Shown: in pieces, positions 1 through 64,000 of the stretch
Layout of the letters: every line of letters begins with the position of its first letter
How positions within the stretch are numbered: position 1 is the stretch's first letter
Sequence record: MT764206.1
DNA: 64,000 nucleotides
Direction: 5' to 3' (one strand)
Origin: Escherichia phage JEP6
The notes under the pieces: generated by a model
What the model was told of the DNA's origin: nothing
The model's input: only the letters and a program-made list of their open reading frames with translations
Database searches by the model: none
Position numbers and translations under genes: made by a program

Positions 1-1
1 T

Positions 2-289
2 GGCGCAAGGTGGCAAGATATTGGTGGCGGTGGAGGAAGACCATTTGGCCCAGGAGGAGGCGGAGGTTATTCCGGTGGCGCAGCTTCTTATGATGGCCCA
101 GGAGGTGGTTATAATTATGGTAATGCTCACTCTGGCCAGGGTGGTGATGCTGGCGCAAATGGACAAAATGCCTGGCGTTATGGCGGTAAAGTTCTAAAAG
201 TTGGAGCTGGTGGCGCTGCCGGATATGCTGTTATAGGATCAGCTCCAACATGGCAAAATGTTGGAGCAATATATGGTCCAAGAGTATAA
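2..289 (+). CDS. tail-fiber adhesin gp38-like, C-terminal fragment (start lies left of window)
   Basis: Open frame from window edge to TAA 287-289; glycine-rich GGGG/PGGGG repeats and conserved C-terminal tail typical of T2/T6-type gp38 adhesins; sits just upstream of holin t as in T-even phages. Confidence 0.55.
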
Positions 290-301
290 TTTGAATAAAT
301 A
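283..301 (+). promoter_or_regulatory. possible late promoter (TATAAT..AATAAATA) for holin t
   Basis: ATAAATA at 295-301, 7/8 match to T4 late consensus TATAAATA, about 20 nt upstream of ATG 320. Confidence 0.3.
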
Positions 302-319
302 TCCTTAAAAGGAGGGTCT

Positions 320-976
320 ATGGCAGCACCTAGAATATCATTTTCGCCCTCTGATATTCTGTTGGGTGTTCTAGATCGCTTGTTCAAAGATAACGCTACC
401 GGGAAGGTTCTTGCTTCCCGAGTAGCTGTCGTAATTCTTTTATTTATGATGGCGATTGTTTGGTATAGGGGAGATAGTTTCTTTGAGTACTATAAGCAAT
501 CAAAGTATGAAACATACAGTGAAATTATTGAAAAGGAAAGAAATGCACGCTTTGAATCTGTCGCCCTGGAACAACTCCAAATAGTTCATATATCATCTGA
601 GGCAGACTTTAGTGCGGTGTATTCTTTCCGCCCTAAAAACTTAAACTATTTTGTTGATATTATAGCATACGAAGGAAAATTACCTTCAACAATAAATGAA
701 AAATCACTTGGAGGATATCCTGTTGATAAAACTATGGATGAATATACAGTTCATTTAAATGGACGTCATTATTATTCCAATTCAAAATTTGCTTTTTTAC
801 CAACTAAAAAGCCTACTCCCGAAATAAACTACATGTACAGTTGTCCATATTTCAATTTGGATAATATCTATGCTGGAACAATAACCATGTACTGGTATAG
901 AAATGATCATATAAGTAATGACCGCCTTGAATCAATATGTGCTCAGGCGGCCAGAATATTAGGAAGGGCTAAATAA
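320..976 (+). CDS. t: holin T (lysis timing)
   Basis: 218 aa, SD GGAGGG at 311-316; protein MAAPRISFSPSDIL...ARILGRAK matches T4 holin T in length and sequence. Confidence 0.9.
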   Translation: MAAPRISFSPSDILLGVLDRLFKDNATGKVLASRVAVVILLFMMAIVWYRGDSFFEYYKQSKYETYSEIIEKERNARFESVALEQLQIVHISSEADFSAVYSFRPKNLNYFVDIIAYEGKLPSTINEKSLGGYPVDKTMDEYTVHLNGRHYYSNSKFAFLPTKKPTPEINYMYSCPYFNLDNIYAGTITMYWYRNDHISNDRLESICAQAARILGRAK

Positions 977-1249
977 TTATTTGTTCGTATACATCTCTAG
1001 ATATCGATATACACCCTCAAAACCCTCGTTGAATTCGTCGATGAGGGTTTTCTTATCTTCTTGGGTTAATTCAGAAACAATTTTACGGAATGAATTCTGA
1101 TTTAACTTTCTACCTTCATGCGTTACTCCAATCTCATTCAGAAATGCAATAAAAATAGCACGATTCTCAACAATATCTTCTCTGGAAAATTTAATCAAAA
1201 TAGACGCAATAGTAATAATTTCACGAACTGTATCAATGTTTTTATTCAT
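977..1249 (-). CDS. asiA: anti-sigma70 factor AsiA
   Basis: 90 aa, MNKNIDTVREIITIASILIKF...; size, sequence and position next to t as in T4. Confidence 0.85.
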   Translation of the reverse strand: MNKNIDTVREIITIASILIKFSREDIVENRAIFIAFLNEIGVTHEGRKLNQNSFRKIVSELTQEDKKTLIDEFNEGFEGVYRYLEMYTNK

Positions 1250-1410
1250 TAACTATACCACTCAATTAGTTGACTTTGTTATAATATCATCAGACACTTG
1301 ATTTGTAAACTGGTCTGTGTTATTTTCTTCAAAAATTTTTTCTACGAATTCCTTGAACGACTCGCGTTCCTGAGCTGCATTATGCTCGATTACCATTTCA
1401 AGATTATGAC

Positions 1411-1689
1411 TCATTCGAAATAATCTTCAATTTCGTAATCATGGACATAAAACATTATAGTTTTTAATACATCATCAATACTTTTTCCTGGAGCTGGAAT
1501 TACGTAAAAATACCCCGCCTTTGAGTTATCTTTATAAGTTCCAACCAAGAAATCATTATTCTCAAGATGTAGTTCTTCAACTAATTCATTAACAATTGAA
1601 TGGTATAGGTTTGGTAGAAACTTATATAGCTTTTCTAGAATGTCAATTTTGATTGTATATTGAACCACAGATTGAGAATCAATAATCAT
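1411..1689 (-). CDS. arn: anti-restriction nuclease Arn (McrBC inhibitor)
   Basis: 92 aa acidic protein MIIDSQSVVQYTIKIDILEK...; T4 Arn size and position. Confidence 0.7.
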   Translation of the reverse strand: MIIDSQSVVQYTIKIDILEKLYKFLPNLYHSIVNELVEELHLENNDFLVGTYKDNSKAGYFYVIPAPGKSIDDVLKTIMFYVHDYEIEDYFE

Positions 1690-1772
1690 AGACCTTCCCC
1701 TTATGTTTCTGTTTGCGATTAGATTCTTTAAACGCTTTCTTTTTATCTTTATGGACAGAAGCTTTATTAAAA

Positions 1773-1991
1773 TTATGTTTTGCGACTAAATTGTTCATAG
1801 TGCTGAATTACCTCTCTTAAACATTTGCATGTGAATGAAAACTTTTTAGCTACACCACATTCAAATATATGTTCTCTTAAATCGCGTGTATCGGTATATC
1901 CCATCTCAACAATAAAATGCCGTATTAGATTTTTATCTTTATCATTGAGAGAATTAAAATAATCAGATTTTGAATTAATTTCCCTGGCCAA
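1773..1991 (-). CDS. hypothetical early protein (arn-motA interval)
   Basis: 72 aa ORF in leftward operon. Confidence 0.45.
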   Translation of the reverse strand: MAREINSKSDYFNSLNDKDKNLIRHFIVEMGYTDTRDLREHIFECGVAKKFSFTCKCLREVIQHYEQFSRKT

Positions 1992-2271
1992 ATTGAATCA
2001 CCTTCAGTTGACGTTTTAACTCTTTTATCATTTCTTCGTTCATCGCAATATAAAGATCGCGTAAAGCAGGTTTTAGCGTTCCATTTATTGGAGAACTAAA
2101 TGGACATACATAATCTTTTCCTACAAGCTTTTTGGCGAATTCCATATCGCAGAACTTAAATCCCGGCTCATTGGTATAAATTCCCCAATTAGTTGACATC
2201 ATTTTATTGGCATATTCTAGTGCCTGGATTTGATTCATAATTCCATCAATTTGAAACTTTTTAATATTCAT
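1975..2271 (-). CDS. hypothetical early protein
   Basis: 98 aa ORF, stop/start coupling with neighbours. Confidence 0.5.
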   Translation of the reverse strand: MNIKKFQIDGIMNQIQALEYANKMMSTNWGIYTNEPGFKFCDMEFAKKLVGKDYVCPFSSPINGTLKPALRDLYIAMNEEMIKELKRQLKVIQFGQGN

Positions 2272-2732
2272 TAGTAAAGGTCCTCAGAGTAAAGTTCTTT
2301 TTCACTACCACCACGTTCAATACGTACTTGTCCAGCGTAAGTTGCAATAATCATTGCTTCTTCACGTGTCCAATAATTACTATATTGGTCAATAAACCCT
2401 TGGTCATCATCACAAACTTGTTGAGTAACTAATTGAGGTTTAACTACATCTAAAACTTCTGCCATATCTTTAGAATAATGACGAGCACCTGGAATAATAA
2501 GAGTTCGTCCATCTTTTAATTTAAAACGGTTGGCTGCGCAAACAATTCGTCGTTGATACTTTTGATTTTCATCCCAATATGCAGTCTGCCAACAGATTTC
2601 AGGAACTTCTTTCAGAATATCTTCTTCTGTGCATTTATAACCATGCGCTTTAAATTTTTCAACAAGACTTTCTGGAGTTTCACGAGATAAAGGAACATTC
2701 AGCATTTTTAAACGATTAATAAATGGATTCAT
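2271..2732 (-). CDS. hypothetical early protein
   Basis: 153 aa ORF, 4-nt overlap with upstream gene. Confidence 0.5.
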
Positions 2733-3058
2733 TTAAACCATCCTTTAATACGTTGCCACAAAGTTTTCTGTTGAGCTTTGTTAACGCCAATTGAGCGAAT
2801 AACCGGTTGAGATTCCTGGAATTCTTTATAATCAGCAAGGTAAATTTCGTAAGCTGCATCTGTAAAAGAACTTATCGCTGCCATGAAATTATTGCGAATA
2901 CCTACTGGAGCATCTTTACTTTCACGAATAATCATGTATTTACCAGTCTTAATCTTTACGATAGTTCCAAGATAAGCTCCATGATACCAGATGTCCCAAC
3001 CCTCTTGAGTAGGTTCTGCACAACGACGAAGTTCATTGACAATTTCTAACTTGTTCAT
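2729..3058 (-). CDS. hypothetical early protein (motA-adjacent)
   Basis: 109 aa ORF. Confidence 0.5.
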
Positions 3059-3068
3059 TATTTATTCC

Positions 3069-3704
3069 TCACAGTTCAGATGCTACAGTGATTACGGCTT
3101 CAATGTTTTCTGCCGAGCGTTTAATGTCAAGATACACATTACCGTTTTTAGCGATTTTACATGACATTCCGATATCAGTAAATTTCTGAATATGATGTTC
3201 CATCATTTTGTATCCAAAAATTCGCATATTTCCGTTGTTGTTAATTTCAAAATTACGAATTCCGTGAGTGCGTTTTTCTAAAATAGCAAGATAGTTACTG
3301 CGGTAAGTTTCAACCTTTTTAAGAACAAATCCATTTTCATCTAACAGTTTTAACATGAAGTCTTTATCTTCTTCCATATCAGAAGTAATCTCGCGAGCTT
3401 TACGAGTTGCTCGTTTTTTCAGCAGTTCAGGAGCATTTTCCTGTGCATATAAAGTTGCTGCATTTGAAATAATATCCTGAGCTTCACCAGTAATGATTAA
3501 TCCATCACCAGATTTCTCCACCAGGCCTTTTTTAATCAATACCCCAATATTACTATTAACTACTGCGTTACCTAAATCTGGATGCACCTCACGAACTTCT
3601 GCGGCTGTAATGAAATCTTTCTTAGCAATGGTAATTAAAATCGCAGCAGTTTTTTCATTCAGAACATCGTTAGAAGCTTTGATGATGTAAGTTACTTTAG
3701 ACAT
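3069..3704 (-). CDS. motA: middle-transcription activator MotA
   Basis: 211 aa, MSKVTYIIKASNDVLNEKTAAILITIAKKDF... matches T4 MotA. Confidence 0.85.
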   Translation of the reverse strand: MSKVTYIIKASNDVLNEKTAAILITIAKKDFITAAEVREVHPDLGNAVVNSNIGVLIKKGLVEKSGDGLIITGEAQDIISNAATLYAQENAPELLKKRATRKAREITSDMEEDKDFMLKLLDENGFVLKKVETYRSNYLAILEKRTHGIRNFEINNNGNMRIFGYKMMEHHIQKFTDIGMSCKIAKNGNVYLDIKRSAENIEAVITVASEL

Positions 3705-3745
3705 TTTCTAATCTCCGTAATTCTGTATCAGTAGTTGATAGTTGT

Positions 3746-3775
3746 ATAGTACCACAGTATGCTTTGGTTGTAAAC
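3746..3775 (-). promoter_or_regulatory. early sigma70-type promoter (GTTTAC -35, TGG-TACTAT -10)
   Basis: minus strand GTTTAC, 18 nt, TGGTACTAT; about 40 nt upstream of motA ATG; member of 13-copy family. Confidence 0.55.
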
Positions 3776-3804
3776 CGTTTTGTGAAAAAATTTTAAAATA
3801 AAAA

Positions 3805-3826
3805 GGGAGAGCCGAGGCTCTCCCTA
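3805..3826 (-). terminator. GC-rich hairpin with U-run (intrinsic terminator-like)
   Basis: GGGAGAGCC-loop-GGCUCUCCC followed by U-rich run on minus-strand RNA. Confidence 0.45.
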
Positions 3827-3829
3827 AAA

Positions 3830-3979
3830 TTACTGCATGACTGTGATAACTATCATGATAACACGTTGAATTCCGAACGCAAGAAGACCTCCTGCTACAG
3901 CTGGAACAACACCTAAACCCGCCAGTAAAATGCCACCGGATACTAATGCAGCGCTTGTAATACCTATAAATGGACTCAT
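3830..3979 (-). CDS. small hydrophobic protein (49 aa), ATGA-coupled to gene 52 stop
   Basis: MSPFIGITSAALVSGGILLAGLGVV...; start overlaps gene 52 stop; below ORF-track size cutoff. Confidence 0.35.
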   Translation of the reverse strand: MSPFIGITSAALVSGGILLAGLGVVPAVAGGLLAFGIQRVIMIVITVMQ

Positions 3980-5304
3980 TTGATTTCCTCTAAATCTTTG
4001 GTGTATTCTGTAACTACATCAGTAGTTTTCCAATATTCATTTTCTTCTTTCTTAGCTTTAGCTTCTTCAGCAAGTTTCTTTGCTTCATCAGAAGTCATAT
4101 GAAAAATATTCATTCCAACTAGTTTATCAACATAAGAAGAATACATATCAATTTTAGAAAGTTCTTCGGTCAGTTCTTTGCGAGTTTTACCCTGCACAAC
4201 AATTTCACCTGAAATTACTTTCTTAATGAAATGTGCCTTGGCAAAGGCTAAACGAAATGCTGATTCAGTTTCTTTGATTTTGTTATCAATTCGTTTTTGG
4301 ACATAAGTTTTACGAACTTCAACGAAGTCTTTGATTAAATCAACTACGTTATCGTAAACTTGCAGCTTTCCTTTCTCATTAATAACGGTAATATTTTGGG
4401 AACGACGCTCAATCAACCCAAAGTCTTTCATAATTTTTGCATGGCGTTCTTCTTCATTATCGCTCAAAGAGTATTCTTTTCGGAATTTAACTTTGAATCC
4501 AAAACCATGCTCACCACAAGCATCATCCCATGTAATGAAGCCTTTATCTTCAAGTGGGTCTAAGATTTTACTCACATAAGTTTCACGATCATACTTATAC
4601 GGAATCTCAGTGATATGCATTTGAGTTCGTGAAGTAAACTTATATGTTCCACGAATTTCATATTGCCCATCAATTTCAACGACTTCACCGCGAAATTCTG
4701 GGAATTCTACCTTCGGTTTAGTTACTTTCTTTCCTTGAAGAGCTTGCAGTACAGCTTTCTTGACAGAAGAAACACTATGAGGAAGAATGTAAGTTGCATA
4801 ACCAGTTGCAATACCGGAAACACCATTAAGAAGAACAGTAGGAATAATAGGCAAATAGAAAGCAGGAGGAATGTGTTCTTTATCTTGATGTACCGGAGCA
4901 TATTCAGTATCTTTATATACGTTATAGAAATTTTTACTTACACGAGCAAAAATATAACGACTTGCTGCTGCTTTTTGAACGGTACGAGAACCAAAGTTTC
5001 CTTGACCATCTAACAGAGGAAAGTTATTATTCCAAGTGTTAGCCATCAAAGCACCTGCATCTTGTGCAGAGTTTTCACCATGATGATATCCAAGGTCCGC
5101 TACACCACCTGCAATAGAAGCGAGTTTGTGAAACTTATCTTTATTTCCTCGTGCCAAATCAAGAGCTCGAGCAATAACAAATCGTTGAACTGGCTTAAAT
5201 CCATCAATCATATTTGGAATAGCACGATTTTCAACCGTGTACATAGCATAAGCCAATGCTTCATTATCAATGATACTTTTTAAATCGCGATTATTCAGTT
5301 GCAT
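3976..5304 (-). CDS. 52: DNA topoisomerase II medium subunit (GyrA-like)
   Basis: 442 aa, MQLNNRDLKSIIDNEALAYAMYTVENRAIP... matches T4 gp52. Confidence 0.9.
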   Translation of the reverse strand: MQLNNRDLKSIIDNEALAYAMYTVENRAIPNMIDGFKPVQRFVIARALDLARGNKDKFHKLASIAGGVADLGYHHGENSAQDAGALMANTWNNNFPLLDGQGNFGSRTVQKAAASRYIFARVSKNFYNVYKDTEYAPVHQDKEHIPPAFYLPIIPTVLLNGVSGIATGYATYILPHSVSSVKKAVLQALQGKKVTKPKVEFPEFRGEVVEIDGQYEIRGTYKFTSRTQMHITEIPYKYDRETYVSKILDPLEDKGFITWDDACGEHGFGFKVKFRKEYSLSDNEEERHAKIMKDFGLIERRSQNITVINEKGKLQVYDNVVDLIKDFVEVRKTYVQKRIDNKIKETESAFRLAFAKAHFIKKVISGEIVVQGKTRKELTEELSKIDMYSSYVDKLVGMNIFHMTSDEAKKLAEEAKAKKEENEYWKTTDVVTEYTKDLEEIK

Positions 5305-5441
5305 AAATTTACCATACTAGTGAATGTAGTGCCATAATAACATCAGAAATGAAAAGCACGACTTGAATTAATCCGAACATTACTCCATAATATAGTGCTA
5401 CCAATAAAGCAGCAAGGGCTACCGAGTAGCCCAAGATTTTC

Positions 5442-5597
5442 TTAATCATTAGATAACAACGCAAATGTTAAATATGCACACATACCCTGGGCTAAAGCTT
5501 GTGAAAACACACTGCTAGCATCGATACAGATAGTTAAAACACATGCTACTATCCAACAAATAAATGAAATAACTCCTAATAATTTTGCGATATTCAT
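5442..5597 (-). CDS. ac: small membrane protein at the ac position
   Basis: 51 aa hydrophobic ORF MNIAKLLGVISFICWIVACVL... between stp and 52, as T4 ac. Confidence 0.45.
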   Translation of the reverse strand: MNIAKLLGVISFICWIVACVLTICIDASSVFSQALAQGMCAYLTFALLSND

Positions 5598-5604
5598 ATT
5601 TTCC

Positions 5605-5685
5605 TCACTGGCGTCCGAAGACGCCTTTGGTTTTAAGATTGTTACGATAGAACTGCATCACGTGTTCGTTGTGGAAATTACTCAT
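5605..5685 (-). CDS. stp: Stp peptide (26 aa), activator of host PrrC anticodon nuclease
   Basis: Manual translation [26 protein letters not shown], identical to T4 Stp as I recall it; TAATG overlap with ndd stop. Confidence 0.85.
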
Positions 5686-6143
5686 TAATATGCCTGCAAA
5701 ACAAATTTAAAGTTATCAGCCAACATACGGTTCATTTCTTCAAGTGTTTGATAATCAGAATGATGATTACGAGTAAACGCTAAAGCTAACTGACCTTTTC
5801 CAAATCCCGTCGTCAGAGGTTTCATCTTAGAAGCAGGTAGATAAAATACCGTGTATGGAACATTGTTATTTGCAATAGTACGCGCAAGCTGAGATCGACG
5901 CTGGCGAATATGACTTAAAACCGCACTGAATCCTTGCTTAGAACGCTGATTACCTACATAAAATCGTGCAGACACACATGGATTACTAAATGGACGACCA
6001 TCTAATTTACTCACTAAAAAGTAAAATCCAGGTTTAGATAAAATATCTTTATGCGGAGTTCCCAAAAACCATTCACCGTTCTTGATTGTACCAATAACGG
6101 TAGCGCCTGCATCATTCAGATCAGTAACAGTCATATATTTCAT
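5685..6143 (-). CDS. ndd: nucleoid disruption protein Ndd
   Basis: Start taken at [10 protein letters not shown] (SD GAGGAA upstream), about 152 aa; track ORF 5685-6191 over-extended. Confidence 0.75.
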
Positions 6144-6203
6144 ATTAATTTCCTCTAAATTATTTTCTACTCCAAGGCCGCATGAATACACACGGCCATT
6201 AAA

Positions 6204-6419
6204 TTAATCGTCGCAGTCGACGCTCAATTCCCAAAACTCTTCTACGGTATAAGTTTCAGTATCATTTTCAATACAGAAACGTTCATTACTATTATTTGCT
6301 AAAGTAGCATTAACTGTCGGTTTCTCGCTAGTGCTCTTAAGAGGTGAAATACGAATTAACTGATCACCGTTATCTAAACAGAAAATTTCACCAACTTTTA
6401 CATCTTTAAAGCTTTTCAT
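6204..6419 (-). CDS. hypothetical early protein
   Basis: 71 aa ORF. Confidence 0.45.
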   Translation of the reverse strand: MKSFKDVKVGEIFCLDNGDQLIRISPLKSTSEKPTVNATLANNSNERFCIENDTETYTVEEFWELSVDCDD

Positions 6420-6521
6420 AATTCACCTCAAGGAGTATAAAATCCAAATGCAGTTGTTGACCATCCCATCCAATATGGGAAATTTGCACCAATGTAAAAC
6501 ATAAGAATTTTAGTAAATTCA

Positions 6522-6740
6522 TCATTTTACACCATTCCAAATTGTTTCAACTACGGATTTTAAACCATTTTGATGAATATCAATTCCGACAACTGCCATC
6601 AAATAGATTCCAACTACAACTGAACCCAAGGCGAAAATCAGCATGAAAATGAATAAAGCCGGAAAAATATTATCGAAAAACCATTCAATAAATGTAAAAG
6701 CACTGCGTTTACGCTTCATATTTTCCTCACATAAATCCAA
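6522..6740 (-). CDS. hypothetical membrane protein
   Basis: 72 aa, long hydrophobic segment. Confidence 0.45.
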   Translation of the reverse strand: MDLCEENMKRKRSAFTFIEWFFDNIFPALFIFMLIFALGSVVVGIYLMAVVGIDIHQNGLKSVVETIWNGVK

Positions 6741-6840
6741 AGTAAACGTTTAATACATCAATCATTAAAACGATTGGGAATATACTCAAAACTATTAGTA
6801 TTATAACTACATTCCATATAGCTTTAACAATCTTTTTCAT
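6727..6840 (-). CDS. small membrane protein (37 aa)
   Basis: Start at MKKIVKAIWNVV with SD GGAGGAACAG; the 82-aa track ORF runs through the upstream promoter so is over-extended. Confidence 0.4.
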   Translation of the reverse strand: MKKIVKAIWNVVIILIVLSIFPIVLMIDVLNVYFGFM

Positions 6841-6868
6841 TTTCTGTTCCTCCGTAGTTGATAGGATA

Positions 6869-6898
6869 ATAATACCACAGAGGAACAGTCTTGTAAAC
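6869..6898 (-). promoter_or_regulatory. early promoter (GTTTAC / TGGTATTAT)
   Basis: 18-nt spacing, family member. Confidence 0.5.
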
Positions 6899-7083
6899 AA
6901 CTTTTTTAAAAATATTCGTAATAAATGTGAATACCAACTACTACCGCTGAAACCTGTGCAACCCACCACGCACAAGCAATAAGTACAGAATTCATAATTT
7001 TCATAATAACCTCATTACAAAAGTAAATGTTAAACAAATTACTGGAATACTAATTAACCAAACAAAACACCACCATAATGAAC

Positions 7084-7347
7084 TCATAGCTCAATCTCAA
7101 TGATTTCAAGATTATTTTCTTTAATAGCTTTCTTTAAATCATCGTAAATAAGAACTTCCCAAGAATTGTTTAAATCACCATTCAACAAACGCTCTTGTTG
7201 CAATTTATCAGTAAGATATGGTTGATCTGATTCATATTTAGACAATCCCAATGAAATAAATGATGTTGCATCATCAATTTCAGAATATTGTACATAAACA
7301 AATTCACCTGTGATTTTATGTTTAACATAAAAGAATTTAAATTTCAT
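7084..7347 (-). CDS. hypothetical early protein
   Basis: 87 aa, SD GGAGGAG then ATG. Confidence 0.5.
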   Translation of the reverse strand: MKFKFFYVKHKITGEFVYVQYSEIDDATSFISLGLSKYESDQPYLTDKLQQERLLNGDLNNSWEVLIYDDLKKAIKENNLEIIEIEL

Positions 7348-7374
7348 TTTTACTCCTCCGTAGCTGATAGTTGT

Positions 7375-7404
7375 ATAGTACCACAGTCCTTGTGGTATGT
7401 AAAC
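7375..7404 (-). promoter_or_regulatory. early promoter (GTTTAC / TGGTACTAT)
   Basis: Family member; leader carries SD of 7084-7347 gene. Confidence 0.55.
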
Positions 7405-7420
7405 TGTTTTGTGAAAATTT

Positions 7421-7978
7421 TTAAATGGAAAGATACCATCCGTTGTAGTTGCTTTTTCTTACAACCTTACGAAGGTCTTCTCTGTCACCGATGAACTTCG
7501 GAGTGTACTGGATGACACCTGGATGAATTTCTTTAGTGTTGAATATAATTATACAGTCAGCGACTTGATGATTTAGAATGGGCCCTAGATTTATTCCAGA
7601 ACCATATGGATACTCTCCGCTGCATCCGGTTGTTACCGAAATCCAACGTGAGTCAGTTTGATGTGTCTTAACTTCTACACGAAGCCCGCAGTATTTTGGA
7701 TGTGCTAAAACATCCCATGCATATGTGTACGGATCATCGACATCTTCTTGGCCTTTATTGACATATCCGCTTAGCCAATCTGCCACAAAAAACTCTGCGT
7801 ACACAGCGATACGGCATCTTTCGATAACTTCTGCTTTATCCTGGTTCGGGTTTTGTTTTAAAGAGTATCTTGCTGTATCAGCAATTTTGACCTTCATTTC
7901 ACTAGTCAAGTCACTGTTCGATAGGGTAAATGTCGGAATCTGAAATAGTCTCTGTAAACCTGGATTCGTTTTCTGCAT
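7421..7978 (-). CDS. denB: endonuclease IV (dC-DNA specific) DenB
   Basis: 185 aa, ATG with SD AAAGGAAAG; size and position as T4 denB. Confidence 0.75.
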   Translation of the reverse strand: MQKTNPGLQRLFQIPTFTLSNSDLTSEMKVKIADTARYSLKQNPNQDKAEVIERCRIAVYAEFFVADWLSGYVNKGQEDVDDPYTYAWDVLAHPKYCGLRVEVKTHQTDSRWISVTTGCSGEYPYGSGINLGPILNHQVADCIIIFNTKEIHPGVIQYTPKFIGDREDLRKVVRKSNYNGWYLSI

Positions 7979-8240
7979 TTAGACTTTCCTTTTTACCACT
8001 AAGATAAGCGTTATATACTTTAAGAGTACCATAATAAATTCGATCATTTTCATCTAAAGAATTATGATCAAGTTCATCGAGATTCTTTTTATCCATGACT
8101 ATAATATCATTGCAGTAAAGAAACCCAAGTTTTTCGTGACCAAACTCAAATTTATTGCAGTACACAATATTAGCGTGATGATTTCCGTGCAGTTTAATCT
8201 CTTTTATGTCGGAATCACCGATATTCATACAATAAATCAT
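7911..8240 (-). CDS. hypothetical protein overlapping denB start by 68 nt
   Basis: 109 aa, ATG with SD AAGGAAAAA. Confidence 0.4.
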   Translation of the reverse strand: MIYCMNIGDSDIKEIKLHGNHHANIVYCNKFEFGHEKLGFLYCNDIIVMDKKNLDELDHNSLDENDRIYYGTLKVYNAYLSGKKESLNAENESRFTETISDSDIYPIEQ

Positions 8241-8260
8241 AATTTTTCCTTAAAACAAAA

Positions 8261-8273
8261 GGGCCGAAGCCCT
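8261..8273 (-). terminator. GGGCUUCGGCCC tetraloop hairpin with U-run
   Basis: Perfect stem, UUCG loop on minus RNA, followed by UUUUGUUUU. Confidence 0.45.
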
Positions 8274-8278
8274 TTATT

Positions 8279-8473
8279 TTACTTGAATTGTGCAATTCTT
8301 TTCTCTAGACATTCAGCATAAGATTTCATTGAGATGAACTGTGAAAGTAGAAGTTCTTGCTCAACTGCACTAACCGTTAGAAACTTTGTGCTTTCTAAAA
8401 ATTTGCTCAGTGCATTAATTTTGAGCATTAATTGATCGTATTCTTCTTTTACTCGTGCTTGATAACCTAACAT
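8279..8473 (-). CDS. hypothetical early protein
   Basis: 64 aa ORF between rIIB and denB. Confidence 0.45.
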   Translation of the reverse strand: MLGYQARVKEEYDQLMLKINALSKFLESTKFLTVSAVEQELLLSQFISMKSYAECLEKRIAQFK

Positions 8474-8505
8474 AATTTTCCTTAATGTGATAAGGGCCGA
8501 AGCCC

Positions 8506-9444
8506 TTATTTAAATTGTTCAGTAACGTCTTCAACTACTTCGTATTGGCAGGTACGCATTTTAGCATCGTTGTAATCAATCGGAATTGATACTACATCAC
8601 GCGGATGTACTTTAACTTTTACAACTCGGCTGGTTGAACTGCCAAAGTGACGAATATAAGATTTAGAACACACATGCAGACCATGAGAACAAGTTTGTGT
8701 ATCATCGTCATTCACACGAGTACGTGGCATTTTAACTACTTTACCAGGACTATTATCAAAAGTATTTGAATGACAGTCAAAGTAATTGCTGCGAACTACT
8801 TTCCAAGCATAGAAGTAACCGTCTTCTGTAATTTCAATATCGTTTGCTACCAAGAAATCAAAGAGTCGAGATACCGCTTTTTGACTCGGGTTTTCCAACA
8901 GATTTTCCAAGAACGGAAAATAAAATTCAAAGTTTTCGCCTTTTTCCATCGAATCGAGAATACGATCAACTAAACCAGACCGCAATTCAATATTTTGATA
9001 GAACAAGCTTCCACCTTCAATTCGAACATCACCGGAAATATATTTTTCAACAGCGCGACGAACGTTAATTTTTTGTGCCGCTTCTTCCAATTTATCTGCA
9101 ACAAGCAGATTAAGAATTTCCTGGAAGTTTGAATGAGTATTAGGAGTTGCGTTATAAGTTACACCGTCAACAGTAATTGAAATGAATTTTTTAGATGCAT
9201 TCCAAATAATGTCAGATTTAGCAACTGGAGCAATAACTGCATCGCTATTAACTTTAACTGTAATATCACCGCTAATGGTAACTTTGGAACGCTCAGCTTC
9301 TTCAGCATTTTTCAAAACACGACGGATTGTGTCAACCGATACACCTTGCCAATCAGCCAATTCCTGTTGGGTATAATTACCACTTGAATACAGTTTAACA
9401 ATTTCAGCTTGTTCGTTTTTGGTCAGGCATTTAATGTTGTACAT
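8506..9444 (-). CDS. rIIB: rIIB rapid-lysis / Rex-exclusion protein
   Basis: 312 aa, same length as T4 rIIB, directly downstream of rIIA. Confidence 0.85.
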   Translation of the reverse strand: MYNIKCLTKNEQAEIVKLYSSGNYTQQELADWQGVSVDTIRRVLKNAEEAERSKVTISGDITVKVNSDAVIAPVAKSDIIWNASKKFISITVDGVTYNATPNTHSNFQEILNLLVADKLEEAAQKINVRRAVEKYISGDVRIEGGSLFYQNIELRSGLVDRILDSMEKGENFEFYFPFLENLLENPSQKAVSRLFDFLVANDIEITEDGYFYAWKVVRSNYFDCHSNTFDNSPGKVVKMPRTRVNDDDTQTCSHGLHVCSKSYIRHFGSSTSRVVKVKVHPRDVVSIPIDYNDAKMRTCQYEVVEDVTEQFK

Positions 9445-9455
9445 AATTTTCCTTA

Positions 9456-11633
9456 TTAGGCCGCAAGGGCCTTCATAGTTTTAGCGATTTGGGAAACTTC
9501 ATCATCACTTAAAGAGTTGCGATAACCGATGAAGTCGGAAACAATACGGAATTTCTTGGTAAACTCAGCAACCATTTTATCACTGTTTTTTGAAGCATTA
9601 TTTGATAATACATCAAAAAGATTAGTTACTGTCCAGATGTCATGACCGATGGTATCTTTTCCACCGTTGAAATATACACCCTGTAATGAACTAACCATAT
9701 TAGCGAGTCGTGTATATTCTTCAGAAACTTCATCTACACTGAAGTACTTCATCATAAAATCTAGCTCAGGATACTTGATAATTTTATCAATATATCGTTT
9801 AGCTGAACTTGAATAACCTACATACTTATCATAATCTACATCATCAAAAGCATCTACATATAAATCACGCAGAGTTTCAAAAATACATTGGCACTGACCG
9901 AGTTCTTTTACCTTTTTCTGTAAAAGCGGACGAATAACATAAAATTCATTAATGCCAATAAGATTAGCCATACGAATCAAAATATTCATAGATGGATGAC
10001 AAAGCGATGTAGTACCATCCATAGAGAAAATATCAGAACGATGCATATACGCTACATAACCAGTAATTTCATCTGCTTCTGACGTAAGTGTAAACAGTTC
10101 CTCTTTTTCCCAGCGCCCATCTTTAATTTCAAACTTAAATGCTGTAGCAGCTTTAGGACGAGGAGCTTTACTTTTTACTGCCTTTGGAATATAACTTTTA
10201 ACTAAAGCTTCAATTTCTGACAAATAATGAATGTTAACTTCATCATTTTCAAACATTGCCATAATATCAGGGAGTAAATCAATCTGTGATTCTACTTCCG
10301 GATTAATAAACAGAAGACGTTCGTTATGATGAATATTCAGAGTGTTATTAAATTCACTATCATCTAATGCACGTGCTAATCCACGAACAATATTAACACG
10401 ATTTTTAATATTATCAATAACGACATTAATTTTTGTTGTATTAATACCAAACAGACGATAACTTGATGCGACGGCTGAAGTTTCATGACTTTGCTTAATG
10501 CGTTTCAGTCGAGGGTCAAGATTTACTTCATACACAACCCCTGCATTGCATAACTTACTGTCAGGTTCAAACATGCTCTGCATCTTTTTATATGACAGAT
10601 TTTTAGTCGTGAATTTGACTGAATTACTAATCATATAATCTCGAGCAGAATACCCCATCTTCATCAATTCACGGTATGTGTGACGAGGAGATGTAGATTC
10701 TTTAAATCGTTTTACATCTTCATTAAATGCTTTCTCACTAAGCTCTTTAACACGCTCAATAATATTTTTACGGGTACGATCATCTAGTGAAAGAGCTTCA
10801 CGTGATGGAGCAATATCAAGTGAACCCATTGGAAACTTAATGTAATTCACTTCATTGCGAATGCTTAACCAGTTACGGTCTCTAATAACACCATCGATAG
10901 GATAAACGATACCGCCGTAGATAGCATACAATCCACCACGATCTGGCCAGTATCTTTCTGGATTTACGCCGTAATAATCATCAAAATCCGGAAAATAATC
11001 AATTTCGCGGTCAAGACCATTAATGATAGCCAAATCTTTGAATGGTCGCATGATATAAGAAACTTCATAAGCAAAGTTTCTAAAGTCTTTTTCTTCAACT
11101 GGAACTACGATTTCAATACCAGTTTTATCGTCTGGACCCATTTCTTTCACGAATGTAGGTTTAATTTGTGGACCATCGCCATCCATGTAAGCTACATAAC
11201 CACGAATTTCACCTTTATGATACGAAGTAATACTAAATGTATCAGTATAACTAAACGGAGATTTAGAACCTAAACCAAATCCGCCAATGAAATCGTTAGA
11301 TTCAGCTTTAGATGAACTGAAGTATGAATTATACAACCCAGGAGAATTATCATCACCCTGAATATCAAAATCACTCATACCCGGACCAAAATCTCGACAA
11401 ACAAATCGTGGGTCTAAACGTCCTGGAACTTGTATGATAAATTTTTCAGGATTTCCATTGAGAGCATGGGCATCAATCATGTTAGTAATCAATTCACGGA
11501 CTACTGCGCGAATCTTGTTTGTATACAAATCAGATGATAGAATTTTAAATACTTTAGGAGATGCTGTGATGCTAAATGCTTTTGATTTAGAACCATTACC
11601 AAGAATTGTTTCTTTTTCAGTGGTGATAATCAT
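9456..11633 (-). CDS. rIIA: rIIA protein
   Basis: 725 aa, same length as T4 rIIA. Confidence 0.85.
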
Positions 11634-11643
11634 AATTTCCTCA

Positions 11644-11847
11644 TTAATTCATATTGCGTTTAATAACTTCAGCAACTTCTAGTAGTTCATCTTTAGTTGC
11701 GGTGTCGGATTGAATTTTATCTCTAATATCCTTAAAGCGGTTTTTAAATTCTTCGGCTTCTCCCATATCGAAAAAGCGTTGAATGATTCTATATTCTCGA
11801 TGAACTGCTTTATCAAAAAGTTCTAAATTTACTCTATATGATTTCAT
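11644..11847 (-). CDS. hypothetical early protein
   Basis: 67 aa ORF downstream of gene 60. Confidence 0.5.
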
Positions 11848-11872
11848 TTCAATATCCTCATTTGCCCAATTA

Positions 11873-11902
11873 ATTATACCACATCCTTGTGGTAAAGTAA
11901 AC
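11873..11902 (-). promoter_or_regulatory. early promoter (GTTTAC / TGGTATAAT)
   Basis: -35 hexamer overlaps gene 60 stop codon; 18-nt spacing. Confidence 0.55.
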
Positions 11903-12434
11903 TACTGGCTCATCCATTCTTTACGAAGGTCAGCATTATCTCCCATGAGCATTTCAAAAAGCTCTTTCCAGTTCTCAGGAAGTTTAACAACATCATAAAC
12001 TGGGTTCTGAATCATTTCACGGTATTCAGATTTTTCCAAAGAGCCAAGTCCCTTAATATAACGGATGCTATGTTTAGGTAGAGCATCTTTGGCACTCTCA
12101 TATTCAGCGACTGTATAAAACCATTCTTGTTTTTTACCGACCTGAGCGATGATTACAGGAGTTTTGACAAAGCGAATTCTTCCTTGTTCAAACAGTTCTG
12201 GCCAATTACTAAAAAATCCGAGCAGAGAAGGATAAATAGAACCTAATCCAATAATCTCTTAATTATGAGGTATTTCAATGGATAGCCCGAAGGCTATCCA
12301 TCGTGATCTGCGTCTGTCATAATAGCGACATTCGCATAGTTCATTGAAGAGGATTTAATAGAACGACGAACATTGTTCTGCGATTTATATTTTTTCATAT
12401 CAATGCTAGAAGAATCAATTTTTACAAATTTCAT
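11902..12434 (-). CDS. 60: topoisomerase II subunit gp60, translated with a 50-nt programmed bypass
   Basis: Codons 1-46 (12297-12434) end ...IMTDADHDG at take-off GGA, then UAG; codons 47-160 (11902-12246) resume LGSIYPSLLGFFSNWPELFEQ... after landing GGA; joined product 160 aa. Confidence 0.85.
12247..12296 (-). other. untranslated 50-nt coding gap of gene 60
   Basis: Minus-strand RNA UAGCCUUCGGGCUAUCCAUUGAAAUACCUCAUAAUUAAGAGAUUAUUGGA between matched GGA codons; take-off hairpin GGAUAGCC-UUCG-GGCUAUCC. Confidence 0.85.
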
Positions 12435-13233
12435 TATACACCTCGTAGAACTTTTCATCAGGAATCCAGCCGCGTTTAAATTCATTAAATGCTCGGCCGA
12501 ATAATTTTGAATTCACAGTTATATTATTAACTGATTTCCATTTAGCAACTCCCGTTCGTTTATAATGATCGGGGTCATATTTCGTGACGTACCATTCATA
12601 TAAATTTGGTATTAATTTTACAGCCTCTGGATTTGTCGCTGATTTATTATACCATGGTTTCGCTTTTTCAAGTTCAGCTGCTTTTGCAGTAGCAGCAACA
12701 GTATTTCCAATACCAACTAATTTTTCAGCTTTAATGCGTGGATCATTAACATGAAGACGAAAAACTTCGCCTTTTTCATTTTTAAAGCATGTCATGCCTT
12801 TAATTCCAGGAAGCTTAACACCTTTATTAACACCGCACCATTCCTTTGGGTTAAATGATCCTTTAATTAATAAGGCGCATTTACCCGATTTAATACTTCT
12901 CATTAAAACTTTATCTTTCATAAAGTTTTTTGACCATTCAGATACTGCTCTTTGATGGTAAATTCTAGCAATTTCATATAATTTACTAGAACGTAAATAT
13001 TTTTCAGTGTTTAACATTCTATTCATCGCATATGCCATTTCACGATTACGATGAATTTTATATAGTAGAAAATGTGCTAAAAAGTGTTCACGAAAAGTCA
13101 GTTTCACCAAATTTTCTTTATCATCAGAACCTCCCATTGATCTTGGAAGGATATGGTGAATTTCACCCTTAAATTTAGAAACGCGGGTTTTACCCCGCAC
13201 TATTAAGTCATTATAGATTTTTTCGTAATTCAC
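12415..13233 (-). CDS. mobA: HNH homing endonuclease (MobA-like) between genes 39 and 60
   Basis: HNH motif HHILPRSMGGSDDKENLVKLTFREHFLAH; overlaps 39 end by 23 nt and 60 start by 20 nt; listed first codon is GTG so true start uncertain. Confidence 0.7.
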   Translation of the reverse strand: MNYEKIYNDLIVRGKTRVSKFKGEIHHILPRSMGGSDDKENLVKLTFREHFLAHFLLYKIHRNREMAYAMNRMLNTEKYLRSSKLYEIARIYHQRAVSEWSKNFMKDKVLMRSIKSGKCALLIKGSFNPKEWCGVNKGVKLPGIKGMTCFKNEKGEVFRLHVNDPRIKAEKLVGIGNTVAATAKAAELEKAKPWYNKSATNPEAVKLIPNLYEWYVTKYDPDHYKRTGVAKWKSVNNITVNSKLFGRAFNEFKRGWIPDEKFYEVYNEICKN

Positions 13234-14761
13234 CTACTGTTATCCATTTACCATTAATCTGTACTTCATCATTTTCATTTACAATAATTGTATCACCATT
13301 TAGTTCGAGAGTAAACCACTCACCGTCTTCTTTTTCTTCAAACGCCTTTTCACCAAGAACTAATCCAGTGATTGCGCAAATATCAAACAGTTCTTTGTTT
13401 TTAAGCATGTCAGCATATGACATACCCCAGCTATTAAGAACTTTACCGCGCAATGGATAACCACCATGAAGTTCTTTATCGCGAACATCAATAAGATATC
13501 CGATAGCAGAATCACCCTCAGTCAAGAAAAGAGTAGTGTCAGCATCTTTACCGCAAAGATTCGCTTTAATATGTTTATGAACCTTAGCTTTAGAAGCCTT
13601 TTTAGCTGCTTTAGTTTCTGCTGCTTTTTCTGCCGCCAATTTACGAGCCAAAGCAGCTTCAATAATTGGCATTAAAATTGCTTCATTATTTAAAATAGCA
13701 CGTGAAATCTTTTTAGCATCAAGCTGAATATGACTACGGATTTCACCAAATGGAGAAGTCAAACGCTCTTTAGTTTGAGAATCAAATCGCATGTTTTTCA
13801 TATCACGAACAAACATAACGATAGTCAAACATTCTTTGACACGTGCTTTAGTTACATCAATTTTGAACTTACGTTTGATTTGTGGAATAAGGTCTTCACA
13901 AATATCATCCATAACACAGTCAATGTGATGACCACCATTCTTAGTATGAATGTTATTGACGTACGTTAATTGACGAAAACCATCCGGTGAACGACCAACC
14001 GCAATAGAACAGTTTTCTTGTTCTTGAACGATGGCGTGTTCATCATATTGGCGTGCATATTTCTTAAAATTACCCTGAACCTTTTTACCATTAAAGGTAA
14101 ATTGAATATCAGGATAAACTACTGCAAGTGTCTGGAGACGATCTAGTGTAATGTCAAGATAAACTTGGGACAGCTCATTAGTTTCAAATGACATAAAATC
14201 AGGAATGAAAGTAACACGAGTTCCTTTCCATTTTCCAGGAATAGTTTCCCATGATTTATTTTCCATGCCATTTGAACAACGAACTACAATATTATTTTGA
14301 CCATCACCAGTTTCACCGACAAACATCACAGAAAAAATGTTTGTCAAACTAGAACCAACACCATTCATACCGCCGGTGACGCGTTCTTTATCATCACCGA
14401 AGTTACCACCTGCTTTTGGAATAGTCCACGCAGCAACAGGACCAGGAATTTCTTCACCGGTAGGTGTTTTAACCATCGCTTGTGGAATACCACGACCGTT
14501 ATCTTCAACTGTTACCTGATTATTTTTAATGGTAACATTAATTTTATTTGCGAATTTAAACTTAGTACGAATACCTTCATCTACTGAGTTATCGATAATT
14601 TCATCAATAAGCTTAACAAGACCAGGTACATACTGAACACTTTCCCATTTACCAAACAGAAAGCGCTCATGCATTTCATTAGCAGAAGAGCCAATGTACA
14701 TGCCGCTACGCTTTTTGATATGTTCAATATCGCTCAGAATTTTAATTTCATTCTTAATCAT
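13211..14761 (-). CDS. 39: DNA topoisomerase II large subunit, ATPase part (GyrB-like)
   Basis: Start taken at second Met (MIKNEIKILSD), about 516 aa; GHKL ATPase motifs VEDNGRGIP and GMNGVGSS. Confidence 0.9.
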   Translation of the reverse strand: MIKNEIKILSDIEHIKKRSGMYIGSSANEMHERFLFGKWESVQYVPGLVKLIDEIIDNSVDEGIRTKFKFANKINVTIKNNQVTVEDNGRGIPQAMVKTPTGEEIPGPVAAWTIPKAGGNFGDDKERVTGGMNGVGSSLTNIFSVMFVGETGDGQNNIVVRCSNGMENKSWETIPGKWKGTRVTFIPDFMSFETNELSQVYLDITLDRLQTLAVVYPDIQFTFNGKKVQGNFKKYARQYDEHAIVQEQENCSIAVGRSPDGFRQLTYVNNIHTKNGGHHIDCVMDDICEDLIPQIKRKFKIDVTKARVKECLTIVMFVRDMKNMRFDSQTKERLTSPFGEIRSHIQLDAKKISRAILNNEAILMPIIEAALARKLAAEKAAETKAAKKASKAKVHKHIKANLCGKDADTTLFLTEGDSAIGYLIDVRDKELHGGYPLRGKVLNSWGMSYADMLKNKELFDICAITGLVLGEKAFEEKEDGEWFTLELNGDTIIVNENDEVQINGKWITVGELRKNL

Positions 14762-14830
14762 CACTTATCCTCGTTTGGTTTCGGGAATATTATACTCCGG
14801 TAATCATAAAGCTAAAGGCCCGAAGGCCTT

Positions 14831-15091
14831 TTATTTAAAACGAATAGTCGAATCCTTGAAGAATAGTCCAGAACATACTGTTCCTTCTACTTTCTGCCCA
14901 GTAGGTCCAACAGCACGAAATCCAGTGTGTTGGAAATCATTTTCAGAGCAACCGAACCAGTTATATCCAGTGATTTCAATATTAGTAAAACCACTTGAAG
15001 ACAAAACTTTGGTTGCATTATCAGCATCAGTACATCCTACTAAAGACACTGCTAATACTAATGCTGCGATAGAACGATTAACATATTTCAT
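14831..15091 (-). CDS. putative lipoprotein
   Basis: 86 aa, signal peptide with lipobox LVGC. Confidence 0.5.
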   Translation of the reverse strand: MKYVNRSIAALVLAVSLVGCTDADNATKVLSSSGFTNIEITGYNWFGCSENDFQHTGFRAVGPTGQKVEGTVCSGLFFKDSTIRFK

Positions 15092-15093
15092 AA

Positions 15094-15270
15094 TTACCCT
15101 TTAAGTAGGTCGTAAAATCCACCGTTCACATGCTTAGGAGCGGAAACTAACCGAATAGCAATCCGATGACAATCAGGACATACATCAGTATCTCTTTCAG
15201 AAATTTTCTTGATTTTTTCGTATTCTTTTGCACAGTCTTTGGATTGACATTTATAATCATAAAGCGGCAT
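15094..15270 (-). CDS. small zinc-ribbon protein (58 aa)
   Basis: MPLYDYKCQSKDCAKEY...CPDCHRIA, two CxxC pairs; below track cutoff. Confidence 0.4.
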   Translation of the reverse strand: MPLYDYKCQSKDCAKEYEKIKKISERDTDVCPDCHRIAIRLVSAPKHVNGGFYDLLKG

Positions 15271-15272
15271 AA

Positions 15273-15686
15273 TTATTCCTTAAAGTGAGCTTTCAACATC
15301 TGATACAAGGACCATGCTTGTTCATTATTTTCAATAGTAACTTTCATTACCGGGAATTCAGATGGTTCAGTTACTGGTGCAGGGTCTTCCTGCTCTTCAG
15401 CAGCCTGATATGGATTTTCCACTTCATTAAAGAACTCGGCTTCGTTGCTAGAAAGCCAGATAAAGTTTTCGTCAATGACTGTACCTCGTGATGAATATCC
15501 AACTATGCCAGTAGATGTCACAATTTTAGTAGGACGCCCGTAATAGTCAACATCTAAAATTTTAAAAGGTTCCATACCTAAACGCCGCGCATAGATTCCG
15601 TTATCAGTATGGTCTTTAATAAAATTTTCTTGAGCTTGTTTATTTTTGAATTGATACCATTTATTAACTTCAAATTTAATAGCCAT
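15273..15686 (-). CDS. hypothetical early protein (goF/comC-alpha position)
   Basis: 137 aa acidic protein. Confidence 0.45.
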
Positions 15687-15901
15687 TAATAAATTTCCTT
15701 CCAGTAAGTTGTGCCGTCTTCAGTAATTTCACGAAATACACCGTAAATTGGCTGTTTATCACCGACTTTCTCATACACATAAACAGAAGTCAAGTGAGTA
15801 AACTTGCTAGTATGTTCCTTTTGAACTACTACCAAATTTGGATCAAATAATACATCTTCAAATTCATCATTAGTGCAATTCTGAACAATTTTACGTTTCA
15901 T
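15686..15901 (-). CDS. hypothetical early protein (cef position)
   Basis: 71 aa, size matches T4 cef. Confidence 0.4.
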
Positions 15902-16072
15902 TACAATTTCCTCATTAATTAAACATTGGAGCGATGCGTTTCAGAAGAGTATCAGCACCTTTGGCGAATTTCCATTTTATTCTTCAAGTTGTTTTCTGTA
16001 TCAGTAGTTGATATTGATATAGTACCATAATCAACTACTGATGTATATAGTTTTATGAAAAAATTTTAAACT

Positions 16073-16570
16073 TTATGCACAGCGAGCTTTGCTATAGTGT
16101 TTAATCCAACTTTCAGGAATGACTTTGTATGTTCCTAAAAATACCGTGTTGTACAGCTTAACACCATCTTCTACCCACTGATCGGTAATGTATGCGCACA
16201 TAGCACGAGTACGGCGTTTTTGAACAACCCCTTCCTCATCTTCAGTAAATTCGAATTCATAAGGAGCAATGAACTTAATAGCTTGACCGAGTTTCCACTT
16301 AAAGTCTACACCTACATGCGAAGTATCAATCGTTTCAATTCCTTTAGCGGGAACAGCTTTCAAAAACGCAGATTCAAGAAATTTCGCGCGAACATAACCA
16401 AACTGAGGTTTAGACTTTCCATCTTTAGGAATGATACGCACTTTTACTTCAGAATCTTCATCTTTAACGCCGCGTTTAAGCTGAATGCTTACAATTTCGA
16501 CCAATTTTCCTGCTGCTTTAGAGCGGGATTTATCAGATACACGAGCAATTTCACCAATATTAATAATCAT
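16073..16570 (-). CDS. early protein, MotB-region paralog A
   Basis: 165 aa; shares ITDQW(V/I)EDGV(K/E)L motif with adjacent 181-aa ORF. Confidence 0.55.
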   Translation of the reverse strand: MIINIGEIARVSDKSRSKAAGKLVEIVSIQLKRGVKDEDSEVKVRIIPKDGKSKPQFGYVRAKFLESAFLKAVPAKGIETIDTSHVGVDFKWKLGQAIKFIAPYEFEFTEDEEGVVQKRRTRAMCAYITDQWVEDGVKLYNTVFLGTYKVIPESWIKHYSKARCA

Positions 16571-16614
16571 AGTTATCTCTCACTTGTTAAAAAGATTTTA
16601 TACTCCACAGGACC

Positions 16615-16644
16615 ATTATACTCTGGTCCCAAGAGTTTGTAAAC
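16615..16644 (-). promoter_or_regulatory. early promoter (GTTTAC / TATAAT)
   Basis: 18-nt spacing; palindromic spacer CTCTTGGGACCAGAG. Confidence 0.5.
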
Positions 16645-16646
16645 TA

Positions 16647-17192
16647 TTAATTCAAAATAGCTACCACCGCACTACGAGGTACTACACTAAAATCTCCTGC
16701 ATGGACAACGTTCAGAAGCTCAACACCATCTTCAATCCACTGGTCTGTTACCCAACCACAGATAGGATTATCAAAAGGACGACGGATAGACACAGCAGCA
16801 CACAACAGGTCTGTAGGGTCTTGTTCTTCAACTTCTTGGAACAGGATGAACTCATCTTCATAAACCAGGTTTTTCTTTATTTTGTTATTATCTAACCGGC
16901 GACCGTGGATGACGTAAGATTTGTCAAACCACTCACTTTTGGCAAATTCTTCAACAATAAATTCGCCTTCGCCAAAAACATCAGTCAGAGTTTTATGACC
17001 AGAAATCAAGGCATTAGTTTTAATTTTAGGTTCAACCAGTTTGTAGGTTTTGCCGATTTCAATAGCGGTAGTCATAGTAGGTTCCTTAATTTCCAGTGGT
17101 TTAACAGGGCATACATAAGTGCTTACAACATCAAAATCAATCAGTTTAGCTACCGGATTCGGTGTATATTCAGGATTATAATTAAATTTCAT
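16647..17192 (-). CDS. early protein, MotB-region paralog B
   Basis: 181 aa; paralog motif GWVTDQWIEDGVELLNVV. Confidence 0.55.
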   Translation of the reverse strand: MKFNYNPEYTPNPVAKLIDFDVVSTYVCPVKPLEIKEPTMTTAIEIGKTYKLVEPKIKTNALISGHKTLTDVFGEGEFIVEEFAKSEWFDKSYVIHGRRLDNNKIKKNLVYEDEFILFQEVEEQDPTDLLCAAVSIRRPFDNPICGWVTDQWIEDGVELLNVVHAGDFSVVPRSAVVAILN

Positions 17193-17194
17193 AA

Positions 17195-17695
17195 TTATCT
17201 CATTTCAATAAAATCTACGAGTTCAACATGCGATTTGCGGAACATTACTTGGTGCCCACCAATGATAACTTCATCTTCAGGAACTTCGTATACAGCGAGA
17301 TAAAATCCTTTAGAAGATAATTCTTCCCGCTCTTCTCGTGTGAACCATCTCATCATATCATATTCACTAGCGAAAGCAAAATGATAAAGACCTATAAACC
17401 ACCCTGGAATATGATATTCTACTCCAACATAATCTTTCTTGAACTTAGTATTAATTACTATATTAGCGTTTTTAACTAATAGTTTATCTTCGTGTGGTAA
17501 AGGAATTCTTTTATTATTATCGCTATGATGCATAAAATTAGGTCTGTCATAACCTACGTGTAATAGCCACTCTTCGCTCCATGAATCTATTATACTCCTG
17601 TATGGCGTTATTTGAACACAAAGATTTCGACGTATTGTTATAGCATCTTCACAATTAAGAATACTAAAAGATGATTCAACACGATAAATTTTCAT
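17195..17695 (-). CDS. hypothetical early protein
   Basis: Start at MKIYRVESS with SD GAGGA (track start over-extended into promoter). Confidence 0.5.
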   Translation of the reverse strand: MKIYRVESSFSILNCEDAITIRRNLCVQITPYRSIIDSWSEEWLLHVGYDRPNFMHHSDNNKRIPLPHEDKLLVKNANIVINTKFKKDYVGVEYHIPGWFIGLYHFAFASEYDMMRWFTREEREELSSKGFYLAVYEVPEDEVIIGGHQVMFRKSHVELVDFIEMR

Positions 17696-17722
17696 TTTAT
17701 TATCCTCAGTAGCTATGATGTT

Positions 17723-17752
17723 ATAATACCACAACTAACCGAGGAAGTAAAC
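17723..17752 (-). promoter_or_regulatory. early promoter (GTTTAC / TGGTATTAT)
   Basis: Family member. Confidence 0.5.
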
Positions 17753-17758
17753 AATTTT

Positions 17759-18442
17759 TTATCGTTTTGTTGGAAGAGACAGAGGATCGCACTCTTCCTC
17801 TGATGGAGCATCTTCAAGACCCATAGCGTATCGCAAAGCATACTTCATCATCAGGATGTCTTTCGCACAGTCATGAATAGAATTATGCGCAACGAATCCA
17901 TCTAAAGTTCCCTTTGGAAGAGGACATGTGGTCATATCACGAACAAGCAGAAGTGCTTCAATTCTGGTACGAATATCACGCTGATTCCAAAATTTACACG
18001 GTTCTAACTTAAATGTATCAAGCTCATTCTCGGAAACGCCGTTAAGACGTTGAATATCACGAATGAGATCGACTAAAATTGGAAAATCAAACGACATTCC
18101 ACGGCACCAGCCTTGAGATTTCCAAGGATCGATATTATGTGCATTGATGTAATCATTAAATTTTGCAATACCATCGATAGTGCTTACATCTTCATCTGAT
18201 GGTGCAATATTTTTTCTAGCTTCAGGTGATTGATTTTTCCACCATTCGATAGTACTTTTAGTAAAAAGACGATGTCCTTTTTGGCTTTTTAAATCGAACT
18301 TGATTTTAATGCCGCGCGAAACTAATTCATCAAATGTTTCAACTACTTCTGGATTAGGGTCAAAGGCAATAACAGCCAAATCAATAACAGCTGCCTTTTC
18401 ACCGCTTCCCATTGTTTCAAAATCTATAATAAAATCAAACAT
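17759..18442 (-). CDS. dexA: exonuclease A
   Basis: 227 aa, MFDFIIDFETMGSGEKAAVIDLAVIAF..., DEDDh-type 3'-5' exonuclease N-terminus; T4 DexA size. Confidence 0.85.
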   Translation of the reverse strand: MFDFIIDFETMGSGEKAAVIDLAVIAFDPNPEVVETFDELVSRGIKIKFDLKSQKGHRLFTKSTIEWWKNQSPEARKNIAPSDEDVSTIDGIAKFNDYINAHNIDPWKSQGWCRGMSFDFPILVDLIRDIQRLNGVSENELDTFKLEPCKFWNQRDIRTRIEALLLVRDMTTCPLPKGTLDGFVAHNSIHDCAKDILMMKYALRYAMGLEDAPSEEECDPLSLPTKR

Positions 18443-18684
18443 TAAATTTTCCTCGCTAAATCGCGAATTTGACCTACAGTATAATCTTGGATATAAACTT
18501 TATTAATGGGCTCATCAATAAATTTTGCTATAGATTCAATATCTTTTTGTATCTCTTCAAGACTGTATACTATCTTTGAAGCTTTTTCGCGAATAGTAAT
18601 ATTTTCAGGACCTGGATTTTCTTCAATGACATCTTTAACATTTGTTATAAGAGATTTAAACTGCCACCAACTTAATTCAATCAT
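18442..18684 (-). CDS. hypothetical protein (paralog pair member)
   Basis: 80 aa; LEEIQKDIESIAKF motif shared with next ORF. Confidence 0.45.
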   Translation of the reverse strand: MIELSWWQFKSLITNVKDVIEENPGPENITIREKASKIVYSLEEIQKDIESIAKFIDEPINKVYIQDYTVGQIRDLARKI

Positions 18685-18937
18685 TAATAACCGCCTTATA
18701 AAGATAGCTAATTTCGCCTAAAACATAATCATTAATTGTAACAGTTTTCACTTCACCGCAAAAGAATTCTAACGCAATTAAATCTCGTTCAATTTCTTCC
18801 AATTGAAGCATCAACTTACTAGATTCAATTTTTACAGTTTTACGATTTTTGCTATAAGCTATTTCATAAATTTCGCTTACTTTATCTTGAAGAAGATAAA
18901 ACTGATCTTTAGTTATTTCCACGAATAGCTTCCTCAA
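18677..18937 (-). CDS. hypothetical protein (paralog pair member)
   Basis: 86 aa; LEEIERDLIALEFF motif. Confidence 0.45.
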   Translation of the reverse strand: MRKLFVEITKDQFYLLQDKVSEIYEIAYSKNRKTVKIESSKLMLQLEEIERDLIALEFFCGEVKTVTINDYVLGEISYLYKAVIND

Positions 18938-18943
18938 ATTTAA

Positions 18944-20263
18944 TCATACATAAAATACATCATAACGACCACGGGTAACACCAACATAAAGAAGTTGTTG
19001 GGCCAATTCAGCATCTGCATAATGAATGCAAGGCGTATAAATGAAAGCACGGTCTACAGACATACCCTGAGCTTTATGGAATGTTGATGCAGGAAGTGCT
19101 TTCACTTTACTAAACTGTGATTTAGCATCCCAAAAATCACTCCACGGGGCTTTTCCGCCTTTATTCCAATTTTTATAAGTTTCTGCCGTTTTACCTAAAA
19201 ATAGGTTAAACTTATACAGCTCTTCATCAGATGAAATTATTTTAATCTTTTCACGATAATATTCATCATCGCCGTAAGTTTCTACTGTTAAATCCCAATG
19301 ACGAATTAGATATTCTCCAGAAACACCACGAGCTTTAACAAACGTTGATGTATACTCTGCTTCTATAATACGAACTAATTGTCCGTTATTAAAAATAATT
19401 TCTGACACAGGCTTTCCATCAATTTTATATGTTTTAATTAATGGTTCCTGCATTACAATAATTTCACCGACAATAAAATCTTTATCAGTTTCAAAAATCT
19501 TTTTACGAATAATGCTATTTAACTTATCAACAGATTTATTCGTAAATGCCATTACACGATTTTCAAACAAATCATCTAGAGATTTGACGATTGAAAAATA
19601 ATTTACCATAAAATCGCGTAAAGCGGTATCACCTGTAAATCCACGTACTCCATGCCCGTCAACAACTTTATCATAAATCCACTTACCGTTACGAACGTCA
19701 GTAGCTACATCAATAATAGGAGCATTACTGCGTTTAACTTCAGTGAGTTCACACTGATAAAAATCTTTGTGTGTAAAGAATGGACTGATATAAGCAGTGT
19801 TTTCTCCTGGGTCAACAGGTCTAATTTGCTTATTATCCCCTATTCCAATTATAGTACACCAAGGTGGAATAGTTGAAAGCAGAATTTTAAATAGCTTTCT
19901 ATCATACATTGACACTTCATCGCAGATTAATACCCTGCATTTAGCTAAATCTGGTACTTCCTTCTGCTCAAAGAGGACATTTTCTTCATATGTTACTGGG
20001 TTAATTTTAAGAATACTATGAATAGTACTCGCTTCTTTCCCTGATAGTTTTGAAAGAATCTTTTTAGCTGCATGTGTAGGAGCTGCTAAAATAATACCAG
20101 TTTCACCCGTAGATATTAAGGCTTCAATGATGAACTTAGTAAGAGTAGTCTTACCAGTACCAGCAGGTCCATTAATAGTTACATGATGTTTCTTTTCTTT
20201 GATAGCCCTCATAACAATGTTAAAGGCATTTTTCTGGCCTTCGGTCAAATCATCAAATGTCAT
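18944..20263 (-). CDS. dda: Dda DNA helicase (SF1B)
   Basis: 439 aa, Walker A GPAGTGKT; same length as T4 Dda. Confidence 0.9.
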   Translation of the reverse strand: MTFDDLTEGQKNAFNIVMRAIKEKKHHVTINGPAGTGKTTLTKFIIEALISTGETGIILAAPTHAAKKILSKLSGKEASTIHSILKINPVTYEENVLFEQKEVPDLAKCRVLICDEVSMYDRKLFKILLSTIPPWCTIIGIGDNKQIRPVDPGENTAYISPFFTHKDFYQCELTEVKRSNAPIIDVATDVRNGKWIYDKVVDGHGVRGFTGDTALRDFMVNYFSIVKSLDDLFENRVMAFTNKSVDKLNSIIRKKIFETDKDFIVGEIIVMQEPLIKTYKIDGKPVSEIIFNNGQLVRIIEAEYTSTFVKARGVSGEYLIRHWDLTVETYGDDEYYREKIKIISSDEELYKFNLFLGKTAETYKNWNKGGKAPWSDFWDAKSQFSKVKALPASTFHKAQGMSVDRAFIYTPCIHYADAELAQQLLYVGVTRGRYDVFYV

Positions 20264-20571
20264 CGTAAATTCCCTGCAATTGGTATACTAACAATACGCC
20301 CAGTATCTAAAATTCGCCGATATAATCTTTGTGTGTCTACATCAGGCTTAACACGTTTAACTTCTATTTTATTAAACCAAAACTTGCGTGGAGTCTCAAC
20401 TAGTCTTGGAATTCCCATACCTAAAGCTAGTCGATACTGCTCTTTAAGAGTGGTAAATACTTTATCAGCAATATTCCATTCAAAAAATACAGCAGGACGA
20501 TGTTCATCAAGAGGAACTGGCGCCGTAAATCCGTCTTTGTCTCGGTAAACTATCGCATATACATAAACCAT
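20260..20571 (-). CDS. hypothetical early protein
   Basis: 103 aa, ATGA-coupled to dda. Confidence 0.5.
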   Translation of the reverse strand: MVYVYAIVYRDKDGFTAPVPLDEHRPAVFFEWNIADKVFTTLKEQYRLALGMGIPRLVETPRKFWFNKIEVKRVKPDVDTQRLYRRILDTGRIVSIPIAGNLR

Positions 20572-20572
20572 A

Positions 20573-21319
20573 TTATCCTCGGATAAGTTTAAAAATTGAA
20601 CAATTCAGCGGATATCCTCTTTTCAGTTTAAGTTTATCAATAAATGACAAGTTTTGATACCGCTCTACACCTTGAATAATTTTATCACACATATCATATT
20701 GCATTTCTGCTTCTGACAACTTTTTCACAGTTTTCCAATCCGAGCCTTTAAGAAGAACGTTCAGTTTAACAACTTCAGCGCCTTCTGCTATGCGAGAACC
20801 ATCAATACGAGCTTTAAGTGCTATAATCGTTAGCTTAACGTCAGAAGTTTGTTTTGATTTAGAAAGCTGAGAAATGTGTTCAATTCGGTTTTCACGTTTT
20901 TTCTGTATAGCTTTAATTTGATTATAAGTCTTTTTGATTTTAGCCCATTTCTTTTCATCTAAATTTAGTTTATGAATTTTTTTCGCAGATGAACGACCAA
21001 TTCGCAAAGCAAATAAATCACGCTTTTCAATCAACTCTTCTAAAGTATAATCAGAACGAAATGTATTGTACTTTTTCTTTACTGCAATAACATTCCCTTT
21101 AATGTATCCAACGTTATTATCAAAACGTTCTAATGATAATTTCTCTCCTTCAATACGATTATCAAAAGGTTCTCCCGAGTAAGCACAAACTTTCTGATCT
21201 AAAATGTTCTTAATGTAATTGAAGTCTAAGTTAAAATCTTTAGAACGTCTTTTAGCAGATGCCTGAGTATGCTCTAGACGACGTGTAATTTTACGAATTT
21301 GATTTTTAGACAGTTTCAT
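20573..21319 (-). CDS. basic early protein at the srd position
   Basis: 248 aa, very Lys/Arg-rich; identity not established from sequence alone. Confidence 0.45.
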   Translation of the reverse strand: MKLSKNQIRKITRRLEHTQASAKRRSKDFNLDFNYIKNILDQKVCAYSGEPFDNRIEGEKLSLERFDNNVGYIKGNVIAVKKKYNTFRSDYTLEELIEKRDLFALRIGRSSAKKIHKLNLDEKKWAKIKKTYNQIKAIQKKRENRIEHISQLSKSKQTSDVKLTIIALKARIDGSRIAEGAEVVKLNVLLKGSDWKTVKKLSEAEMQYDMCDKIIQGVERYQNLSFIDKLKLKRGYPLNCSIFKLIRG

Positions 21320-21349
21320 ATTTTTCTCACGGACGGGTTAACTACTTAT

Positions 21350-21379
21350 ACTATAACATTTTTACTTCAGTTTGTAAAC
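21350..21379 (-). promoter_or_regulatory. early promoter (GTTTAC / TATAGT)
   Basis: 18-nt spacing, 30 nt upstream of ATG 21319. Confidence 0.45.
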
Positions 21380-21436
21380 AACTTTATGTAAAAATGCTTT
21401 AAAAATTTCATGGTATAATGAATCTAAGTCCTTCCA

Positions 21437-22039
21437 TTATAGATTAAATCCTTCAAAATCAAGAGTATAGATAGTGTATGTTGAATACTTTTTATACTCG
21501 TATCTATCCGCAATTCTAAATACACTTCCAGCTGGTATCATTACTTCTTGTTCATCTGAAACTAATTCCATATTACGATAACGATGGCTATCCGGAAACT
21601 TAAAGTTTGGATTGTATTCTTTACAGCGTAGAGCTTTTATAGCATACTCCTGGAAATTGAATACCATAGGAGCTTTGAATTCAAAAATAACTTGTGTATT
21701 GTATTCTAATCCAGAAGCAAAATGTAGAGCTATATTTTTATCATATGAAGCTGATACTACTTTATCAAATGTAATAATATCAATTCCTTGATTTAACGCC
21801 TGCTTAGTCTCAACTGGAACACCTCTCCAAAGAGGTTTATCGTTTGGAACCAAACGAGATTTGACTATTTCATTTAACCAAGAATGATCGTCTGGTTTAT
21901 TAGTAATACAATGAATTAAAAGTTCAATTTCAGATAAATTAAACCCTTCAGAAAGCAATTCTTCACGAATAGAAGCACGCACCGATGCATCCATTGATTT
22001 TATTTTAAAATCTTTTAGTTGCATTACTGAGTATTTCAT
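21437..22039 (-). CDS. modA: ADP-ribosyltransferase ModA
   Basis: 200 aa; R-S-E triad candidates LWRGV, SAS, EQEVMIP. Confidence 0.7.
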   Translation of the reverse strand: MKYSVMQLKDFKIKSMDASVRASIREELLSEGFNLSEIELLIHCITNKPDDHSWLNEIVKSRLVPNDKPLWRGVPVETKQALNQGIDIITFDKVVSASYDKNIALHFASGLEYNTQVIFEFKAPMVFNFQEYAIKALRCKEYNPNFKFPDSHRYRNMELVSDEQEVMIPAGSVFRIADRYEYKKYSTYTIYTLDFEGFNL

Positions 22040-22659
22040 TCAACTACCTCAATATCATAAACTTTAAATGTTCCAAATGAATCGTGTAATTTTTCTTTTG
22101 AAATAGAAGTTATTCTATACTTTCCAATTGGAATCATCCATTCTTGTTCACGCACAATCATCATTAAGTTATCAGTACGCTCTGAATCTAGCCCATCAGT
22201 ATCTTCATACGTGTACTTGAACTCAGTATTAGGAGAAGAAAGTATAATATCGCTGATATGGTCAGAATAATTAAAAGCTTTATCAGTTTTTAAGCGAAGT
22301 ATTATTTTAGTAAAATATTCAGCGTAAGAAAAAGAACATGCTGTGAGCAAACTAGTAGTAAATGAATCTACTCTATTCGTTGAAAACACTTCTCCAACTT
22401 GTAAATCTTTAATGAGTTCTTTTGTCGATTTTGATATACCACGATATAACTGATAAGGTGATTCAGTTAAATGCTTTTTAATGATTTTATTCAACTGTTG
22501 ATGAAGAGCTTCATTCTTTTTGGCTTCCATACATTGCCAAAGAACTGACTGTTCAAAGTCAGTAAATTTTTCACAGACCTTTTTATACATATCATATTGA
22601 AAATCAACGCTTTCAGCTTTTATAGATAACTGTTCAACATCTGCAAGATTAATAATCAT
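22036..22659 (-). CDS. modB: ADP-ribosyltransferase ModB
   Basis: Start at M5 (SD GGAGG), 207 aa; LYRGIS, STN, REQEWMIP; paralog of modA. Confidence 0.7.
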   Translation of the reverse strand: MIINLADVEQLSIKAESVDFQYDMYKKVCEKFTDFEQSVLWQCMEAKKNEALHQQLNKIIKKHLTESPYQLYRGISKSTKELIKDLQVGEVFSTNRVDSFTTSLLTACSFSYAEYFTKIILRLKTDKAFNYSDHISDIILSSPNTEFKYTYEDTDGLDSERTDNLMMIVREQEWMIPIGKYRITSISKEKLHDSFGTFKVYDIEVVE

Positions 22660-22726
22660 GATAGCCTCCATATACTTCAGAAGCTATCATATCATCGTTA
22701 GAAAGGAAAGTAAACAACTTTTTGAA

Positions 22727-22909
22727 TTATTTTGCCCAGGGAGCCCAGGGCGGAGGGTCAAGATGGTATGAAGCTAGTTCTTCTAGAAGAGCATCTGGGG
22801 CTTCAATTCCATAATTCTGTAATACTATACGGTACTCTTTCTTATAATCACTAGAATCATTCTGGATATTCGTAGAATGATTATCTTCTAACATCTCAAA
22901 TAAATCCAT
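22727..22909 (-). CDS. hypothetical early protein
   Basis: 60 aa acidic. Confidence 0.4.
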   Translation of the reverse strand: MDLFEMLEDNHSTNIQNDSSDYKKEYRIVLQNYGIEAPDALLEELASYHLDPPPWAPWAK

Positions 22910-22917
22910 ATTAATTC

Positions 22918-23400
22918 CTAGCGATAAAAACCAAAATAACGATTAGCTTCAATAATCTTTCTTTCTTCTTCGGACATTCTCCAGCGTAGTCCAACATCAA
23001 AATGAGCCCAGACCATCTTAACAAATGCATTTATATCTTTAATATCTTCAATAATGAATGTTTTACTTTTAGAAAGTTGACCTGCTAAATTAAGTGCTAA
23101 TTTAACGTTATCATCTTCAAACAGGCTAAAAAGACCATATTCATGAGCTCTTTTATAGCCTTTGATAGTTAAAGCTTCAGAAGAAGAAAATGGTGAATCA
23201 GTATTCTGCAAAATATCTTCAGTATGCTTTATAATTAGAATAACATTTTCTGGATATTTTCTTTCTTTTATATCTTTAATTAAAATATCCGGATTTTCTG
23301 CTAAAGGAATAATTAATGAGCATTTTTTATCAAGTGTATTTACTGATTTACCTTCTTTAGACATAAATTCTATTGAATAATGTTTTGCTACTTCAATCAT
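22918..23400 (-). CDS. hypothetical early protein (mrh position)
   Basis: 160 aa. Confidence 0.45.
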
Positions 23401-23553
23401 GTGATTTCCTCTTGCCTACTAACGGGCCGTCAGGAATTTTGTTTTCCTGGATATATTTCTCATTTTCTTCCATCATTTTACTACCGATTTTAAGAAGCAA
23501 ATCCAATGCTTCATTTGCTTTAGCCTTGGCCTCTTCTAACGTCATATCTCTGT

Positions 23554-23757
23554 TCACGATTTATCCCCATAGATGTCTCTCATCAATTTAAGCGCTGAGC
23601 GTTCTAATTTCTTTTCTTTCTCAGCACTAATCATTGATTTCATCCATTCTTCTGATTCGTTCTGCATTTCTTTATTTGCTTGTTCAACCCAGCCATCATC
23701 AATATACATTGAGTTTGGTCTATTGAACCATTCAAACATTTTCTTCAGAACTTTCAT
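23554..23757 (-). CDS. hypothetical protein
   Basis: 67 aa. Confidence 0.45.
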
Positions 23758-24229
23758 TTGTTTTACCTAAAACAACAGTAGGAGCATCATCAAATTCATG
23801 AATTTTTAGCAAATTTGGATGTAAACTATTCCATACAGAAGAAATAAAGTATGATAACGCATCTTCACTCGCAATTATAAATTTGTTTCCTTTGTCTATT
23901 TTCCAGTTATATACTGAATCGTACGAATAAAAAGATAAAGGCTTATCATTATATTGTTCTGCGCTAACATTAATGTATTCGGATTTAGTAAATGCTTCAA
24001 TTGCTCTAAATGGAATATTTGGTACAGTTTCAATAATACCAATCTTTTTAAGTTTTATTTCAGCATCTTCTGGAACTGGCATTGAAACGAAATTTTCTAC
24101 GAGATACATTGGGTCACAATAACCCTTATCAATCATTACTGCTACGGTAATTGGAACGTCTTTAGCAAACGACATACTATTACTGCTAATATACATTTCA
24201 AACAAAATCGCTTCCATAATTTTCCTCAA
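23732..24229 (-). CDS. hypothetical protein
   Basis: 165 aa. Confidence 0.5.
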
Positions 24230-24564
24230 TCACAAGATGTAGATGAACAACTAGAATCACAAGAACTTCCGCATGAATCGCCCGTCCATACATGAACAGG
24301 AACATTAGTATCATATGAATCAGAACTAGACTGTGTATTCTGCGTATTAGATGATGTAGGTGTTGACCAACGCCAAGGATTTTTATAATATTCTTGGGCT
24401 TCTTCATAAGTCATAGTAACTGCTTCTACTGTTCCATCTCCCATATAAACATATTCAACTACAGTTAAAGGAAGGTAGTCATTTGAAATAGGAACTACAC
24501 CTTCTCCAGGAGTTGTAGAGAAAAAATCCGTAAAGAAATTTTTAAACCAATTAAAGATAAACAT
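24226..24564 (-). CDS. hypothetical protein with Cys/Ser-rich C-terminal tail
   Basis: 112 aa ending [18 protein letters not shown]. Confidence 0.5.
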
Positions 24565-24770
24565 TACAAAAAGCCTCTTTTGAATTCGACTTGCTTTTCG
24601 CCATAATCATATCGAATCTCTGCATTAAATTCGACAGAACCATCTGCGTACATCATAAATGAATGCACAACAACTTCTGTAGACCATGGCTGTAGTTCAT
24701 ATTTTTTCATTACATGCCGTGAAATGATAATATCTAAATCTTCATTTGGTTTAATCCAGCGATTTAACAT
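24564..24770 (-). CDS. hypothetical protein
   Basis: 68 aa. Confidence 0.45.
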   Translation of the reverse strand: MLNRWIKPNEDLDIIISRHVMKKYELQPWSTEVVVHSFMMYADGSVEFNAEIRYDYGEKQVEFKRGFL

Positions 24771-24796
24771 AGTGCTCTCCTCTATAAGATAATTCT

Positions 24797-24826
24797 ATTA
24801 TACCATACTCATTTTGATATGTAAAC
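24797..24826 (-). promoter_or_regulatory. early promoter (GTTTAC / TGGTATAAT)
   Basis: 18-nt spacing. Confidence 0.5.
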
Positions 24827-24840
24827 CATAAAATGAAAAA

Positions 24841-24860
24841 AGGACTCCCGAAGGAGTCCT
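24841..24860 (-). terminator. hairpin AGGACUCC-UUCG-GGAGUCCU with U-run
   Basis: Perfect 8-bp stem, UUCG loop, U-rich tail on minus RNA; downstream of soc. Confidence 0.5.
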
Positions 24861-24867
24861 TGAATTA

Positions 24868-25104
24868 TTAACCACCTATTTCTGTAGGTGTAAACATTGC
24901 AGCATTCTTAGTTTTCCAAGTTGCTGCATCGGAAACTACAGTAGAATATGCCGCCTTTTCAGAAGGAAAGGTCTGATAATGAGAATCTGCAATACGGTGT
25001 TCATTTGAATATACATCAAATGCTACAGAAACTTCCATACCTTTAACTTCTTTGCCTTCACCTGCTGGATGAGTAAAGGTCTTGATGTTAACGAAACCAC
25101 CCAT
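24868..25104 (-). CDS. soc: small outer capsid protein Soc
   Basis: 78 aa; VNIKTF...GKE(V/I)SVAF...HYQTFPSEKAAYSTV matches T4 Soc. Confidence 0.8.
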   Translation of the reverse strand: MGGFVNIKTFTHPAGEGKEVKGMEVSVAFDVYSNEHRIADSHYQTFPSEKAAYSTVVSDAATWKTKNAAMFTPTEIGG

Positions 25105-25120
25105 AATAAACTCCTTTATT

Positions 25121-25128
25121 GTTTAATT
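25121..25128 (-). promoter_or_regulatory. late promoter TATAAATA
   Basis: Exact TATAAATA on minus strand about 20 nt upstream of soc start. Confidence 0.5.
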
Positions 25129-25285
25129 ACAGGTGTATTTATAACTTACAATTTGGCGTCTTTCCAGAGTTGTTCAATAATCTCTTGGTCTATTTCTTTA
25201 GTTATTTCATTACGTAATAAGGCAGTAAGGGCTTTCGCCCTTTTCTTATTCAACTTTTTGAGTTGACGTTTATTTAATTTAGCCA

Positions 25286-25804
25286 TTAATAACCTCGGTC
25301 TTGACGAGCGAAGTTTTCAGCATTTTTCAGATAATAAAGTTTAAAGATTTCTTCAGCCGTAAGACCGAGACCTTGGAACATGTTCAGAACGAAATGAAGA
25401 ATATCAATCATTTCGAATTTAATTTCCAACTGGTCTTGTGGAGACAAATCAGTAATTAAAGTTTCACGACGTTCACCATGTTGAGCTTTCCAAGGCTTCC
25501 ATACAGCAGATGCATCTTTTTCGCCATTGCTCATACCACCAAGAGAAGTCAGAAGTTCACGGAATTCATCATCAATATAATCTTTCTGATTACGCAGCCA
25601 ATCAACAACTTCACCTGCAGTAGCCAAATCATCAGGATGACGGTTATATTCAGGTTTATCTTTAGCTAAACGAACCTGCAGAGATTTCTGCATGTCAAGC
25701 ATAACTTGCAACGGGTCTTTTTCATCACCGAGAATATCCCAGTATTCATTTTGAGCTTTATCAGCGCCTTCAATCAGTTGTGAACATTCATTAAAGTATG
25801 CCAT
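25286..25804 (-). CDS. 56: dCTPase/dCDPase/dUTPase
   Basis: Start at MAYFNEC (SD AAAGGAAAAA), about 172 aa, MazG-like. Confidence 0.8.
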   Translation of the reverse strand: MAYFNECSQLIEGADKAQNEYWDILGDEKDPLQVMLDMQKSLQVRLAKDKPEYNRHPDDLATAGEVVDWLRNQKDYIDDEFRELLTSLGGMSNGEKDASAVWKPWKAQHGERRETLITDLSPQDQLEIKFEMIDILHFVLNMFQGLGLTAEEIFKLYYLKNAENFARQDRGY

Positions 25805-25864
25805 TATTTTTCCTTTCAATTCATTAATAAGTTAAATAATTATATCATTTGAGTATGTAAGCAA

Positions 25865-26653
<789 letters not shown>

Positions 26654-26754
26654 TCATTTATTGCAGCAAAAATGAATTATACAGTTCTTCATCATATGTA
26701 TTTGATAGTAATACTAACACGTTTTGCGATAAATATTAATTTAAAGGAGGACAT

Positions 26755-26955
26755 ATGGTACAAAAATTAATGGCACTTGTTAATGCCATCAAAGGTAATA
26801 AAAAGCGTATAGCTTTTACTATTTCTGCTATGATAGGAATTTTACTTTGGAATTTTGTTTTATCGCCAGTTGCTATTGCTCATGGCGTTAGTATTCCAGT
26901 AGTTACTCTTGATACATTCGTAGATTTAGCATTTGCTTTAGTTGGGTTAATTTAA
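26755..26955 (+). CDS. small membrane protein on plus strand inside leftward block
   Basis: 66 aa, strong SD AAAGGAGG, ATAAATA late-promoter-like motif upstream; stop overlaps gene 61 stop (convergent). Confidence 0.45.
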   Translation: MVQKLMALVNAIKGNKKRIAFTISAMIGILLWNFVLSPVAIAHGVSIPVVTLDTFVDLAFALVGLI

Positions 26956-27980
26956 ATCTTAGCATATTTAGATAACCGCATTTTAGCCATCAACCCCTGT
27001 GCAATATTATTTTTCATATATTCCATAATTTGTTCAGGGGTTGCACCTTCCTTTCTAATCATATCATTAACATCTTTTGATTTCCAGGGAGATTTATCCC
27101 AAAACATAACCCTTTCTCCTGCATCAACTAATTTAGTCATTCGTTTGATAGTGTCAGGATGACGAGGTTCATTATCTAAAACCCACACACGCCTATCTTT
27201 AAATGGAACAACTTCTAGGTCTAATTGACCACCCGTAATAGCTATACCATTTTCAATAAAAAGTGAATCTATAGGTCCTTCTAGAACATATACATCACCA
27301 TCTTTAACCCGTTCGACTCCATAGATTTTTGTTGCTTCAGGATAAGCTTTGATGGTGATATATTTTTGAGGAGCATCTTTCTTTAATGCACGTCCTTGAA
27401 ACGACTCAGCTTTTCCATTAGCATTATAAATTGGAATAACAAGACGAGGCTCAGAAATTTCCTTTTTATATGTTCCCGGTGCTATGCTATTAACCAATTT
27501 AGGCCATTCAGTTGTAAACCAAAGATATTTCCATTTATCCTTTGGAATACAACGAGCTTTTACATATTTTATAATTGGATGGTCTTCCGCCAGTTTATCT
27601 AATCTAACACATGACGGAAGAGATTTAATTATTTTCTTCTCAGGTTGTTTAGGAAGTTCTTTAGGTTTTTCTACTGGACGACTTTTACCTTTTTCTTTTC
27701 TTATTTCAAAGATATACTCACGATATAAATCAGGTTCAAACTCCTTTAAATATATTCCGATTGGTGCATGATAGTTACAGTTATAACAATGAATATTTCC
27801 TTCATTATTATCACCATAATACCATCCACGAGCTTTATTCTGGTCGGTTTTTGAATCTCCACAAACAGGGCATCTAAACCGCAATTTAAAAGTTGAACTA
27901 TTATTTACTTGTGTGAATTTAGGTAAATGAGCTAATGCACGGTATGCAAACTCATTATCAATCCAAGGTATTGATGACAT
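26952..27980 (-). CDS. 61: DNA primase
   Basis: 342 aa, N-terminal zinc ribbon CPVCGDS...CYNCNYH; T4 gp61 length. Confidence 0.9.
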   Translation of the reverse strand: MSSIPWIDNEFAYRALAHLPKFTQVNNSSTFKLRFRCPVCGDSKTDQNKARGWYYGDNNEGNIHCYNCNYHAPIGIYLKEFEPDLYREYIFEIRKEKGKSRPVEKPKELPKQPEKKIIKSLPSCVRLDKLAEDHPIIKYVKARCIPKDKWKYLWFTTEWPKLVNSIAPGTYKKEISEPRLVIPIYNANGKAESFQGRALKKDAPQKYITIKAYPEATKIYGVERVKDGDVYVLEGPIDSLFIENGIAITGGQLDLEVVPFKDRRVWVLDNEPRHPDTIKRMTKLVDAGERVMFWDKSPWKSKDVNDMIRKEGATPEQIMEYMKNNIAQGLMAKMRLSKYAKI

Positions 27981-27982
27981 TT

Positions 27983-28147
27983 TTACTCTTCTTTTTCTTT
28001 AGATTCCTCTTTTTTCTTTTTAGGAATCTGTTCAGGACCTTTATTTACTACAGCACCTGATGTTGTTCCAGTAGAGATATTTTCAGGATTACCACCTGAA
28101 TCTCCAGCGACCATATCTTCTTTGATAAATTCTTTAAATGTTTTCAT
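27983..28147 (-). CDS. small acidic/Lys-rich protein (61.1 position)
   Basis: 54 aa, SD AGAGG; below track cutoff. Confidence 0.45.
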   Translation of the reverse strand: MKTFKEFIKEDMVAGDSGGNPENISTGTTSGAVVNKGPEQIPKKKKEESKEKEE

Positions 28148-28148
28148 A

Positions 28149-28775
28149 TTAACCTCTATTCATAAAAGCATTAAAAATTTGGTCATCAATAGAAACATTT
28201 ACTTTAGACTGTTTTTCGGATGGTAATTCATATCCACATATTACAATTTTGTGATCAATATCAAAATACACAGAAGCAATATGATTAATGCTGTTTTCAG
28301 TAAAGTCTAAATCAACATCAATATCTTTTTGACCAAAGCCCAAAGGATAAATAATGCGAGTAATTCGATTATCTTTAACAAAGATTCCACCGACATACTC
28401 TGTACTGCGTTTAAAGTCTACACGCCGACGAAATGAAAAATATTCAGGCTCTTTATGAGCTCGGCTTATAGGGCACAACGAATAACTAGAATAAGAGATG
28501 TCAAATCCTACGCCTTCAATATGAACTAAATTGTCATGATTAAACCAATTATAATCATATGCCAAGTCCATTAGATTGTCATATGTGAAAGGCACCGGAT
28601 TAACATCATTGGTCACAAGCATATAATTAGCAACTGCTATAATTTCATTATTTTTAACGAATACAAACCGTGATTGATGCGAATGGCCTGGACCTGCGTT
28701 TTCACGATTAATGATATAACACTGGGCACCTTTATATTTGTACGTGTCTTTACACTTGTGCATTTGATAAAGCAT
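28149..28775 (-). CDS. 61.2-position protein (possible AdfA-like anti-DarT factor)
   Basis: 208 aa; assignment by position only. Confidence 0.4.
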   Translation of the reverse strand: MLYQMHKCKDTYKYKGAQCYIINRENAGPGHSHQSRFVFVKNNEIIAVANYMLVTNDVNPVPFTYDNLMDLAYDYNWFNHDNLVHIEGVGFDISYSSYSLCPISRAHKEPEYFSFRRRVDFKRSTEYVGGIFVKDNRITRIIYPLGFGQKDIDVDLDFTENSINHIASVYFDIDHKIVICGYELPSEKQSKVNVSIDDQIFNAFMNRG

Positions 28776-29068
28776 TATTCACCTACCACTTCAGCGATGA
28801 TATTTTTATTATTAAAGTTTTTATCGCAATACAGAACATAATTATACTGCATTACACCACCAGACTTAAGCTGTTTTTGCACTTCAGCTTTCATTTCAGG
28901 ACGATCACGCTCAACGATATTCATAATATCTGCTTCAATTTGAGTTTCAACTTCAGTCTGATCCGCAGTCATAGACCATTCACACAAATCTTTATCATAA
29001 CCTGCCATAGCAGGCTGAGCAGCACAAGAAGCTAAAGCAAAAATTGCAGCAAAAACAAATTTTTTCAT
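28775..29068 (-). CDS. sp: spackle (periplasmic, signal peptide)
   Basis: Start at MKKFVFAAIFALASCAAQPAMAG; 97 aa as T4 Sp. Confidence 0.6.
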   Translation of the reverse strand: MKKFVFAAIFALASCAAQPAMAGYDKDLCEWSMTADQTEVETQIEADIMNIVERDRPEMKAEVQKQLKSGGVMQYNYVLYCDKNFNNKNIIAEVVGE

Positions 29069-29129
29069 GATTAATCTCCTCAGTAGTTTATGTTTATATA
29101 GTATCTCAATTTCCAATAAAAGTAAACAG

Positions 29130-29429
29130 TTATTTTAAAACTTTTGCGTAATCACATGTTACAAACTGTTTCTCTAGCTTAACGATCTTACGAAAATACC
29201 TTTTACACTGACGAATCTGCCGCTTCGTAGGGCGAACAGCAAACTTAATAAATTCCACTCGACCAAATGGAGGACTTTCTTCTGCTGGAATATCTAATAC
29301 TAATTCCCACGTATCTGCAATAAGTGCTTTGAATTGAGTATTTTTCCTAACGCTATACGGAGTAGGTTTAAATAAAACGATATGCATATTATCCTCGGCA
29401 ATCCACTTCACATACCTTCTTGTCATCAA
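29130..29429 (-). CDS. hypothetical protein (61.4 position)
   Basis: 99 aa basic protein. Confidence 0.5.
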   Translation of the reverse strand: MMTRRYVKWIAEDNMHIVLFKPTPYSVRKNTQFKALIADTWELVLDIPAEESPPFGRVEFIKFAVRPTKRQIRQCKRYFRKIVKLEKQFVTCDYAKVLK

Positions 29430-29571
29430 TGAAAGCTTTAACTAATGCTTTATTAACTTCAGCATACTGAGTAGTAGCCCATTGAACGTCATCTTTCATC
29501 ATTGTGGTTTCTTTAGTAAACATGCTTTCATTCTTAAACCACCCCATAAAAACTACCTTTACCAATTCCAT
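29389..29571 (-). CDS. dmd: Dmd, antitoxin against RnlA/LsoA
   Basis: 60 aa MELVKVVFMGWFKNESMFTKE...CEVDCRG matches T4 Dmd. Confidence 0.85.
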   Translation of the reverse strand: MELVKVVFMGWFKNESMFTKETTMMKDDVQWATTQYAEVNKALVKAFIDDKKVCEVDCRG

Positions 29572-29629
29572 AACAATCTCCCCATTTAACCAACAAGACT
29601 ACTATACCATAGTCTCGTCAGCTTGTAAA

Positions 29630-31057
29630 CTAAAATTTTAATTCATTTGCCAAAGCATCTAACTGAGCTCGAGTCGATTCGTTTCTTTGATAGCGATTCT
29701 GTTCAGCCTGAATCTGCTGTGAACCTGCTACCTCACTCACTCCAGTTGGAGTAGAATCTTGTTCAATTTCTACCCATTTCTGATTTCCTTTTTGAACACC
29801 CATCAAAAACTTATTCCATTTGTTTTTATCGCCATATCGTGATTTGATTTGCTTAATGAGTTGTTGTTCAGCAGCTGCTAGCTCCTCGGTTTCAATGACC
29901 GCAAGCATAAAATCAGCTGTTGCTGGAAGACCGGCAGATTCTGCAATATCGCTCATGTTAACATCAGAAGAATCCCAAGCTTGTTTACCAACCTGTGCTG
30001 CAGTCCAAAGAACAGTTTCGGTTTCAACAGCAAGAGCACGTAATTCCTCTGCAATGGCTTTAACAGTTGTGTAACTATTTTCTGAGTAAACTCTAATGCG
30101 GCAAGATTTACAAATACCCAGATAGTCGACAATAATGATTGTTGGAACAAAATTCTTCTTGAGCTTCAATTCGTTTAAAAGTGATCGAAATGTATTAGCG
30201 TCTGCTCCACCAGTAGGATACTGTTTAACGATTAAACGCCCAAGAGTAGATTTCTCACGCCATTTTTCCATTTTTCCTTTATATTCAGCGTAAGAAATAT
30301 GCCCATCATCAATGTCATCAAGAGAAACATCAAGCATATTAGCATCAATACGCTTAGCACAGACTTCTTCTGCCATTTCCATGGAAATGTAAAGAACATT
30401 ATGTCCGAGCTGCAAATAATCTGCTGCCAATGAACACAGACCTAATGACTTACCAACGTTAACGCCAGCCATTAAAACGTTCAGTGTTCCAGTCTCAGCT
30501 CCGCCTTTAGTAATTTTGTTTAGAATTCTGAGTTTAAATGGAACCTTACGAGCTTTATTCATATAAGATAGCCAACGTGCTTCGTAGTCATCCATCCAAT
30601 CATGACCAACGTAGCTATCAAATGAAATTGATAATGCTTGGCGCATGATGTCAGGAATAGCACCTACATCTGGCATTTTCTTATTGCGTTTTTCCGGAGG
30701 AAGCTCAGCATTAGTTTGAATTTCGATTATTTTAGACGTAGCATTAAACATCGCCCTTTGCTGAACATATTTTTCTGTTTCTTTTACTAACCAGCTGTGG
30801 TCTTCCGGAGAATCAGCCAGTTTTGAAATAAGTGTTTTTACACCAGAATATTCTGTTTCAGTAAATGAACTATTTTCTAATGCAACATTTAACGCATTAA
30901 TAGATGGAACACTATGATACTCATTGACATGAGATTTAATTAATTTGAATGTATTTTTAGCTGGACCACTTTCAAAATATTCTGAATCCATATATGGCCA
31001 AACTTTTGAAAAATAAGCTTGATCAAATATGAGATGGGAAAGAATAATTTCTACCAC
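29630..31057 (-). CDS. 41: replicative DNA helicase (DnaB-like)
   Basis: 475 aa; Walker A GVNVGKS; initiates at GTG with SD AAGGAG. Confidence 0.9.
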   Translation of the reverse strand: MVEIILSHLIFDQAYFSKVWPYMDSEYFESGPAKNTFKLIKSHVNEYHSVPSINALNVALENSSFTETEYSGVKTLISKLADSPEDHSWLVKETEKYVQQRAMFNATSKIIEIQTNAELPPEKRNKKMPDVGAIPDIMRQALSISFDSYVGHDWMDDYEARWLSYMNKARKVPFKLRILNKITKGGAETGTLNVLMAGVNVGKSLGLCSLAADYLQLGHNVLYISMEMAEEVCAKRIDANMLDVSLDDIDDGHISYAEYKGKMEKWREKSTLGRLIVKQYPTGGADANTFRSLLNELKLKKNFVPTIIIVDYLGICKSCRIRVYSENSYTTVKAIAEELRALAVETETVLWTAAQVGKQAWDSSDVNMSDIAESAGLPATADFMLAVIETEELAAAEQQLIKQIKSRYGDKNKWNKFLMGVQKGNQKWVEIEQDSTPTGVSEVAGSQQIQAEQNRYQRNESTRAQLDALANELKF

Positions 31058-31066
31058 ACTTACTCC

Positions 31067-31411
31067 TTAAAAGAATTTAAACTTTTTCTTTGACCTTTTA
31101 TTGAATGCATCTTGTAGTTGCATTGTAATACATTTTTCTACATGAGGAGCTAACTCAGCTTTTCTTTCTTGGTCAAGAACAGCAAAGTCCATTACAACCT
31201 TTCCATCAACCCAATCTAATTTTGTCACATACACAATGTGTGTAGAACCATCTTCTAGTTTAATGACAATCTCCTGGATAACATTTTCCATGGCAGATTT
31301 AATTATCTTAAGAGACTCATTAAAAAGACGTTCTTTTCTTTCTTCTTCCCCCTCCGAAGAGGGGGATTCATCGATAATTTCTAGATCTAAGTCTAAATCA
31401 TCTTTATTCAT
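31067..31411 (-). CDS. 40: gp40 head-assembly/vertex protein
   Basis: Start at ATG MNKDDLDL, 5 nt after uvsX stop; track start is GTG. Confidence 0.6.
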   Translation of the reverse strand: MNKDDLDLDLEIIDESPSSEGEEERKERLFNESLKIIKSAMENVIQEIVIKLEDGSTHIVYVTKLDWVDGKVVMDFAVLDQERKAELAPHVEKCITMQLQDAFNKRSKKKFKFF

Positions 31412-32585
31412 TAAATTCTTCCATATCACTTAACTGCTCGAGGTCAGTTTCTAAATCAGCAGCTGATTTACTTTTACTTTCTGGAGATTTAAATTTTTCA
31501 ACCTTTGAGTTAATCAATTCATCAACTTCAGCTTCAACAATTTCATTACTATCAATAGCACCTAATTGATAAGCACGTTTAATAGCATCTCGGAATGGTT
31601 GATGCTTAAATAAAGGACCCCAGAATGTAGTGCAGTTGGTATCTTTTGCACGCCAAGATTTTTCTTCGCGAATCATCTCGCCGGTTTCTTCATCAAGAAA
31701 TTCACGAGCATACCAGCCATTTTTTGGTTTTACTACAAATCCTAATTCTAGAGCCATATCTAACAATCCAGAATAAGGATCGATACCACCGTCAAATTTA
31801 ACATCAATAAAGAATTTACTTTTTTCTTTAACGGTACGAGATTTTTCTACATTTAGAACAAATTGATACCCCTGAAGATCAGAACCATCTTTAATCTGAC
31901 GTTTACCGATAATGAATACAGTATCAGCCGAATACATTACGCCTGTACCACCTGTCATCACGGTTTTACTAAACATTTCAATCGTTTCAATTGTGTGGTT
32001 AACCGCAACACATGGAATATTTTTAATGCTAAAATAAGGAGTAACAATACGGAATAATGACTTCAGTGATTTAGCACGAGTCATATCTGCCACAGATTTT
32101 TCATTCAAGGCATCTTCCGTTTCTTTCTTAGAAGCCATATTACCAATTGAGTCGATGAATACAATAACCTTTTCACCACGCTCAATAGCTTCAAGCTGAT
32201 TCACCATATCAATTTTCAGTTGTTCAACTGACTGGATTGGCGTATGAATTACTCGTTCTGGGTCAACTCCCATGGATCGCAAATAAGCTGGAGTAATACC
32301 AAATTCGCTATCATAGAATAGACAAACCGCGTCAGGATATTTGTTCAAATATGCCGCAACCATAGTCAAAGACATATTTGATTTAAAGTGTTTAGAAGGC
32401 CCTGCAAAAATAGTTAAACCAGACTGCATACCGCCATCAATCGCACCAGAAATAGCGATATTAAGCATTGGAATTTTTGTACGAATTACATCCTTTTCAT
32501 TAAAGAATTTAGATGTAGTCAGCTCAGCAGTCATTTTAGAAGTGGAAGCTTTAATTAAACGGGATTTTAAATCTGCAATAGACAT
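31404..32585 (-). CDS. uvsX: UvsX recombinase (RecA-like)
   Basis: 393 aa; Walker A GPSKHFKS; matches T4 UvsX. Confidence 0.9.
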   Translation of the reverse strand: MSIADLKSRLIKASTSKMTAELTTSKFFNEKDVIRTKIPMLNIAISGAIDGGMQSGLTIFAGPSKHFKSNMSLTMVAAYLNKYPDAVCLFYDSEFGITPAYLRSMGVDPERVIHTPIQSVEQLKIDMVNQLEAIERGEKVIVFIDSIGNMASKKETEDALNEKSVADMTRAKSLKSLFRIVTPYFSIKNIPCVAVNHTIETIEMFSKTVMTGGTGVMYSADTVFIIGKRQIKDGSDLQGYQFVLNVEKSRTVKEKSKFFIDVKFDGGIDPYSGLLDMALELGFVVKPKNGWYAREFLDEETGEMIREEKSWRAKDTNCTTFWGPLFKHQPFRDAIKRAYQLGAIDSNEIVEAEVDELINSKVEKFKSPESKSKSAADLETDLEQLSDMEEFNE

Positions 32586-32662
32586 TCATTTTTTCCATAG
32601 GCATCATTATATTTTCCTCACTGGTTAAAGATAGAGTAATTATAACACAATAAATTTAGGCA

Positions 32663-33505
32663 TTAATCAACTGCTATTGGATGAATAGCATTAAACTTAT
32701 GAAATGCTTCTGATTTTTCTTTACGCGAAACACACATGCGAAGAACCTTTAGTGGTTCATCTTCTTCACCCAACGATTTTCGTTTTTCAATATTTGAAGT
32801 TTTCCAACGAGCTTGCTCTGGAAACTCTCTATTGATTTGCTCAAGCGCTCTATTATGTTTAGAATTACTACGAATTGAACTACACCCACCGGGAGCGTGT
32901 GATTTTCCAGATACAACTAGATATTTGAACAAGGCCAAATGCGGATAACCTTGATTAATTAAATTGAGAAATGCATACATATCTTCGCATAAATCAATTT
33001 TTCCATACCCAATTTGTTCTGTCGTAAGTTTTCCGAGGTCATACCATGTATTCGTGAATCCATATGAGTTTTCACGATAATTACCCCAAGATGAAGTAAT
33101 TTTAAAAATTGGTAGACGAGCATGACCGTGATAATACCCGCAATCCATGGCATCTTCAACGTATTGAATTAATTCATAGAACTGTTCACGAGTTAATTGA
33201 TTAATTTTATCTACACGCCGTTTATCGTCTCTCTTTCGTATTGAACTCATACGAATAGTAGTATCATCATCAATCATCCAGATTCGTTGACCTGCATACA
33301 TATCAGTAATTGCTTTACGAGTACCGGCAATTCCATTAACATCATCAGGAATAGTTACAATTTTAGCTCTAGACCCGTAAGCATCATAATAAGCTTTTTC
33401 TTCGTGTTCACGCACTACAATATGGGGTTCATAATCAGTCGGAAACATATTAAGGGCAGAAACTGCCCCTACACGCTGATAACTTGGAATTACGAATTGA
33501 ATCAT
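32663..33505 (-). CDS. putative DNA-modifying glycosyltransferase with DxD motif, not T4 beta-gt
   Basis: About 280 aa; WMIDDDT motif; occupies beta-gt locus between uvsX and 42; ATGA-coupled to gene 42 stop. Confidence 0.55.
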   Translation of the reverse strand: MIQFVIPSYQRVGAVSALNMFPTDYEPHIVVREHEEKAYYDAYGSRAKIVTIPDDVNGIAGTRKAITDMYAGQRIWMIDDDTTIRMSSIRKRDDKRRVDKINQLTREQFYELIQYVEDAMDCGYYHGHARLPIFKITSSWGNYRENSYGFTNTWYDLGKLTTEQIGYGKIDLCEDMYAFLNLINQGYPHLALFKYLVVSGKSHAPGGCSSIRSNSKHNRALEQINREFPEQARWKTSNIEKRKSLGEEDEPLKVLRMCVSRKEKSEAFHKFNAIHPIAVD

Positions 33506-34242
33506 TTCCACTCACCGTTATAATCTTTTTTCACAATATGAGTTTCGCCAGTATTCCACCAATGATCAACCAAGTAAAAATGACGAGAATATACATGAAG
33601 ACTTCCAACATTCCATATAATAGAACCTGCTTTATACTGACGAGTTGAATCGCCTGCATTCAAATCAGATACTAATTTATCTAATACGTATTTTTGCCAT
33701 GCATAATCATTACGGAATCCGAAGACCACGTCATTTGAGCGCATGTTAACAACCGCATTGACTTTCTTATCACGAATCAGGTACTGTACTGTATTAGTAC
33801 ACATGAAATCTGACATACCATCTTTATTGTAGTCAAATTGCATGGATGGACGAGTATAAATCATGATACCACGTCGAGAATCAGGATTTTGACCAAGTTC
33901 AGCTAAACACATATCATACTGGGCATAGTTATCTTCTGACCAGATAGCCCAACCATAATTCGAGTTAATTTCACCTTTAGAAGATGCTACCTGCTGCCAA
34001 ATCTTCGGTGTTTCACCTGGAATATCTTTAACAAACAGACTTTGAGACTTATACCATTCAAGTTCACGCTGAATGTATTCATCATTAAGAGCGCCAAAAA
34101 TAAACGGTTCATCTGCTACAAATGATGCGCCAATAATTTCAATAGTTTTAACGCCAGTTTTATCAACTACGAAATCTTTTTCCTTTAATGCAAGCCCCAA
34201 ATGAAGACGGATTTCTTCAACTGTCATAGAGTCACTAATCAT
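33502..34242 (-). CDS. 42: dCMP hydroxymethylase
   Basis: 246 aa, thymidylate-synthase-like; T4 gp42 length. Confidence 0.9.
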   Translation of the reverse strand: MISDSMTVEEIRLHLGLALKEKDFVVDKTGVKTIEIIGASFVADEPFIFGALNDEYIQRELEWYKSQSLFVKDIPGETPKIWQQVASSKGEINSNYGWAIWSEDNYAQYDMCLAELGQNPDSRRGIMIYTRPSMQFDYNKDGMSDFMCTNTVQYLIRDKKVNAVVNMRSNDVVFGFRNDYAWQKYVLDKLVSDLNAGDSTRQYKAGSIIWNVGSLHVYSRHFYLVDHWWNTGETHIVKKDYNGEWK

Positions 34243-34395
34243 TTAAACCTCAATTGATACATTCATATTTAACTTGTAACAGTAATAAACCCCAACCTAA
34301 AATAATAGTTGGAATCATAAGAGGAACCGTTACACTATAGTATATACTTATTATAACCATCAAGATTAAAAGCAATGCTGTTATAATTTTGCTTT

Positions 34396-34647
34396 TCATT
34401 CCTTCTCTCTGATGATAATTACCTGATTTGGCTGCGCAGACTTTTTAGTTTCACCCGCAATTGACCAAATAAATGTAATAAACCAACCAATAATTGACCA
34501 GTTAAACAGTAAAGATGTGAAAAAGATTCCTACTGTCGATTTTGACCCACGCATCAAGGCGATAAACCATGGAAGCATGTATATAATAATAGCCAACACG
34601 CCTGAAACTAAAACCATAAAAATTGAACCTGCTACTAAAGTTTCCAT
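34396..34647 (-). CDS. imm: superinfection immunity membrane protein Imm
   Basis: 83 aa, two TM segments. Confidence 0.8.
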   Translation of the reverse strand: METLVAGSIFMVLVSGVLAIIIYMLPWFIALMRGSKSTVGIFFTSLLFNWSIIGWFITFIWSIAGETKKSAQPNQVIIIREKE

Positions 34648-34654
34648 GTTTTCC

Positions 34655-35035
34655 TCACTTAGTCAAATTTTTTACACATGAATTATAAGAATTCACTACA
34701 TACTCCATCGGAGCATTTTTACCTGTACGCCATTGGTAATTATTAGCCCAATTTGCCCAAAGTTCTGCACAGTAGTTTTCAATTTTTTCTTCGCGTGTAA
34801 TTACATCCGAATTACGATATGCTTGAGCAGATTCATCTGGACGAATAGCTTCGTCAAAATTCGCCTGCATTTGTTCTACTGTCTGTTTTGGAGCTTCTTT
34901 ATAACACTTGACATTAGGATTATAAAATTTGCTTGAACAGTTTACAATTTTTCCTACATCAGACTGATTTACTACCGGTCCTTGAGCTACACAACCAGTA
35001 AGACCTAATGCAATAACCAAAATAGCGATTTTCAT
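34655..35035 (-). CDS. putative lipoprotein
   Basis: 126 aa, lipobox LTGC. Confidence 0.5.
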   Translation of the reverse strand: MKIAILVIALGLTGCVAQGPVVNQSDVGKIVNCSSKFYNPNVKCYKEAPKQTVEQMQANFDEAIRPDESAQAYRNSDVITREEKIENYCAELWANWANNYQWRTGKNAPMEYVVNSYNSCVKNLTK

Positions 35036-35045
35036 AATAATTTCC

Positions 35046-35315
35046 TCAAATACAAGTAGTAATTACTCCAGTAGTGCTTACACAGATATTACCTAATTGA
35101 ACACCCAGCGTTCCATTAGTATTCATATGAAGATTATCATCAATTTTTGTTGATACTTTACCATTCATGTGAATAACAGTATTAGATTCAATCACATTCT
35201 GAGTGTCATTTTCAATATCAATAAATGGAACAGCTGCTAATGCAACTAGAACAACTGCTAATGCAACTAAACACGCTGCTAAACAACCATAAACAATTTT
35301 CATTTTATTCTCCAA
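35046..35315 (-). CDS. small membrane protein
   Basis: 89 aa, N-terminal TM. Confidence 0.5.
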   Translation of the reverse strand: MENKMKIVYGCLAACLVALAVVLVALAAVPFIDIENDTQNVIESNTVIHMNGKVSTKIDDNLHMNTNGTLGVQLGNICVSTTGVITTCI

Positions 35316-35337
35316 ATCCGTATCAGTTGATAGTTGT

Positions 35338-35367
35338 ATAGTACCATGGAAGAACAGGGATGTAAAC
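35338..35367 (-). promoter_or_regulatory. early promoter (GTTTAC / TGGTACTAT)
   Basis: Family member. Confidence 0.5.
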
Positions 35368-35457
35368 GGTTTTGTGAAAAAATTTTTTTAATGAATTTAC
35401 AGGACCTAGAATCATCTGTTTTTCATAAGTATAGATTTATATTACTTGTATGAAAAA

Positions 35458-35473
35458 GGGACCCGGAGGTCCC
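35458..35473 (-). terminator. hairpin GGGACC-UCCG-GGUCCC at gene 43 3' end
   Basis: Perfect 6-bp stem, followed by U-rich stretch. Confidence 0.4.
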
Positions 35474-35486
35474 TAGATTTATTCTA

Positions 35487-38183
35487 TCAGCCAAACAGGA
35501 AGTCTAACGAAGCTTTTTCTTCATAGTCCATGCCAGCCGATTCACACATACCTGCAAGCGGTTTAACAAACGATTTTTGGAACAAAGTTGAGTGGTCAAT
35601 CCAAGATAGCACATCAGAACGAATTTCTTTTGGAAGTTCTGTACCCGATGGCCAAGCAATGCACTTGTCACCAAATGGATTTCCTTCACGTAATGGAAGA
35701 ACCATTACTTTATTTCCATCCAAAATTGGAGCTACACCCAGACCACTAACAGCTCGACGATAAGTTAGCACACCGCGAATATGGAACGGGCATTTAAATC
35801 CTGGCCAACCTTTATCATCATATTTCGCTATATCGTTCGCAGTTTTTACTTCAGCAATAACTTTATAGTCAAGTTGACGATATTCTTTCTCGAAGTTCTT
35901 GTAGTATTCTTGGACAGACTCTTCACCTTCCTGAAGAATACGACGAATACTTTCTTCGAGAGCTTCTTGCACTGCTTTTGGTGTTGAACTCTGCTGAGTT
36001 TCCATACCCATGATTTTTAGATGCGGTTCAGCAAATCGTTTATCTTCCATATCATAAACGTTCAGAGCATAACGCTTTTTCGCTTTCCAAAATCCACCAA
36101 CACCCTTTGAACCAAGTGGAGGGCAAGAAATAGCTTCACGGTCCATATGCATCAGATGCTCGCGGTTATTCATATAATCACATAACTCACGATATGCAAC
36201 ATCAATCATAGGTTCCATCTTTTTCTTACCGAACTGATTCATGAATTCAACTAAATCGTTCTGCTCTTTGAATCGGTCAAGACCAACTTTTTCAATAACT
36301 TTATCTACACAAACATATACCGAATCAGTATCACCTGCTGCGATGAAATCTTCACCATTAGTTCCGCATACTTTATTCAGATATTCATTAATTTTACGAG
36401 CAATCCACTGAATACCAACTTGGCCGAAAATTGTGATAGCAGTAGCATTTCGCAAATCATAGTAACGGAAATGAATATTACCAAGAGCACCATAAAGACT
36501 GTTAATAAGAATTTTACGGTTCAGCTGATTTGTATTAGCAAGTGTAGCCGCTTTTTCACATTCTTCAATCAAACTATTGAGAACAGATTCGGTGTAATTC
36601 GACAGTTCATTTAAGAAATCATCACTGAACTTAACATATCGTTCAACTTCTGGTTTAGTTGAACAAGACCCTGCGCCTTTCATAATAATCTTTTTAATAG
36701 CTTCGGCATTCATTTCTTCAGCGAACATTTTCTTTTTCCAGTCTTTACGCTGGAAAAATACTTTAGCGATTTCCTTTGGAATGATACCTTCTTGATGCTT
36801 ATCATACATCCATCCATTCGGAGAACAAGAATATTCTTCACTTGGCTTAGGAGCTGTTCCTGCGATATATTCATGGATTGGATGAACTTTAAACTGCCCA
36901 CGAATAGTCTCAGGACTAATGTTAACCTGACGAATAATGCTAGGATACAGAGACGTCAAGTCAAAACTCATAATATATCGACGAGCAATTGGTTTAGGTT
37001 CAAACACAAATGCACCCGGAAAACTTTGTTTAACGTGCGAACCTTGTTGAGGAATAACCTTATGTTCACCTTTCAATGAGTTAAAAATAATAGCATCCCA
37101 AGTTTTAATAGGACTCATTACACCAGAAAAAGGCATTTTAGCATAATAAGACATACTTAAAACTAGATCGATAAACCCGCGAATTTTATCAATTGCTTGA
37201 ACTGATTCTACGTCAATGATGTTATAACTAATGTATCGTTGATGATTAGTCTCACGAAGTTTATTAATAGGACCATCGTACGGTAATTTACCTTTTTTGG
37301 TTTCATGTTGAGCAACTGATTCCAAAGAGAATGACGGCAAATTAGTAAATGCGAATTTCTTATACAAATCTAAATAATCAAGAATAGATACGCCATCAAT
37401 AGAATAAATTTCTTTGCTACCGTACACATTTTGAATTAGTTTAGATTTTACCCGACCAATTGGAGAGAAACGTTTCATACTGCGTTCACCGAGAACCATT
37501 TTAACGCGATTCATGATATACGGAACGTCAAATCCCTCAATATTCCAACCAGTAAAAATAGCAGGTCGTTTCTGTTCCCAGAGATTGATATATTCCATGA
37601 GCATATCACGCTCATTATCGAATGGCATATAAATTACTCGGTCAAGAATTTCTTGAGGAACTTCATCACCACCTTCACAGTCAAGCTTAGCAGCTAACTT
37701 TGCATCCCATTTTGATACTGAACCGTACATTGAATTCAAAAGGTCGAAAACATAAAAACGATCGTCAATTGAATCATAATGAGTGATAGCATCAATTTCA
37801 TATTCTGCTTTCATTGGGTCAGGAAATTTATCGCCAGTAACCTCAATGTCACAGTTAGCTACACGAACAAATTTTCGGTCATAAACAATTTCTGAACCAT
37901 ATGTATCACTGATATAAGCGAGTTTAAAATCGTTCATACCGAGAGCTTCGAGACCGATGTCTTCCATTCGCTTCATCCAATCTCGAGCATCTTTCATTGA
38001 TGGAAATTTTTGAGGAGCGCAATTTTTACCATAGATGTCTTTATATTTTGACTCTTCCTTACAATGCCTAAACATAGTTGGAAGATATTCTACTTCACGA
38101 GTACGTTCCTTTCCGTTTTCATCAATATAACGTTCAACAATGTTATTTCCGACTGTTTCAATAGAGATATAAAATTCTTTCAT
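35487..38183 (-). CDS. 43: DNA polymerase (family B)
   Basis: 898 aa; exo motifs and pol motif YGDTDS; T4 gp43 length. Confidence 0.95.
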   Translation of the reverse strand: MKEFYISIETVGNNIVERYIDENGKERTREVEYLPTMFRHCKEESKYKDIYGKNCAPQKFPSMKDARDWMKRMEDIGLEALGMNDFKLAYISDTYGSEIVYDRKFVRVANCDIEVTGDKFPDPMKAEYEIDAITHYDSIDDRFYVFDLLNSMYGSVSKWDAKLAAKLDCEGGDEVPQEILDRVIYMPFDNERDMLMEYINLWEQKRPAIFTGWNIEGFDVPYIMNRVKMVLGERSMKRFSPIGRVKSKLIQNVYGSKEIYSIDGVSILDYLDLYKKFAFTNLPSFSLESVAQHETKKGKLPYDGPINKLRETNHQRYISYNIIDVESVQAIDKIRGFIDLVLSMSYYAKMPFSGVMSPIKTWDAIIFNSLKGEHKVIPQQGSHVKQSFPGAFVFEPKPIARRYIMSFDLTSLYPSIIRQVNISPETIRGQFKVHPIHEYIAGTAPKPSEEYSCSPNGWMYDKHQEGIIPKEIAKVFFQRKDWKKKMFAEEMNAEAIKKIIMKGAGSCSTKPEVERYVKFSDDFLNELSNYTESVLNSLIEECEKAATLANTNQLNRKILINSLYGALGNIHFRYYDLRNATAITIFGQVGIQWIARKINEYLNKVCGTNGEDFIAAGDTDSVYVCVDKVIEKVGLDRFKEQNDLVEFMNQFGKKKMEPMIDVAYRELCDYMNNREHLMHMDREAISCPPLGSKGVGGFWKAKKRYALNVYDMEDKRFAEPHLKIMGMETQQSSTPKAVQEALEESIRRILQEGEESVQEYYKNFEKEYRQLDYKVIAEVKTANDIAKYDDKGWPGFKCPFHIRGVLTYRRAVSGLGVAPILDGNKVMVLPLREGNPFGDKCIAWPSGTELPKEIRSDVLSWIDHSTLFQKSFVKPLAGMCESAGMDYEEKASLDFLFG

Positions 38184-38222
38184 AGATATTCCTTAGTTTA
38201 TAGCCCGAGTTATTAGGCTCTT
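38184..38222 (-). promoter_or_regulatory. gp43 translational operator-like hairpin at gene 43 RBS
   Basis: RNA AGCCUAAUAACUCGGGCU (5-bp stem, 8-nt loop) just 5' of the SD and AUG. Confidence 0.4.
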
Positions 38223-38244
38223 GATATATTATACTCCAAATAAG

Positions 38245-38257
38245 GGGCCGAAGCCCC
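38245..38257 (-). terminator. GGGGCUUCGGCCCC tetraloop hairpin
   Basis: UUCG hairpin at regA 3' end. Confidence 0.4.
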
Positions 38258-38261
38258 TTGC

Positions 38262-38630
38262 TTAATTTCCAATCGTATATTTAGGAACGAGTTTCCATTC
38301 ATGTTTTTGCTTAAAAGAAATAACTCGGAAGTTATTAGTTAAATCTTTCATAAAAGTTCTTTGACCAGGGACGATTTCAATCAGTCCCCAATCTTCTAAT
38401 AGCCATGCAATCGAATCACGACGAACTTCATCTTCTTCTGTCATTTCAACTTGACGACCATCCATACGAAGCATTTCTTTAAAATGAACGATATAGTATA
38501 GTCCTTTTTTCTGAAGAATATGACAGGACTGATACAGAACTTTATCTTTATTATTAGCAATTCCCATACGAGTCAAAGTTTCTTTAACTTTCAGAAAATC
38601 TTCAGGTTTTTTAAGAGTAATTTCAATCAT
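38262..38630 (-). CDS. regA: translational repressor RegA
   Basis: 122 aa, matches T4 RegA. Confidence 0.85.
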   Translation of the reverse strand: MIEITLKKPEDFLKVKETLTRMGIANNKDKVLYQSCHILQKKGLYYIVHFKEMLRMDGRQVEMTEEDEVRRDSIAWLLEDWGLIEIVPGQRTFMKDLTNNFRVISFKQKHEWKLVPKYTIGN

Positions 38631-38631
38631 T

Positions 38632-39195
38632 TTACCATTCCAATGCTAGTTTTTTGAGTTGTTTCTGTTCTTTTACATTCTTAGTCACTTCTTTCAAAAA
38701 ATCATCCGTGACTAAACCTTTTAGTTCTTTTAATACTAAAGGAAGTTTTCCATTTTTAGTAAGAATTGATTTATAGTTAATTGCATCATTTGTATTAACT
38801 TGATACCGCTTAGCAAGTAACTTAATAATCAATACTTCGGTAGAATCTTCAACCAGTTTTGCCCATTTACCATATCTTTTACCCCGAGGAACAGCAGCCA
38901 TCAGATAATTAAAATGAGCTTCATCACTTAAACCTGATCCAATTAAATTCATAGCATATACAGCTGGCATGCATTCAGGAAATTGTGATAATGCATTCTC
39001 AACCATGTATTTTGAATAATCTTTTTGAGCAATAGAGCATTTAGTTTTATTATTGATCGCTCCAATTATTTCAAAAAATTCATTTTCAGCTTTTTCTTTA
39101 AAAGAATCAGCAGCGGATTGGACAGCTGTCCAATCTTTTGAATACCAAGCAACTTGATGCTCGTTTAATTGAATATCATCTTCAAATAAGCTCAT
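38632..39195 (-). CDS. 62: clamp-loader small subunit
   Basis: 187 aa. Confidence 0.85.
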
Positions 39196-39196
39196 A

Positions 39197-40156
39197 TCAC
39201 TTCCACTGCATTTCGCATGCTAACTGAATGAAAAGATAAGCTAGATGCAATTCAGTATTAGCTGCAATACCATGATACTGATTATTTTCGCCGACAATTT
39301 CGTACATACGAATAATGCTCTGTGGAGTTACACGTGTATAGATTTCTTCGGCAAGTTTACCTACGAACCACGAATAATCAGCTGCATATTTTGGTGCTAA
39401 AGCTCTGAGCTGTTTAACATCTTTATTTTTGAGAGACTCAAGAACATCATCAATAGCACCACGATCGTTAGTAACCAGTGATAAAATACCAGCATCCAAA
39501 ACACCTTTAGATGAATAACTATCGAGCTCGCCAATAGTTTTACGAAAATCAGGAAAATTCTTTTTAACCAAAGCTGCTACAACTTTCATATCAGCTATAG
39601 CAATTCCTTCACGCTTGCAGATTTCAGTCAATCGACGAATCATCTGCTTCATCATTTCAATTTTATCTTCATCGGTCGGTTGACCGAATGTAATAACTCG
39701 GCAGCGTGACTGAAGTGGTTTAATAATACCATCAATATTGTTAGCAGTAATAATAATACTACAGTTTGAACTATAAGCTTCCATAAAGGAACGAAGATGT
39801 CGCTGAGACTCTGCTAACCCTGAACGGTCAAATTCATCAATAACGATTACTTTTTGACGACCATCAAATGAAGCTGCACTAGCAAAATTAGTCAAAGGAC
39901 CACGAACGAAATCAATTTTACAGTCTGATCCATTCACAAACATCATATCAGCATTTACATCATGGCACAATGCTTTTGCTACAGTTGTTTTACCTGTTCC
40001 TGGAGAAGGAGAATGAAGAATAATATGTGGAATCTTACCTTTACTTGTAATAGATTTAAAGGTTTCTTTATCAAAGGCGGGAAGAATACATTCATCGATA
40101 GTAGATGGACGATATTTCTGTTCAAGAATGTGTTCTTTTTCATTTACTGTAATCAT
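39197..40156 (-). CDS. 44: clamp-loader ATPase subunit (AAA+)
   Basis: Start at MITVNEKEH (SD GAGGAAA), 319 aa; Walker A PGTGKT. Confidence 0.9.
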
Positions 40157-40189
40157 AATTTCCTCATTCAAGTTTTAGTGTAAATTTAA

Positions 40190-40201
40190 GGGCCGAAGCC
40201 C
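40190..40201 (-). terminator. GGGCUUCGGCCC hairpin
   Basis: UUCG tetraloop hairpin at gene 45 3' end. Confidence 0.35.
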
Positions 40202-40205
40202 TCTA

Positions 40206-40892
40206 TTAAAAATCGTGGGTAGAATCAGCTTCAAGAGCTACTACATAATTCGCATGTTCACCTTCAAATTTAGCAGCACCTTGTTTACCTTTTGCCCAGA
40301 GCAGAAGTTTATAATTTCCTGGTTGCATTTTCATATTTGCCATATTGATAATGAAATTAAATGTATTTTCACCATCATAATCACCAAGAGTCAAAGAATA
40401 TTTAACACGGGTCAGAGCAGAATCTTCTACTTTATTAAAACCGTTAATTACGATTTTACCTTCTTTTACCGTGATAGCAATTGTATCAATTTGCAGACCA
40501 CGAGATACACGCAACAGTTGTTGAAGGTCTTCAGCTTTAATTTCAGTAACAACAGATGCTACCGGGAATGGAATTGGTTTATTAGGAGCAACTACTGTAC
40601 TCGGATCGGCTGCTGGCCAAAAAATTGTTGAGCGAGCATCAGCAATTTTAATATTACCATCTTCTGACTGGGAAATTTCTGCATCATCATTAACTAAAGA
40701 CAGAATACCGAGAAAACCGTTCAAATCGTAAATTGCTACATCAAAATCAATAACGTCAGAAATATTTGCTTCCGCATAAGTTGTACCATTAACTGCGCGA
40801 GTCATAATAAATTGACCGGATTTAAGCATAATACCGGAGTTAATAGTAGCGAAATTTTTCAAAATATTCAGTGTATCTTTAGACAGTTTCAT
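40206..40892 (-). CDS. 45: sliding clamp
   Basis: 228 aa, T4 gp45 length. Confidence 0.9.
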   Translation of the reverse strand: MKLSKDTLNILKNFATINSGIMLKSGQFIMTRAVNGTTYAEANISDVIDFDVAIYDLNGFLGILSLVNDDAEISQSEDGNIKIADARSTIFWPAADPSTVVAPNKPIPFPVASVVTEIKAEDLQQLLRVSRGLQIDTIAITVKEGKIVINGFNKVEDSALTRVKYSLTLGDYDGENTFNFIINMANMKMQPGNYKLLLWAKGKQGAAKFEGEHANYVVALEADSTHDF

Positions 40893-40921
40893 GTAATTTC
40901 CTTCAATTCAAATGAGATTTA

Positions 40922-40946
40922 ATTTTATAACTAATTTAATAAAGCA
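40922..40946 (-). promoter_or_regulatory. MotA-dependent middle promoter
   Basis: Minus strand TGCTTTA, 12 nt, TAAAAT, about 30 nt upstream of gene 45 ATG. Confidence 0.45.
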
Positions 40947-40947
40947 A

Positions 40948-41337
40948 TTAACGATTAAAATCAGCCGCAATTGTTTCCGCAATAATTTGAGCAGCAACAA
41001 TTAGACGTTCATCTGCATTACCGCAATAATCATCTTCAAGGCGTTCACCACATGAAGTCATAATAAATTTAGCACCAGCGTTTAGAGATTCTGTAGTATG
41101 TTTGCGCATTAGTTCAATCCATTTATTACTTACTTCACGATCGATAGCTTCATAATACGCATGACGAGCAGGTGCAGATTTAATTTTGTTCTGAATAACT
41201 TCCATTGCGTTATCAGAAAGAGACAAAACCCATGCTCGACGAATTTTATTTTGGTTTTGTGGATTTGATTCAGAACGCACGTGTTTTGGCTGAATATCTT
41301 TTACATCAACAGTATAATTCACAGTAATTTTAGTCAT
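40948..41337 (-). CDS. rpbA: RNA polymerase-binding protein RpbA
   Basis: 129 aa. Confidence 0.75.
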
Positions 41338-41346
41338 AATACACCT

Positions 41347-41535
41347 TTAGTCATAATAATCAGTAACAGTCCAAGCTTCATTTCTATTGGACATTATTTT
41401 TGTATATTCTGATTTAAATGCATTCCTAAGCATAGATTCAGTAACTATATGCTCTTCGTTAGAAAAATTATTTCTCAGAATATATCGTTTTATTTCAGGA
41501 ATAGTTAATAGATGCTGTCCAGTTGAATATTCCAT
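41347..41535 (-). CDS. hypothetical protein
   Basis: 62 aa. Confidence 0.45.
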   Translation of the reverse strand: MEYSTGQHLLTIPEIKRYILRNNFSNEEHIVTESMLRNAFKSEYTKIMSNRNEAWTVTDYYD

Positions 41536-41590
41536 GTTTTTCCTCCATAGAGATTATACTCTAATAAATTAAAGCATAATCTCTTATAAA

Positions 41591-43273
41591 TTAAACCATT
41601 ACAGTAAATCGACCGACTTTCTTCATTTGAAGATGCTGACCATATTCTTGCGGGTCATGGTCTTTATGCGAAATTATAAAAACATTAGTGTTTTTCATTG
41701 AATTTATAATATTAGCTACACCTTTAATACCTTCGGCATCAAATGACCCATCAAACACTTCATCAAGAATTAATGTACTAATACTAACACCAGATACGAT
41801 AGAAGCAATATCACGCCAAGTAAATAAAAGAGCAATATCGATTCGTGCCTTTTCGCCTTCACTAAATGAAGCATAACTAAAATCTTCACGACCACGGGAT
41901 TTAATTGTCTCATTAAATTCTTCATCTAATGTAAACACATAATCCGCTTCCATTATTTTAAGATAATGGTTAATCTGCTTATTAAATAATGGAATGTACT
42001 TTTTAATAATAGCACCTTTAATACCAGAATCTTTGAGCATATCAGTCAAAATTCCTCGGTGGTATTTTTCCATTACTAAATTAGTTTTTGTCTTAACAAT
42101 TTTATCAAGTTCTTCTTGAAGCAGTGCTATTTCATCAGCATGGTCAATAAACTCAGAAGATGCTTTTTCTATAGCCGCTTTAACCTTTTTAGCTTTATCT
42201 ACTGCTGCGATCAGAGATTGCTTTTTATTGCGAATATCATTTGCCAACGACTGTTGGGTTTTAATATTATCTCGGTATTCATCAACAAGAACTTTTAAAT
42301 TATCACGGTGTGTTGAAAGCTGTTCAAACGAATGCGTACATTCAGAAACTTTATCTTTAATTTTAGAAACAACTTTATCACCGGAACTTAATTGTGACAA
42401 ACAGGTTGGACATAATCCACCTTCGTGATACATATTAATGACTTTATTATACGAGTCAATTTTTGATTTAATTAAAACTGCTTCTTGACCGATTTTATTA
42501 AATGCATCAGTCGGGTCTTCATCTAAAACAATATTAACTAATCTTTCGTTAGCTTCTTCTATTTCCGATTTTAGCGTTCTAGCTTCTTTTGCCAAATCAT
42601 CATACATATTTTGAAGACGAGTAAGATTGTCACCAGACAATTTTTTCTGGCGTTCAACATTATCGTTATATATTTTAATTTGTTGGATAATACTATCTTT
42701 TTTAACATCAAGCACTTGGTTTTGTGAGTTTAATTCACGTATTAGTGCTTTATTAAGCTTATCCATTTCAGCTAATGTTCCTACCTCAAGCAGGTCTTCC
42801 ACAAGCTTTCTTCGCGCAGGGGTCGACAAACCCATGAAAGGGGTATACCCTGCTGTACCAAGGACAACAATCTGCTTGAAACTGGCATATGACATTCCGA
42901 TAAGCTGTTCAAATTCTGCTTGGAAATCTTTACTGCTGGCAGATTCATTAAGACGTGTACCGTTAACGGTGATTTCGAAAACGTTTGGTTTTTGTCCTCT
43001 TTTGATATAGTACTTTTTCTCATCATATTCCATCCACAGTTCAACTAAAAGTTCTTTCTTATTTGTGCTGTTTATTAATTGACCTTTCTTTACATCACGA
43101 AATGGCTTGCCAAAAAGCCCAAATGTGATGGCTTCTAGCATAGTAGACTTACCACCGCCATTTCGTCCAGTAATAAGAGTTTTTTGAACCTTATCTAATT
43201 GAATGTCAATCCCATTTTGACCAACTGACATTATATTTTTATATTTTACTCTATTAAGTTTAAAATTCTTCAC
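41591..43273 (-). CDS. 46: recombination nuclease subunit (Rad50/SbcC-like ATPase)
   Basis: 560 aa; Walker A GRNGGGKST, coiled coil, signature/D-loop. Confidence 0.9.
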   Translation of the reverse strand: MKNFKLNRVKYKNIMSVGQNGIDIQLDKVQKTLITGRNGGGKSTMLEAITFGLFGKPFRDVKKGQLINSTNKKELLVELWMEYDEKKYYIKRGQKPNVFEITVNGTRLNESASSKDFQAEFEQLIGMSYASFKQIVVLGTAGYTPFMGLSTPARRKLVEDLLEVGTLAEMDKLNKALIRELNSQNQVLDVKKDSIIQQIKIYNDNVERQKKLSGDNLTRLQNMYDDLAKEARTLKSEIEEANERLVNIVLDEDPTDAFNKIGQEAVLIKSKIDSYNKVINMYHEGGLCPTCLSQLSSGDKVVSKIKDKVSECTHSFEQLSTHRDNLKVLVDEYRDNIKTQQSLANDIRNKKQSLIAAVDKAKKVKAAIEKASSEFIDHADEIALLQEELDKIVKTKTNLVMEKYHRGILTDMLKDSGIKGAIIKKYIPLFNKQINHYLKIMEADYVFTLDEEFNETIKSRGREDFSYASFSEGEKARIDIALLFTWRDIASIVSGVSISTLILDEVFDGSFDAEGIKGVANIINSMKNTNVFIISHKDHDPQEYGQHLQMKKVGRFTVMV

Positions 43274-43533
43274 AAAAGATTCCTTTTAATGTATCTTTTA
43301 GACCATTCTATCATATCATCATAATCTAAAAAGTATTCATCAAATTCAGTCATGCAAACAACACCTTGTGCTGTTTTTGATGTAATATAAATTATTCCAA
43401 CATATCTAGAATCTTCTTCGGTATAATCAATGTTTGCTATGAATTCATCGTTAATGTCAAATGTCGAAAACTTCACAGTATGCATCCTTAATACAAGATA
43501 CAGCCATATCTCGCAATGATTTAGGTGTGTCAT
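43270..43533 (-). CDS. hypothetical protein
   Basis: 87 aa. Confidence 0.45.
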   Translation of the reverse strand: MTHLNHCEIWLYLVLRMHTVKFSTFDINDEFIANIDYTEEDSRYVGIIYITSKTAQGVVCMTEFDEYFLDYDDMIEWSKRYIKRNLL

Positions 43534-43720
43534 TATCTAAAATGTTGAAGTTAAAAGATACAGCCCAGTCAGTGCAGACCGTGACCTTTTTAATACAATT
43601 ATCTTCAACTTCTAGTGGTTCAAACCAATATTCAATAATTTCTTTATGCCCAATATCATCTTTTACTTCGCATTCAAAATGCTGACTCATCATAACATTT
43701 TTAAATTCATCAAAAGTCAT
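43457..43720 (-). CDS. hypothetical protein
   Basis: 87 aa, overlaps neighbours. Confidence 0.45.
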   Translation of the reverse strand: MTFDEFKNVMMSQHFECEVKDDIGHKEIIEYWFEPLEVEDNCIKKVTVCTDWAVSFNFNILDNDTPKSLRDMAVSCIKDAYCEVFDI

Positions 43721-44736
43721 TGTGTTGCCTCTACATATAGCTGATTTGCATATTGAATAAGTGCTTCACGGTCAGAATCAGTGATGTCTGGAATTGCATT
43801 AATATACTCTTCCATTAATGTCTGAAGCGATTGAACTTCAACTTCTTCACTGTCATCTGACTCGACAGAGTTATCAATCTTTGACACAACTCGTAACGAA
43901 TGCACAACTTTTTCTAGTTCAGATTCGAACTTCGTCAGATTTTTGTCTACTTCAGTTACTATAACACGTACTGATAGATTTGTAAAATCTTTATAGTCAA
44001 TTTTTCCTTTAAATGGATAATGAATTCTACGATGCCAGGTAGTATTGTTTGGAATAAATTCCATTCGTTCTGTTTCTGTATCAAACATCCAGAACCCACG
44101 AGGGTCATTCTCGTCACCGGCAGTTAGTGTCCATGGTGTCCCAATATATCTGACGTTAGCAGCCTCAGAGATAGTATGGAAGTGACCAGACCACACCTCT
44201 TTATAAGTCTTAAGGAAATCGGGTTCAAGACCATGAGATTTCATTCCTTTATAAAAATAAAATCCATTCAGTTCCCAGTGACCAACACAAAAAGAAGCAG
44301 ATGAAGTTTTGATGTGCTCAAGAATTTCACCAGTATTTTCTTCGCACATCCAAGGAATTAAATCAATCAAACATCCGTCAAAATCTACTGTAGTAGGCTT
44401 ATCATATACTTTAACATTAGGATATTTAGCCAAAAGCTCAGTAGAGGCATTTGGATGCATTACATTTTTATAGTGGAGATCGTGATTTCCTACAATAGTA
44501 TGTAATGTGATTCCAGCGTCATCAAGCATTTGAACTATTTCACGGGCAAACTCCATAGTTTTGTGTGTGATTGCTTTTCGCACATCAAAAATATCACCAT
44601 ATTGAATCCAGGTAGTAATTCCATTTTTCTTAGAATATTCTATTGCTTGTTTAATTCCATCAATTTGAATACCGCGAATCCACTCATCATCAGCTTTAAC
44701 GCCTAAATGCCAATCACCTAAATTTAAAATTTTCAT
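43717..44736 (-). CDS. 47: recombination nuclease subunit (Mre11/SbcD-like)
   Basis: 339 aa; phosphoesterase motifs DWH, GDIFD, GNHD. Confidence 0.9.
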   Translation of the reverse strand: MKILNLGDWHLGVKADDEWIRGIQIDGIKQAIEYSKKNGITTWIQYGDIFDVRKAITHKTMEFAREIVQMLDDAGITLHTIVGNHDLHYKNVMHPNASTELLAKYPNVKVYDKPTTVDFDGCLIDLIPWMCEENTGEILEHIKTSSASFCVGHWELNGFYFYKGMKSHGLEPDFLKTYKEVWSGHFHTISEAANVRYIGTPWTLTAGDENDPRGFWMFDTETERMEFIPNNTTWHRRIHYPFKGKIDYKDFTNLSVRVIVTEVDKNLTKFESELEKVVHSLRVVSKIDNSVESDDSEEVEVQSLQTLMEEYINAIPDITDSDREALIQYANQLYVEATQ

Positions 44737-44873
44737 ATATCAAGAACCGTCATTGAAATGCAAAATAAAATTATTGAAATAAATCCATCTGGAGTGCTAA
44801 AGAACCCAATCCAACACGCTCTAGTGAATAGATAAAATGCAAGAAAAAGTATCACATATCCAAGAAATATCAT
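44733..44873 (-). CDS. small membrane protein (46 aa)
   Basis: MIFLGYVILFLAFYLF...; SD GGAG; ATGA-coupled to gene 47 start. Confidence 0.4.
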   Translation of the reverse strand: MIFLGYVILFLAFYLFTRACWIGFFSTPDGFISIILFCISMTVLDI

Positions 44874-44899
44874 TATATCAAACTCCGTATAAAGCTAAA

Positions 44900-44911
44900 G
44901 GGCCGAAGCCC
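44900..44911 (-). terminator. GGGCUUCGGCCC hairpin
   Basis: UUCG tetraloop at alpha-gt 3' end. Confidence 0.35.
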
Positions 44912-44912
44912 T

Positions 44913-46115
44913 TTATTTTGTAATAATGTCAAACTGTTCTTTAAAGCAGAAGCTTGAATCTTGGTGCTGATACAAAAATTCATATGCTTTTTCTCGCTCA
45001 CGGTCATAAAGAGCTCGGTCAGATGACAGTTCTTTAATACGCTCGAATGTTGATTCCATGTCATTTTCATCAAACCAAATGATACCACTATCATGCGAGG
45101 TCAAAGGAGTATTATCAACACGGAATTTTAAATTATCACCCGTTGATTTCCAAAATACCGGAATTGTACCGCAAGCACCTAATTCAAGATGAGTATATTC
45201 GAGTGAGCGTTGTAAGTATTTCTGGTTAAGTTTACTCAACTGATATCCAAAGCCAGATTTACTCATTCGTTCAAGCATTTCACTATTAATATAACAATCT
45301 AGGATTTGTGCCGGTTGATTCGGCGTGAGATTCATTTTATCAATCTCACGATTACCATAATATTCATACGGAATACCTTTTTCCTTAATTGCAATAAAAG
45401 CAGGGGAACGTTCAAGACCTTCCATTACAGTGGATTTACCAGCAGGTTTTAAGAATTTTTCGTGAAAATCAAACATCTGATAAAAACCTTTCCATGTAGT
45501 CGTACGACCAATCCAACGGTTGATGTTCATGTTAATTTCAGAAACATCTTTCCAATAAGTTGACCGAACCTTCACAATATCCATAGGAGGCTGAAAATTA
45601 TATACTGTTGGTGCTTCTTCAATATCATCAAACAGAGAAACAGTTTCTGGATACCATTCTTTCATCAGAACTTTATTAAAATCGCCATTATCAGAATGAC
45701 TAAAAATAACATCAGCTCGACGAACAGTTTCTTCTAATCCCAAATTTCGACGCAAAGAAAGCACAGAATGATCATGCTGATAAACTACAACACGAATAGA
45801 AGGTTTAATATTATCTAAAAGTTTTTTATAGTTATTAATCGTAGCTTCTTGAACGGAAGTAGCAGGAACAGAATTAATAATTAGAATATCACAATCATTT
45901 ACCAGCTTAAGTGCTTTATCGTATTCTTTAGCTAAAATAACTGGAATTGAAAATGATTTGTGGTCATGAGAACTTGTACGAGTAAATGATTTATCTTTAG
46001 CATAAACCAAAGTTACTTCATGACCATTTTTAATAAACCAATCACGCTGCTCAAGAGAAAATTTAGTTACACCGCAACCTTCAAGACCCCGAGCCAGAAA
46101 AATGCATACTTTCAT
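44913..46115 (-). CDS. a-gt: alpha-glucosyltransferase (HMC-DNA)
   Basis: 400 aa, close match to T4 alpha-gt. Confidence 0.9.
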   Translation of the reverse strand: MKVCIFLARGLEGCGVTKFSLEQRDWFIKNGHEVTLVYAKDKSFTRTSSHDHKSFSIPVILAKEYDKALKLVNDCDILIINSVPATSVQEATINNYKKLLDNIKPSIRVVVYQHDHSVLSLRRNLGLEETVRRADVIFSHSDNGDFNKVLMKEWYPETVSLFDDIEEAPTVYNFQPPMDIVKVRSTYWKDVSEINMNINRWIGRTTTWKGFYQMFDFHEKFLKPAGKSTVMEGLERSPAFIAIKEKGIPYEYYGNREIDKMNLTPNQPAQILDCYINSEMLERMSKSGFGYQLSKLNQKYLQRSLEYTHLELGACGTIPVFWKSTGDNLKFRVDNTPLTSHDSGIIWFDENDMESTFERIKELSSDRALYDREREKAYEFLYQHQDSSFCFKEQFDIITK

Positions 46116-46166
46116 TTAATATCCTCTTTGTTTTGGTTTATTTTATCAAAAAATTTATAAAGCAAT

Positions 46167-46186
46167 ATAGGAGCCGAAGCTCCTAT
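46167..46186 (-). terminator. hairpin AUAGGAGC-UUCG-GCUCCUAU with U-rich tail
   Basis: 8-bp stem, UUCG loop. Confidence 0.45.
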
Positions 46187-46359
46187 CCGCATAATACGCC
46201 ATACAAAGGCTCGTTAGAGCTTCTAAATTTTTATGCGCTTATATGTTATAGTTCCTTCTGCTTTAGCTTTATCGTAAGACTCTTTAAAGCGTCTCATCAT
46301 TTCTACTTTAGAGGAACGAATTTTATTATAATCTATTTCAGAAGTCTGGTGTTCATCTT

Positions 46360-46566
46360 TCATAACTGCCACCATTTTTTGACTTGATAAGAATCAACCC
46401 ACACTTTCATATTAGGGTCTGCTCTTACAATAGGAGGATTAACTTCTTTAATTGAACTATCATGGTATTCTTTTTCAGAAATTTTCACGCAAAGATGACC
46501 GTTCAAAGATTCAGTAAATCCTGCATTAATTTTAAGACGCTTGAATTTTACGTGTGTAAGCATCAA
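46360..46566 (-). CDS. hypothetical protein
   Basis: 68 aa. Confidence 0.45.
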   Translation of the reverse strand: MMLTHVKFKRLKINAGFTESLNGHLCVKISEKEYHDSSIKEVNPPIVRADPNMKVWVDSYQVKKWWQL

Positions 46567-46849
46567 TCATATCCTCAATCTGCGATCTAGTAGTCTTCCA
46601 AAGAATACTGATGAGTTCATCGTTATATGGCTGTTTTAGAATATCCCGACTTTTCTTGATAGCATATTCGTATTGAGCAAAATTATTATTTTCAGCTGCG
46701 ATCTGAGCGTGCTTATAAAGACGATTCAGTTCGCGTTTGTTTTTAGACAATAACTTATTTGCTTTTCTTTCTGCTTCAAGACGGTTCTTTTCTTCAATAG
46801 AAGAAATAAGCTTTTCCACTTCATCATTAATTTCGGGTTTATCAGTCAT
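46532..46849 (-). CDS. hypothetical protein
   Basis: 105 aa. Confidence 0.5.
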   Translation of the reverse strand: MTDKPEINDEVEKLISSIEEKNRLEAERKANKLLSKNKRELNRLYKHAQIAAENNNFAQYEYAIKKSRDILKQPYNDELISILWKTTRSQIEDMIDAYTRKIQAS

Positions 46850-46850
46850 A

Positions 46851-47069
46851 TTATTTCTCTAATATAAAATAAAAATCATCATCTGTTAAATGATACCGAT
46901 AGTTTAATTCTACACCATTAGATTTAAAAGCGGTATCATACGGATTTTCTGGATCAATATCAATGTCAAGAGCTAAAACTTCCCTGAGATACATTTTAAG
47001 TAAATAGGGAATAGCTTCAACTTCAGGTATTTCTTCCAAGAATCCGGAGAGGTTAATCGTTAGCCTCAT
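46851..47069 (-). CDS. hypothetical protein
   Basis: 72 aa. Confidence 0.5.
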
Positions 47070-47610
47070 ATAAAAAATCCAAACTAGGAGAATCGTCTAC
47101 AACACTTTTCTTTTCAGCCCCTGGTGTTCTATAGGTTGATTCTTCGTAATGCGTCATTTTATCGTAGATGTCTTGAATAAAAGTTTCATCTACTAACGCA
47201 ACCATATCGTCGTCACGACTGTCATAGACATTGTGAACGAAGTAACTATATTTCTTTGCAACTTCCTTACGTTCTTTTTTAATACGTTGGACGAATGCAT
47301 TAAAACAAGCTTGAGTTATATACGCATGTGGGTTTTTATATTTCGTTTCATCAAAATTATGAAGCCCCTTAATAGAAGCTTCTATACCATCTGCAATCAT
47401 TTCTTGTTTCCAAGACTGGGTGTATCCTGAAAAGTTGAAACGTTTAGATAAGCCTTCTGCAATAAGCATAATGGCTAATCCGATAGTATCATTCTGACGA
47501 ACTACTTTATTTGGGTCTTTATTATTTGCTAATTCTGTTTTCCAATCAATAATAGCTTGTAAAAGCTCTTTATTGTTTACGTAATTATATTTAGGCTTAG
47601 TTTCTGACAT
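47053..47610 (-). CDS. 55: late-transcription sigma factor gp55
   Basis: Start at [11 protein letters not shown] (SD AGAGGTG), 185 aa. Confidence 0.9.
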
Positions 47611-47688
47611 TTTCACCTCTTAGCTCAATTCATAGATCTATTATATCATAATATTTGAAGATCTATCTTAAAGCATAGAGGATATCAG

Positions 47689-47958
47689 TTATCTAAGTAA
47701 ACAGTATGCTTGGAATACTTTCTCCATCATCTTTTTAAATTCATGAATATCTATATAATGACTAGTTAAATCAGCATGATATAAAAAGTCTAAAAACTTT
47801 TCATGTGTGCTAACATATTCGCTTTCATTTAATTCAGAAACATGGCTTTCCCAATATCCAACACCAGTCTTATTTGGGAAAAATGAAATTTTCATGTATT
47901 GGTCAACATAGAAAATGCCATAATTTTCAATAGTAATAGAAATATTAATAAATTTCAT
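47689..47958 (-). CDS. hypothetical protein
   Basis: 89 aa. Confidence 0.45.
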   Translation of the reverse strand: MKFINISITIENYGIFYVDQYMKISFFPNKTGVGYWESHVSELNESEYVSTHEKFLDFLYHADLTSHYIDIHEFKKMMEKVFQAYCLLR

Positions 47959-48170
47959 ACATTCATCAACTTAGCCGCTTCAAGAGCTGCATCTAGTGAA
48001 TCAAATTGGTCAACGTATTCAATCAATTCGCCGTAATTAGCGTATAACCACCATTGGCTAAATTCATACTCAAGGATGAATCCGTTTCCTTCAATTTGAG
48101 TTAAACCAATGCCATTTGTATTTACTTCATACCCAGCAAGACGTAAATCGTTAATAAGAGCTTCGTTCAT
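47955..48170 (-). CDS. hypothetical protein
   Basis: 71 aa. Confidence 0.45.
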   Translation of the reverse strand: MNEALINDLRLAGYEVNTNGIGLTQIEGNGFILEYEFSQWWLYANYGELIEYVDQFDSLDAALEAAKLMNV

Positions 48171-48172
48171 AA

Positions 48173-48499
48173 TTATACCTTAGTAATTTTCAGGTCTGCA
48201 AATTTTTTCTTGCGTTGATTTTTCATGCGACGAATAGCTTTATCGGAAATTTCATGCTTTTGATAAGCTTTAGATTCTACACCAAAAGCTTTAACATCAA
48301 ATTCTGACAAGATATATTGAACCAACAATTCACGGACAGTATTGCGTCCAATCTTCTGATCATTCTGTTTCATCATCTGATGAAGCTCTTTTTCCCATTT
48401 ATCCAAAATTTGAGGAGTTACAATATCGCCTTTTTCTAGCAAAGAAACTACTTTATCATATGCGTAAGAATTAATGACGTTTTTAATTTGAATAGTCAT
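48173..48499 (-). CDS. hypothetical protein
   Basis: 108 aa. Confidence 0.5.
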   Translation of the reverse strand: MTIQIKNVINSYAYDKVVSLLEKGDIVTPQILDKWEKELHQMMKQNDQKIGRNTVRELLVQYILSEFDVKAFGVESKAYQKHEISDKAIRRMKNQRKKKFADLKITKV

Positions 48500-48551
48500 A
48501 CATTATCCTCAATTACGTTAAAATTTTATTATCCAAAAAGGGCCGAAGCCC

Positions 48552-48752
48552 TTAGCTAAACTTTTTGGCACCCTTCCAGCCTTCGTACATCATTGCGACT
48601 GACAATGACAAAGCTCCTTCACATGCTGCATACTTATTATTCCAGAACCAATTTAGAAAAACTTCATCCTCAATACCATTGTGTTTCATGTTCTGGAAAA
48701 ATTTGGCGCGTTCTTCACGAAGCTTTTGCGATAATTTAGATTCAGGATTCAT
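48552..48752 (-). CDS. hypothetical protein
   Basis: 66 aa. Confidence 0.45.
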   Translation of the reverse strand: MNPESKLSQKLREERAKFFQNMKHNGIEDEVFLNWFWNNKYAACEGALSLSVAMMYEGWKGAKKFS

Positions 48753-48884
48753 TTAAATTTCCCAATTACCATTTTCATCAATAAATTTAATCCAGTCATT
48801 TACTGACCACTTGGTCGTATCGCCTTTTGGAGTAACATTTAAAGTATATAACCCCTGCTTAAAAAGCATTCGTTTGATATTCAT
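48753..48884 (-). CDS. small protein (43 aa)
   Basis: ATG MNIKRMLFKQ with SD GAGGAAAA; track ORF 48753-48968 starts at TTG and is over-extended. Confidence 0.4.
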   Translation of the reverse strand: MNIKRMLFKQGLYTLNVTPKGDTTKWSVNDWIKFIDENGNWEI

Positions 48885-48891
48885 ATTTTCC

Positions 48892-49185
48892 TCAGCTGTA
48901 ACGATAGCACTCGTTTGATTTACGTTTAGCAACTCGTTGAGAAATATTATAATCAAAATCATCGTCAATGTAAACTGATTTTTTCAACTTTCTTACTTCA
49001 CCACGTAATTGACGATTCAATTCATTCTTAACCTCTGAATCAACACCTCGCATACGTCGCCATTTATCTGAGCGAAAAATGTTTTCAACCATATCTTTAT
49101 GACTTACCCCATCAGGAGCTTTACGCTTTCCGAAATAGTCATAATCACGCACTTTTAAGTCTTTACGACGATACGTTTTACCCAT
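48892..49185 (-). CDS. basic hypothetical protein
   Basis: ATG MGKTYRRKD with SD AGGAAA; track start is GTG. Confidence 0.45.
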   Translation of the reverse strand: MGKTYRRKDLKVRDYDYFGKRKAPDGVSHKDMVENIFRSDKWRRMRGVDSEVKNELNRQLRGEVRKLKKSVYIDDDFDYNISQRVAKRKSNECYRYS

Positions 49186-49360
49186 AGAGTTTAATTTCCT
49201 TAGCAACTGAACTAAATACAGCACGGTCACAAATCATGTGTTTATGTAACTTAAGTATAAGATAATAAACATCATAACCATTTACGTAAGTAACGCGAAC
49301 AGCATTACCATTAATAAGATAATACTGTCCCTTTTTAATTTCTTTATCAATCATAACCAT
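49178..49360 (-). CDS. hypothetical protein
   Basis: 60 aa. Confidence 0.45.
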   Translation of the reverse strand: MVMIDKEIKKGQYYLINGNAVRVTYVNGYDVYYLILKLHKHMICDRAVFSSVAKEIKLYG

Positions 49361-49390
49361 ATCAATTCCTCAAAGGCAATTCATGTGTTA

Positions 49391-49420
49391 ATAATACCAC
49401 GGTTTGAACTTGTTGTAAAC
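49391..49420 (-). promoter_or_regulatory. early promoter (GTTTAC / TGGTATTAT)
   Basis: Family member. Confidence 0.5.
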
Positions 49421-49499
49421 AACTTTGTGAAAATATTTTAGGGAATGATAAGAAAGGAACGATAGCTTAGAATGGTAATATACAGAATGTAAGAAAGAA

Positions 49500-49514
49500 A
49501 GGCCCAGAAGGCCT
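49500..49514 (-). terminator. hairpin GGCCUUCUGGGCC with U-rich tail
   Basis: GC stem at nrdH 3' end. Confidence 0.4.
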
Positions 49515-49517
49515 ATC

Positions 49518-49841
49518 TTAGTCTTCTATGATATCTCTATCATATCCAAGTGAAATGAGGGTTTCTTTGAAGTGTTTAATGTTCTTTTGTCTGGAATCAT
49601 TAATGAAAATGACTGGATAACGAATGTTAAGAGATGTGAATCCGGCGCGTTTAGCAAGAGATACAATCAGTGGACGATCATACTCAATCTTACCATTATT
49701 TGTAAGAACTTTATAGAAAGTAAAAGGAGCACTGAGCTCCTTTAGAAGTTTTGTAACTGATTGACATCCAGGACAACGACCTACTTCATCTGGAATTCCA
49801 TAGACTTCAATCTTATTCTTTAAGTTCGAGTTTTGTTCCAC
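49518..49841 (-). CDS. nrdH: glutaredoxin-like NrdH
   Basis: CPGC redox motif; probable GTG start with SD AAGGA (track ORF over-extended to 49970). Confidence 0.55.
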   Translation of the reverse strand: MEQNSNLKNKIEVYGIPDEVGRCPGCQSVTKLLKELSAPFTFYKVLTNNGKIEYDRPLIVSLAKRAGFTSLNIRYPVIFINDSRQKNIKHFKETLISLGYDRDIIED

Positions 49842-50124
49842 GAGAAATAATTCCTTGGTAAGCCCAATAAGGAGGATTAACAGAATCCTCGCCAGAGTTT
49901 TCTTCAGGAAAATAAACCTGGATAACGAAGCCGGATTCATCAAAGGTAAAATAAACCGTAGGCAGTTCACCTAACAAATCGGCACGAGCGTTGATTTCTT
50001 CGAGGTCTTGTTCACGTCCAGCCCAGAAGCTTGGGTTCAGACTACATTCATAGAAATAATAGTCATTACCGAACATATCAAAACCATTCCAACTCTCTAC
50101 TACATACCGCTCAAAACTAATCAT
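49813..50124 (-). CDS. hypothetical acidic protein
   Basis: 103 aa, ATG start. Confidence 0.45.
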   Translation of the reverse strand: MISFERYVVESWNGFDMFGNDYYFYECSLNPSFWAGREQDLEEINARADLLGELPTVYFTFDESGFVIQVYFPEENSGEDSVNPPYWAYQGIISRGTKLELKE

Positions 50125-50126
50125 AA

Positions 50127-50342
50127 TTAAGCCTTTTTATCAAGAACAGCATTCAGCTTGTTAGTAATTTTATCCAGACGCTCATTGAACTCACTAGAAG
50201 ATAAACCTTTTTCTGGAGAAATTAAGCTAATCACGAAAAATATAGCAATAAAAGGAATAAGGAAAATAGCTCCAACTGCCATAAACAGAAAGAATGTTAC
50301 AGTTGTAAGAAAATCAGCTAAACCTTTACGAAATTTATACAT
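50127..50342 (-). CDS. small membrane protein
   Basis: 71 aa, two hydrophobic helices. Confidence 0.5.
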   Translation of the reverse strand: MYKFRKGLADFLTTVTFFLFMAVGAIFLIPFIAIFFVISLISPEKGLSSSEFNERLDKITNKLNAVLDKKA

Positions 50343-50457
50343 ATTTTATCCTTAATTAATTAACCAAGCATTGATAAGTACTAAACTATACTGCGAATAA
50401 AATTCTGGACCAAAATGAAAAATCATATCATTTATAGTATCCATAATGTAATTCAAT

Positions 50458-50928
50458 TTAATCATGTTTCCACACCCCATCGGTATTTGACCAAAGTCGC
50501 TGATTATCTGATCCTCGCCACAACTTTTTAGTCGGAAGATTTTTCTCATACTTCCCATCAATAATAACATCAACATATTTAAGCATTTCTAGTTGTTTAA
50601 TATCTTCAAACTTATATCCTGTCCACAACCAAATGCTTTTATTGGGATAAAGATTTTTAATAGTTTGAACCACAGAGTGAATCACGTCTCTGTTATCAGG
50701 ATAAAGAGGGTCACCTCCAGTTATAGTCAATCCTTCTATATAATCATTATTCAAACATTCAATTAATTGCTCTAGTGTTTCACCAGTGAATGGAATACCA
50801 TTTCTAGCATTCCATGTTGATTTATTATAACACCCTTCGCATTTATGCAAACATCCAGTAACAAAAAGAACGGTCCTGCACCCAGGACCATTAACAAAAT
50901 CGCAAGGATAAAATCTATCATAATTCAT
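50458..50928 (-). CDS. nrdG: anaerobic RNR activase (radical SAM)
   Basis: 156 aa; CxxxCxxC-type cluster CLHKCEGCYN. Confidence 0.85.
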   Translation of the reverse strand: MNYDRFYPCDFVNGPGCRTVLFVTGCLHKCEGCYNKSTWNARNGIPFTGETLEQLIECLNNDYIEGLTITGGDPLYPDNRDVIHSVVQTIKNLYPNKSIWLWTGYKFEDIKQLEMLKYVDVIIDGKYEKNLPTKKLWRGSDNQRLWSNTDGVWKHD

Positions 50929-52206
50929 TGGTGTTTAACCCTATGCATGATTTCTTTATTTTTACCGAGATTAAATCCGCGTTCGTTCGGATTTCCCAAA
51001 TAACCACATGTTCTTCTTATTGTGTTCATCTTTTTAGGATCAGTTTCTCCACAAATAGAACAAACAAATCCGTTTTCAGTAGGAGTCATTTCATGGGTGC
51101 TTCCGCATGTAAAACATTTATCTACTGGCATATTAACACCAAAATAATCTAAATGTTGTGCAGCATAATCCCATACGGCCTCAAGACCTTTTAAGTTATT
51201 TTTCATATCAGGAAGTTCAACATAAGAAATGTGACCACCTGTCGCAATGAAATGATATGGCGCTTCACGAGAAATCTTTTCAAACGGAGTAATATTTTCT
51301 TCTACTGAAACATGGAAACTATTAGTGTACCAACCTTTATCGGTAACATCTTTTACGCTTCCATATTTTTCTGTATCAAGTTTACAGAAGCGATAACAAA
51401 GGTTTTCAGCAGGAGTCGAATATAAACTAAAAGCAAATCCGGTTCTTTCAGTCCACTGTTTAAGATGGGCATTCATTTTAGTTAAAATTTCCTGTCCAAT
51501 ATCACGACCGACAAGAATATTCAATTCATGAATACCAATGTATCCTAAAGACACTGAACTTCTACCGTTTTTAAATAACTCAATTATGTCGTCATCAGGT
51601 TTAAGACGAACCCCAAATGCACCTTCTTGGTAAAGAATAGGAGCAACAGTCGCTTTAACTCCTTTTAAGGAACTAATTCTACACATCAAAGCTTCAAAAC
51701 ACAAATCCATTCGTTCATTGAATAATTCAACAAATTTCTGTTCATTGAACTGTGTTCCAATATAAGAATCTAACGCGATGCGAGGAAGATTCAATGTTAC
51801 AACACCAAGATTATTACGTCCATCAAGAATTTCATTGCCAGTCGAATCTTTCCATACGCTCAAGAAACTACGGCAACCCATTGGAGAAACAGGAACAGAT
51901 GAACCAGTGATAGCTTTATTATTCTTAGCTGAAATAATATCAGGATACATCCTTTTGCTTGCGCACTCTAGAGCAAGCTGCTTAATATCATAGTTCGGAT
52001 CGTCTTTGTAAAGATTAACACCTTCTTCAACAAACATAACAAGCTTAGGGAAAATAGGAGTTATCCCATCACGACCAAGACCTTTAATACGATTTTTCAG
52101 AATTGCTTTCTGAATCATTCGTTCAGTCCAGTCAGTTCCCGTACCAAATGTAATTGTTACAAAAGGCGTTTGTCCGTTTGAACTAAAGAGAGTATTTACT
52201 TCATCA
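50925..52206 (-). CDS. nrdD: anaerobic ribonucleotide reductase, exon 2
   Basis: Continues ...EVNTLFSSNGQTPFV... to C-terminal zinc ribbon and glycyl-radical region; joined with exon 1 gives 605 aa. Confidence 0.8.
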
Positions 52207-53249
52207 TTATATTCAGCATGAGTCGCAAATTCATGCCCGTTTATATGAAACAACAAAATTTGGATAGTCCATAGATATGCAACGTTCTTTTATAGTGCTA
52301 GGATGAAAATTTAGCGCTTTAGCTGCTTCTATATAAGACGTATACTTAATACCGTCAACAACCACATATTCAGGAACTTTATGAATAGTAGTCTTAATAC
52401 TCAAAACAAGAGGATGAGTTTCGACTTCACTTTCAGTGCAATTTAAATATTCCGCTGCTTTTTTAAAACTTCTAAAAGTTTTATTTTTAAGCTTTATCGA
52501 TACTTGTTTTTTACTTTTTCGACTATTGATATTATTTTGCACATGTTCCTTAGATCTTCCGTTTTTAGCATAATATTCAGCTACAGAAGATTTTATATTG
52601 TTTTTATGAGATTCGGATAACACTTTACCCTTATGAGCATCTCTTAATTTTTGAATATGTTCTTCAGTATCCGGATGCTTATAAAACTTTTTACCGCCTA
52701 TGGATTTATTTAAACATTTTTTGCTATAAAAATATTTACGTATGACCTCTTCTTCATGTTTTAATGCATCTTTATAACTATCAAATGTTTTTAAAATTAT
52801 CCATTTAGTAGGTGTATCAGTTTTTAAGCGTTCATTTATATACTTAGATGACGTTGTGTAAGTTTTCCAGTTTGTGGGCTTGTTTTTAATTGTTCTAAAT
52901 TTTTTATAACCGATATAAATGTCGCCATTAGAAAACTTAACTAAGTATGTAAATGCGTCTTTATCTTTTATTTTAGTACAACGTCTTTTTATCCATTTCA
53001 TTGTTTCACCTCGTATTCATAAGATAATCTTATTTATACAAGATGACTGCTGCATGTCGCCATGCAGATTAGACTATATCTTCATCTTTCGATGCCGGCC
53101 GTTTCGAATAGCATTAGCTTCTATTCTACACCGCTACATTCATCACGGTTAGTCGTTAGGCATTTAGTTCAAAAGAACATTTAGCACGGGATTGTCTACT
53201 AGAGAGGTTCCCCGTTTAGACCGGTTTTACATGAGCCTGAATTAAATTA
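52207..53249 (-). mobile_element. group I intron in nrdD (approx. 1043 nt), boundaries inferred
   Basis: Exon 1 frame stops at 53242; exon 2 frame open from about 52206; intervening 5' core (GACAAUCCCGUGCUAAAU...) plus GIY-YIG ORF; junction after exon U 53250 / intron G 52207 restores QAYE-Y-EVN. Confidence 0.7.
52231..53001 (-). CDS. intron-encoded GIY-YIG homing endonuclease (I-TevII-like)
   Basis: 256 aa; N-terminal YLVKFSNGDIYIGY; SD GAGGTG; entirely inside nrdD intron. Confidence 0.75.
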   Translation of the reverse strand: MKWIKRRCTKIKDKDAFTYLVKFSNGDIYIGYKKFRTIKNKPTNWKTYTTSSKYINERLKTDTPTKWIILKTFDSYKDALKHEEEVIRKYFYSKKCLNKSIGGKKFYKHPDTEEHIQKLRDAHKGKVLSESHKNNIKSSVAEYYAKNGRSKEHVQNNINSRKSKKQVSIKLKNKTFRSFKKAAEYLNCTESEVETHPLVLSIKTTIHKVPEYVVVDGIKYTSYIEAAKALNFHPSTIKERCISMDYPNFVVSYKRA

Positions 53250-53787
53250 ACTCATACGCCTGAAACGCGTCGTATACGTCTTTTTCTGTTTTAGATTGGG
53301 CATAATTCAACGCATCAGCGATTTGCCATTTTTCTGCATCCTCAATATGTTTTGCATAGGTGCGTTTAACATATGGAGAAAGTACTTTATCTACATTCGC
53401 AAAAGTCGTTCCGCCATATTGATGAGAAGCAACCTGTGCAGTAATTTGTGCCATAATTGCAGTAGCAACGCCGATTGATTTAGGAGTTTCAATCTGCGCA
53501 TTACCGAGCTTAAATCCGTTTTCAAGCATTCCTTTTAAATCTACTAAACAGCAATTAGTAAATGGAAGAGCAGGGGAATAATCAATATCATGGAAATGGA
53601 TAATTCCGCTTTCATGCGCTTTCATAATAAAAGACGGGACCATATTTTTGGCAATGTGTTTAGACACAATACCAGCCATAAGGTCCCGTTGAGTTGGAAA
53701 AACACGAGAATCTTTATTAGCATTCTCGTTTAAAAGGTCTTTATTAGTTTTATGAATCAATCCTTCAATTTCTTTTTCAATTGTCAT
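53250..53787 (-). CDS. nrdD: anaerobic ribonucleotide reductase, exon 1
   Basis: MTIEKEIEGLIHKTNKDLL... through ...DAFQAYE. Confidence 0.8.
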
Positions 53788-54257
53788 TTTAAACTCTTTC
53801 TAAGCTGCTTCTTAAATGAAGCTATTAATTGTGTTTTGGTGTCAGATTCATTATATTCAAATCCTCTTTGAAGCATCTCAGCCATCATTTCCTCTTTTCC
53901 TAAACGAGAAAATTCCTTTGATTTATCTCCAACAAAGTTAGGGTGAATATTATTTTGGGTGTAATCGGATTTTAAATAAGTAAGTAAATTTTCTAGCCAT
54001 TCAAGATAATCAACGCCTTGTCCTTTTAAACCAGAACGATTAAATTTATGTTTCATTTGACCTTCTGCAGCATTGCAGAGATTACAAAGCAATCCACGTA
54101 CCTTTCCTGCTTTTGGTCCATTTAATTCATGGTCATGGTCGAGGTGATTAGCTTGAACATCAGGATTTAGTTCTCGTTGGCAAATTAAGCATTTACCGTT
54201 TTGTGCATTATAAAATTTTTGTTTTTCTTCTTTGTATAATTTGCCAGTCAATAACAT
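53784..54257 (-). CDS. 49: endonuclease VII (Holliday junction resolvase)
   Basis: 157 aa; zinc-binding CLICQRE...CNLCN. Confidence 0.9.
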   Translation of the reverse strand: MLLTGKLYKEEKQKFYNAQNGKCLICQRELNPDVQANHLDHDHELNGPKAGKVRGLLCNLCNAAEGQMKHKFNRSGLKGQGVDYLEWLENLLTYLKSDYTQNNIHPNFVGDKSKEFSRLGKEEMMAEMLQRGFEYNESDTKTQLIASFKKQLRKSLK

Positions 54258-54299
54258 AATAAAACCCTTACCTTGAATAGATAAGGGTATTTATTATTT

Positions 54300-54476
54300 T
54301 CAAGTATTGTAAAACATTCGATGCAATCGCTTATATTGTCGAATCATCTTTTTAGTAGGACGAGAATAAGTTCCTACACAAGTGGTCATATTAGGGTCTG
54401 TAGAATTTCCTTTAATAAAAAGTTTCCAAACCTTACCGCCATTTAACTTTTCAGTATAAATCAATTCAGTTTTCAT
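54300..54476 (-). CDS. small hypothetical protein (58 aa)
   Basis: MKTELIYTEKLNGGKVWKLF...; TAATG-coupled. Confidence 0.35.
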   Translation of the reverse strand: MKTELIYTEKLNGGKVWKLFIKGNSTDPNMTTCVGTYSRPTKKMIRQYKRLHRMFYNT

Positions 54477-54940
54477 TAAAATGCTCGGTCAGAAAAAGAA
54501 ATTTGAGTTTCAAGCCATTCAATATATTCTGCCGCAGCTTGCATCAAATTTCCTTCATAACCATCGTTGTTTTCTTGCGCAGCTAATTTAGCTAATGCAT
54601 ATGAAATGCGTTCACCTTGAAAAGCGGCTTTAGGTTTATGAATAGCTTGATCAACTCGTTCTACAACTTCTTCAATTTCGCCATTTTCTACTGATTCAGT
54701 ATTCCACAAGCACCAATACGTAATTGGCTTATCGTAGATGTTAATAACCTTTCCATCAGAAAGTTCAATTTCAATAATTCCAGTATCAGGTTCTATATCA
54801 TCTTCACATTCTTTTGCGAGTTCACGAACTTTAAAGACAGTACCTGCACTAAGTTCTGGCCAATAATTACATAGCCCTTTATCAGCACGATTAATTCTAA
54901 ACCACTTATCTACTGTAATCATGTCCCATCTCCATATCAA
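54476..54940 (-). CDS. hypothetical protein
   Basis: 154 aa. Confidence 0.5.
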   Translation of the reverse strand: MIWRWDMITVDKWFRINRADKGLCNYWPELSAGTVFKVRELAKECEDDIEPDTGIIEIELSDGKVINIYDKPITYWCLWNTESVENGEIEEVVERVDQAIHKPKAAFQGERISYALAKLAAQENNDGYEGNLMQAAAEYIEWLETQISFSDRAF

Positions 54941-55045
54941 TTAAGTCATTTATCGTAGGTTCATTATATACTATTTCTTCATCAGTGTAAACCGGTTCTT
55001 CCGGCTCTGGCTCTACAGTTTCCCATCTAGCCGCCCACCAGGGTT

Positions 55046-55366
55046 TTATAGCGTAATCCATTCTCGTATTGTCTGAGTTACTACACGTTCACGGGGCTCG
55101 ACCAGTTCAACAGTCGGAACTGCATAATACCAGTCAGAATGGTAAGAACCTGAACGGCATTCATTTACGGAAACATGTACATTATGTTTTGGACTAAAAT
55201 AAACACACTGACGATATTGACATTTACCGTCTTGCACCCAGTCTTCTATTTCGATAGGTTTAAGATAATCCGAAAAATCGAAATCATAATTTTCTGAAAA
55301 TGCATCATGGTCTTCGATGATTTCACTCAGAACTGCATCAACATCTAATTTATTTTCAATATTCAT
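55046..55366 (-). CDS. hypothetical protein
   Basis: 106 aa. Confidence 0.5.
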   Translation of the reverse strand: MNIENKLDVDAVLSEIIEDHDAFSENYDFDFSDYLKPIEIEDWVQDGKCQYRQCVYFSPKHNVHVSVNECRSGSYHSDWYYAVPTVELVEPRERVVTQTIREWITL

Positions 55367-55376
55367 TTTTCACCAA

Positions 55377-55586
55377 TTAATTTCGCAATTTATTAAGTTC
55401 TTCATAATCAATCCAGGATTCTAGTCCTGATGGCAAATCAGATTCAATTTCCCAAAGAAGCTCTTCAATTTTCTGAAGACGTTCTAATTCTTCAGCTGGA
55501 ATAGTAACCATTGATGGAGCTCTTGATACGCTAATATCGTAAATCATATTTACCCCAGTTTGACCATACAATCGCCATATTTCCAT
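55377..55586 (-). CDS. hypothetical protein
   Basis: 69 aa. Confidence 0.45.
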   Translation of the reverse strand: MEIWRLYGQTGVNMIYDISVSRAPSMVTIPAEELERLQKIEELLWEIESDLPSGLESWIDYEELNKLRN

Positions 55587-55765
55587 TTAGAAATAGACTT
55601 TTCACCATTAGAATAATAAACTTCGAGTTTAGCACGGCCATTTTTAATTTGAATAACCTTTGCTGTCATCAAAGTTCCATACCCATAATAAACTGCAACC
55701 TCATCACCTACATATACCGCGCTTCCGCGGTAGTCATGGATATAATCAGTTCCTTCGAGCATCAT
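55550..55765 (-). CDS. hypothetical protein
   Basis: 71 aa. Confidence 0.45.
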   Translation of the reverse strand: MMLEGTDYIHDYRGSAVYVGDEVAVYYGYGTLMTAKVIQIKNGRAKLEVYYSNGEKSISKWKYGDCMVKLG

Positions 55766-56025
55766 TTAAAGTATTCCCGCAATTGGTCAAATCCACCAAT
55801 ATGACTTCCATCAGGAGCAAATACTTGTGGCATCGTCAGTCCAATTTGAGTATCACGACCCAGTTTAGTTAGAAGCTCAGCGATTTTCTCATCATCAAAA
55901 ACACCTTTTTCCGGCATAATGTTGATAAATTCAAACGGCTGTTTCTTCACAGTCAAGAGACGTTTTGCATTATCGCAATACACACATTTGTGGATGTTGC
56001 TATCATAACCATATACTTTAAACAT
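55762..56025 (-). CDS. nrdC: glutaredoxin/thioredoxin NrdC
   Basis: 87 aa; CVYC active site; matches T4 NrdC. Confidence 0.85.
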   Translation of the reverse strand: MFKVYGYDSNIHKCVYCDNAKRLLTVKKQPFEFINIMPEKGVFDDEKIAELLTKLGRDTQIGLTMPQVFAPDGSHIGGFDQLREYFK

Positions 56026-56026
56026 A

Positions 56027-56317
56027 TTATTCCTTAATTCCTAGTACTTGTTTAAAAGTCTCGTCGTAATCAAGACTTTGACCTGTTTGTTCTTTATGTT
56101 TGTATATAATATCACTTACTTCTGATAGCATATTTTTATATGAACGAGTTAAAGCAGATTTAAGCACGCTGTATCTATCAGGAAATTTACCATGTTCATT
56201 ATAATAAGCTATTGCTAATTCACGGACTGCCTTTTCAGCAGTCTCCATATATTCTTTACGCTTGGTCATTTTCTTCTCGGTTAAATCGGTGTTTGCAATG
56301 ACGACATTTATATTCAA
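56027..56317 (-). CDS. hypothetical protein
   Basis: 96 aa; start may be internal Met. Confidence 0.45.
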
Positions 56318-56573
56318 GCTCTGGTTTACGCCAGTTAATCAATTGGACCTGTTCAGTACCACATTTTGGGCAATTCGGAACATTCTTAGAAGCCCTTTCG
56401 CGGCGTTCAACCATAACCATAATGGCATCCCAAGCAGGAGGTTTAAAGTCTAGATCGTCACAGCCATGAATCTTTCCACGCATTTCCAAATCGTCTTCTT
56501 CACCAGCCATAATAATTTTAATTAGACTAGAATTACTTGAAGCTGCAATGTCTTCTAATAGACGCTTTTTCAT
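56256..56573 (-). CDS. zinc-ribbon protein
   Basis: 105 aa; CPKCGTEQ...CRHCKH. Confidence 0.5.
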
Positions 56574-57499
56574 TTCAATACCTCAATAGCATTGCGTAAA
56601 CCATTTGCTTTGGCGGTTAAAGCCTTAAGAACTTTAGTATGCTCTTCAATTTGTTTTTCAACTTCAATCAAACGAGCATTGAGATATTCGCGTTCTTCAC
56701 TCAGATTATCAGCCTTTTCTGCTTTAGGTTCTTTTACAACTTGCTTATATGTATTAGGGTTCTTCAGTTTAATTAGAATGCGTGAACTGTACAGCATTGA
56801 ACCATTATCTTCGGTTTCGTCATACATTTCCACTACGTCCATCATCTCCACCATCGTGCAGAGTTTATAAGACAACGAACGAATAATTTTGTTGTGCTTA
56901 TTAATTTCTCTAGCTGTCATGGTGCCGAGATTACGTGAGTAATAATAAGGAACCTGGATATTAATTAATACTGATGAACCACCTGGCTTGTGTGTTACTT
57001 CATCAGCAATAACCCAATCCTTAACATGAACTGTATTTGTACGGTCATCGCCCGCGGTAAATAGTTTACGAGCATGCTTAAAAAGCATATTCACTTGGTC
57101 ATTGAATTGACAAGCGAATTTATCAGCAAATTTAGTTTCGGGAATGGTAGATAACCAATCAGCCAAATGGGTCTTTTTAACATCGTTAACAATAGTAAAT
57201 TCAACCAAATCGGTTATAGATGTCTCAGATTTAATGAAGCTCGGCTTCATAAAGTTTTTAATGTTATCACTAGCTACAGTAGAAGATAACAGACGAGAAC
57301 GTTTAAACCATTGAAGCAAATTGCCTAACGAATGTGAATACGCATTTTGTGTATCTTTACAAATATGGTTTTCCCATCCAATATAGTCTAAAAAATCACG
57401 AAGAATATTATTGATTACTGCTCTGTGTCCTATCTGATAATTACGATGTTTAGTAATAAGACTGTCAAAATAATCAATATAATGTTTACGAGTTTTCAT
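56570..57499 (-). CDS. paralog-array protein 1 (C-terminal coiled coil)
   Basis: 309 aa; shares KQxLxxAS(R/K)LxxGD-type core and heptad C-terminus with next three ORFs. Confidence 0.6.
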   Translation of the reverse strand: MKTRKHYIDYFDSLITKHRNYQIGHRAVINNILRDFLDYIGWENHICKDTQNAYSHSLGNLLQWFKRSRLLSSTVASDNIKNFMKPSFIKSETSITDLVEFTIVNDVKKTHLADWLSTIPETKFADKFACQFNDQVNMLFKHARKLFTAGDDRTNTVHVKDWVIADEVTHKPGGSSVLINIQVPYYYSRNLGTMTAREINKHNKIIRSLSYKLCTMVEMMDVVEMYDETEDNGSMLYSSRILIKLKNPNTYKQVVKEPKAEKADNLSEEREYLNARLIEVEKQIEEHTKVLKALTAKANGLRNAIEVLK

Positions 57500-57551
57500 G
57501 TTCTTCTCACTTGGTTAATGATTTATACTCCGAGCCATCCTTGGCTTTAAA

Positions 57552-58554
57552 TTACTTAATTAACTGTAAAGCTTGTTCCAGACGATCAAGACGATTAACA
57601 GATTCTTCCCAAATCCTTTTAGCCTGCTCATATTCTTTCTGCGCTTTATTAGAAATTTCTAGAACTTCTTTATAAGCTTTTTCTAGTGCAATAACTTCTG
57701 GACGAATTTCTATCGGTTCAGGTGAATCATCAAGACATTCCATTAGTTCCTCAAGGGTAGTTTCTTCTTTAGGAGTATTCACAATTTCATCACATTTTTG
57801 TTGGTAAATTTCTTTATCAGTTAGTGAATAAGCACATTTCACTTCACGAAGGCTAATTACGAGTTTATATCCTTCCCAGCCGCATATATTCTTAAAAGGA
57901 TATGTATGAATACTTTTTACAGTTTCCATACAGCCCAAAGCCGCCTCTAATTGATGAGTTATAGTGCTAGCAATTGAGAAAAATTTATTAATGTTCTTTT
58001 GGTTAGCTTCTGGTGTAAAAAATCTGTAATTAATAAAAATAGCTACTTTGTTTTTATCAAGCTCATATTCTTCTGCTATAATCATATCATCAGCTAAGGG
58101 ATGAATTTGACGATAATCGCCATAACATAATTTAGAAGCTGATTTTAGAATTTGCTTCGTAAAACTCCTAAATTCACTAACCCAACGACGAGTAAAAATA
58201 TTCTCAGGGTCTTCTTTAGTATTAAGATGATAAGTATTAACATCACCGAACCAATTATATCCTACTACATCTTTGGTTCGTTTAATTTCTTTCCCAAAAT
58301 TACCAAGAATATCCCGATTAACCAAATATGAAAGAAGACGAGACTCTTTAAAGGTTTTCTTGATAAGATCTTTATCTACACGGCTAGAAATTTTACGAAT
58401 TTCATGAATAAATTTAGTAGAAGAAACAATACTTGCATCAACACTATTGAGCCATTGATTGATAATAGAAAGAACGCTATTTTGGCCAAACATCGGTATA
58501 GCTTTATCATCAATAACGCTATTGAATGATTTGATATATTCGTTACGAGTCATA
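57552..58554 (-). CDS. paralog-array protein 2
   Basis: Start at MTRNEYIK (SD GAGGAG), about 334 aa; motif FTKQILKSASKLCYGDY. Confidence 0.6.
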
Positions 58555-58580
58555 ATAATCTCCTCAGTAGAAAGTAAAAA

Positions 58581-58610
58581 CATTATACCACATCCTTGTG
58601 GCAAAGTAAA
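58581..58610 (-). promoter_or_regulatory. early promoter (GTTTAC / TGGTATAAT)
   Basis: Palindromic spacer CCACAAGGATGTGG. Confidence 0.55.
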
Positions 58611-59633
58611 CTAGTTCAGTGCATTTAGTGCATTGTTCAGTTTAGAACGTTGCTTTGTCAGATTTTGAACCCTTGACTGAGCTTGTTTTAACACCTTTTC
58701 AGCTTCTAACACTTCATTGGTCGCTTTAACGAGTTCATCATCTACTGCCTTAAGAGACTTCTCAATCGCGTCAGCGTGCCATTTTTCTACAGGTTTAAAA
58801 TTTGAATTTTCAGTAGGAAGAAAACTCACTTTATTAAGTTTACATGCATCTATATTGCTTGAGCTATACATCCAAAATTTAGGATCGTTTGATGAGTAAT
58901 TAGATGAATTTAAGGTATTTTGCACTTCCTGCTTTTTCTCTTGAACAATTTCATCCTTTCTCAAAAATTCATATTTAAATGAAACGATCATATCAAGTTC
59001 ATATGTTGTTGTATGTTCCCAATTTCGCTCAAAATGAGGTAAAATCTTAGATTGAACAGCAGCAACAACATCCATATACTTAAATGCTTCTGTCAGCTGT
59101 GATTTAAGACATTCACAAATTGAAAGAGAATTTTTTGTATTAGGTTTAAAGCTAATTCGTGCAGTTCTATTATTTTCTTTTAATGGTCTTACTTCCATCT
59201 GAAGAGTATAACCATCAAATTTCAGGTTCTTTAAGTTAATGTCAGAACCTTTTAATCGACTCGCAATTGATAAAATTTGTTTTAATTGTTTACGGAATAG
59301 AGCAATAAATCTCCATTCAAGACGATAATGATTTGGATTAAAAAATCCAGTTGATAGATCAGTCTTACTTTGACCAACGCCTCGAACAAATAGAGGATTT
59401 TTATAATCAATAGTTTTACAGAAATCGGTGAGCTGCTCGCGAGCAGTCATTTGTGTAATATACCCTGCTTTACTAAAATTACGCACCCATTCACTGCTAT
59501 TCGTATACTTAAAGTGATGAATAACACGATTAACTTTATCAGGGTCTAAATTATTTTCACACAAAAATGTCATAACATCACGAGTATAACTGGCATTACG
59601 AACCATATCTTCAATTTGAGAACGAGTTTTCAT
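58611..59633 (-). CDS. paralog-array protein 3
   Basis: 340 aa; motif FRKQLKQILSIASRLKGSD. Confidence 0.6.
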   Translation of the reverse strand: MKTRSQIEDMVRNASYTRDVMTFLCENNLDPDKVNRVIHHFKYTNSSEWVRNFSKAGYITQMTAREQLTDFCKTIDYKNPLFVRGVGQSKTDLSTGFFNPNHYRLEWRFIALFRKQLKQILSIASRLKGSDINLKNLKFDGYTLQMEVRPLKENNRTARISFKPNTKNSLSICECLKSQLTEAFKYMDVVAAVQSKILPHFERNWEHTTTYELDMIVSFKYEFLRKDEIVQEKKQEVQNTLNSSNYSSNDPKFWMYSSSNIDACKLNKVSFLPTENSNFKPVEKWHADAIEKSLKAVDDELVKATNEVLEAEKVLKQAQSRVQNLTKQRSKLNNALNALN

Positions 59634-59641
59634 GGTGTTCC

Positions 59642-60565
59642 TTAAGATTTAAGTAAATCAACAATTTTAATTAATTTTTCACGTTCAGATTTAGCTTTAC
59701 TACTCAATCCAGATAGTCTGAAAATTTCATCGTCATATTGTTGAATAGAAATATTCAGCTCTTCAATTTGCTTATTAAAATAATCAATTTGTTCAGAATG
59801 CTTTTCATTACTGCGAACTGGTACAGGTTTTGTAGGCAATTTAGATGAACTGGATTCATCTGGGCGATAAATTAAAATGCAATTTGAACCAATCGGACAT
59901 TTAGCACCAGACACATATTCTAATGTTCCGGCTTCTTTTAAAACTTCAAAGGCTAAACAGAGATGATGCCCCATATTAACATAATCTGTAGAGCGAGCTC
60001 TGACGTAATAATCATCTCCACGAGTGCTAAATTTAAAGCATTTAAGGTCTTCTGTATTATTGGTCTTAAAAATCATTTGTTTATCTAGACCTTTAGCTAA
60101 TCGAGCACCTAATGCTAATAATCGTCGTTGATTTTCCCACAAATCCGCAATCATTTGGTCGAATGATAATTTTGGCATTAGTCGACCATAAAGGTCATAT
60201 CCTTTATTATAATTGCGAAGAATTTCACTCGCATTAATACGAGACAATGCTCCAATTTTATTAAGGGCTTTCATGATGCGATTAGATAAAAGCATTCCAG
60301 ACCCGTTTGTTCGTTGTAAATGTTTTTCTAATCCAAATCCAATATCAACTTTAAACTTATCTAAAATTTCGGCGTGAACATCTTTATCGATAACATTTAA
60401 ATTTAGTACTGGGTTAAATTTATGAAAAAATTTATCTGACTCGTCGCGTTGAAGTACAGTCCATTCATTTGATTTTTTATTAACTAAAGATTTAATTACT
60501 GCATTGACATTATTAATTGCTACTGACATATTTTCCTCACTCAATTTCAATTTTACTAAATACAC
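59642..60565 (-). CDS. paralog-array protein 4
   Basis: 307 aa; motif RRLLALGARLAKGLD. Confidence 0.6.
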   Translation of the reverse strand: MYLVKLKLSEENMSVAINNVNAVIKSLVNKKSNEWTVLQRDESDKFFHKFNPVLNLNVIDKDVHAEILDKFKVDIGFGLEKHLQRTNGSGMLLSNRIMKALNKIGALSRINASEILRNYNKGYDLYGRLMPKLSFDQMIADLWENQRRLLALGARLAKGLDKQMIFKTNNTEDLKCFKFSTRGDDYYVRARSTDYVNMGHHLCLAFEVLKEAGTLEYVSGAKCPIGSNCILIYRPDESSSSKLPTKPVPVRSNEKHSEQIDYFNKQIEELNISIQQYDDEIFRLSGLSSKAKSEREKLIKIVDLLKS

Positions 60566-60944
60566 AGAATATGATGGAAAAGACTATATAAGCACCGCAT
60601 ACAGATTGAACTAATACCATTCCAAAGAACCAAACAATATTATCAAACAATGTCTGTTTTACGTCGAAAGGACGTAAACTTACAGTAATATTATCACCTT
60701 TTTCTATTGAAGAATACATCTCTGGGGAAATATATTCACTAAATCTATAACCGTCTTTGAGTTCATATATAGCAATAAACGATAAACTAGACCCCTTTCC
60801 TTGTGTTCCTGTAATAGTATTAACTACAGTAACATCATAATCTTTATAATGCATATAATCATTAATTGCGTAATAACCATATGCAATTACTATACATAAA
60901 CAACATATCAATAAATTCAATCTTTTAATTATCAACTGTTTCAT
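60537..60944 (-). CDS. membrane protein
   Basis: 135 aa, N- and C-terminal TM helices. Confidence 0.5.
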   Translation of the reverse strand: MKQLIIKRLNLLICCLCIVIAYGYYAINDYMHYKDYDVTVVNTITGTQGKGSSLSFIAIYELKDGYRFSEYISPEMYSSIEKGDNITVSLRPFDVKQTLFDNIVWFFGMVLVQSVCGAYIVFSIIFCVFSKIEIE

Positions 60945-60999
60945 AATAATCTCAATTAAAAGGGCTTAGAACCATTATACCATCCTTGGTATAAAGCGG

Positions 61000-61527
61000 T
61001 TATGCGAGTACCGTCTTTAACCGTTCTTCAAACTTCCGAAGAGTATTCTGGCGTTCAGCTCTTTGCTTTTTGTAAGTTTCAATACGCTCTGAAATGAGAG
61101 TGTATCGTTCATTTACTGATTCTTTCATAAAATCAGGAATTTCACGAGAAGCTTTAATCTCGTCAAATTTATCAATAACAGCTTGCTCTTCAGCAATTAA
61201 GTTATCATACATCAAAATATCTTTCTTGATGAACTCAATATCTTCTTGAGTTACACGAGATAATTTAGATGCTTTATCCTTTTTGTACTGTTCGTTAGTA
61301 TCACGAGACCAGTGTAATGTACGATTTTTATTCGTATTCTTGTAAATTTCTACAATACCGATCTCATCGATAATAACGATCCAATTCCAACGGGATTTGT
61401 AAATTTGTCCTCCATCAACAGTGATTTCACCTCCGATTGAGATGTCATTAAAGAACTTGCTTTGTGCTTCTGATTTAAATTTACCATCGTTGTAATTTAC
61501 CAGGTTGAAAATATCTTTAGCGTTCAT
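61000..61527 (-). CDS. hypothetical protein
   Basis: 175 aa, SD GGAGGAA. Confidence 0.5.
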   Translation of the reverse strand: MNAKDIFNLVNYNDGKFKSEAQSKFFNDISIGGEITVDGGQIYKSRWNWIVIIDEIGIVEIYKNTNKNRTLHWSRDTNEQYKKDKASKLSRVTQEDIEFIKKDILMYDNLIAEEQAVIDKFDEIKASREIPDFMKESVNERYTLISERIETYKKQRAERQNTLRKFEERLKTVLA

Positions 61528-61555
61528 TTTGTGTTCCTCCGTAGTTGATAGTTGT

Positions 61556-61585
61556 ATAGTACCACAGAGGAACGGTCTTGTAAAC
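61556..61585 (-). promoter_or_regulatory. early promoter (GTTTAC / TGGTACTAT)
   Basis: Family member. Confidence 0.55.
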
Positions 61586-61587
61586 CA

Positions 61588-61902
61588 CTAAAAGAAACTT
61601 CTTTCACAATTTTTTCCACTGAACCATGCGCTCACTGCTTTCTTAGTCTCAGGAGCAGTGTTATCCATAAACCATTCAAAGGCAGCCTTTTTATGATTCT
61701 GGAGGGCTTCTCGGGCTTTAATCTGCTCACGGTCTATTAACACTAACATATGAGCCTTTCTTGTCACCATGGGCTTCTTATGATTTTTTGAATACTCCCA
61801 ATCATTTGTCCATCGCATCGTTGTTGCGAATTGAAGTACAGCTTCTTTAATCTTAGTTTCGTAAATTTCACGAGCCTTTGAGTATAACATCATTACCTCC
61901 AT
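61588..61902 (-). CDS. hypothetical protein
   Basis: 104 aa. Confidence 0.45.
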   Translation of the reverse strand: MEVMMLYSKAREIYETKIKEAVLQFATTMRWTNDWEYSKNHKKPMVTRKAHMLVLIDREQIKAREALQNHKKAAFEWFMDNTAPETKKAVSAWFSGKNCERSFF

Positions 61903-61992
61903 TTACCAGTTTAATTCTAGTCATCTTTTTAATGGCAGTCCATATAATCTATTTCTGAACTGCCTTTTTGTCTTAGAAGTCCTCTTATGAAT

Positions 61993-62979
61993 TTATTTCA
62001 GAAGAGTAACCTCAGCGATTTCTTCCCAACCGTTTTTGTCGGTCATAATGAAGTCAGCAAGATAAAGAGCAGTACGCAGTGAAACATTACGTAAACGGTT
62101 AACATTGACTTTCATCCATGATAATGCTTTATAAGTTTCTTCATCAGAAAGACCGCGCTTTTGCATCATGTCAGTTGAAAGAATAACATCTTCAACCCTG
62201 ACCATAATTTCTTCATTAGTGTGAACACCCAAATCCAAATAAACCGAGCGGGACACTAATGCTTGTAAATGTGGAGCAAGTTTAGTACCACGGTCTAATT
62301 CGCGGTCAATGTCAACGTTTGTGATAAAAACAATCGTTCCTTTAAATTCAAACTCACGCTCAATGCCTTTTTCTTCTAAGTAAGAAGACGCAGTGCTCCA
62401 GCAGACTTTACGGGTCTCTCCAGTGTCCAGAGCGGCTTTTAGAAGATTAAGAATGTCCATATCAGAGAAAACATCCACATCATCAATCAAAAGGACAGAA
62501 TTCTCTTCACGATTATTCCAAAGCTGCTCATAAAGACCAATACCAGAGATTTTACCATTAATGCTTTTATATTCAATGTATCCAATATCATTTGCTTTAT
62601 TTAAAGCTTTATCTAAAGAATACGTTTTACCAATACCTGCTGCGCCAGAGATAATTAATGAACGAATATTTCCGTTAATAATACCATTCGTCATCATTCC
62701 CATAACATTAAATCTTTTATTAATGCGGGTTTTCATATCTTCATATGATTCTTTAACTTCTTCAACTTTTACACCATCATATGAAATATCTGATTTGTAA
62801 ACCCAAACACCGCGACGTTTACCGTCAATTTCAACAAAAACTTTACCATCTCCTTGTGCATCTACCGGAGCATTATCTGGGAACCATTCTCCTAAGAGCT
62901 CAAAAGTTCCAGAGATTTCTTTACCGAAGTAGATACCCTTATTGATAGTTACAGTTTTCATTTTATTCTCCAATTTCAC
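61993..62979 (-). CDS. P-loop NTPase of unknown function
   Basis: 328 aa; Walker A GAAGIGKT, Walker B VLLIDDVD. Confidence 0.6.
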   Translation of the reverse strand: MKLENKMKTVTINKGIYFGKEISGTFELLGEWFPDNAPVDAQGDGKVFVEIDGKRRGVWVYKSDISYDGVKVEEVKESYEDMKTRINKRFNVMGMMTNGIINGNIRSLIISGAAGIGKTYSLDKALNKANDIGYIEYKSINGKISGIGLYEQLWNNREENSVLLIDDVDVFSDMDILNLLKAALDTGETRKVCWSTASSYLEEKGIEREFEFKGTIVFITNVDIDRELDRGTKLAPHLQALVSRSVYLDLGVHTNEEIMVRVEDVILSTDMMQKRGLSDEETYKALSWMKVNVNRLRNVSLRTALYLADFIMTDKNGWEEIAEVTLLK

Positions 62980-62997
62980 ATTTGTTTTGATAGGGTA

Positions 62998-63027
62998 ATA
63001 GTATCACACTACTACCCTACTGTAAAC
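62998..63027 (-). promoter_or_regulatory. early promoter (GTTTAC / TGATACTAT)
   Basis: 18-nt spacing. Confidence 0.45.
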
Positions 63028-63030
63028 AAT

Positions 63031-63294
63031 TTATTTTAATGTTTGCCAAATTTTTACTGCTTCGCGACGAGATACTTCTACAGCTCCAAGTTCTACGGCT
63101 TTTTGGCGTCGGCGAGCATGTAAGTCATAATGTTTAATGCGTTTATCTTGAAACCAAGAACGTTTCATTCCTATTGCTTCTGCCATTTTATGAAGCTCTT
63201 CAATATCTCCATCAGTGAACATATGACAATTTTTAGTTGGATGACCGCGAAGTTTCCATCCATGATTCATTAAAACATCTACGTAAACTGTCAT
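63031..63294 (-). CDS. small conserved protein of unknown function
   Basis: 87 aa; motifs GWKLRGHPTKNCHMFTD and KRSWFQ...HYDL. Confidence 0.5.
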   Translation of the reverse strand: MTVYVDVLMNHGWKLRGHPTKNCHMFTDGDIEELHKMAEAIGMKRSWFQDKRIKHYDLHARRRQKAVELGAVEVSRREAVKIWQTLK

Positions 63295-63440
63295 TGATTC
63301 TTCTCCAAATAAGTTTCGATAATTTTCTGAGCGAGATAAACTGCATTATCTTCAGTTGCATCTTCTAAGAAACTTTCAAAACACTCTGAAATTTCTTCTG
63401 TGTCAATCAACTTTTTTACTTCAATTGGTGTAATTTTCAT
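63291..63440 (-). CDS. small acidic protein (49 aa)
   Basis: MKITPIEVKKLIDTEEISE...; ATGA-coupled. Confidence 0.35.
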   Translation of the reverse strand: MKITPIEVKKLIDTEEISECFESFLEDATEDNAVYLAQKIIETYLEKNQ

Positions 63441-63476
63441 TTTGTTTTCCGTTTAAGTGTTTGTTTTGATAGTTGT

Positions 63477-63506
63477 ATAGTACCATAAAGCTTTATGCTT
63501 GTAAAC
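63477..63506 (-). promoter_or_regulatory. early promoter (GTTTAC / TGGTACTAT)
   Basis: Family member. Confidence 0.55.
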
Positions 63507-63538
63507 CACTTTGTGAAAAAATTTTTGAAATAAAAAAA

Positions 63539-63557
63539 GGGAGCCCGAAGGCTCCCT
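63539..63557 (-). terminator. hairpin GGGAGCC-UUCG-GGCUCCC with U-run
   Basis: 7-bp stem, UUCG loop, then UUUUUUUAUUU. Confidence 0.5.
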
Positions 63558-63558
63558 A

Positions 63559-64000
63559 TCATTTATAATAACTTCGGTGGTTTTCAAGATAGACCTTCTC
63601 AAGGAAGTCATCCCAGAAACTCATGTCTACTGTTTTAGGCATACCGTTCTTAGAAGCTTCAGTAGATGCTGCTTCTACTTGATCGACCACATCTTCCAAA
63701 AACTCTTGAACCGTTTTAAATGGATGTTTACCCAACTTCACGTCGAGAATAAATGGAGCATCTTGGAGTGGATAAACCAAGTCACCAGTTTTGTAAATTT
63801 CCAATAGTTGGAGTCCACCACGACAAGCATGACTCAGAGCTTTCCAGTCAATGCCTTCATTGGCTTCGGCCTTACGAGCGCGTTCACCGTATTCAGCATC
63901 TAATTTGTTCAGTGACTGCTTAAGCTCAATAAGAGAAAGCGTTGTCTGATATTTACGACCCAACACTGTGTAAAACGTTTGTGGGCCTGTTTTCTCATGA
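63559..64000 (-). CDS. hypothetical protein, 5' end beyond window
   Basis: Frame open to window edge, at least 146 codons. Confidence 0.45.
   Translation of the reverse strand, partial: HEKTGPQTFYTVLGRKYQTTLSLIELKQSLNKLDAEYGERARKAEANEGIDWKALSHACRGGLQLLEIYKTGDLVYPLQDAPFILDVKLGKHPFKTVQEFLEDVVDQVEAASTEASKNGMPKTVDMSFWDDFLEKVYLENHRSYYK

Follow-up and report, generated by a model that had tools for sequence, protein, structure and literature searches.

The 3' end of gene 38 in Escherichia phage JEP6 encodes the C-terminal part of an adhesin-type gp38, likely directed at OmpA, in an ordinary recombining T-even genome

The window analysed here is a stretch of 64,000 nucleotides from Escherichia phage JEP6 (sequence record MT764206.1), which opens inside gene 38 of a Tequatrovirus. 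We assign the product of this gene, with high confidence, to the receptor-recognising adhesin gp38, which likely targets OmpA and is encoded in an ordinary, recombining T-even genome. The coordinates of the gene fragment, its sequence blocks and the other features considered are listed in Table 1.

Table 1. Features of the window, with strand and basis of assignment (residues numbered from the start of the fragment).
Feature	Position	Strand	Basis
3' end of gene 38, last 95 codons	2..289	+	Translation, PF05268, PDB matches, 99.3% nucleotide identity to HY03/ELT1
Conserved glycine-rich block, 15 aa, residues 8–22	23..67	+	Invariant alignment columns
Variable stretch, 22 aa, residues 23–44	68..133	+	Alignments; loop definitions of PMC12892980
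Conserved glycine-rich block, 10 aa, residues 45–54	134..163	+	Invariant G45, G47, G48, G51, G54
Variable segment, 13 aa, residues 55–67	164..202	+	PP01 loop E equivalent
Last glycine-rich block, 12 aa, then 16-aa conserved C-terminal motif	203..286	+	Alignments
Holin t, 218 aa	320..976	+	Pfam Phage_holin_T, E 4.6e-117
Gene 60, topoisomerase II large subunit C-terminal part, predicted translational bypass	11902..12434	-	Sequence; T4 comparison
mobA, intact 272-aa HNH homing endonuclease	12415..13233	-	Open reading frame; weak Pfam HNH match, E 7e-4
Beta-glucosyl-HMC-alpha-glucosyltransferase, T2/T6 type, 282 aa	32663..33511	-	T2 identity; Pfam TAGT, E 5.5e-10
Group I intron in nrdD, 1045 nt	52205..53249	-	Rfam Intron_gpI, 70.9 bits (gathering score 50), scan of 52100–53350

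Translation of positions 2–286 in frame 2 yielded 95 codons free of stops, followed by TAA at 287–289. The open reading frame of gene 38 is cut at its 5' end by the start of the window, leaving the C-terminal 95 residues visible. As gp38 comprises 264 residues in near-identical phages, the window holds residues 170–264, which correspond to the C-terminal 36% of the protein. Glycine accounts for 34.7% of the fragment. Among the 2,207 stop-free 95-residue segments obtained by six-frame translation of the 64-kb window, the mean glycine content was 5.4%, with a standard deviation of 2.7%, and the next highest value was 17.9%, so that the composition of the gp38 fragment lies far from chance. An antisense open reading frame of 69 residues at 178–387 was discarded for want of support, and scans of positions 1–1400 for sigma-70 promoters and terminators gave results at chance level.

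The fragment was assigned to the Pfam family GP38 (PF05268) with a score of 63.5 bits (cut-off 25; E 3.3e-17), the match covering positions 127–218 of the 218 in the profile. A sequence search of the PDB with phmmer returned only two entries, the gp38 proteins of PP01 (9v85_A) and S16 (6f45_D), each with an E-value of approximately 1e-6. Two protein searches with the 95-residue fragment, one of them tblastn against a phage collection, gave no hits, an effect of low-complexity or composition filtering of the glycine-rich sequence; homologues were recovered with the DNA and with the full-length ELT1 protein. NCBIfam contains no gp38 or mobA model and none for the two glucosyltransferases. The Pfam and PDB matches thus place the glycine-rich segment within an adhesin and bear out the initial annotation, which had described a glycine-rich gp38 adhesin tail upstream of holin t; the protein strings quoted there were right overall, except that one glycine was missing from each polyglycine run.

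The position of the gene upstream of t, and nothing else, would also suit a T4-type gp38, i.e. an assembly chaperone similar to lambda Tfa, or an unrelated glycine-rich or low-complexity frame. We regard this reading as barely credible. T4 gp38 consists of 183 residues with 5.5% glycine, its best local alignment to the fragment spans seven residues with a score of 24, and its relatives are the tail fibre assembly proteins of lambda and P2. A low-complexity frame, in turn, would hardly score above the gathering threshold of Pfam GP38 or match gp38 proteins of solved structure, as the fragment does. Both variants were consequently rejected on the comparisons with the PDB, Pfam and T4 gp38, and the earlier view that the fragment is distinct from the T4 chaperone stands.

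Assignment to the adhesin family is further reflected in the internal layout of the fragment. Alignments of 10 and of 48 diverse gp38 proteins revealed that the motifs GGGGGRPFG, GxGGxxGxxG and GGAAGxAV, together with the C-terminal motif, are kept, and that the stretches between them differ. The three glycine-rich blocks of the fragment carry the invariant columns of the family in fixed order, the first motifs being located upstream of the window. Within the first visible block, G9–G12, R13, P14, F15 and G16 (fragment numbering) are invariant in both alignments, and the block aligns with GGGGGRPFG of the PP01 and S16 structures. The second block includes the aspartate equivalent to D217 of the "type 1" OmpA-binding Gp38 of AV119 and FL08 (residue 217 of AV119 is likewise aspartate). 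The variable stretch between these two blocks includes the counterparts of receptor loops C and D of PP01 and is unlike the corresponding regions of T2, T6, M1 and Ac3. The C-terminal motif of 16 residues is identical in T6, M1, ELT1 and HY03, and nearly so in PP01 and S16.

For the fold, the nearest full-length homologue retrieved, P0008, which matches the fragment at 92 of 95 residues, served as a proxy. Its AlphaFold2 model had a mean pLDDT of 86.2, and a Foldseek search of the PDB with this model retrieved 9v85 (E 2e-26) and 6f45_D (E 3e-22), the next match having an E-value above 4. The proxy model, rather than the fragment itself, is thus predicted to adopt the gp38 fold, a beta-helix combined with a polyglycine-II sandwich. 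The gp37-attachment domain Gp38_N (PF21721) was detected in ELT1 gp38 (E 1e-21) and in all close homologues, and the corresponding region of the present protein lies upstream of the window.

These features are compatible with the mode of action proposed for the family. One gp38 molecule would sit on the end of the distal half-fibre, a gp37 trimer, and be attached there by its N-terminal domain, encoded upstream of the window. The glycine-rich motifs would form polyglycine-II helices packed as a "PGII sandwich", and the variable segments between them would protrude as loops at the distal end. Such loops would bind an outer-membrane protein at its extracellular loops and so set the host range. 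A PGII sandwich with protruding receptor loops is described in PMC12892980; the mechanism is also taken from Dunne et al. 2018, as cited in that article, and from Trojet et al. 2011 (PMC3157838). In these terms, the visible fragment would contribute three glycine-rich blocks, the last variable loops (equivalents of C, D and E) and the C-terminal motif.

The genomic setting is that of the T-even phages. Holin t starts 30 nucleotides past the stop codon of gene 38 and is preceded by an AAGGAGG ribosome-binding site. The gene order 37–38–t–asiA is common to T4, T2, ELT1 and HY03. Gene 37 lies upstream of gene 38 in ELT1, HY03 and T2, and in the present phage the window covers the t side.

The variable segments were used to place the fragment among known alleles. 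The fragment shares 99.3% nucleotide identity with gene 38 of HY03 and ELT1, 98.3% with that of SG1 and 96.9% with those of RB32, RB33 and wV7. At the protein level, 91–92 of the 95 residues match KIT03, wV7, SH7 and CE1, with 87 matching AV119 and 86 matching FL08; identity decreases to 56/95 with M1, 54/95 with T6 and only 49/95 with T2. By these comparisons, the visible variable segments belong to the allele group of RB32, HY03, ELT1 and KIT03, close to the "type 1" proteins of AV119 and FL08. The designation "T2/T6-type" given in the initial annotation therefore holds for the architecture of the fragment and fails for its variable segments, which fall within the RB32/HY03/AV119 group; judged from sequence, the fragment is T2/T6-type by architecture and not by specificity.

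This placement has consequences for the predicted receptor. RB32 requires OmpA and responds to the composition of the lipopolysaccharide (LPS), and its specificity moves with the variable segments (PMC3157838). AV119 and FL08 are OmpA-dependent phages with a "type 1" Gp38 (PMC12032242), their dependence, like that of RB32, having been demonstrated by experiment. Of the residues highlighted in that study, those located within the fragment, namely G169, A170, R181, D217 and R262, are all kept here. As the visible segments match the OmpA-dependent RB32/AV119 group, OmpA, and not the receptors of T2 or T6, is probably the primary receptor, possibly accompanied by some dependence on the LPS core. 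For the parts of the protein encoded upstream of the window, the prediction relies on relatives with 99% identity; these parts are the attachment domain at the N-terminus, the glycine-rich motifs and variable segments that come first, and, within the proposed OmpA contact patch, R165–S168.

An adhesin directed at another receptor (Tsx, OmpC, OmpF, FadL or LPS) would result if the N-proximal variable segments upstream of the window differed, or if specificity had been shifted by two substitutions, H228R and D229Y, found in the fragment. Only half of the specificity domain is encoded in the window, and exchanges of one to three variable-segment residues can be enough to switch the receptor or widen the choice of receptors, as with PST versus T6 and SV76 versus T2 (PMC3157838). 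Moreover, both substitutions are specific to this window and map to the equivalent of loop E, in which Tyr230 of PP01 cross-links to OmpC, and the resulting dipeptide RY occurs in none of 38 homologues. Against this, apart from this pair the variable segments in view match HY03 and ELT1 residue for residue and are nearly identical to those of the OmpA-dependent RB32 and AV119, and position 228 is naturally occupied by H, Y, S, N or Q within the allele group, with no reported change of receptor. On balance, we consider a receptor other than OmpA unlikely, albeit by no means negligible, and retain OmpA as the predicted target.

The two substitutions derive from a change of CAT GAT to CGT TAT at nucleotides 177 and 179; they are adjacent and both non-synonymous, and at every other position of 1–320 the window agrees with HY03 and ELT1. 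In the AWxxGGK context, the dipeptide at this site is YD, HD, SD, ND, QD or SY in the 38 homologues, and never RY. An exact 40-mer spanning the RY codons found no match in IMG/VR or the JGI metagenomes. According to the alignment and the loop definitions of PMC12892980, the site aligns with loop E of PP01, in which Tyr230 cross-links to OmpC (PMC12892980). The pair is therefore predicted to lie in a receptor-contact loop and is the sole feature specific to this gp38 fragment. That it represents a host-range adaptation, altering either the OmpA loop variants or the receptor recognised, is a tentative suggestion that we hold to be rather improbable. The pair R228/Y229 nevertheless provides a cheap candidate for host-range testing.

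Beyond gene 38, the initial annotation had portrayed the genome as a mosaic, in which a T4-type gene 60/mobA and nrdD intron were combined with an adhesin gp38 and a non-T4 glycosyltransferase. All the elements named are present. The mobA gene sits between gene 39 (13211–14764, 517 residues) and gene 60, and is annotated under this name in T4T and relatives. The N-terminal part of gene 60 ends in ...TDADHDG followed by a stop, the bypass signal being read as GGA TAG, 47 nucleotides and GGA: the take-off GGA is at 12299–12297, the UAG at 12296–12294, the 50-nucleotide gap at 12296–12247 and the landing GGA at 12249–12247. The gap differs from that of T4 by two substitutions. Overall, the cassette and its counterpart in T4 strains share 98.8% identity, in keeping with its earlier description as T4-type, and the topoisomerase gene of T2 is uninterrupted. 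Of 499 matching records, 40 had the full mobA cassette, and in the others the topoisomerase gene was uninterrupted. By sequence, these features are consistent with a mobA homing element and a gene 60 translational bypass. The MobA element has been described and documented as mobile, with repeated insertion into the topoisomerase gene (bioRxiv 10.1101/2022.08.31.505936; PMC2988022).

The nrdD gene consists of exon 1 at 53787–53250 and exon 2 at 52204–50925, separated by the group I intron. Removal of the intron yields an NrdD of 605 residues, which matches the uninterrupted NrdD of T2 at 604 of 606 positions. The intron contains an open reading frame at 53001–52231 for an I-TevII-like GIY-YIG endonuclease of 256 residues with GIY-YIG and NUMOD1 domains, which is 56% identical to T4 I-TevII over its full length. 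Splice sites and exon junctions coincide with those of T4, and the intron DNA has diverged from T4 far more than the flanking exons. With megablast, the intron allele matched 43 records at 99.4% identity or more, T4 not being among them. The initial label of a T4-type nrdD intron is thus appropriate for the insertion site and the group I class and inappropriate for the allele, which is a diverged one whose endonuclease is a homologue of I-TevII.

The third marker, the glucosyltransferase, lies in the interval from uvsX to gene 42, which in T4 is occupied by segA and beta-gt. Its open reading frame is 96.1% identical at the amino-acid level to the T2 frame in the same slot, which confirms the non-T4 type recognised earlier. 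It occurs in 474 records at an identity of at least 90% and is annotated in RefSeq as beta-glucosyl-HMC-alpha-glucosyltransferase; the tiles covering 32501–33500 had no match in T4. An orthologue of the T2-type enzyme accordingly takes the place of the T4 beta-gt.

The initial annotation had further interpreted these markers as host-range and DNA-modification cassettes exchanged into a T4-like backbone, i.e. a recent import of a T2/T6 gp38 and glucosyltransferase. The markers themselves invite this reading: mobA/gene 60 and the presence of an nrdD intron recall T4, and the adhesin gp38 and ba-gt recall T2. In addition, tiles of 500 nucleotides form a patchwork closer to T4 in some places and to T2 in others, and recombination is therefore real. 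The backbone, however, is equally near both phages: the 75 tiles that align to both have mean identities of 95.7% to T4 and 95.4% to T2, with T4 closer in 31 and T2 in 33. The supposed imports, moreover, are the majority state. Adhesin-type gp38 was found in 892 phage records and the T4-type chaperone in approximately 207 T-even-type records; Trojet et al. 2011 (PMC3157838) call the adhesin "the predominant form". Conversely, the markers reminiscent of T4 are homing elements, which a minority of relatives carry and which are known to invade intact genes (bioRxiv 10.1101/2022.08.31.505936; PMC2988022), and the nrdD intron allele is not that of T4.

An import of cassettes into a T4-like backbone is hence very unlikely. 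The data are more economically explained by homing elements having entered an otherwise typical T2-like or RB-like genome. The direction of exchange is thereby reversed relative to the initial annotation, and T4 is the outlier for both gp38 and beta-gt. The mosaic of markers as such withstands scrutiny, with recombination in evidence. The combination is already found in GenBank: HY03, a published GenBank/RefSeq genome, and ELT1 share the same four markers, namely the gp38 allele group, the mobA cassette, the intron allele and the T2-type transferase, and pSe_SNUABM_01 and vB_EcoM_CE1 have at least the first three. The best database identity of the present genome is 96–98%.

The gp38 adhesin family, with its alternation of glycine-rich and hypervariable sequence and its fold, has been on record since 1987, and solved structures were released in 2018 and 2026. 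Given that both the gp38 tail and the combination of markers already occur in published genomes, the finding is correct and ordinary, with nothing new in kind, and represents an isolate-level variant of a well-known type. Its value extends little beyond correct annotation. Nonetheless, the gp38 allele allows the host range or receptor of this phage, probably OmpA, to be predicted. More generally, T4 is atypical in its genus, and "non-T4" traits of a T-even phage are not to be taken for imports.

The closest known systems are HY03 (KR269718) and ELT1 (MZ892903), in which the last 289 nucleotides of gene 38 and the 30-nucleotide spacer to t are the same as here, bar two positions. Their gp38 proteins have 264 residues and comprise Gp38_N and GP38 domains, with H228/D229 in place of R228/Y229 of the present phage. 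The likeness extends to the mobA/gene 60 cassette (98.7–99.6%), the nrdD intron allele (99.8–99.9%) and the T2-type glucosyltransferase. In contrast, both relatives have a homing endonuclease that splits uvsX and an extra open reading frame beside the transferase, which are absent from this window, and their overall genome identity to this phage is approximately 96–98%. The gp38 proteins of RB32/RB33, AV119 and FL08 display the same set of visible variable segments and share R181, D217 and R262. Compared with AV119 and FL08, the fragment has eight to nine substitutions (N172R, VA to DG, Q to N, G to A, SD to RY and V to A).

The S16 gp37–gp38 tip complex (PDB 6F45) and the receptor-binding domain of PP01 gp38 (PDB 9V85) represent the same family, their likeness in fold being established via the proxy model, to which PP01 is 64% and S16 44% identical. 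Their glycine-rich and C-terminal motifs align with the fragment, but both bind OmpC and their loop sequences are unlike those found here. The gp38 proteins of T2, which uses FadL/OmpF, and of T6, which uses Tsx, have the same architecture, glycine-rich motifs, C-terminus and genomic position; as their variable segments are unrelated, the receptor specificity of T2 or T6 is not expected. Finally, T4 gp38 bears the same gene number and occupies the same slot between 37 and t, but is an unrelated protein devoid of alignable similarity: it is absent from the virion tip, and the tip of T4 gp37 itself binds the receptor (PMC3157838).

The group I intron that splits nrdD (1,045 nt) is inserted exactly where its T4 counterpart lies and, judged by its sequence, is an allele diverged from that of T4. 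Its GIY-YIG/NUMOD1 endonuclease shares only 56% identity with I-TevII, the endonuclease of the T4 nrdD intron, and the intron DNA is far less conserved than the flanking nrdD exons, which are ~97–98% identical. The allele of the window was found at 99.4–100% identity in 43 phage records, among which T4 is absent. This distribution and the divergence fit an old intron lineage that would have spread horizontally in recent times. The intron core was detected with Rfam when a 1.25-kb region was scanned alone, scoring 70.9 bits for Intron_gpI (gathering score, 50), yet the whole-window scan at gathering threshold returned no Rfam family; negative whole-window Rfam results can be filter misses. The T4 late-promoter consensus TATAAATA occurs without mismatch ~30 nt upstream of the start codon of the intron endonuclease, in agreement with the arrangement of late promoters that has been described for the intron endonucleases of T4. 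Only two exact matches to this consensus occur in the window, compared with 9.7 expected by chance.

Features of the nrdD intron, gene 60, mobA and the region downstream of holin t
Feature	Coordinates	Strand	Remark
nrdD intron	52205-53249	-	Insertion site as in T4
Intron endonuclease ORF	52231-53001	-	GIY-YIG/NUMOD1
Intron core	53050-53285	-	Intron_gpI
Late-promoter consensus match	53031-53038	-	TATAAATA, exact
Gene 60 bypass gap	12247-12299	-	Two positions unlike T4
mobA	12415-13233	-	Intact, 272 aa, GTG start
Hairpin and T-run	1019-1051	+	14-bp hairpin

Homing-gene sets vary among genomes that are elsewhere 96–98% identical. Several free-standing T4 homing endonuclease genes are missing at the corresponding sites of the window: segA at 31404-33511, where uvsX is directly followed by the T2/T6-type glucosyltransferase gene; mobB at 46116-46531, where ~400 bp separate a-gt and a-gt.4; and mobC at 50925-50928, where nrdG overlaps the end of nrdD. 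In ELT1 (MZ892903) and HY03 (KR269718), the closest relatives by the 3' end of gene 38, an endonuclease splits uvsX, whereas the window lacks it.

Several 500-nt tiles within 15001-17500, 23501-25500 and 56501-57500 are only 76–90% identical to T4 and T2 alike, compared with ~97% in the background. By these identities, they mark hyperplastic early-gene regions in which the window alleles are neither those of T4 nor those of T2. Just 3' of holin t, in the 3'-terminal part of the convergently oriented asiA gene, a hairpin followed by a T-run was observed, which could act as a terminator for t. A single terminator-like site in this region does not exceed the 1.3 expected by chance.

The gene 60 bypass gap reads ...GGCTATCCATTGAAAT in the window and ...GGCTATCTATAGAAAT in T4. 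In the take-off hairpin, GGAUAGCC/GGCUAUCU, the first change converts the closing pair from G.U in T4 to G-C; the other change removes the second in-gap UAG of T4. The adjacent HNH homing endonuclease gene mobA is annotated in the reference T4 record as defective and split into 60.1 and mobA, whereas that of the window is intact, with a GTG start, as in strain T4T and many relatives.

Follow-up and report, generated by a model that had tools for sequence, protein, structure and literature searches.

In the early promoters of phage T4, GTTTAC at −36 to −31 is accompanied by an A-rich UP region (PMC1524935), and the layout is UP/−35/TGn/−10 (PMC2988021); for T4 and PST, the consensus has been given as TTTACW-N17-TAYWAT (PMC4122927). 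That repeats of this kind can act in recombination has already been published in the form of PeSL cassettes, in papers which attribute an earlier observation to Repoila 1994 (PMC2839356, PMC4122927). A second described system comprises the T4 genes e, soc, 49 and I-TevI, in which a hairpin that sequesters the Shine-Dalgarno (SD) sequence has a promoter within it. Since transcription from the internal promoter starts downstream of the 5' arm, only long transcripts contain both arms and fold so that the SD or AUG becomes hidden, whereas the shorter RNAs begin beyond the 5' arm and are translatable (PMC3014915).

The window analyzed here, a stretch of 64,000 nucleotides from Escherichia phage JEP6 (MT764206.1), is a segment of a Tequatrovirus, that is, of a T4-like phage, with 94-98% identity to T4 along most of the sequence.

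Results

The motif GTTTAC-N15-TGG-TAYWAT has 11 exact matches in the window, all on the minus strand, compared with 0.00 expected from 100 shuffles; with up to two mismatches, the count rises to 21, again on the minus strand only, with 0.75 expected. We arrive at a family of about 20 members (Table 1), of which 19 of 20 have a T4 counterpart at the syntenic position, identical or nearly so in sequence. A first-pass annotation had already described a recurring minus-strand motif, and in this it was right, but its site list needs correction: it announced 13 copies and gave 14 coordinates, placed one at 58581 instead of 58582, and missed six members (1281, 13287, 16019, 22686, 29098 and 29601). 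Its spacer ending in TGG is present at 11 of the 14 listed sites; the exceptions are 16615 (two mismatches to the motif, with AGAG replacing xTGG), 21350 (two mismatches, TGT and TATAGT) and 62998 (one mismatch, TGA). Weak or oddly placed members are 13287, 16019, and, both without TGG, 21350 and 16615.

Table 1. Putative early promoters of the window and the inserted cassette
Feature	Position	Strand	T4 position	Remarks
Early promoter, upstream of asiA	1281..1310	-	161182	TGA replaces TGG; within asiA.1 coding region
Early promoter, upstream of motA	3746..3775	-	163644	Intrinsic terminator 3804-3825, 29 nt upstream; leader starts ACAACTATCAACTAC
Early promoter, upstream of small ndd.4-like ORF	6869..6898	-	166778	
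Early promoter, upstream of 87-aa ORF 7084-7347	7375..7404	-	167057	Palindrome TACCACA-N5-TGTGGTA inside spacer
Early promoter, upstream of rIIA.1	11873..11902	-	2429	Spacer palindrome CCACAAGGATGTGG
Early-promoter-like site, within gene 39 3' end	13287..13316	-	3854	TGA
Early-promoter-like site	16019..16048	-	6601	Degenerate -35 (ATATAC)
Early promoter, upstream of motB	16615..16644	-	7186	Without TGn
Early promoter, upstream of motB.2	17723..17752	-	8189	Probably P8.1 of the literature, by promoter name and position
Early promoter, upstream of srd	21350..21379	-	11822	Weaker match
Early promoter, upstream of modB	22686..22715	-	13157	
Early promoter, upstream of mrh.2	24797..24826	-	15259	Intrinsic terminator 24840-24861, 14 nt upstream
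Early promoter, upstream of sp	29098..29127	-	20080	Without TGn
Early promoter, upstream of dmd	29601..29630	-	20583	
Early promoter	35338..35367	-	27051	In T4 upstream of imm.1; terminator 35458-35473
Early promoter, upstream of 55.6	49391..49420	-	41677	Terminator 49500-49514
Early promoter, upstream of nrdC.4	58582..58611	-	50944	Spacer palindrome CCACAAGGATGTGG
Early promoter, upstream of nrdC.8	61556..61585	-	53914	Exact 21-nt leader
Early promoter, upstream of nrdC.10	62998..63027	-	no counterpart	Distal end of inserted cassette
Two-ORF cassette (49-aa ORF + 87-aa DUF4031 protein)	63031..63440	-	absent	
Early promoter	63477..63506	-	55355	Terminator 63538-63557; would drive inserted cassette here, nrdC.10 in T4

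Are these sites early promoters? At the level of sequence, the window motif is the published T4 early-promoter consensus. The fixed 18-nt spacing claimed for the family is present at all of the roughly 20 sites and, with TTTACW taken as the −35 hexamer, as in a generic sigma-70 scan, amounts to the canonical 17-bp sigma-70 spacer; many JS98 and RB69 sites have one base less. Downstream of every site, on the same early-gene strand, follow an SD and an ATG. The start codon, previously placed 20-45 nt downstream, lies 25-44 nt from the −10 end at 18 of 20 sites, with 13287 (53 nt) and 16019 (117 nt) as exceptions. The latter, despite its degenerate −35, has a full UP element, an extended −10 (TGG-TACTAT) and a family leader, and precedes the 71-aa ORF 15686-15901 at the T4 cef position. 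Together with T4 synteny, these features support the early-promoter reading of the first-pass annotation. Promoter features were sought in both T4 GenBank records, where none are annotated.

The sites could instead be middle promoters that depend on MotA and AsiA, or sigma-70-like sequences that arise by chance in AT-rich DNA. Hexamers resembling a −10 are indeed abundant in such phage DNA, and a generic sigma-70 scan over 20 kb returned 81 sites where 81.8 were expected; this is no enrichment, and only the family-specific pattern is informative. TGn and TAtaaT moreover also occur in middle promoters (PMC2988021). However, the −35 element is GTTTAC and not the MotA box (a/t)(a/t)(a/t)TGCTTtA at −30, the specific pattern exceeds its zero expectation on the early-gene strand alone, and the sites are conserved syntenically in T4, with similar ones in JS98 and RB69, which makes this explanation exceedingly improbable. 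With high confidence, we take the repeats to be the early promoters (Pe) of a T4-like phage, dependent on sigma-70, with occasional cassette shuffling and a putative hairpin layer as part of this reading.

By homology and consensus, each promoter would comprise an A/T-rich UP element, often AAAATTTTTTCACAAAAC, a T4-specific −35 element (G)TTTAC(A/T), a 17-bp spacer that closes with an extended −10 TGn (tGTGG), and the −10 TAYWAT, with a predicted transcription start about 7 nt downstream of the −10. Host RNA polymerase would fire these promoters immediately upon infection, leftward into early genes, the presumed targets being asiA, motA, rIIA.1, motB, motB.2, srd, modB, mrh.2, sp, dmd, nrdC.x and small ORFs. 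The leaders would be 25-45 nt long, some beginning with ACAACTATCAA, and all would supply a GGAG-type SD.

The sequence shared between the promoters is more limited than first described. Of the proposed common leader, only the first part, (TAT)ACAACTATCAA, recurs, at five sites; the full 21-nt ACAACTATCAACTACGGAGGA has a single exact copy (61535-61555) and one with a single mismatch (7354-7374). Palindromic spacers do exist, with CCACAAGGATGTGG found exactly at 11879 and 58588 and as the variant CCACAAGGACTGTGG at site 7375. The notion of identical blocks of about 45 bp, on the other hand, was overstated: exact runs common to two cassettes reach no more than 27 nt, blocks at ≥90% identity extend to 40 nt at most, and when the cassettes are compared in register over ~105 nt, their median identity is 42%.

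Unusually stable sense-strand RNA hairpins (z ≤ −3.2) cover 7 of 18 tested promoters; in this test, promoter 29098 showed no hairpin. At four promoters, the SD pairs with the untranscribed spacer or −10 region. At 6869 (~6844-6888), spacer CTGTTCCTCTGTGGT pairs with leader ACTACGGAGGAACAG (dG −23.2, z ~−5.6); at 17723 (~17703-17745), a 17-bp helix joins the spacer to leader and SD (dG −21.1, z ~−5); at 61556 (~61533-61573), spacer and SD pair (dG −19.4, z ~−4.6); and at 22686 (~22657-22691), the −10 and the next 7 nt pair with SD and AUG (z −3.3). At the remaining three, the SD lies outside the strong hairpin, which is formed around the −10: GGGACC/GGTCC at 16615 (~16602-16636, z ~−3.2), 15 bp with the 3' arm upstream of the SD at 29601 (~29588-29623, z ~−3.7), and TAGGGTA.../TACCCTA at 62998 (~62975-63026, z ~−4.2). 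An association with early promoters is also seen in T4, where z ≤ −3 is attained at 5 of 16 gene starts that have a proximal early promoter, compared with 3 of the 103 that have none (Fisher p = 0.001); the hairpins already known for soc and 49 emerge from the same screen.

About a third of the promoters would be situated within a hairpin whose formation requires RNA transcribed through from upstream. For the four SD-pairing promoters, the predicted cost of opening the SD is 7.5-13.6 kcal/mol in read-through RNA, exceeding all 40 shuffles, and 0.1-0.6 kcal/mol in RNA from the proximal promoter. The hairpin would then block translation of read-through transcripts, and only RNA started at the gene's own promoter would be translated. 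Over the whole family, the read-through SD is unpaired at 0.40 versus 0.36 with a shuffled upstream half (p = 0.18), and its opening energy is 4.0 versus 2.7 kcal/mol (p = 0.46); as family-wide accessibility is no lower than in shuffled sequence, sequestration is a property of a subset and not of the family. In an alignment hand-anchored on the predicted arms, the motB.2 helix is kept across six lineages of differing sequence, with 94% of cells paired compared with 46-58% in slid controls, and 8 of its 9 pairs have changed on both sides, such that relatives in other genera retain the pairing by compensatory change; RNAalifold, given an unsupervised MAFFT alignment, predicted no structure.

Alternatively, the palindromes and hairpins may act as DNA, as operator-like sites for a dimeric protein or as cruciforms or hairpins recognized in recombination or by structure-specific nucleases, rather than as structures of read-through RNA. 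Some spacer elements are perfect palindromes whose loop is minimal or absent, such as the 12-nt ATAAAGCTTTAT in the spacer of 63477 and, in the Karamvirus ortholog of this promoter, ATGCTATAGCAT; they would make feeble RNA hairpins. The element CCACA-N4-TGTGG is entirely Watson-Crick. A role at the DNA level would also accord with the speculation of the PeSL authors on a stem-loop-binding recombination protein (PMC2839356), and with a shut-off of early promoters that neither ModA nor AsiA accounts for (PMC2988021). Each of the long helices, however, contains 2-5 G.U pairs, and sense RNA exceeds antisense RNA in stability by about 5.5 kcal/mol (−20.1 versus −14.6 kcal/mol, p = 4e-4), an asymmetry unexpected for a DNA palindrome. 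Furthermore, loops of 15-24 nt disfavor cruciform extrusion, and the palindrome sequence varies by promoter, so that there is no single operator. We consider action as DNA unlikely, and favor structures of read-through RNA.

The proposal that the repeats serve as recombination substrates coincides with the published PeSL model, and 3 of 13 indels relative to T4 have their junctions in promoter or leader repeats, where roughly 1 is expected by area; this enrichment is modest because whole-gene indels must fall between genes anyway. The inserted two-ORF cassette is flanked by promoters 63477 and 62998 and by a 13-nt direct repeat, CTATCAAAACAAA, present in both leaders. At 35338, an extra 85-aa ORF (35046-35303) is inserted right behind the shared leader and ATGAAAAT. 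The 87-aa ORF downstream of 7375 is missing from T4, which has an imm.1-type leader and ATGAAAATCGCT fused to the final 15 nt of the window's ORF.

Could the repeats then primarily be mobile or recombinogenic PeSL-like linkers that exchange small early ORFs, with promoter function secondary? Beyond these junctions, sub-families with the same spacer occupy non-orthologous sites (6869, 61556 and T4 27051; 11873 and 58582), and in JS98 the motB-type promoter of T4 precedes 55.2. For motB.2, promoter and leader retain 95-97% identity among phages in which identity of the coding sequence, from about +40, falls to 40-55%. The DUF4031 cassette occurs in only 154 phage records, including Karamvirus (90% identity), where it is likewise flanked by promoters, and PeSL mini-circles have been demonstrated experimentally in RB49/phi1 (PMC2839356). 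Against a primary linker role, synteny with T4 is stable at all but one site, 10 of the 13 indels lie elsewhere (four of them homing-endonuclease genes), the exact shared runs are short for efficient homologous exchange, and the conserved positions are exactly the elements contacted by RNA polymerase. We regard a primary linker role as quite unlikely. On the promoter reading, patches of 20-40 nt have occasionally served the gain, loss and exchange of small early-gene cassettes in the manner of PeSL, since stretches of this length are common to the promoters.

Discussion

How do these elements relate to what has been described? In consensus, strand and downstream genes, the sites agree with the early promoters (Pe) of T4; there is no substantive difference, the window representing another Tequatrovirus isolate, and the one promoter in excess of T4 (62998) accompanies the cassette that T4 is missing. 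The repeats as strong T4-like early promoters and recombination linkers are already known in the literature. The possibly fresh point, and the only one, is the embedding of about a third of the promoters in conserved RNA hairpins that would hide the downstream SD in transcripts begun further upstream, which we regard as a modest lead.

The window also resembles PeSL (promoter-early stem-loop; Arbiol et al. 2010; Comeau et al. 2014), whose T4/PST consensus is the window motif: 5 of 20 sites are composite terminator-promoter units, stem-loops lie within or overlap the promoter, and indels of small ORFs are bounded by promoter elements. In the PeSL papers, however, the T4/PST stem-loop is located just upstream of the promoter, and all stem-loops are read as terminators or attenuators, whereas many helices of the window are long-range, reaching from the spacer to the leader or SD with the −10 and start site in the loop, and many are without a U-tract.

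The SD hairpins share their logic with those of T4 e, soc, 49 and I-TevI, although their effect in the window is a prediction. In these T4 genes, the internal promoter is late (TATAAATA), which restricts translation to 'late only'. In the window it is early, and the same arrangement would instead yield translation from the gene's 'own early promoter only'.

Identity of the repeats

What do the minus-strand repeats of this segment represent? The pattern GTTTAC-N15-TGG-TAYWAT, pointed out in the first-pass annotation, is real. It matches exactly at 11 places, every one of them on the minus strand, while 100 dinucleotide-preserving shuffles contain no match; with up to two mismatches it yields 21 matches against 0.75 expected, again confined to the minus strand. 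Eleven of the 14 coordinates originally listed are exact, but the accompanying title counts only 13 sites and 58581 should read 58582; moreover, 16615 and 21350 deviate from the pattern by two mismatches each and 62998 by one. Sites that had been missed start at 1281, 13287, 22686, 29098, 29601 and 16019, the last with a degenerate -35 element (ATATAC), though its UP element, extended -10 and leader are typical. It is the sole exception to an exact GTTTAC as the -36 to -31 element (19 of 20 sites). Eighteen of the 20 sites have the TGn of an extended -10, which 16615 and 29098 lack, and an A/T-rich block, often TTTTCACAAA, lies upstream of most sites in the position of a UP element (-40 to -60). 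All 20 are followed on the same strand by a Shine-Dalgarno sequence (SD) and an ATG. From the end of the -10 to an SD-preceded ATG the distance is 25-44 nt at 18 sites, and 53 and 117 nt at the other two.

The spacing was described as fixed, and the distance from GTTTAC to the -10 is indeed 18 nt at all of the approximately 20 sites. As a generic scanner parses them as TTTACA/T, 17 bp and TAxxAT, usually with TG ahead of the -10, the spacing is the one optimal for sigma-70 and nothing out of the ordinary. A distance of 17 nt, equivalent to a 16-bp spacer, is found at many early promoters of JS98 and RB69, so that the fixed value is specific to the T4 genus. A generic sigma-70 scan of this AT-rich DNA showed no enrichment (81 sites, 81.8 expected), and therefore only the family-specific pattern is informative; a position weight matrix trained on the 11 exact matches proved overfitted, with a score of 27 for one shuffle, and gave way to pattern scans. 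When the whole window was compared with Rfam, nothing reached the gathering threshold.

T4 early promoters are characterized by "the GTTTAC sequence (-36 to -31) found in T4", together with a UP-like, A-rich region (-40 to -44) and, 5' of -12, a stretch rich in GT (Nolan et al., PMC1524935); their published consensus is TTTACW-N17-TAYWAT (PMC4122927), its -10 having T at -12, A at -11 and T at -7, and they have been described as "UP/-35/TGn/-10" promoters that out-compete host promoters (Hinton, PMC2988021). The first 20 kb of the window are 96-97% identical to Tequatrovirus coliphages such as HY03 and PEC04 (megablast), and a blastn chain to T4, with 86-98% identity, spans almost the whole window, equating it with ~160.2-168.9 kb and 1-55.9 kb of T4, where the early and middle genes classically lie and transcription runs leftward. 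In a pattern scan of this T4 region, 19 of the 20 sites have a counterpart at the syntenic position, mostly identical or different by 1-3 bases; only 62998, which lies inside an insertion absent from T4, has none. The MotA box of middle promoters is absent from the window sites. From the agreement with the consensus and the synteny we infer that the repeats are, with little room for doubt, the phage's early promoters. As such they would be used by unmodified host RNA polymerase right after infection, before any phage protein is made. Neither the RefSeq nor the GenBank record of T4 has annotated promoter features, and no genome-wide study of T4 transcription start sites was found in the literature searched. 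The leaders also carry GGAG-type SDs, the kind cut in early mRNAs by the T4 endoribonuclease RegB, as established for motA (PMC2988021, PMC3014915).

The likeness among the sites had been put too strongly. Identical or near-identical blocks of 45 bp do not exist: the longest exact run common to two cassettes is 27 nt, blocks of at least 90% identity reach 40 nt, and the median in-register identity is 42% over ~105 nt. The full 21-nt shared leader occurs exactly once and with one mismatch once, but its part ACAACTATCAA is common to five sites; the palindromic spacer CCACAAGGATGTGG is exact at two. Both the promoter consensus and the role of these repeats as recombination linkers had already been published, and the first-pass annotation is a correct rediscovery with some overstated details. 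Its practical value lies in annotation, providing about 20 early transcription units for the phage and flagging three cassette-type indels.

Promoter cassettes at indel junctions

In RB49/phi1, promoter-early stem-loop (PeSL) cassettes have been shown to flank indels and to give rise to mini-circles, an observation extended to T4/PST (PMC2839356, PMC4122927); the same was seen around T-even IP genes by Repoila et al. (1994), as credited by the PeSL authors (PMC2839356, PMC4122927). The suggested action as recombination substrates is therefore on record. In the window, 3 of 13 indels or replacements relative to T4, counted from the blastn chain with this one genome pair analysed in full, have their junctions in promoter/leader repeats. 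As ~1 is expected by area, the statistical support is modest, though the junction sequences are telling.

At the first locus, the leaders of both 63477 and 62998, which flank the inserted cassette, contain the 13-nt direct repeat CTATCAAAACAAA; in T4 there is just one promoter here, fused straight to nrdC.10. The 87-aa ORF of this cassette (63031-63294, minus strand) encodes a DUF4031 protein (Pfam E = 1.6e-21). The cassette is polymorphic, being present in only 154 phage records, and recurs in Karamvirus Enterobacter phages, where it is promoter-flanked as well; the sequence identity of ~90% suggests a recent exchange between genera. At another locus, T4 166997-167056, upstream of ndd.6 and corresponding to window 7084-7374, holds an 8-codon remnant ORF, ATGAAAATCGCTGAGATTGAACTATGA, whose first 12 nt are those of the imm.1 start; with one mismatch, its final 15 nt are those that close the other 87-aa ORF of the window. 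We read this junction as the signature, or fossil, of two promoter cassettes having recombined ectopically.

No promoter remnants were seen at the other ten indels relative to T4, which are tight gene-to-gene junctions or homing-endonuclease genes. Four of them correspond to the T4 homing-endonuclease genes segF, segA, mobB and mobC; the window lacks segF, mobB and mobC, and has a shorter, unrelated segment of ~950 nt in place of the segA/beta-gt segment. Observations in other phages lend support to such shuffling. In JS98 (39437-39466), the motB-type promoter of T4 and the window, together with its -10-enclosing hairpin (AAACTCTTGGGACCAGAGTATAATGGTCC), precedes 55.2 and not motB. In the Tequatrovirus phages BECP11 and NR1, the dexA end, promoter and leader of the motB.2 locus are 95-97% identical to the window (17195-17895). 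From ~+40 onwards the nucleotide identity of the motB.2 coding sequence is only 40-55%, so that an abrupt mosaic boundary lies shortly after the start of the gene.

Hairpins spanning the promoters

When the sense RNA of each promoter, beginning at the -35 and ending at the ATG, was folded and scored against dinucleotide shuffles, 7 of 18 window promoters reached z <= -3.2, with a dG of -15 to -23 kcal/mol; their pairing falls into several geometries, listed in the table along with small spacer palindromes. Such folding is associated with early promoters in T4, where 5 of 16 annotated gene starts with a proximal early promoter have z <= -3, as compared to 3 of 103 lacking one (Fisher p = 0.001). 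Among the outliers of the latter group, those with z <= -2.5, are soc and 49, textbook cases of SD-sequestering hairpins (PMC3014915).

Do these elements act as RNA or as DNA? Strong hairpins number 20 among the 65 promoter-gene pairs taken from the window, T4, JS98 and RB69. Their sense RNA is on average 5.5 kcal/mol stabler than the antisense RNA (p = 4e-4) owing to G.U pairs, which argues for an RNA structure on the sense strand and against a DNA palindrome. The loop-less perfect palindromes of class I, however, would fold poorly as RNA and may work at the DNA level. A role of the hairpins as intrinsic terminators was rejected, as no U-tract follows them. Intrinsic terminators are found within 120 nt upstream of five window promoters, none of which has a bridging hairpin. 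Over the four genomes, bridging hairpins occur at 1 of 15 promoters with an upstream terminator versus 19 of 50 without (one-sided p = 0.018), a count that includes non-independent T4/window orthologues and weakens without T4. This distribution is consistent with terminator and hairpin being two alternative insulators of early cassettes from upstream transcription.

The leader segment with the consensus ACTACGG can pair, if G.U pairs are counted, with CTGTGGT, the consensus of the extended -10 segment, for instance at 6844-6888 and 61533-61573. Part of the shared leader may be conserved owing to this pairing with the promoter in read-through RNA, that is, in transcripts arriving from upstream of the promoter. 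Separately, the start of T4 gene 45.2 is preceded by a very stable predicted hairpin (dG -20.5, z -7.1) whose arms enclose a putative middle promoter with a MotA box, ATGCTTTAAT...TATAAT, possibly a middle-promoter version of the promoter-in-hairpin arrangement.

The helix between spacer and SD at the motB.2 promoter (17723) is kept with different sequences in each lineage; within the T4 group, single changes convert G.U pairs to G-C or A-U. Over six lineages, 94% of the cells are paired (slid controls, 46-58%) and both sides have changed in 8 of 9 pairs, as counted on hand-anchored arms in an alignment that leans towards structure. When the motB.2 promoters were aligned unsupervised with MAFFT, RNAalifold predicted no structure, as the register of the helices differs from clade to clade; this is also why the arms were anchored by hand. 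The promoters of modB and nrdC.8 likewise show pairing that is divergent in sequence and conserved in geometry. At 62998, upstream of nrdC.10, the helix TAGGGTA/TACCCTA of the window is replaced by GGTATGAG/CTCATACC in Karamvirus, where the spacer palindrome of 63477 reads ATGCTATAGCAT. Judged by these comparisons, compensatory changes have preserved the helix in Tequatrovirus, Dhakavirus, Mosigvirus and Karamvirus alike.

Promoter-associated structures, cassette-type indels and side features (window coordinates unless stated otherwise; sites by start coordinate)
Feature	Position	Description
Class I	7375, 11873, 58582	Small spacer palindromes, CCACA-N4/5-TGTGG
Class I	63477	Small spacer palindrome, ATAAAGCTTTAT
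Class IIa	6869, 61556, 17723	Spacer-leader pairing including the SD; loop contains -10 and start site
Class IIb	16615, 29601, 62998	Geometry of class IIa; 3' arm stops before the SD
Class III	22686	-10 and next ~7 nt pair with SD and AUG
motB.2 helix arms, T4 group		TCCTCGGT / ACTGAGGA
motB.2 helix arms, JS98		TTCTCCTCATG / CATGAGGAGAA
motB.2 helix arms, RB69		TTCTCCTCTGGTT / AACCAGAGGAGAA
motB.2 helix arms, Mosigvirus ESCO47		TTCTCCTCTAG / CTAGAGGAGAA
motB.2 helix arms, Karamvirus CkP1		ATCTCCGTTTGG / CCAAACGGAGAT
Inserted cassette	63031-63440	49-aa ORF and DUF4031 ORF, between promoters 63477 and 62998
Inserted 85-aa ORF	35046-35303	Directly follows the imm.1 promoter's shared leader and ATGAAAAT
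87-aa ORF	7084-7347	Replaced in T4 by imm.1-type leader and ATGAAAATCGCT, fused to the last 15 nt of the ORF
rIIA	9456-11633 (-)	From the T4 blastn chain
Leader of 16019	15902-16018 (-)	117 nt, with 7-codon mini-ORF ATGGAAATTCGCCAAAGGTGCTGA before the next gene
Gene 45.2 start	T4 33246-33306; equivalent to ~41536-41600 (-) here	Predicted hairpin enclosing putative middle promoter
Differences from T4	25143-25323, 32573-33520, 46106-46131, 50908-50928	segF, mobB and mobC lacking; segA/beta-gt segment replaced

A possible translational gate

What could such hairpins do? Their 5' arm would be the promoter spacer or -10 region, which, given the presumed start site, is not transcribed from the gene's own promoter, and their 3' arm the leader, in four cases with the SD. 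With the 5' arm upstream of the presumed start, the helix would form only in transcripts arriving from upstream. At 6869, 61556, 17723 and 22686, opening the SD would cost 7.5-13.6 kcal/mol on read-through RNA versus 0.1-0.6 kcal/mol on the own transcript, the latter values depending on the assumed start site, and the read-through values exceed those of all 40 upstream-shuffled controls. If the hairpin is limited to read-through RNA in this way, motB.2, modB, nrdC.8 and the ndd.4-like ORF would be translated only from their own immediate-early transcripts, and would be silent on delayed-early or middle read-through RNA, perhaps also becoming subject to Rho polarity.

Sequestration of the SD as a general property of the family was rejected: over the whole family, neither the unpaired probability of the SD nor its opening energy in read-through RNA differs from upstream-shuffled sequences, so that the effect is confined to a subset. 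Three of the strong hairpins (16615, 29601 and 62998) leave the SD untouched. The literature searched, which for T4 was its more recent part, yielded no account of hairpins that sequester the SD at early promoters. That about a fifth to a third of the early promoters lie in a conserved sense-strand hairpin gating translation, and that this is both real and new, is a tentative proposal, which we regard as somewhat more apt to fail than to hold. If true, it would explain the strong conservation of the otherwise 'free' spacer and leader, the enforcement of immediate-early-only expression of some genes after early-promoter shut-off, and the insulation of newly acquired promoter-plus-ORF cassettes from upstream transcription without a terminator.

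Comparison with known systems

The window promoters share with PeSL cassettes the combination of an early promoter with a stem-loop, but in a subset only, comprising upstream terminators at five sites, strong promoter-overlapping hairpins at seven and spacer-internal palindromes at four. Moreover, PeSL stem-loops have been read as terminators, so that the hairpin layer described here resembles them without being identical. A second likeness is to the T4 genes e, soc, 49 and I-TevI, in which a late promoter lies inside a hairpin (PMC3014915): at 6869, 17723, 22686 and 61556, too, the SD and/or AUG are in a predicted helix whose 5' arm lies upstream of the presumed start of an internal promoter. 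However, the internal promoters of e, soc, 49 and I-TevI are gp55-dependent late promoters (TATAAATA), while those of the window are of the early type, GTTTAC-N18-TAYWAT, which makes the latter a variant rather than a member of this group. The hairpin layer thus resembles both PeSL stem-loops and late-promoter-in-hairpin gates and is identical to neither; gating in the window would be the 'early-only' mirror image of the 'late-only' expression of e, soc, 49 and I-TevI.

Follow-up and report, generated by a model that had tools for sequence, protein, structure and literature searches.

Can a reading frame of only 26 codons be recognised as a gene from its sequence, what would its product do, and does it act together with the genes on either side of it? 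These questions were raised by the span from 5442 to 6143 of the window, which is the whole stretch of 64,000 nucleotides of Escherichia phage JEP6 (MT764206.1) analysed here. The span comprises exactly three genes, ac, stp and ndd. A first-pass annotation, made from the letters alone, had placed the T4 Stp peptide in it and had described the three genes as a host-nuclease interplay module. As judged from sequence, a 26-codon frame alone is meaningless, and its non-random status rests on the match to a known peptide and on the synonymous-only divergence from its relatives.

Identity of the reading frame

The frame lies at 5605..5685 on the minus strand and has an ATG start, 26 codons and a TGA stop. 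The direct comparison of its peptide with T4 Stp (NP_049878, encoded at NC_000866 165505..165585) gave 26 identical residues out of 26, which confirmed the exact match claimed earlier. At the DNA level two synonymous base differences from T4 were observed, CAC/CAT in codon 5 and ACC/ACT in codon 19. The Pfam profile PF08133, named 'Anticodon nuclease activator family', aligned with residues 1-26 over its positions 1-26 at 75.3 bits (E 2e-21), for a curated gathering cut-off of 25 bits, and PHROG 6763 (phrog_6763), 'activator of host PrrC lysyl-tRNA endonuclease', matched at E 4e-21. With tblastn, 422 phage records were found to encode the identical peptide (100% identity). In the list of open reading frames, the sole frame on the strand opposite stp was a 21-codon TTG frame without support.

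The N-terminal 18 residues of the peptide, which are nearly invariant among T4 relatives, are intact in JEP6, including residues 4-14 where the loss-of-function missense mutations of stp cluster (PMC3014915). Removal of the last 8 codons reduces the activity of Stp only moderately (PMC3014915). The position of the frame is also the T-even one, after ndd and before ac and gene 52, and is syntenic with T4 165,209-166,040. The frame at 5605..5685 is almost certainly the stp gene of a close T4 relative of the genus Tequatrovirus, and it occupies its usual position within the early gene string ndd-stp-ac-52.1-52. This gene is already known: the T4 reference carries its annotation, and its genetic and biochemical characterisation goes back to the 1980s and 1990s, so detection of the peptide is unneeded to establish it as real. 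The 'stp' named in a Druantia preprint is the host StpA and was set aside as irrelevant to the phage peptide.

Gene neighbourhood and expression signals

The ndd gene for the nucleoid disruption protein is located at 5685..6143 on the minus strand (PF06591 at 315.3 bits, residues 1-152 on profile 1-154; phrog_1102). Its product has 152 residues compared to 151 in T4; the two differ by an indel of one residue (KLDGRPF in JEP6, KLGGPF in T4) and by two further substitutions, G22N and E128D in T4 numbering. The stop codon TAA of ndd (5687-5685) and the ATG of stp (5685-5683) have one A in common and form a TAATG overlap at 5683..5687 on the minus strand. The overlap was present as the first-pass annotation had described it, and from it we infer that translation of stp may be coupled to that of ndd. 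The candidate Shine-Dalgarno sequence of stp is a weak AGG placed 7 nt upstream of the ATG, so translation of stp would depend on this putative coupling.

Downstream of stp, the ac gene at 5442..5597 (minus strand) encodes a hydrophobic protein of 51 residues, 50 of which are identical to T4 Ac (NP_049877), with A46 here and V46 in T4. The protein matched phrog_2501 (E 5e-25), and the profile search gave no matching Pfam family for it. Its GRAVY value, 1.41, would suit a membrane protein, in accordance with the earlier reading of a 51-aa membrane frame at the ac position. The Shine-Dalgarno sequence of ac, GAGGAAAA, overlaps the stp stop codon. The next gene, 52.1 (5309..5449, minus strand), encodes a predicted membrane protein of 46 residues (DUF7396, PF24129 at 79.8 bits) with 45 of 46 residues identical to T4 gp52.1, and its ATG overlaps the 3' end of ac (ATGATTAA). 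The string ends downstream with gene 52 (3976..5304, minus strand) for the medium subunit of topoisomerase II, 441/442 identical to T4 gp52. The order ac, 52.1, 52 downstream of stp is that of T4.

The best sigma-70-like promoter candidates upstream of ndd were found at 6897..6869 and 6698..6669 on the minus strand. The motif search revealed no MotA-box-like site between stp and about 7.5 kb, nor directly upstream of ndd or stp. This predicted promoter context fits the 'delayed early' class, which is the published expression class of stp (PMC3014915). The only nearby MotA-box-like site, TGCTTTA-N-TATTAT, was seen at 5411..5387 on the minus strand, inside 52.1 and upstream of gene 52, for which it may serve as a middle promoter. 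Scans of the whole window for Rfam families, at their gathering thresholds, and for tRNAs were both negative.

Selection on the reading frame and the hairpin inside it

The effect of selection on the frame was analysed by comparison with relatives. With Ndd as query only 5 related loci were obtained, and degenerate DNA patterns were used in its place; the pattern applied to IMG/VR fixed only 11 codons of the Stp core and returned 54 loci. At 53 of these 54 loci the frame has 25-27 codons. The exception is a read-through fusion (L015, 226-450, IMGVR_UViG_3300023038_000081), in which a Kagunavirus-type stp without a stop codon is joined in frame to the downstream frame, giving a product of 74 residues. 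Over codons 1-24, the window stp and that of the Kagunavirus RP180 differ by 11 synonymous and 0 non-synonymous codon changes, and the comparison with the Kagunavirus Ro145clw copy gave 11 synonymous to 1 non-synonymous. The relatives came from protein-biased searches, which inflates the apparent conservation within the searched core, and codons 14-24 lie outside the pattern. The substitution pattern points to purifying selection on the stp frame at the protein level.

The last codons of stp contain a second element. A C(UUCG)G tetraloop hairpin with the stem arms GGCGUC and GACGCC (GGCGUCUUCGGACGCC) lies at 5610..5625 on the minus strand, in codons 21-26 (GVFGRQ). Its predicted fold has an energy of -12.2 kcal/mol with z values of -2.5 to -3.4, and when 151 nt surrounding stp were folded, this local hairpin was the only structure obtained (z -0.8). 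On the plus strand the palindrome is followed by the T-rich run TTTGGTTTTA; it meets the criteria of the terminator scan and is terminator-like, and the record NC_054916 annotates the hairpin as 'terminator'. Among the T4-type loci the hairpin is invariant and other synonymous sites there do vary. In a diverged T-even type the hairpin is retained, with a G.U pair in place of G-C or with a UUUG loop. The comparison of folds among relatives showed no hairpin in the T2-type and siphophage stp. The hairpin appears to be an additional signal, superimposed on C-terminal codons that stp can dispense with.

Alternative explanations

Three other explanations were weighed against that of a functional stp gene. 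That the frame arose by chance, or has decayed and is no longer expressed in JEP6, has a negligible probability: the frame is indeed very short and its Shine-Dalgarno sequence weak, but it is intact, it encodes a peptide identical in amino acids to the functional T4 peptide with only synonymous changes from T4, and the length of 25-27 codons is held across the 54 independent loci, unlike decay. It is very improbable, though slightly less so, that the stretch owes its conservation mainly to an RNA or DNA signal, with the hairpin GGCGTCTTCGGACGCC acting as a terminator or as an mRNA-stabilising stem-loop and the frame being incidental. The stability of the hairpin, the plus-strand match in the terminator scan, the 'terminator' feature of one GenBank record, the fixed codon choices in T4-type loci and the relative in which a G-C to G.U change keeps the stem all speak for such a signal. 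The hairpin nevertheless spans only the last 6 codons, whereas the first 18-20 codons are conserved as protein with synonymous drift, and the T2-type and siphophage genes keep the peptide without it. The missense mutations of T4 that abolish function lie at residues 4-14, and plasmid-expressed Stp is sufficient (PMC3014915), which also argues for the peptide.

The remaining explanation, that the products of ndd, stp and ac act together as one functional module against host nucleases, is the one implied by the label given in the first-pass annotation, and it is improbable as well, if less remote than the other two. The three genes are adjacent on the same strand, their overlapping or close start and stop signals suggest co-translation, and the order ndd-stp-ac is kept in most Tequatrovirus records. 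Such adjacency is, however, the normal state in the densely packed early genes of T4. The annotated functions are unrelated, Ndd being a nucleoid disruption protein and Ac a small membrane protein of acridine sensitivity, and there is no known link of ndd or ac to the Stp/PrrC axis. The linkage also breaks among the relatives. In a diverged T-even-like contig of 170 kb (L065, 4102-4348) ndd and stp are separated by a hydrophobic frame of 57 residues, which means that not all T-even relatives have the TAATG overlap; the same altered sequence stands upstream of stp in L011, and in L009, L011 and L020 the gene after stp starts differently from ac. In Kagunavirus, Tlsvirus, Nouzillyvirus and Segzyvirus stp occurs without ndd and ac, so that a three-gene linkage is not conserved wherever stp occurs. 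According to a review, plasmid-borne T4 Stp alone suffices (PMC3014915). The description as a module was therefore not upheld. Co-expression of ndd, stp and ac is likely from their adjacency and overlapping signals; a functional linkage between them is not supported by the sequence comparisons.

Comparison with T4 and other T-even phages

Local BLAST revealed that the window is collinear with T4 from about 160.2 to 168.9 kb and then from 1 to 55.9 kb, at 86-98% identity. The best 1-kb match in the phage collection was Escherichia phage ELT1 (98.7%). On these alignments the window belongs to a Tequatrovirus close to T4, and not to T4 itself. At the stp locus the window and T4 have in common the peptide, the ndd and ac flanks, the TAATG overlap and the C(UUCG)G hairpin that lies in the final codons. 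The T2-type peptide (T2 YP_010073913, 27 aa) stands at the same place after ndd and is identical to the window Stp over residues 1-18, but its C-terminus reads NFGILGFKK compared to TKGVFGRQ in the window and its gene is without the hairpin.

Elsewhere the two genomes differ. T4 has beta-gt and segA where the window has a gene for beta-glucosyl-HMC alpha-glucosyltransferase (280 aa; 32663..33505, minus strand; phrog_842, E 6e-88), and the homing-endonuclease genes segF, mobB and mobC of T4 are absent from the window. Mosaic differences from T4 were observed at 25143-25323, 46106-46131 and 50908-50928, and further mosaic segments at 7119-7357, 7992-8188, 16862-17207, 35035-35296, 47683-47944, 49817-50142, 55373-55761 and 62973-63434. 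Several of the short mosaic segments hold small frames with a PHROG family and an unknown function, for which T4 has no counterpart there.

The phage carries both alpha-gt and the beta-alpha-glucosyltransferase gene. The latter we take to be characteristic of T2 and T6, so glucosylation of the JEP6 DNA is probably T2/T6-like. The glucosyl-hydroxymethylcytosine DNA of T-even phages resists type I restriction, and a phage with glucosylated DNA therefore apparently has no need of stp as a restriction inhibitor.

Predicted action of Stp

The action of Stp has been described for T4. The peptide counteracts the restriction activity of EcoprrI and EcoR124I, which are type IC systems, and leaves their modification activity intact, and it has no effect on EcoKI and EcoBI, which are of type IA (PMC3014915). 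PrrC is latent on EcoprrI, and its activation requires Stp, GTP hydrolysis, dTTP and unmodified DNA with EcoprrI sites; the cleaved tRNALys is repaired by T4 Pnk and RNA ligase 1 (PMC3014915, PMC1484252). The role assigned to the peptide in the first-pass annotation, an inhibitor of EcoprrI and activator of PrrC, is in accordance with this literature (PMC3014915, PMC12707154, PMC12409349). In a 2025 review the molecular mechanism of EcoprrI inhibition by Stp is still given as unknown (PMC12707154).

The JEP6 peptide is expected to behave as T4 Stp because the two are identical, and the inhibition of type IC restriction and the activation of PrrC are carried over from T4 on this ground. In the proposed sequence of events, promoters upstream of ndd probably give rise to polycistronic early transcripts that include stp, and ribosomes probably start on stp at the ATG overlapping the stop codon of ndd. 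The basic peptide of 26 residues would then act on the host type IC complex (EcoprrI, and also EcoR124I) and block restriction while leaving modification in place. In a prr+ host it would thereby unmask the PrrC anticodon nuclease latent on EcoprrI, given GTP hydrolysis, dTTP and unmodified DNA, and PrrC would cut tRNALys on the 5' side of the wobble base. The T-even repair of the cut tRNALys would be the work of polynucleotide kinase/3'-phosphatase and RNA ligase 1. The genes for these enzymes, pnk (pseT) and rnlA (gene 63), were not found in the 64-kb window and lie outside it.

Stp-like peptides outside the T-even phages

Intact Stp-like frames of 25-27 codons, mostly unannotated, were found in siphophages of the genera Kagunavirus, Nouzillyvirus, Tlsvirus and Segzyvirus (L002 and L003, each at 3001-3078; L022 at 1501-1578; L023 and L024, each at 1501-1581; and L031-L071). 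Their PF08133 scores were 70 bits for Kagunavirus, 41 for Tlsvirus, 36 for Nouzillyvirus and 35 for Segzyvirus, all above the gathering score. Such frames are common in siphophages of about 40-53 kb, and the IMG/VR matches to Stp were more numerous on contigs of 31-53 kb than on T-even contigs of about 170 kb. The siphophage peptides share with T4-type Stp the core M-S-[NS]-[FWH]-H-N-E-H-[VI]-M-Q-[FLW]-Y-R and the length of 25-27 residues. They differ in that they are encoded by stand-alone small frames in unrelated genomes whose DNA is ordinary as far as known, with a strong Shine-Dalgarno sequence and divergent C-termini. In Kagunavirus the peptide has 25 residues, of which 24 are identical to T4 Stp; a promoter-like site follows the endolysin terminator, and the gene is the first frame beyond this site. 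The near identity of the Kagunavirus and T-even peptides suggests a recent horizontal transfer.

In Salmonella phage PHB07 (Tlsvirus; L023, 2766-3054) an annotated polynucleotide kinase gene was observed about 1.2 kb downstream of the Stp-like frame, which echoes the pairing of Stp with tRNA repair by Pnk in T4. A 'T4 Stp-like peptide' together with Pnk has already been noted in the T1-like phages TLS and Stevie (PMC4319613), and the present observation in siphophages extends that published remark and is not new.

Other replicons were also searched. The Stp core pattern gave 0 matches among bacterial and archaeal genomes, one per species, and thus no sign of the peptide in prophages. In the plasmid collection tblastn returned a single real match, at 40360-40434 of CP088689.1, an E. 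coli 'plasmid' of 44 kb. Its length and its type of Stp point to the genome of a Kagunavirus-like phage that was entered as a plasmid; for conjugative plasmids this search gave no evidence of Stp.

We give an even chance to the view that Stp represents a broad and largely unannotated family of peptides of 25-27 residues directed against type IC restriction, commoner in virulent siphophages with ordinary DNA than in T-even phages. For TLS and Stevie, part of this idea is already in print (PMC4319613). If it is true, a phage with glucosylated DNA would have acquired or retained stp from phages that need a restriction inhibitor, and guards of the PrrC type would be aimed at many phages besides T4.

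Annotation of stp in deposited genomes

The first-pass annotation had also considered stp too small for standard gene callers, and the deposited genomes agree with this. Among about 27 T-even records sampled from the tblastn matches, a stp coding sequence was annotated in about 4. In vB_EcoM-G28 (NC_054916) only a terminator is annotated at the position of stp, and stp, ac and 52.1 were all missed. In OQ223305 (phage EO1) and OK272473 (JLBYU31) the feature that covers the stp match bears the name 'naphthalene 1,2-dioxygenase', apparently a misannotation copied from one record to another.

The gene is thus an example of a functionally proven gene of 26 codons that falls below the common length threshold of gene callers and is omitted from most deposited T-even genomes. 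For this reason, host-range predictions relying on prr/PrrC or on type IC systems miss stp unless it is explicitly searched for. The JEP6 locus itself makes an annotation point only and adds nothing to the known biology of Stp.

Comparison with other guard systems

The logic by which Stp leads to activation of PrrC has counterparts in the triggering of PARIS by T7 Ocr and in the Ronin system; in each an abortive-infection guard senses a restriction inhibitor and shuts down translation. Ocr is a DNA mimic of 116 residues whose sequence is unrelated to Stp. Stp is by comparison a basic peptide of 26 residues with specificity for type IC systems (PMC3014915). Sensing of a restriction inhibitor by a translation-shutting guard has been described for Ocr with PARIS and for Ronin, and recent reviews regard Stp and PrrC as the archetypal case of guards that respond to anti-restriction factors (PMC12409349).

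Follow-up and report, generated by a model that had tools for sequence, protein, structure and literature searches.

The window analysed here is a 64,000-nucleotide stretch of the genome of Escherichia phage JEP6 (MT764206.1), a distinct mosaic Tequatrovirus whose best record matches over 25 kb reach 96–97% identity, with none above ~97%. Gene 60 has the same neighbours as in T4, in the order rIIA, rIIA.1, gene 60, mobA, and gene 39 (Table 1), and the 651 nt around the gene 60 site have matches in 498 phage records, the best being those in Escherichia phage ELT1 (99.1%), Salmonella phage pSe_SNUABM_01 (98.6%), and T4 (98.0%). The ATPase and transducer part of the topoisomerase, gene 39, carries the Pfam domains HATPase_c and DNA_gyraseB. 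Elsewhere in the window, in the gene 61 neighbourhood, a 208-aa ORF (28149–28775, minus strand) is a full-length Pfam match to the counter-defence protein AdfA (Anti-DarT factor A; E = 4.8e-137). ARAGORN found no tRNAs in the whole window.

Table 1. Features at and around gene 60 of JEP6, in window coordinates.
Feature	Position	Strand	Description
rIIA	9456-11633		725 aa
rIIA.1	11644-11847		Pfam T4_RIIA1
Gene 60, including the 50-nt gap	11902..12434	(-)	Topoisomerase II subunit, C-terminal part of the ancestral large subunit; joined product 160 aa
ORF2 of gene 60	11902..12246	(-)	114 codons + stop; ancestral topoisomerase C-terminal part
Landing codon GGA	12247..12249	(-)	Decoding would resume at UUA, 12246-12244
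Untranslated coding gap, 50 nt	12247..12296	(-)	UAG to landing GGA; homologous to the T4 misc_feature
GAG mini Shine-Dalgarno	12256..12258	(-)	Gap nt 39-41; 6 nt 5' of the landing codon
Take-off / extended stem-loop	12275..12302	(-)	28 nt, 12 bp, UUCG tetraloop; the inner 8 bp are the hairpin of the sequence-only reading
UAG directly after take-off	12294..12296	(-)
Take-off codon GGA (Gly46)	12297..12299	(-)
ORF1 of gene 60	12297..12434	(-)	46 codons; N-terminal extension supplied by the MobA element
5' stem-loop	12311..12338	(-)	Predicted UGCG..GUCGC-UAUUAU-GACAG..CGCA; 5-bp top + 4-bp base
mobA	12415..13233	(-)	Intact 272-aa HNH-type homing endonuclease
Gene 39	13211..14761	(-)	N-terminal part of the split topoisomerase large subunit (ATPase + transducer domains); element-derived C-terminal extension

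Gene 60 itself is divided between two ORFs. ORF1, which translates as MKFVKIDSSSIDMKKYKSQNNVRRSIKSSSMNYANVAIMTDADHDG and includes the Toprim-like sequence AIMTDADHDG, begins at ATG 12434–12432 with GAGG 7 nt upstream and terminates with a GGA codon followed directly by UAG. A second GGA lies 50 nt further on, a distance that excludes the take-off codon and includes the landing codon, so that 47 nt separate the two GGAs. The 114 sense codons of ORF2, quoted from the landing site as LGSIYPSLLGFF...KEWMSQ and also as LGSIYPSLLGFFSNWPELFEQGRIRF...KEWMSQ, run from there to a stop at 11904–11902. An earlier, sequence-only reading of this DNA had placed the UAG, the two GGAs, and the 50-nt spacing exactly here, and all of these coordinates hold on the minus strand; translation likewise bears out its count of 46 + 114 = 160 codons and its placing of a nascent-peptide signal ahead of take-off. 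It had also anticipated that an ORF caller would report a 63-aa fragment. The ORF list at the locus indeed contains a 63-aa ORF (12294–12485), which starts from an upstream in-frame ATG, and only a 45-aa TTG ORF downstream, and relatives such as ELT1, G50, and ESh36 are annotated with two or more CDSs. The true start of gene 60 is ATG 12434, as in T4, and not the ATG of the 63-aa ORF.

Joined without the gap, the two ORFs encode a continuous topoisomerase subunit of 160 aa (46 + 114; ~18.6 kDa), whose junction peptide, ...AIMTDADHDGLGSIYPSLLGFFSNWPELFEQGR, spans DADHDG|LGSIYP. Residues 1–160 of the joined protein align to chain C of PDB 8yo3, the T4 topoisomerase II gp39–gp60 structure, with 158/160 identities and no break at the junction, and residues 27–160 align as one stretch across DADHDG|LGSIYP with the unsplit 611-aa phage topoisomerase of PDB 8ylu. 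A single tblastn piece likewise spans the junction in ~1,600 phage genomes in which the gene is uninterrupted. The PHROG family phrog_7229 (DNA topoisomerase II) covers residues 1–160 (E = 4.5e-81). Pfam recognizes TOPRIM_C in the joined protein (E = 6.1e-08) and gives no match that spans the junction, the continuity being shown instead by the PDB and PHROG alignments. The topoisomerase homology that had been claimed for the 114 downstream codons is thus borne out by alignment. For the N-terminal part, residues 1–46 match PDB 5np6_C (E = 2.8e-22), the 46-aa nascent chain in the structure of the T4 take-off ribosome.

How the two ORFs could be connected is constrained by the gap, which contains one stop in each frame: UAG at nt 1–3 in the zero frame, UGA at nt 20–22 in the +1 frame, and UAA at nt 36–38 in the landing frame. 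Because the gap is closed in all three frames, only a hop can join ORF1 to ORF2. Frame analysis rejected three conventional routes. Readthrough and +1 or -1 frameshifting fail because every frame meets a stop inside the gap, and reinitiation at the mini Shine-Dalgarno fails because the landing frame before the resume codon UUA is open only for GAG-AUU-AUU-GGA and has no AUG, GUG, or UUG; the UUG that does occur near the landing site is in the wrong frame and meets a UAG two codons on.

The same frame analysis bears on a first alternative, namely that gene 60 is simply broken and yields either the 46-aa peptide alone or, by independent initiation, a separate C-terminal product, the ORFs being fragments of annotation grade. 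ORF callers and many GenBank records do show two or three pieces, as in ELT1, G50, and ESh36, and a mini Shine-Dalgarno GAG sits just upstream of the landing site. However, the four open codons that follow the UAA offer no start codon, and ORF2 differs from its T4 counterpart by 7 synonymous and 0 nonsynonymous changes, as expected of a translated frame under purifying selection. Moreover, the residues flanking the junction form a single Toprim/TOPRIM_C unit in solved structures, and all bypass elements are conserved in 40 records. A broken gene is, accordingly, very improbable, and the evidence favors a single product made by bypassing.

A second alternative is that the transcript loses the 50 nt, either as a small intron or through other processing, and that ribosomes then read the mRNA conventionally. 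It gains some interest from a genuine RNA-level interruption in the same window. The nrdD gene (50925–53787, minus strand) is split into an N-terminal part (53242–53787; NRDD profile 1–141) and a C-terminal part (50925–52256; profile 145–562) by a group I intron that has a full-length Intron_gpI core (53050–53285, minus strand; 70.9 bits, E = 1.3e-17) and a 256-aa GIY-YIG/NUMOD1 endonuclease ORF (52231–53001), the same layout as the T4 nrdD (sunY) intron with I-TevII. At gene 60, in contrast, a sensitive Rfam scan of 11800–13400 returned nothing at E <= 1, the group I core (Intron_gpI) included, and the recovery of the nrdD intron with the same settings serves as an internal control, which argues against removal at the RNA level. 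A scan of the whole window at the gathering threshold reported no families, although the nrdD intron, at 70.9 bits, exceeds the gathering score of 50; the fast filters had lost a true hit, the negatives of that scan are untrustworthy, and the sensitive local scan alone was used here. To our knowledge, self-splicing intron cores are all far longer than 50 nt. In T4, where 48/50 gap nucleotides are identical, the gap is retained in the mature mRNA, stalled ribosomes have been imaged (PDB 5np6; PMC5462505), and full-length protein is made by ribosomes that skip the gap (PMC5462505; PMC5009743; PMC6551183). RNA-level removal is therefore even less probable than a broken gene, and a ribosomal hop over a retained gap is again the preferred reading. 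The two interruptions nevertheless have something in common. A group I intron with its homing endonuclease is, like the gene 60 insertion, a mobile, endonuclease-associated interruption of an essential gene of nucleotide or DNA metabolism that is tolerated because it is repaired at expression; the difference is that the intron is spliced from RNA and has a 250-nt catalytic core, whereas the gap of gene 60 is 50 nt long, bears no intron signature, and would be skipped by the ribosome.

All of the sequence-defined elements of the bypass, as established by experiment in T4 and by comparative analysis (PMC5462505; bioRxiv 10.1101/2022.08.31.505936; PMC5009743; PMC6551183; bioRxiv 10.1101/2024.12.09.627546), were found at JEP6 gene 60. 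The take-off and landing codons are a matched GGA/GGA pair (12299–12297 and 12249–12247). The hairpin that the sequence-only reading had drawn around the take-off GGA, GGAUAGCC-UUCG-GGCUAUCC, is perfect and is capped by CC-UUCG-GG, and the stem in fact extends to 12 bp; the extended structure has a predicted folding energy of -19.1 kcal/mol (z = -6.6), and 0/200 shuffled sequences fold equally well. As in T4, the stem sequesters a cognate GGG at gap nt 9–11. Upstream, the predicted 5' stem-loop ends 9 nt before the take-off codon and has the geometry described in PMC5009743 and bioRxiv 10.1101/2024.12.09.627546; the T4 sequence is identical across gene 60 nt 61–138. The nascent-peptide signal, KKYKSQNNVRRSIKSSS, comprises residues 14–30 of ORF1 and has an intact KKYK, with L in T4 at position 18, and the residues Y16, Q19, V22, R24, S28, Y33, M39, T40, and H44, known from contacts or mutagenesis (PMC5462505; bioRxiv 10.1101/2022.08.31.505936), are all kept. 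On the landing side, a mini Shine-Dalgarno is defined as GAG, GGG, GGA, or AGG in an AU-rich setting 5–7 nt 5' of the landing codon (bioRxiv 10.1101/2022.08.31.505936; PMC5009743), and the JEP6 GAG lies in a segment (gap nt 22–47) that is 81% A+U.

A 71-nt megablast of GenBank phages located the gap in 40/50,697 records, with every bypass element conserved across the 40, and an exact-pattern scan of IMG/VR for the gap, its two variable positions made degenerate, returned no contigs. The 71-nt bypass region of JEP6, including both of its gap substitutions relative to T4, is 100% identical in HY01, PEC04, pSe_SNUABM_01, and ELT1; V11I and L18S are common to pSe_SNUABM_01, and HY03 encodes an identical 160-aa gp60. 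The idea that errors of sequencing or assembly created the interruption in the window is effectively refuted by this recurrence of one 71-nt region in four independently sequenced phages, with close variants in 40 records. The JEP6 cassette itself does not differ from the clade 1 MobA/bypass cassettes of Manning & Atkins (bioRxiv 10.1101/2022.08.31.505936), for which phage HY01 is the illustrated example; only the surrounding genome is a different mosaic. In Salmonella phage GRNsp7 (ON720975.1) the gap measures 51 nt: an extra T follows AAGAGA, and the mini Shine-Dalgarno thereby stands 7 nt from the landing codon. This could reflect natural variation in length or a sequencing error in a homopolymer, and a hop would still restore the frame, which is set by the landing GGA.

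Annotation has largely missed this feature. Gene 60 is split into two or three separate CDSs in ELT1, pSe_SNUABM_01, G50, ESh36, GRNsp7, Lv5cm, F26, and 215Ecol030PP, and the pieces are labelled "frameshift" in G50 and elsewhere also "hypothetical protein." Among the relatives compared, e11/2 included, a joined CDS or bypass feature appears only in T4-derived records and in HY01, whose record carries the annotation "putative non-coding translational bypass region." Most GenBank relatives thus misannotate gene 60, and annotation pipelines should join the CDS.

The endonuclease ORF that lies between genes 39 and 60 is MobA. It belongs to the homing endonuclease family phrog_655 (E = 2.5e-57), its Pfam HNH score of 20.1 bits falls just below the 21.4 cut-off, and several records, ELT1 and T4T among them, label its equivalent a homing endonuclease. 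Its overlaps with both neighbours are out of frame and measure 23 nt (gene 39) and 20 nt (gene 60). The published cassette consists of a gene 39 C-terminal extension, a MobA of 269–279 aa that overlaps its neighbours out of frame, a 46-aa N-terminal extension, and the gap (bioRxiv 10.1101/2022.08.31.505936). The JEP6 locus fits this architecture, its genes 39 and 60 being separated, at the Toprim DxDxD region of Topo2L, by an HNH-family ORF of ~270 aa. MobA is intact at 272 aa in JEP6 and ELT1, unlike in the T4 reference (NC_000866), where 11 extra single bases, mostly G, break it into "mobA" (37 aa) and "60.1." The broken T4 gene could reflect pseudogenization in lab T4, the explanation given in bioRxiv 10.1101/2022.08.31.505936, or legacy sequencing errors. 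According to the secondary accounts of Bonocora et al. 2011 in bioRxiv 10.1101/2022.08.31.505936 and PMC5009743, MobA cleaves gap-less topoisomerase alleles, as seen in T4 versus T2. On these accounts, the gap has probably been kept because, by breaking up the MobA target site, it shields the carrier genome from its own nuclease.

We put the probability at roughly 96% that the JEP6 locus is a T4-type gene 60 programmed translational bypass, residing on a MobA cassette that split the ancestral gene for the topoisomerase II large subunit into genes 39 and 60. The mechanism of bypassing is established in T4 (PMC5462505; PMC5009743; PMC6551183; bioRxiv 10.1101/2024.12.09.627546), and we infer it for JEP6 from near-identity. 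Specifically, ribosomes would initiate at AUG 12434 and translate 46 codons, while the nascent chain, through KKYK...SSS and the residues downstream, would anchor in the exit tunnel and slow the ribosome. Once peptidyl-tRNA-Gly sits on GGA in the P site and UAG occupies the A site, a small UUCG-capped stem-loop would form in the latter and codon–anticodon pairing at the take-off GGA would break. EF-G would then trigger pseudotranslocation, and the hyper-rotated ribosome, keeping its peptidyl-tRNA-Gly, would slide along the mRNA without decoding, with directionality arising as the 5' and extended stem-loops refold behind it. The anticodon of the retained peptidyl-tRNA would scan the AU-rich 3' part of the gap and re-pair at the second GGA with help from the GAG mini Shine-Dalgarno that precedes it by 6 nt, and decoding would restart at UUA to yield the 160-aa gp60.

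Gene 60 bypassing is a classic extreme case of programmed recoding, and the T4 system is reportedly that of Huang et al. 1988 and Weiss et al. 1990. Its bypass occupies positions 2803–2852 of NC_000866.4 and is represented by the structures PDB 5np6 and 8yo3; the reference record joins the gene 60 CDS from 2 pieces and marks the homologous 50 nt with a misc_feature, "non-coding translational bypass region in mRNA." The JEP6 locus is orthologous, with the same gene order and 98% nucleotide identity in gene 60, which supports the earlier proposal of a T4-like hopping architecture. An alignment with T4 gene 60, the check suggested at that time, shows 48/50 gap nucleotides and 158/160 residues to be identical. 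The two phages share the GGA/GGA pair, the UAG after take-off, the UUCG-capped stem-loop, a 5' stem-loop that is identical base for base, the GAG mini Shine-Dalgarno 6 nt before landing, and the UUA resume codon. The JEP6 bypass is therefore an already known and annotated feature (T4, HY01), catalogued in clade 1 of Manning & Atkins, in a new isolate. The hop is recognizable from raw sequence alone, the window brings no new biology, and what it adds, as judged from sequence comparison, is minor natural variation relative to lab T4 in accessory elements.

That variation amounts to 11/533 positions of gene 60 that differ from T4. In the nascent peptide, JEP6 has V11I and L18S, the latter adjoining KKYK; a literature search that included PMC5462505 yielded no mutagenesis data for T4 residue L18. 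In the gap, U17C (window 12280, U>C) turns a G.U pair into G-C, and A20U (window 12277, A>U) turns a G/A mismatch into G.U and removes the second in-frame UAG that T4 has at gap nt 19–21. Together, these two substitutions give an uninterrupted 12-bp stem, with a predicted -19.1 kcal/mol in JEP6 versus -14.7 in T4, and an intermediate that has C17 only, as in G50, F26, and 215Ecol030PP, is predicted at -17.0 kcal/mol. The stronger stem-loop base would plausibly be neutral or mildly favorable. Three silent changes 3' of the landing site (window 12195, 12187, and 12180, common to ELT1) disrupt a C-G pair and make the structure predicted there (window 12160–12250, minus strand) weaker than in T4, at -11.0 versus -16.7 kcal/mol; this region is the "forward slippage barrier" of T4 and is poorly conserved (bioRxiv 10.1101/2022.08.31.505936). 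No change between JEP6 and T4 hits a residue or base reported as essential in PMC5462505, bioRxiv 10.1101/2022.08.31.505936, or PMC5009743. Even so, V11I, L18S, U17C, and A20U lie in functional elements and the 3' structure is weaker, so efficiency could differ from that of T4. We consider it possible, though on balance doubtful, that the JEP6 haplotype, with its 12-bp stem, lost second UAG, L18S, and weaker 3' barrier, bypasses with an efficiency or landing fidelity measurably unlike those of lab T4. If this is the case, then the haplotype would be a ready-made natural test of the model in which the extended stem-loop acts as a forward driver. More generally, the few natural variants at the stem-loop base, at residue 18, and in the 3' structure could serve as biologically validated variants in mechanistic assays.
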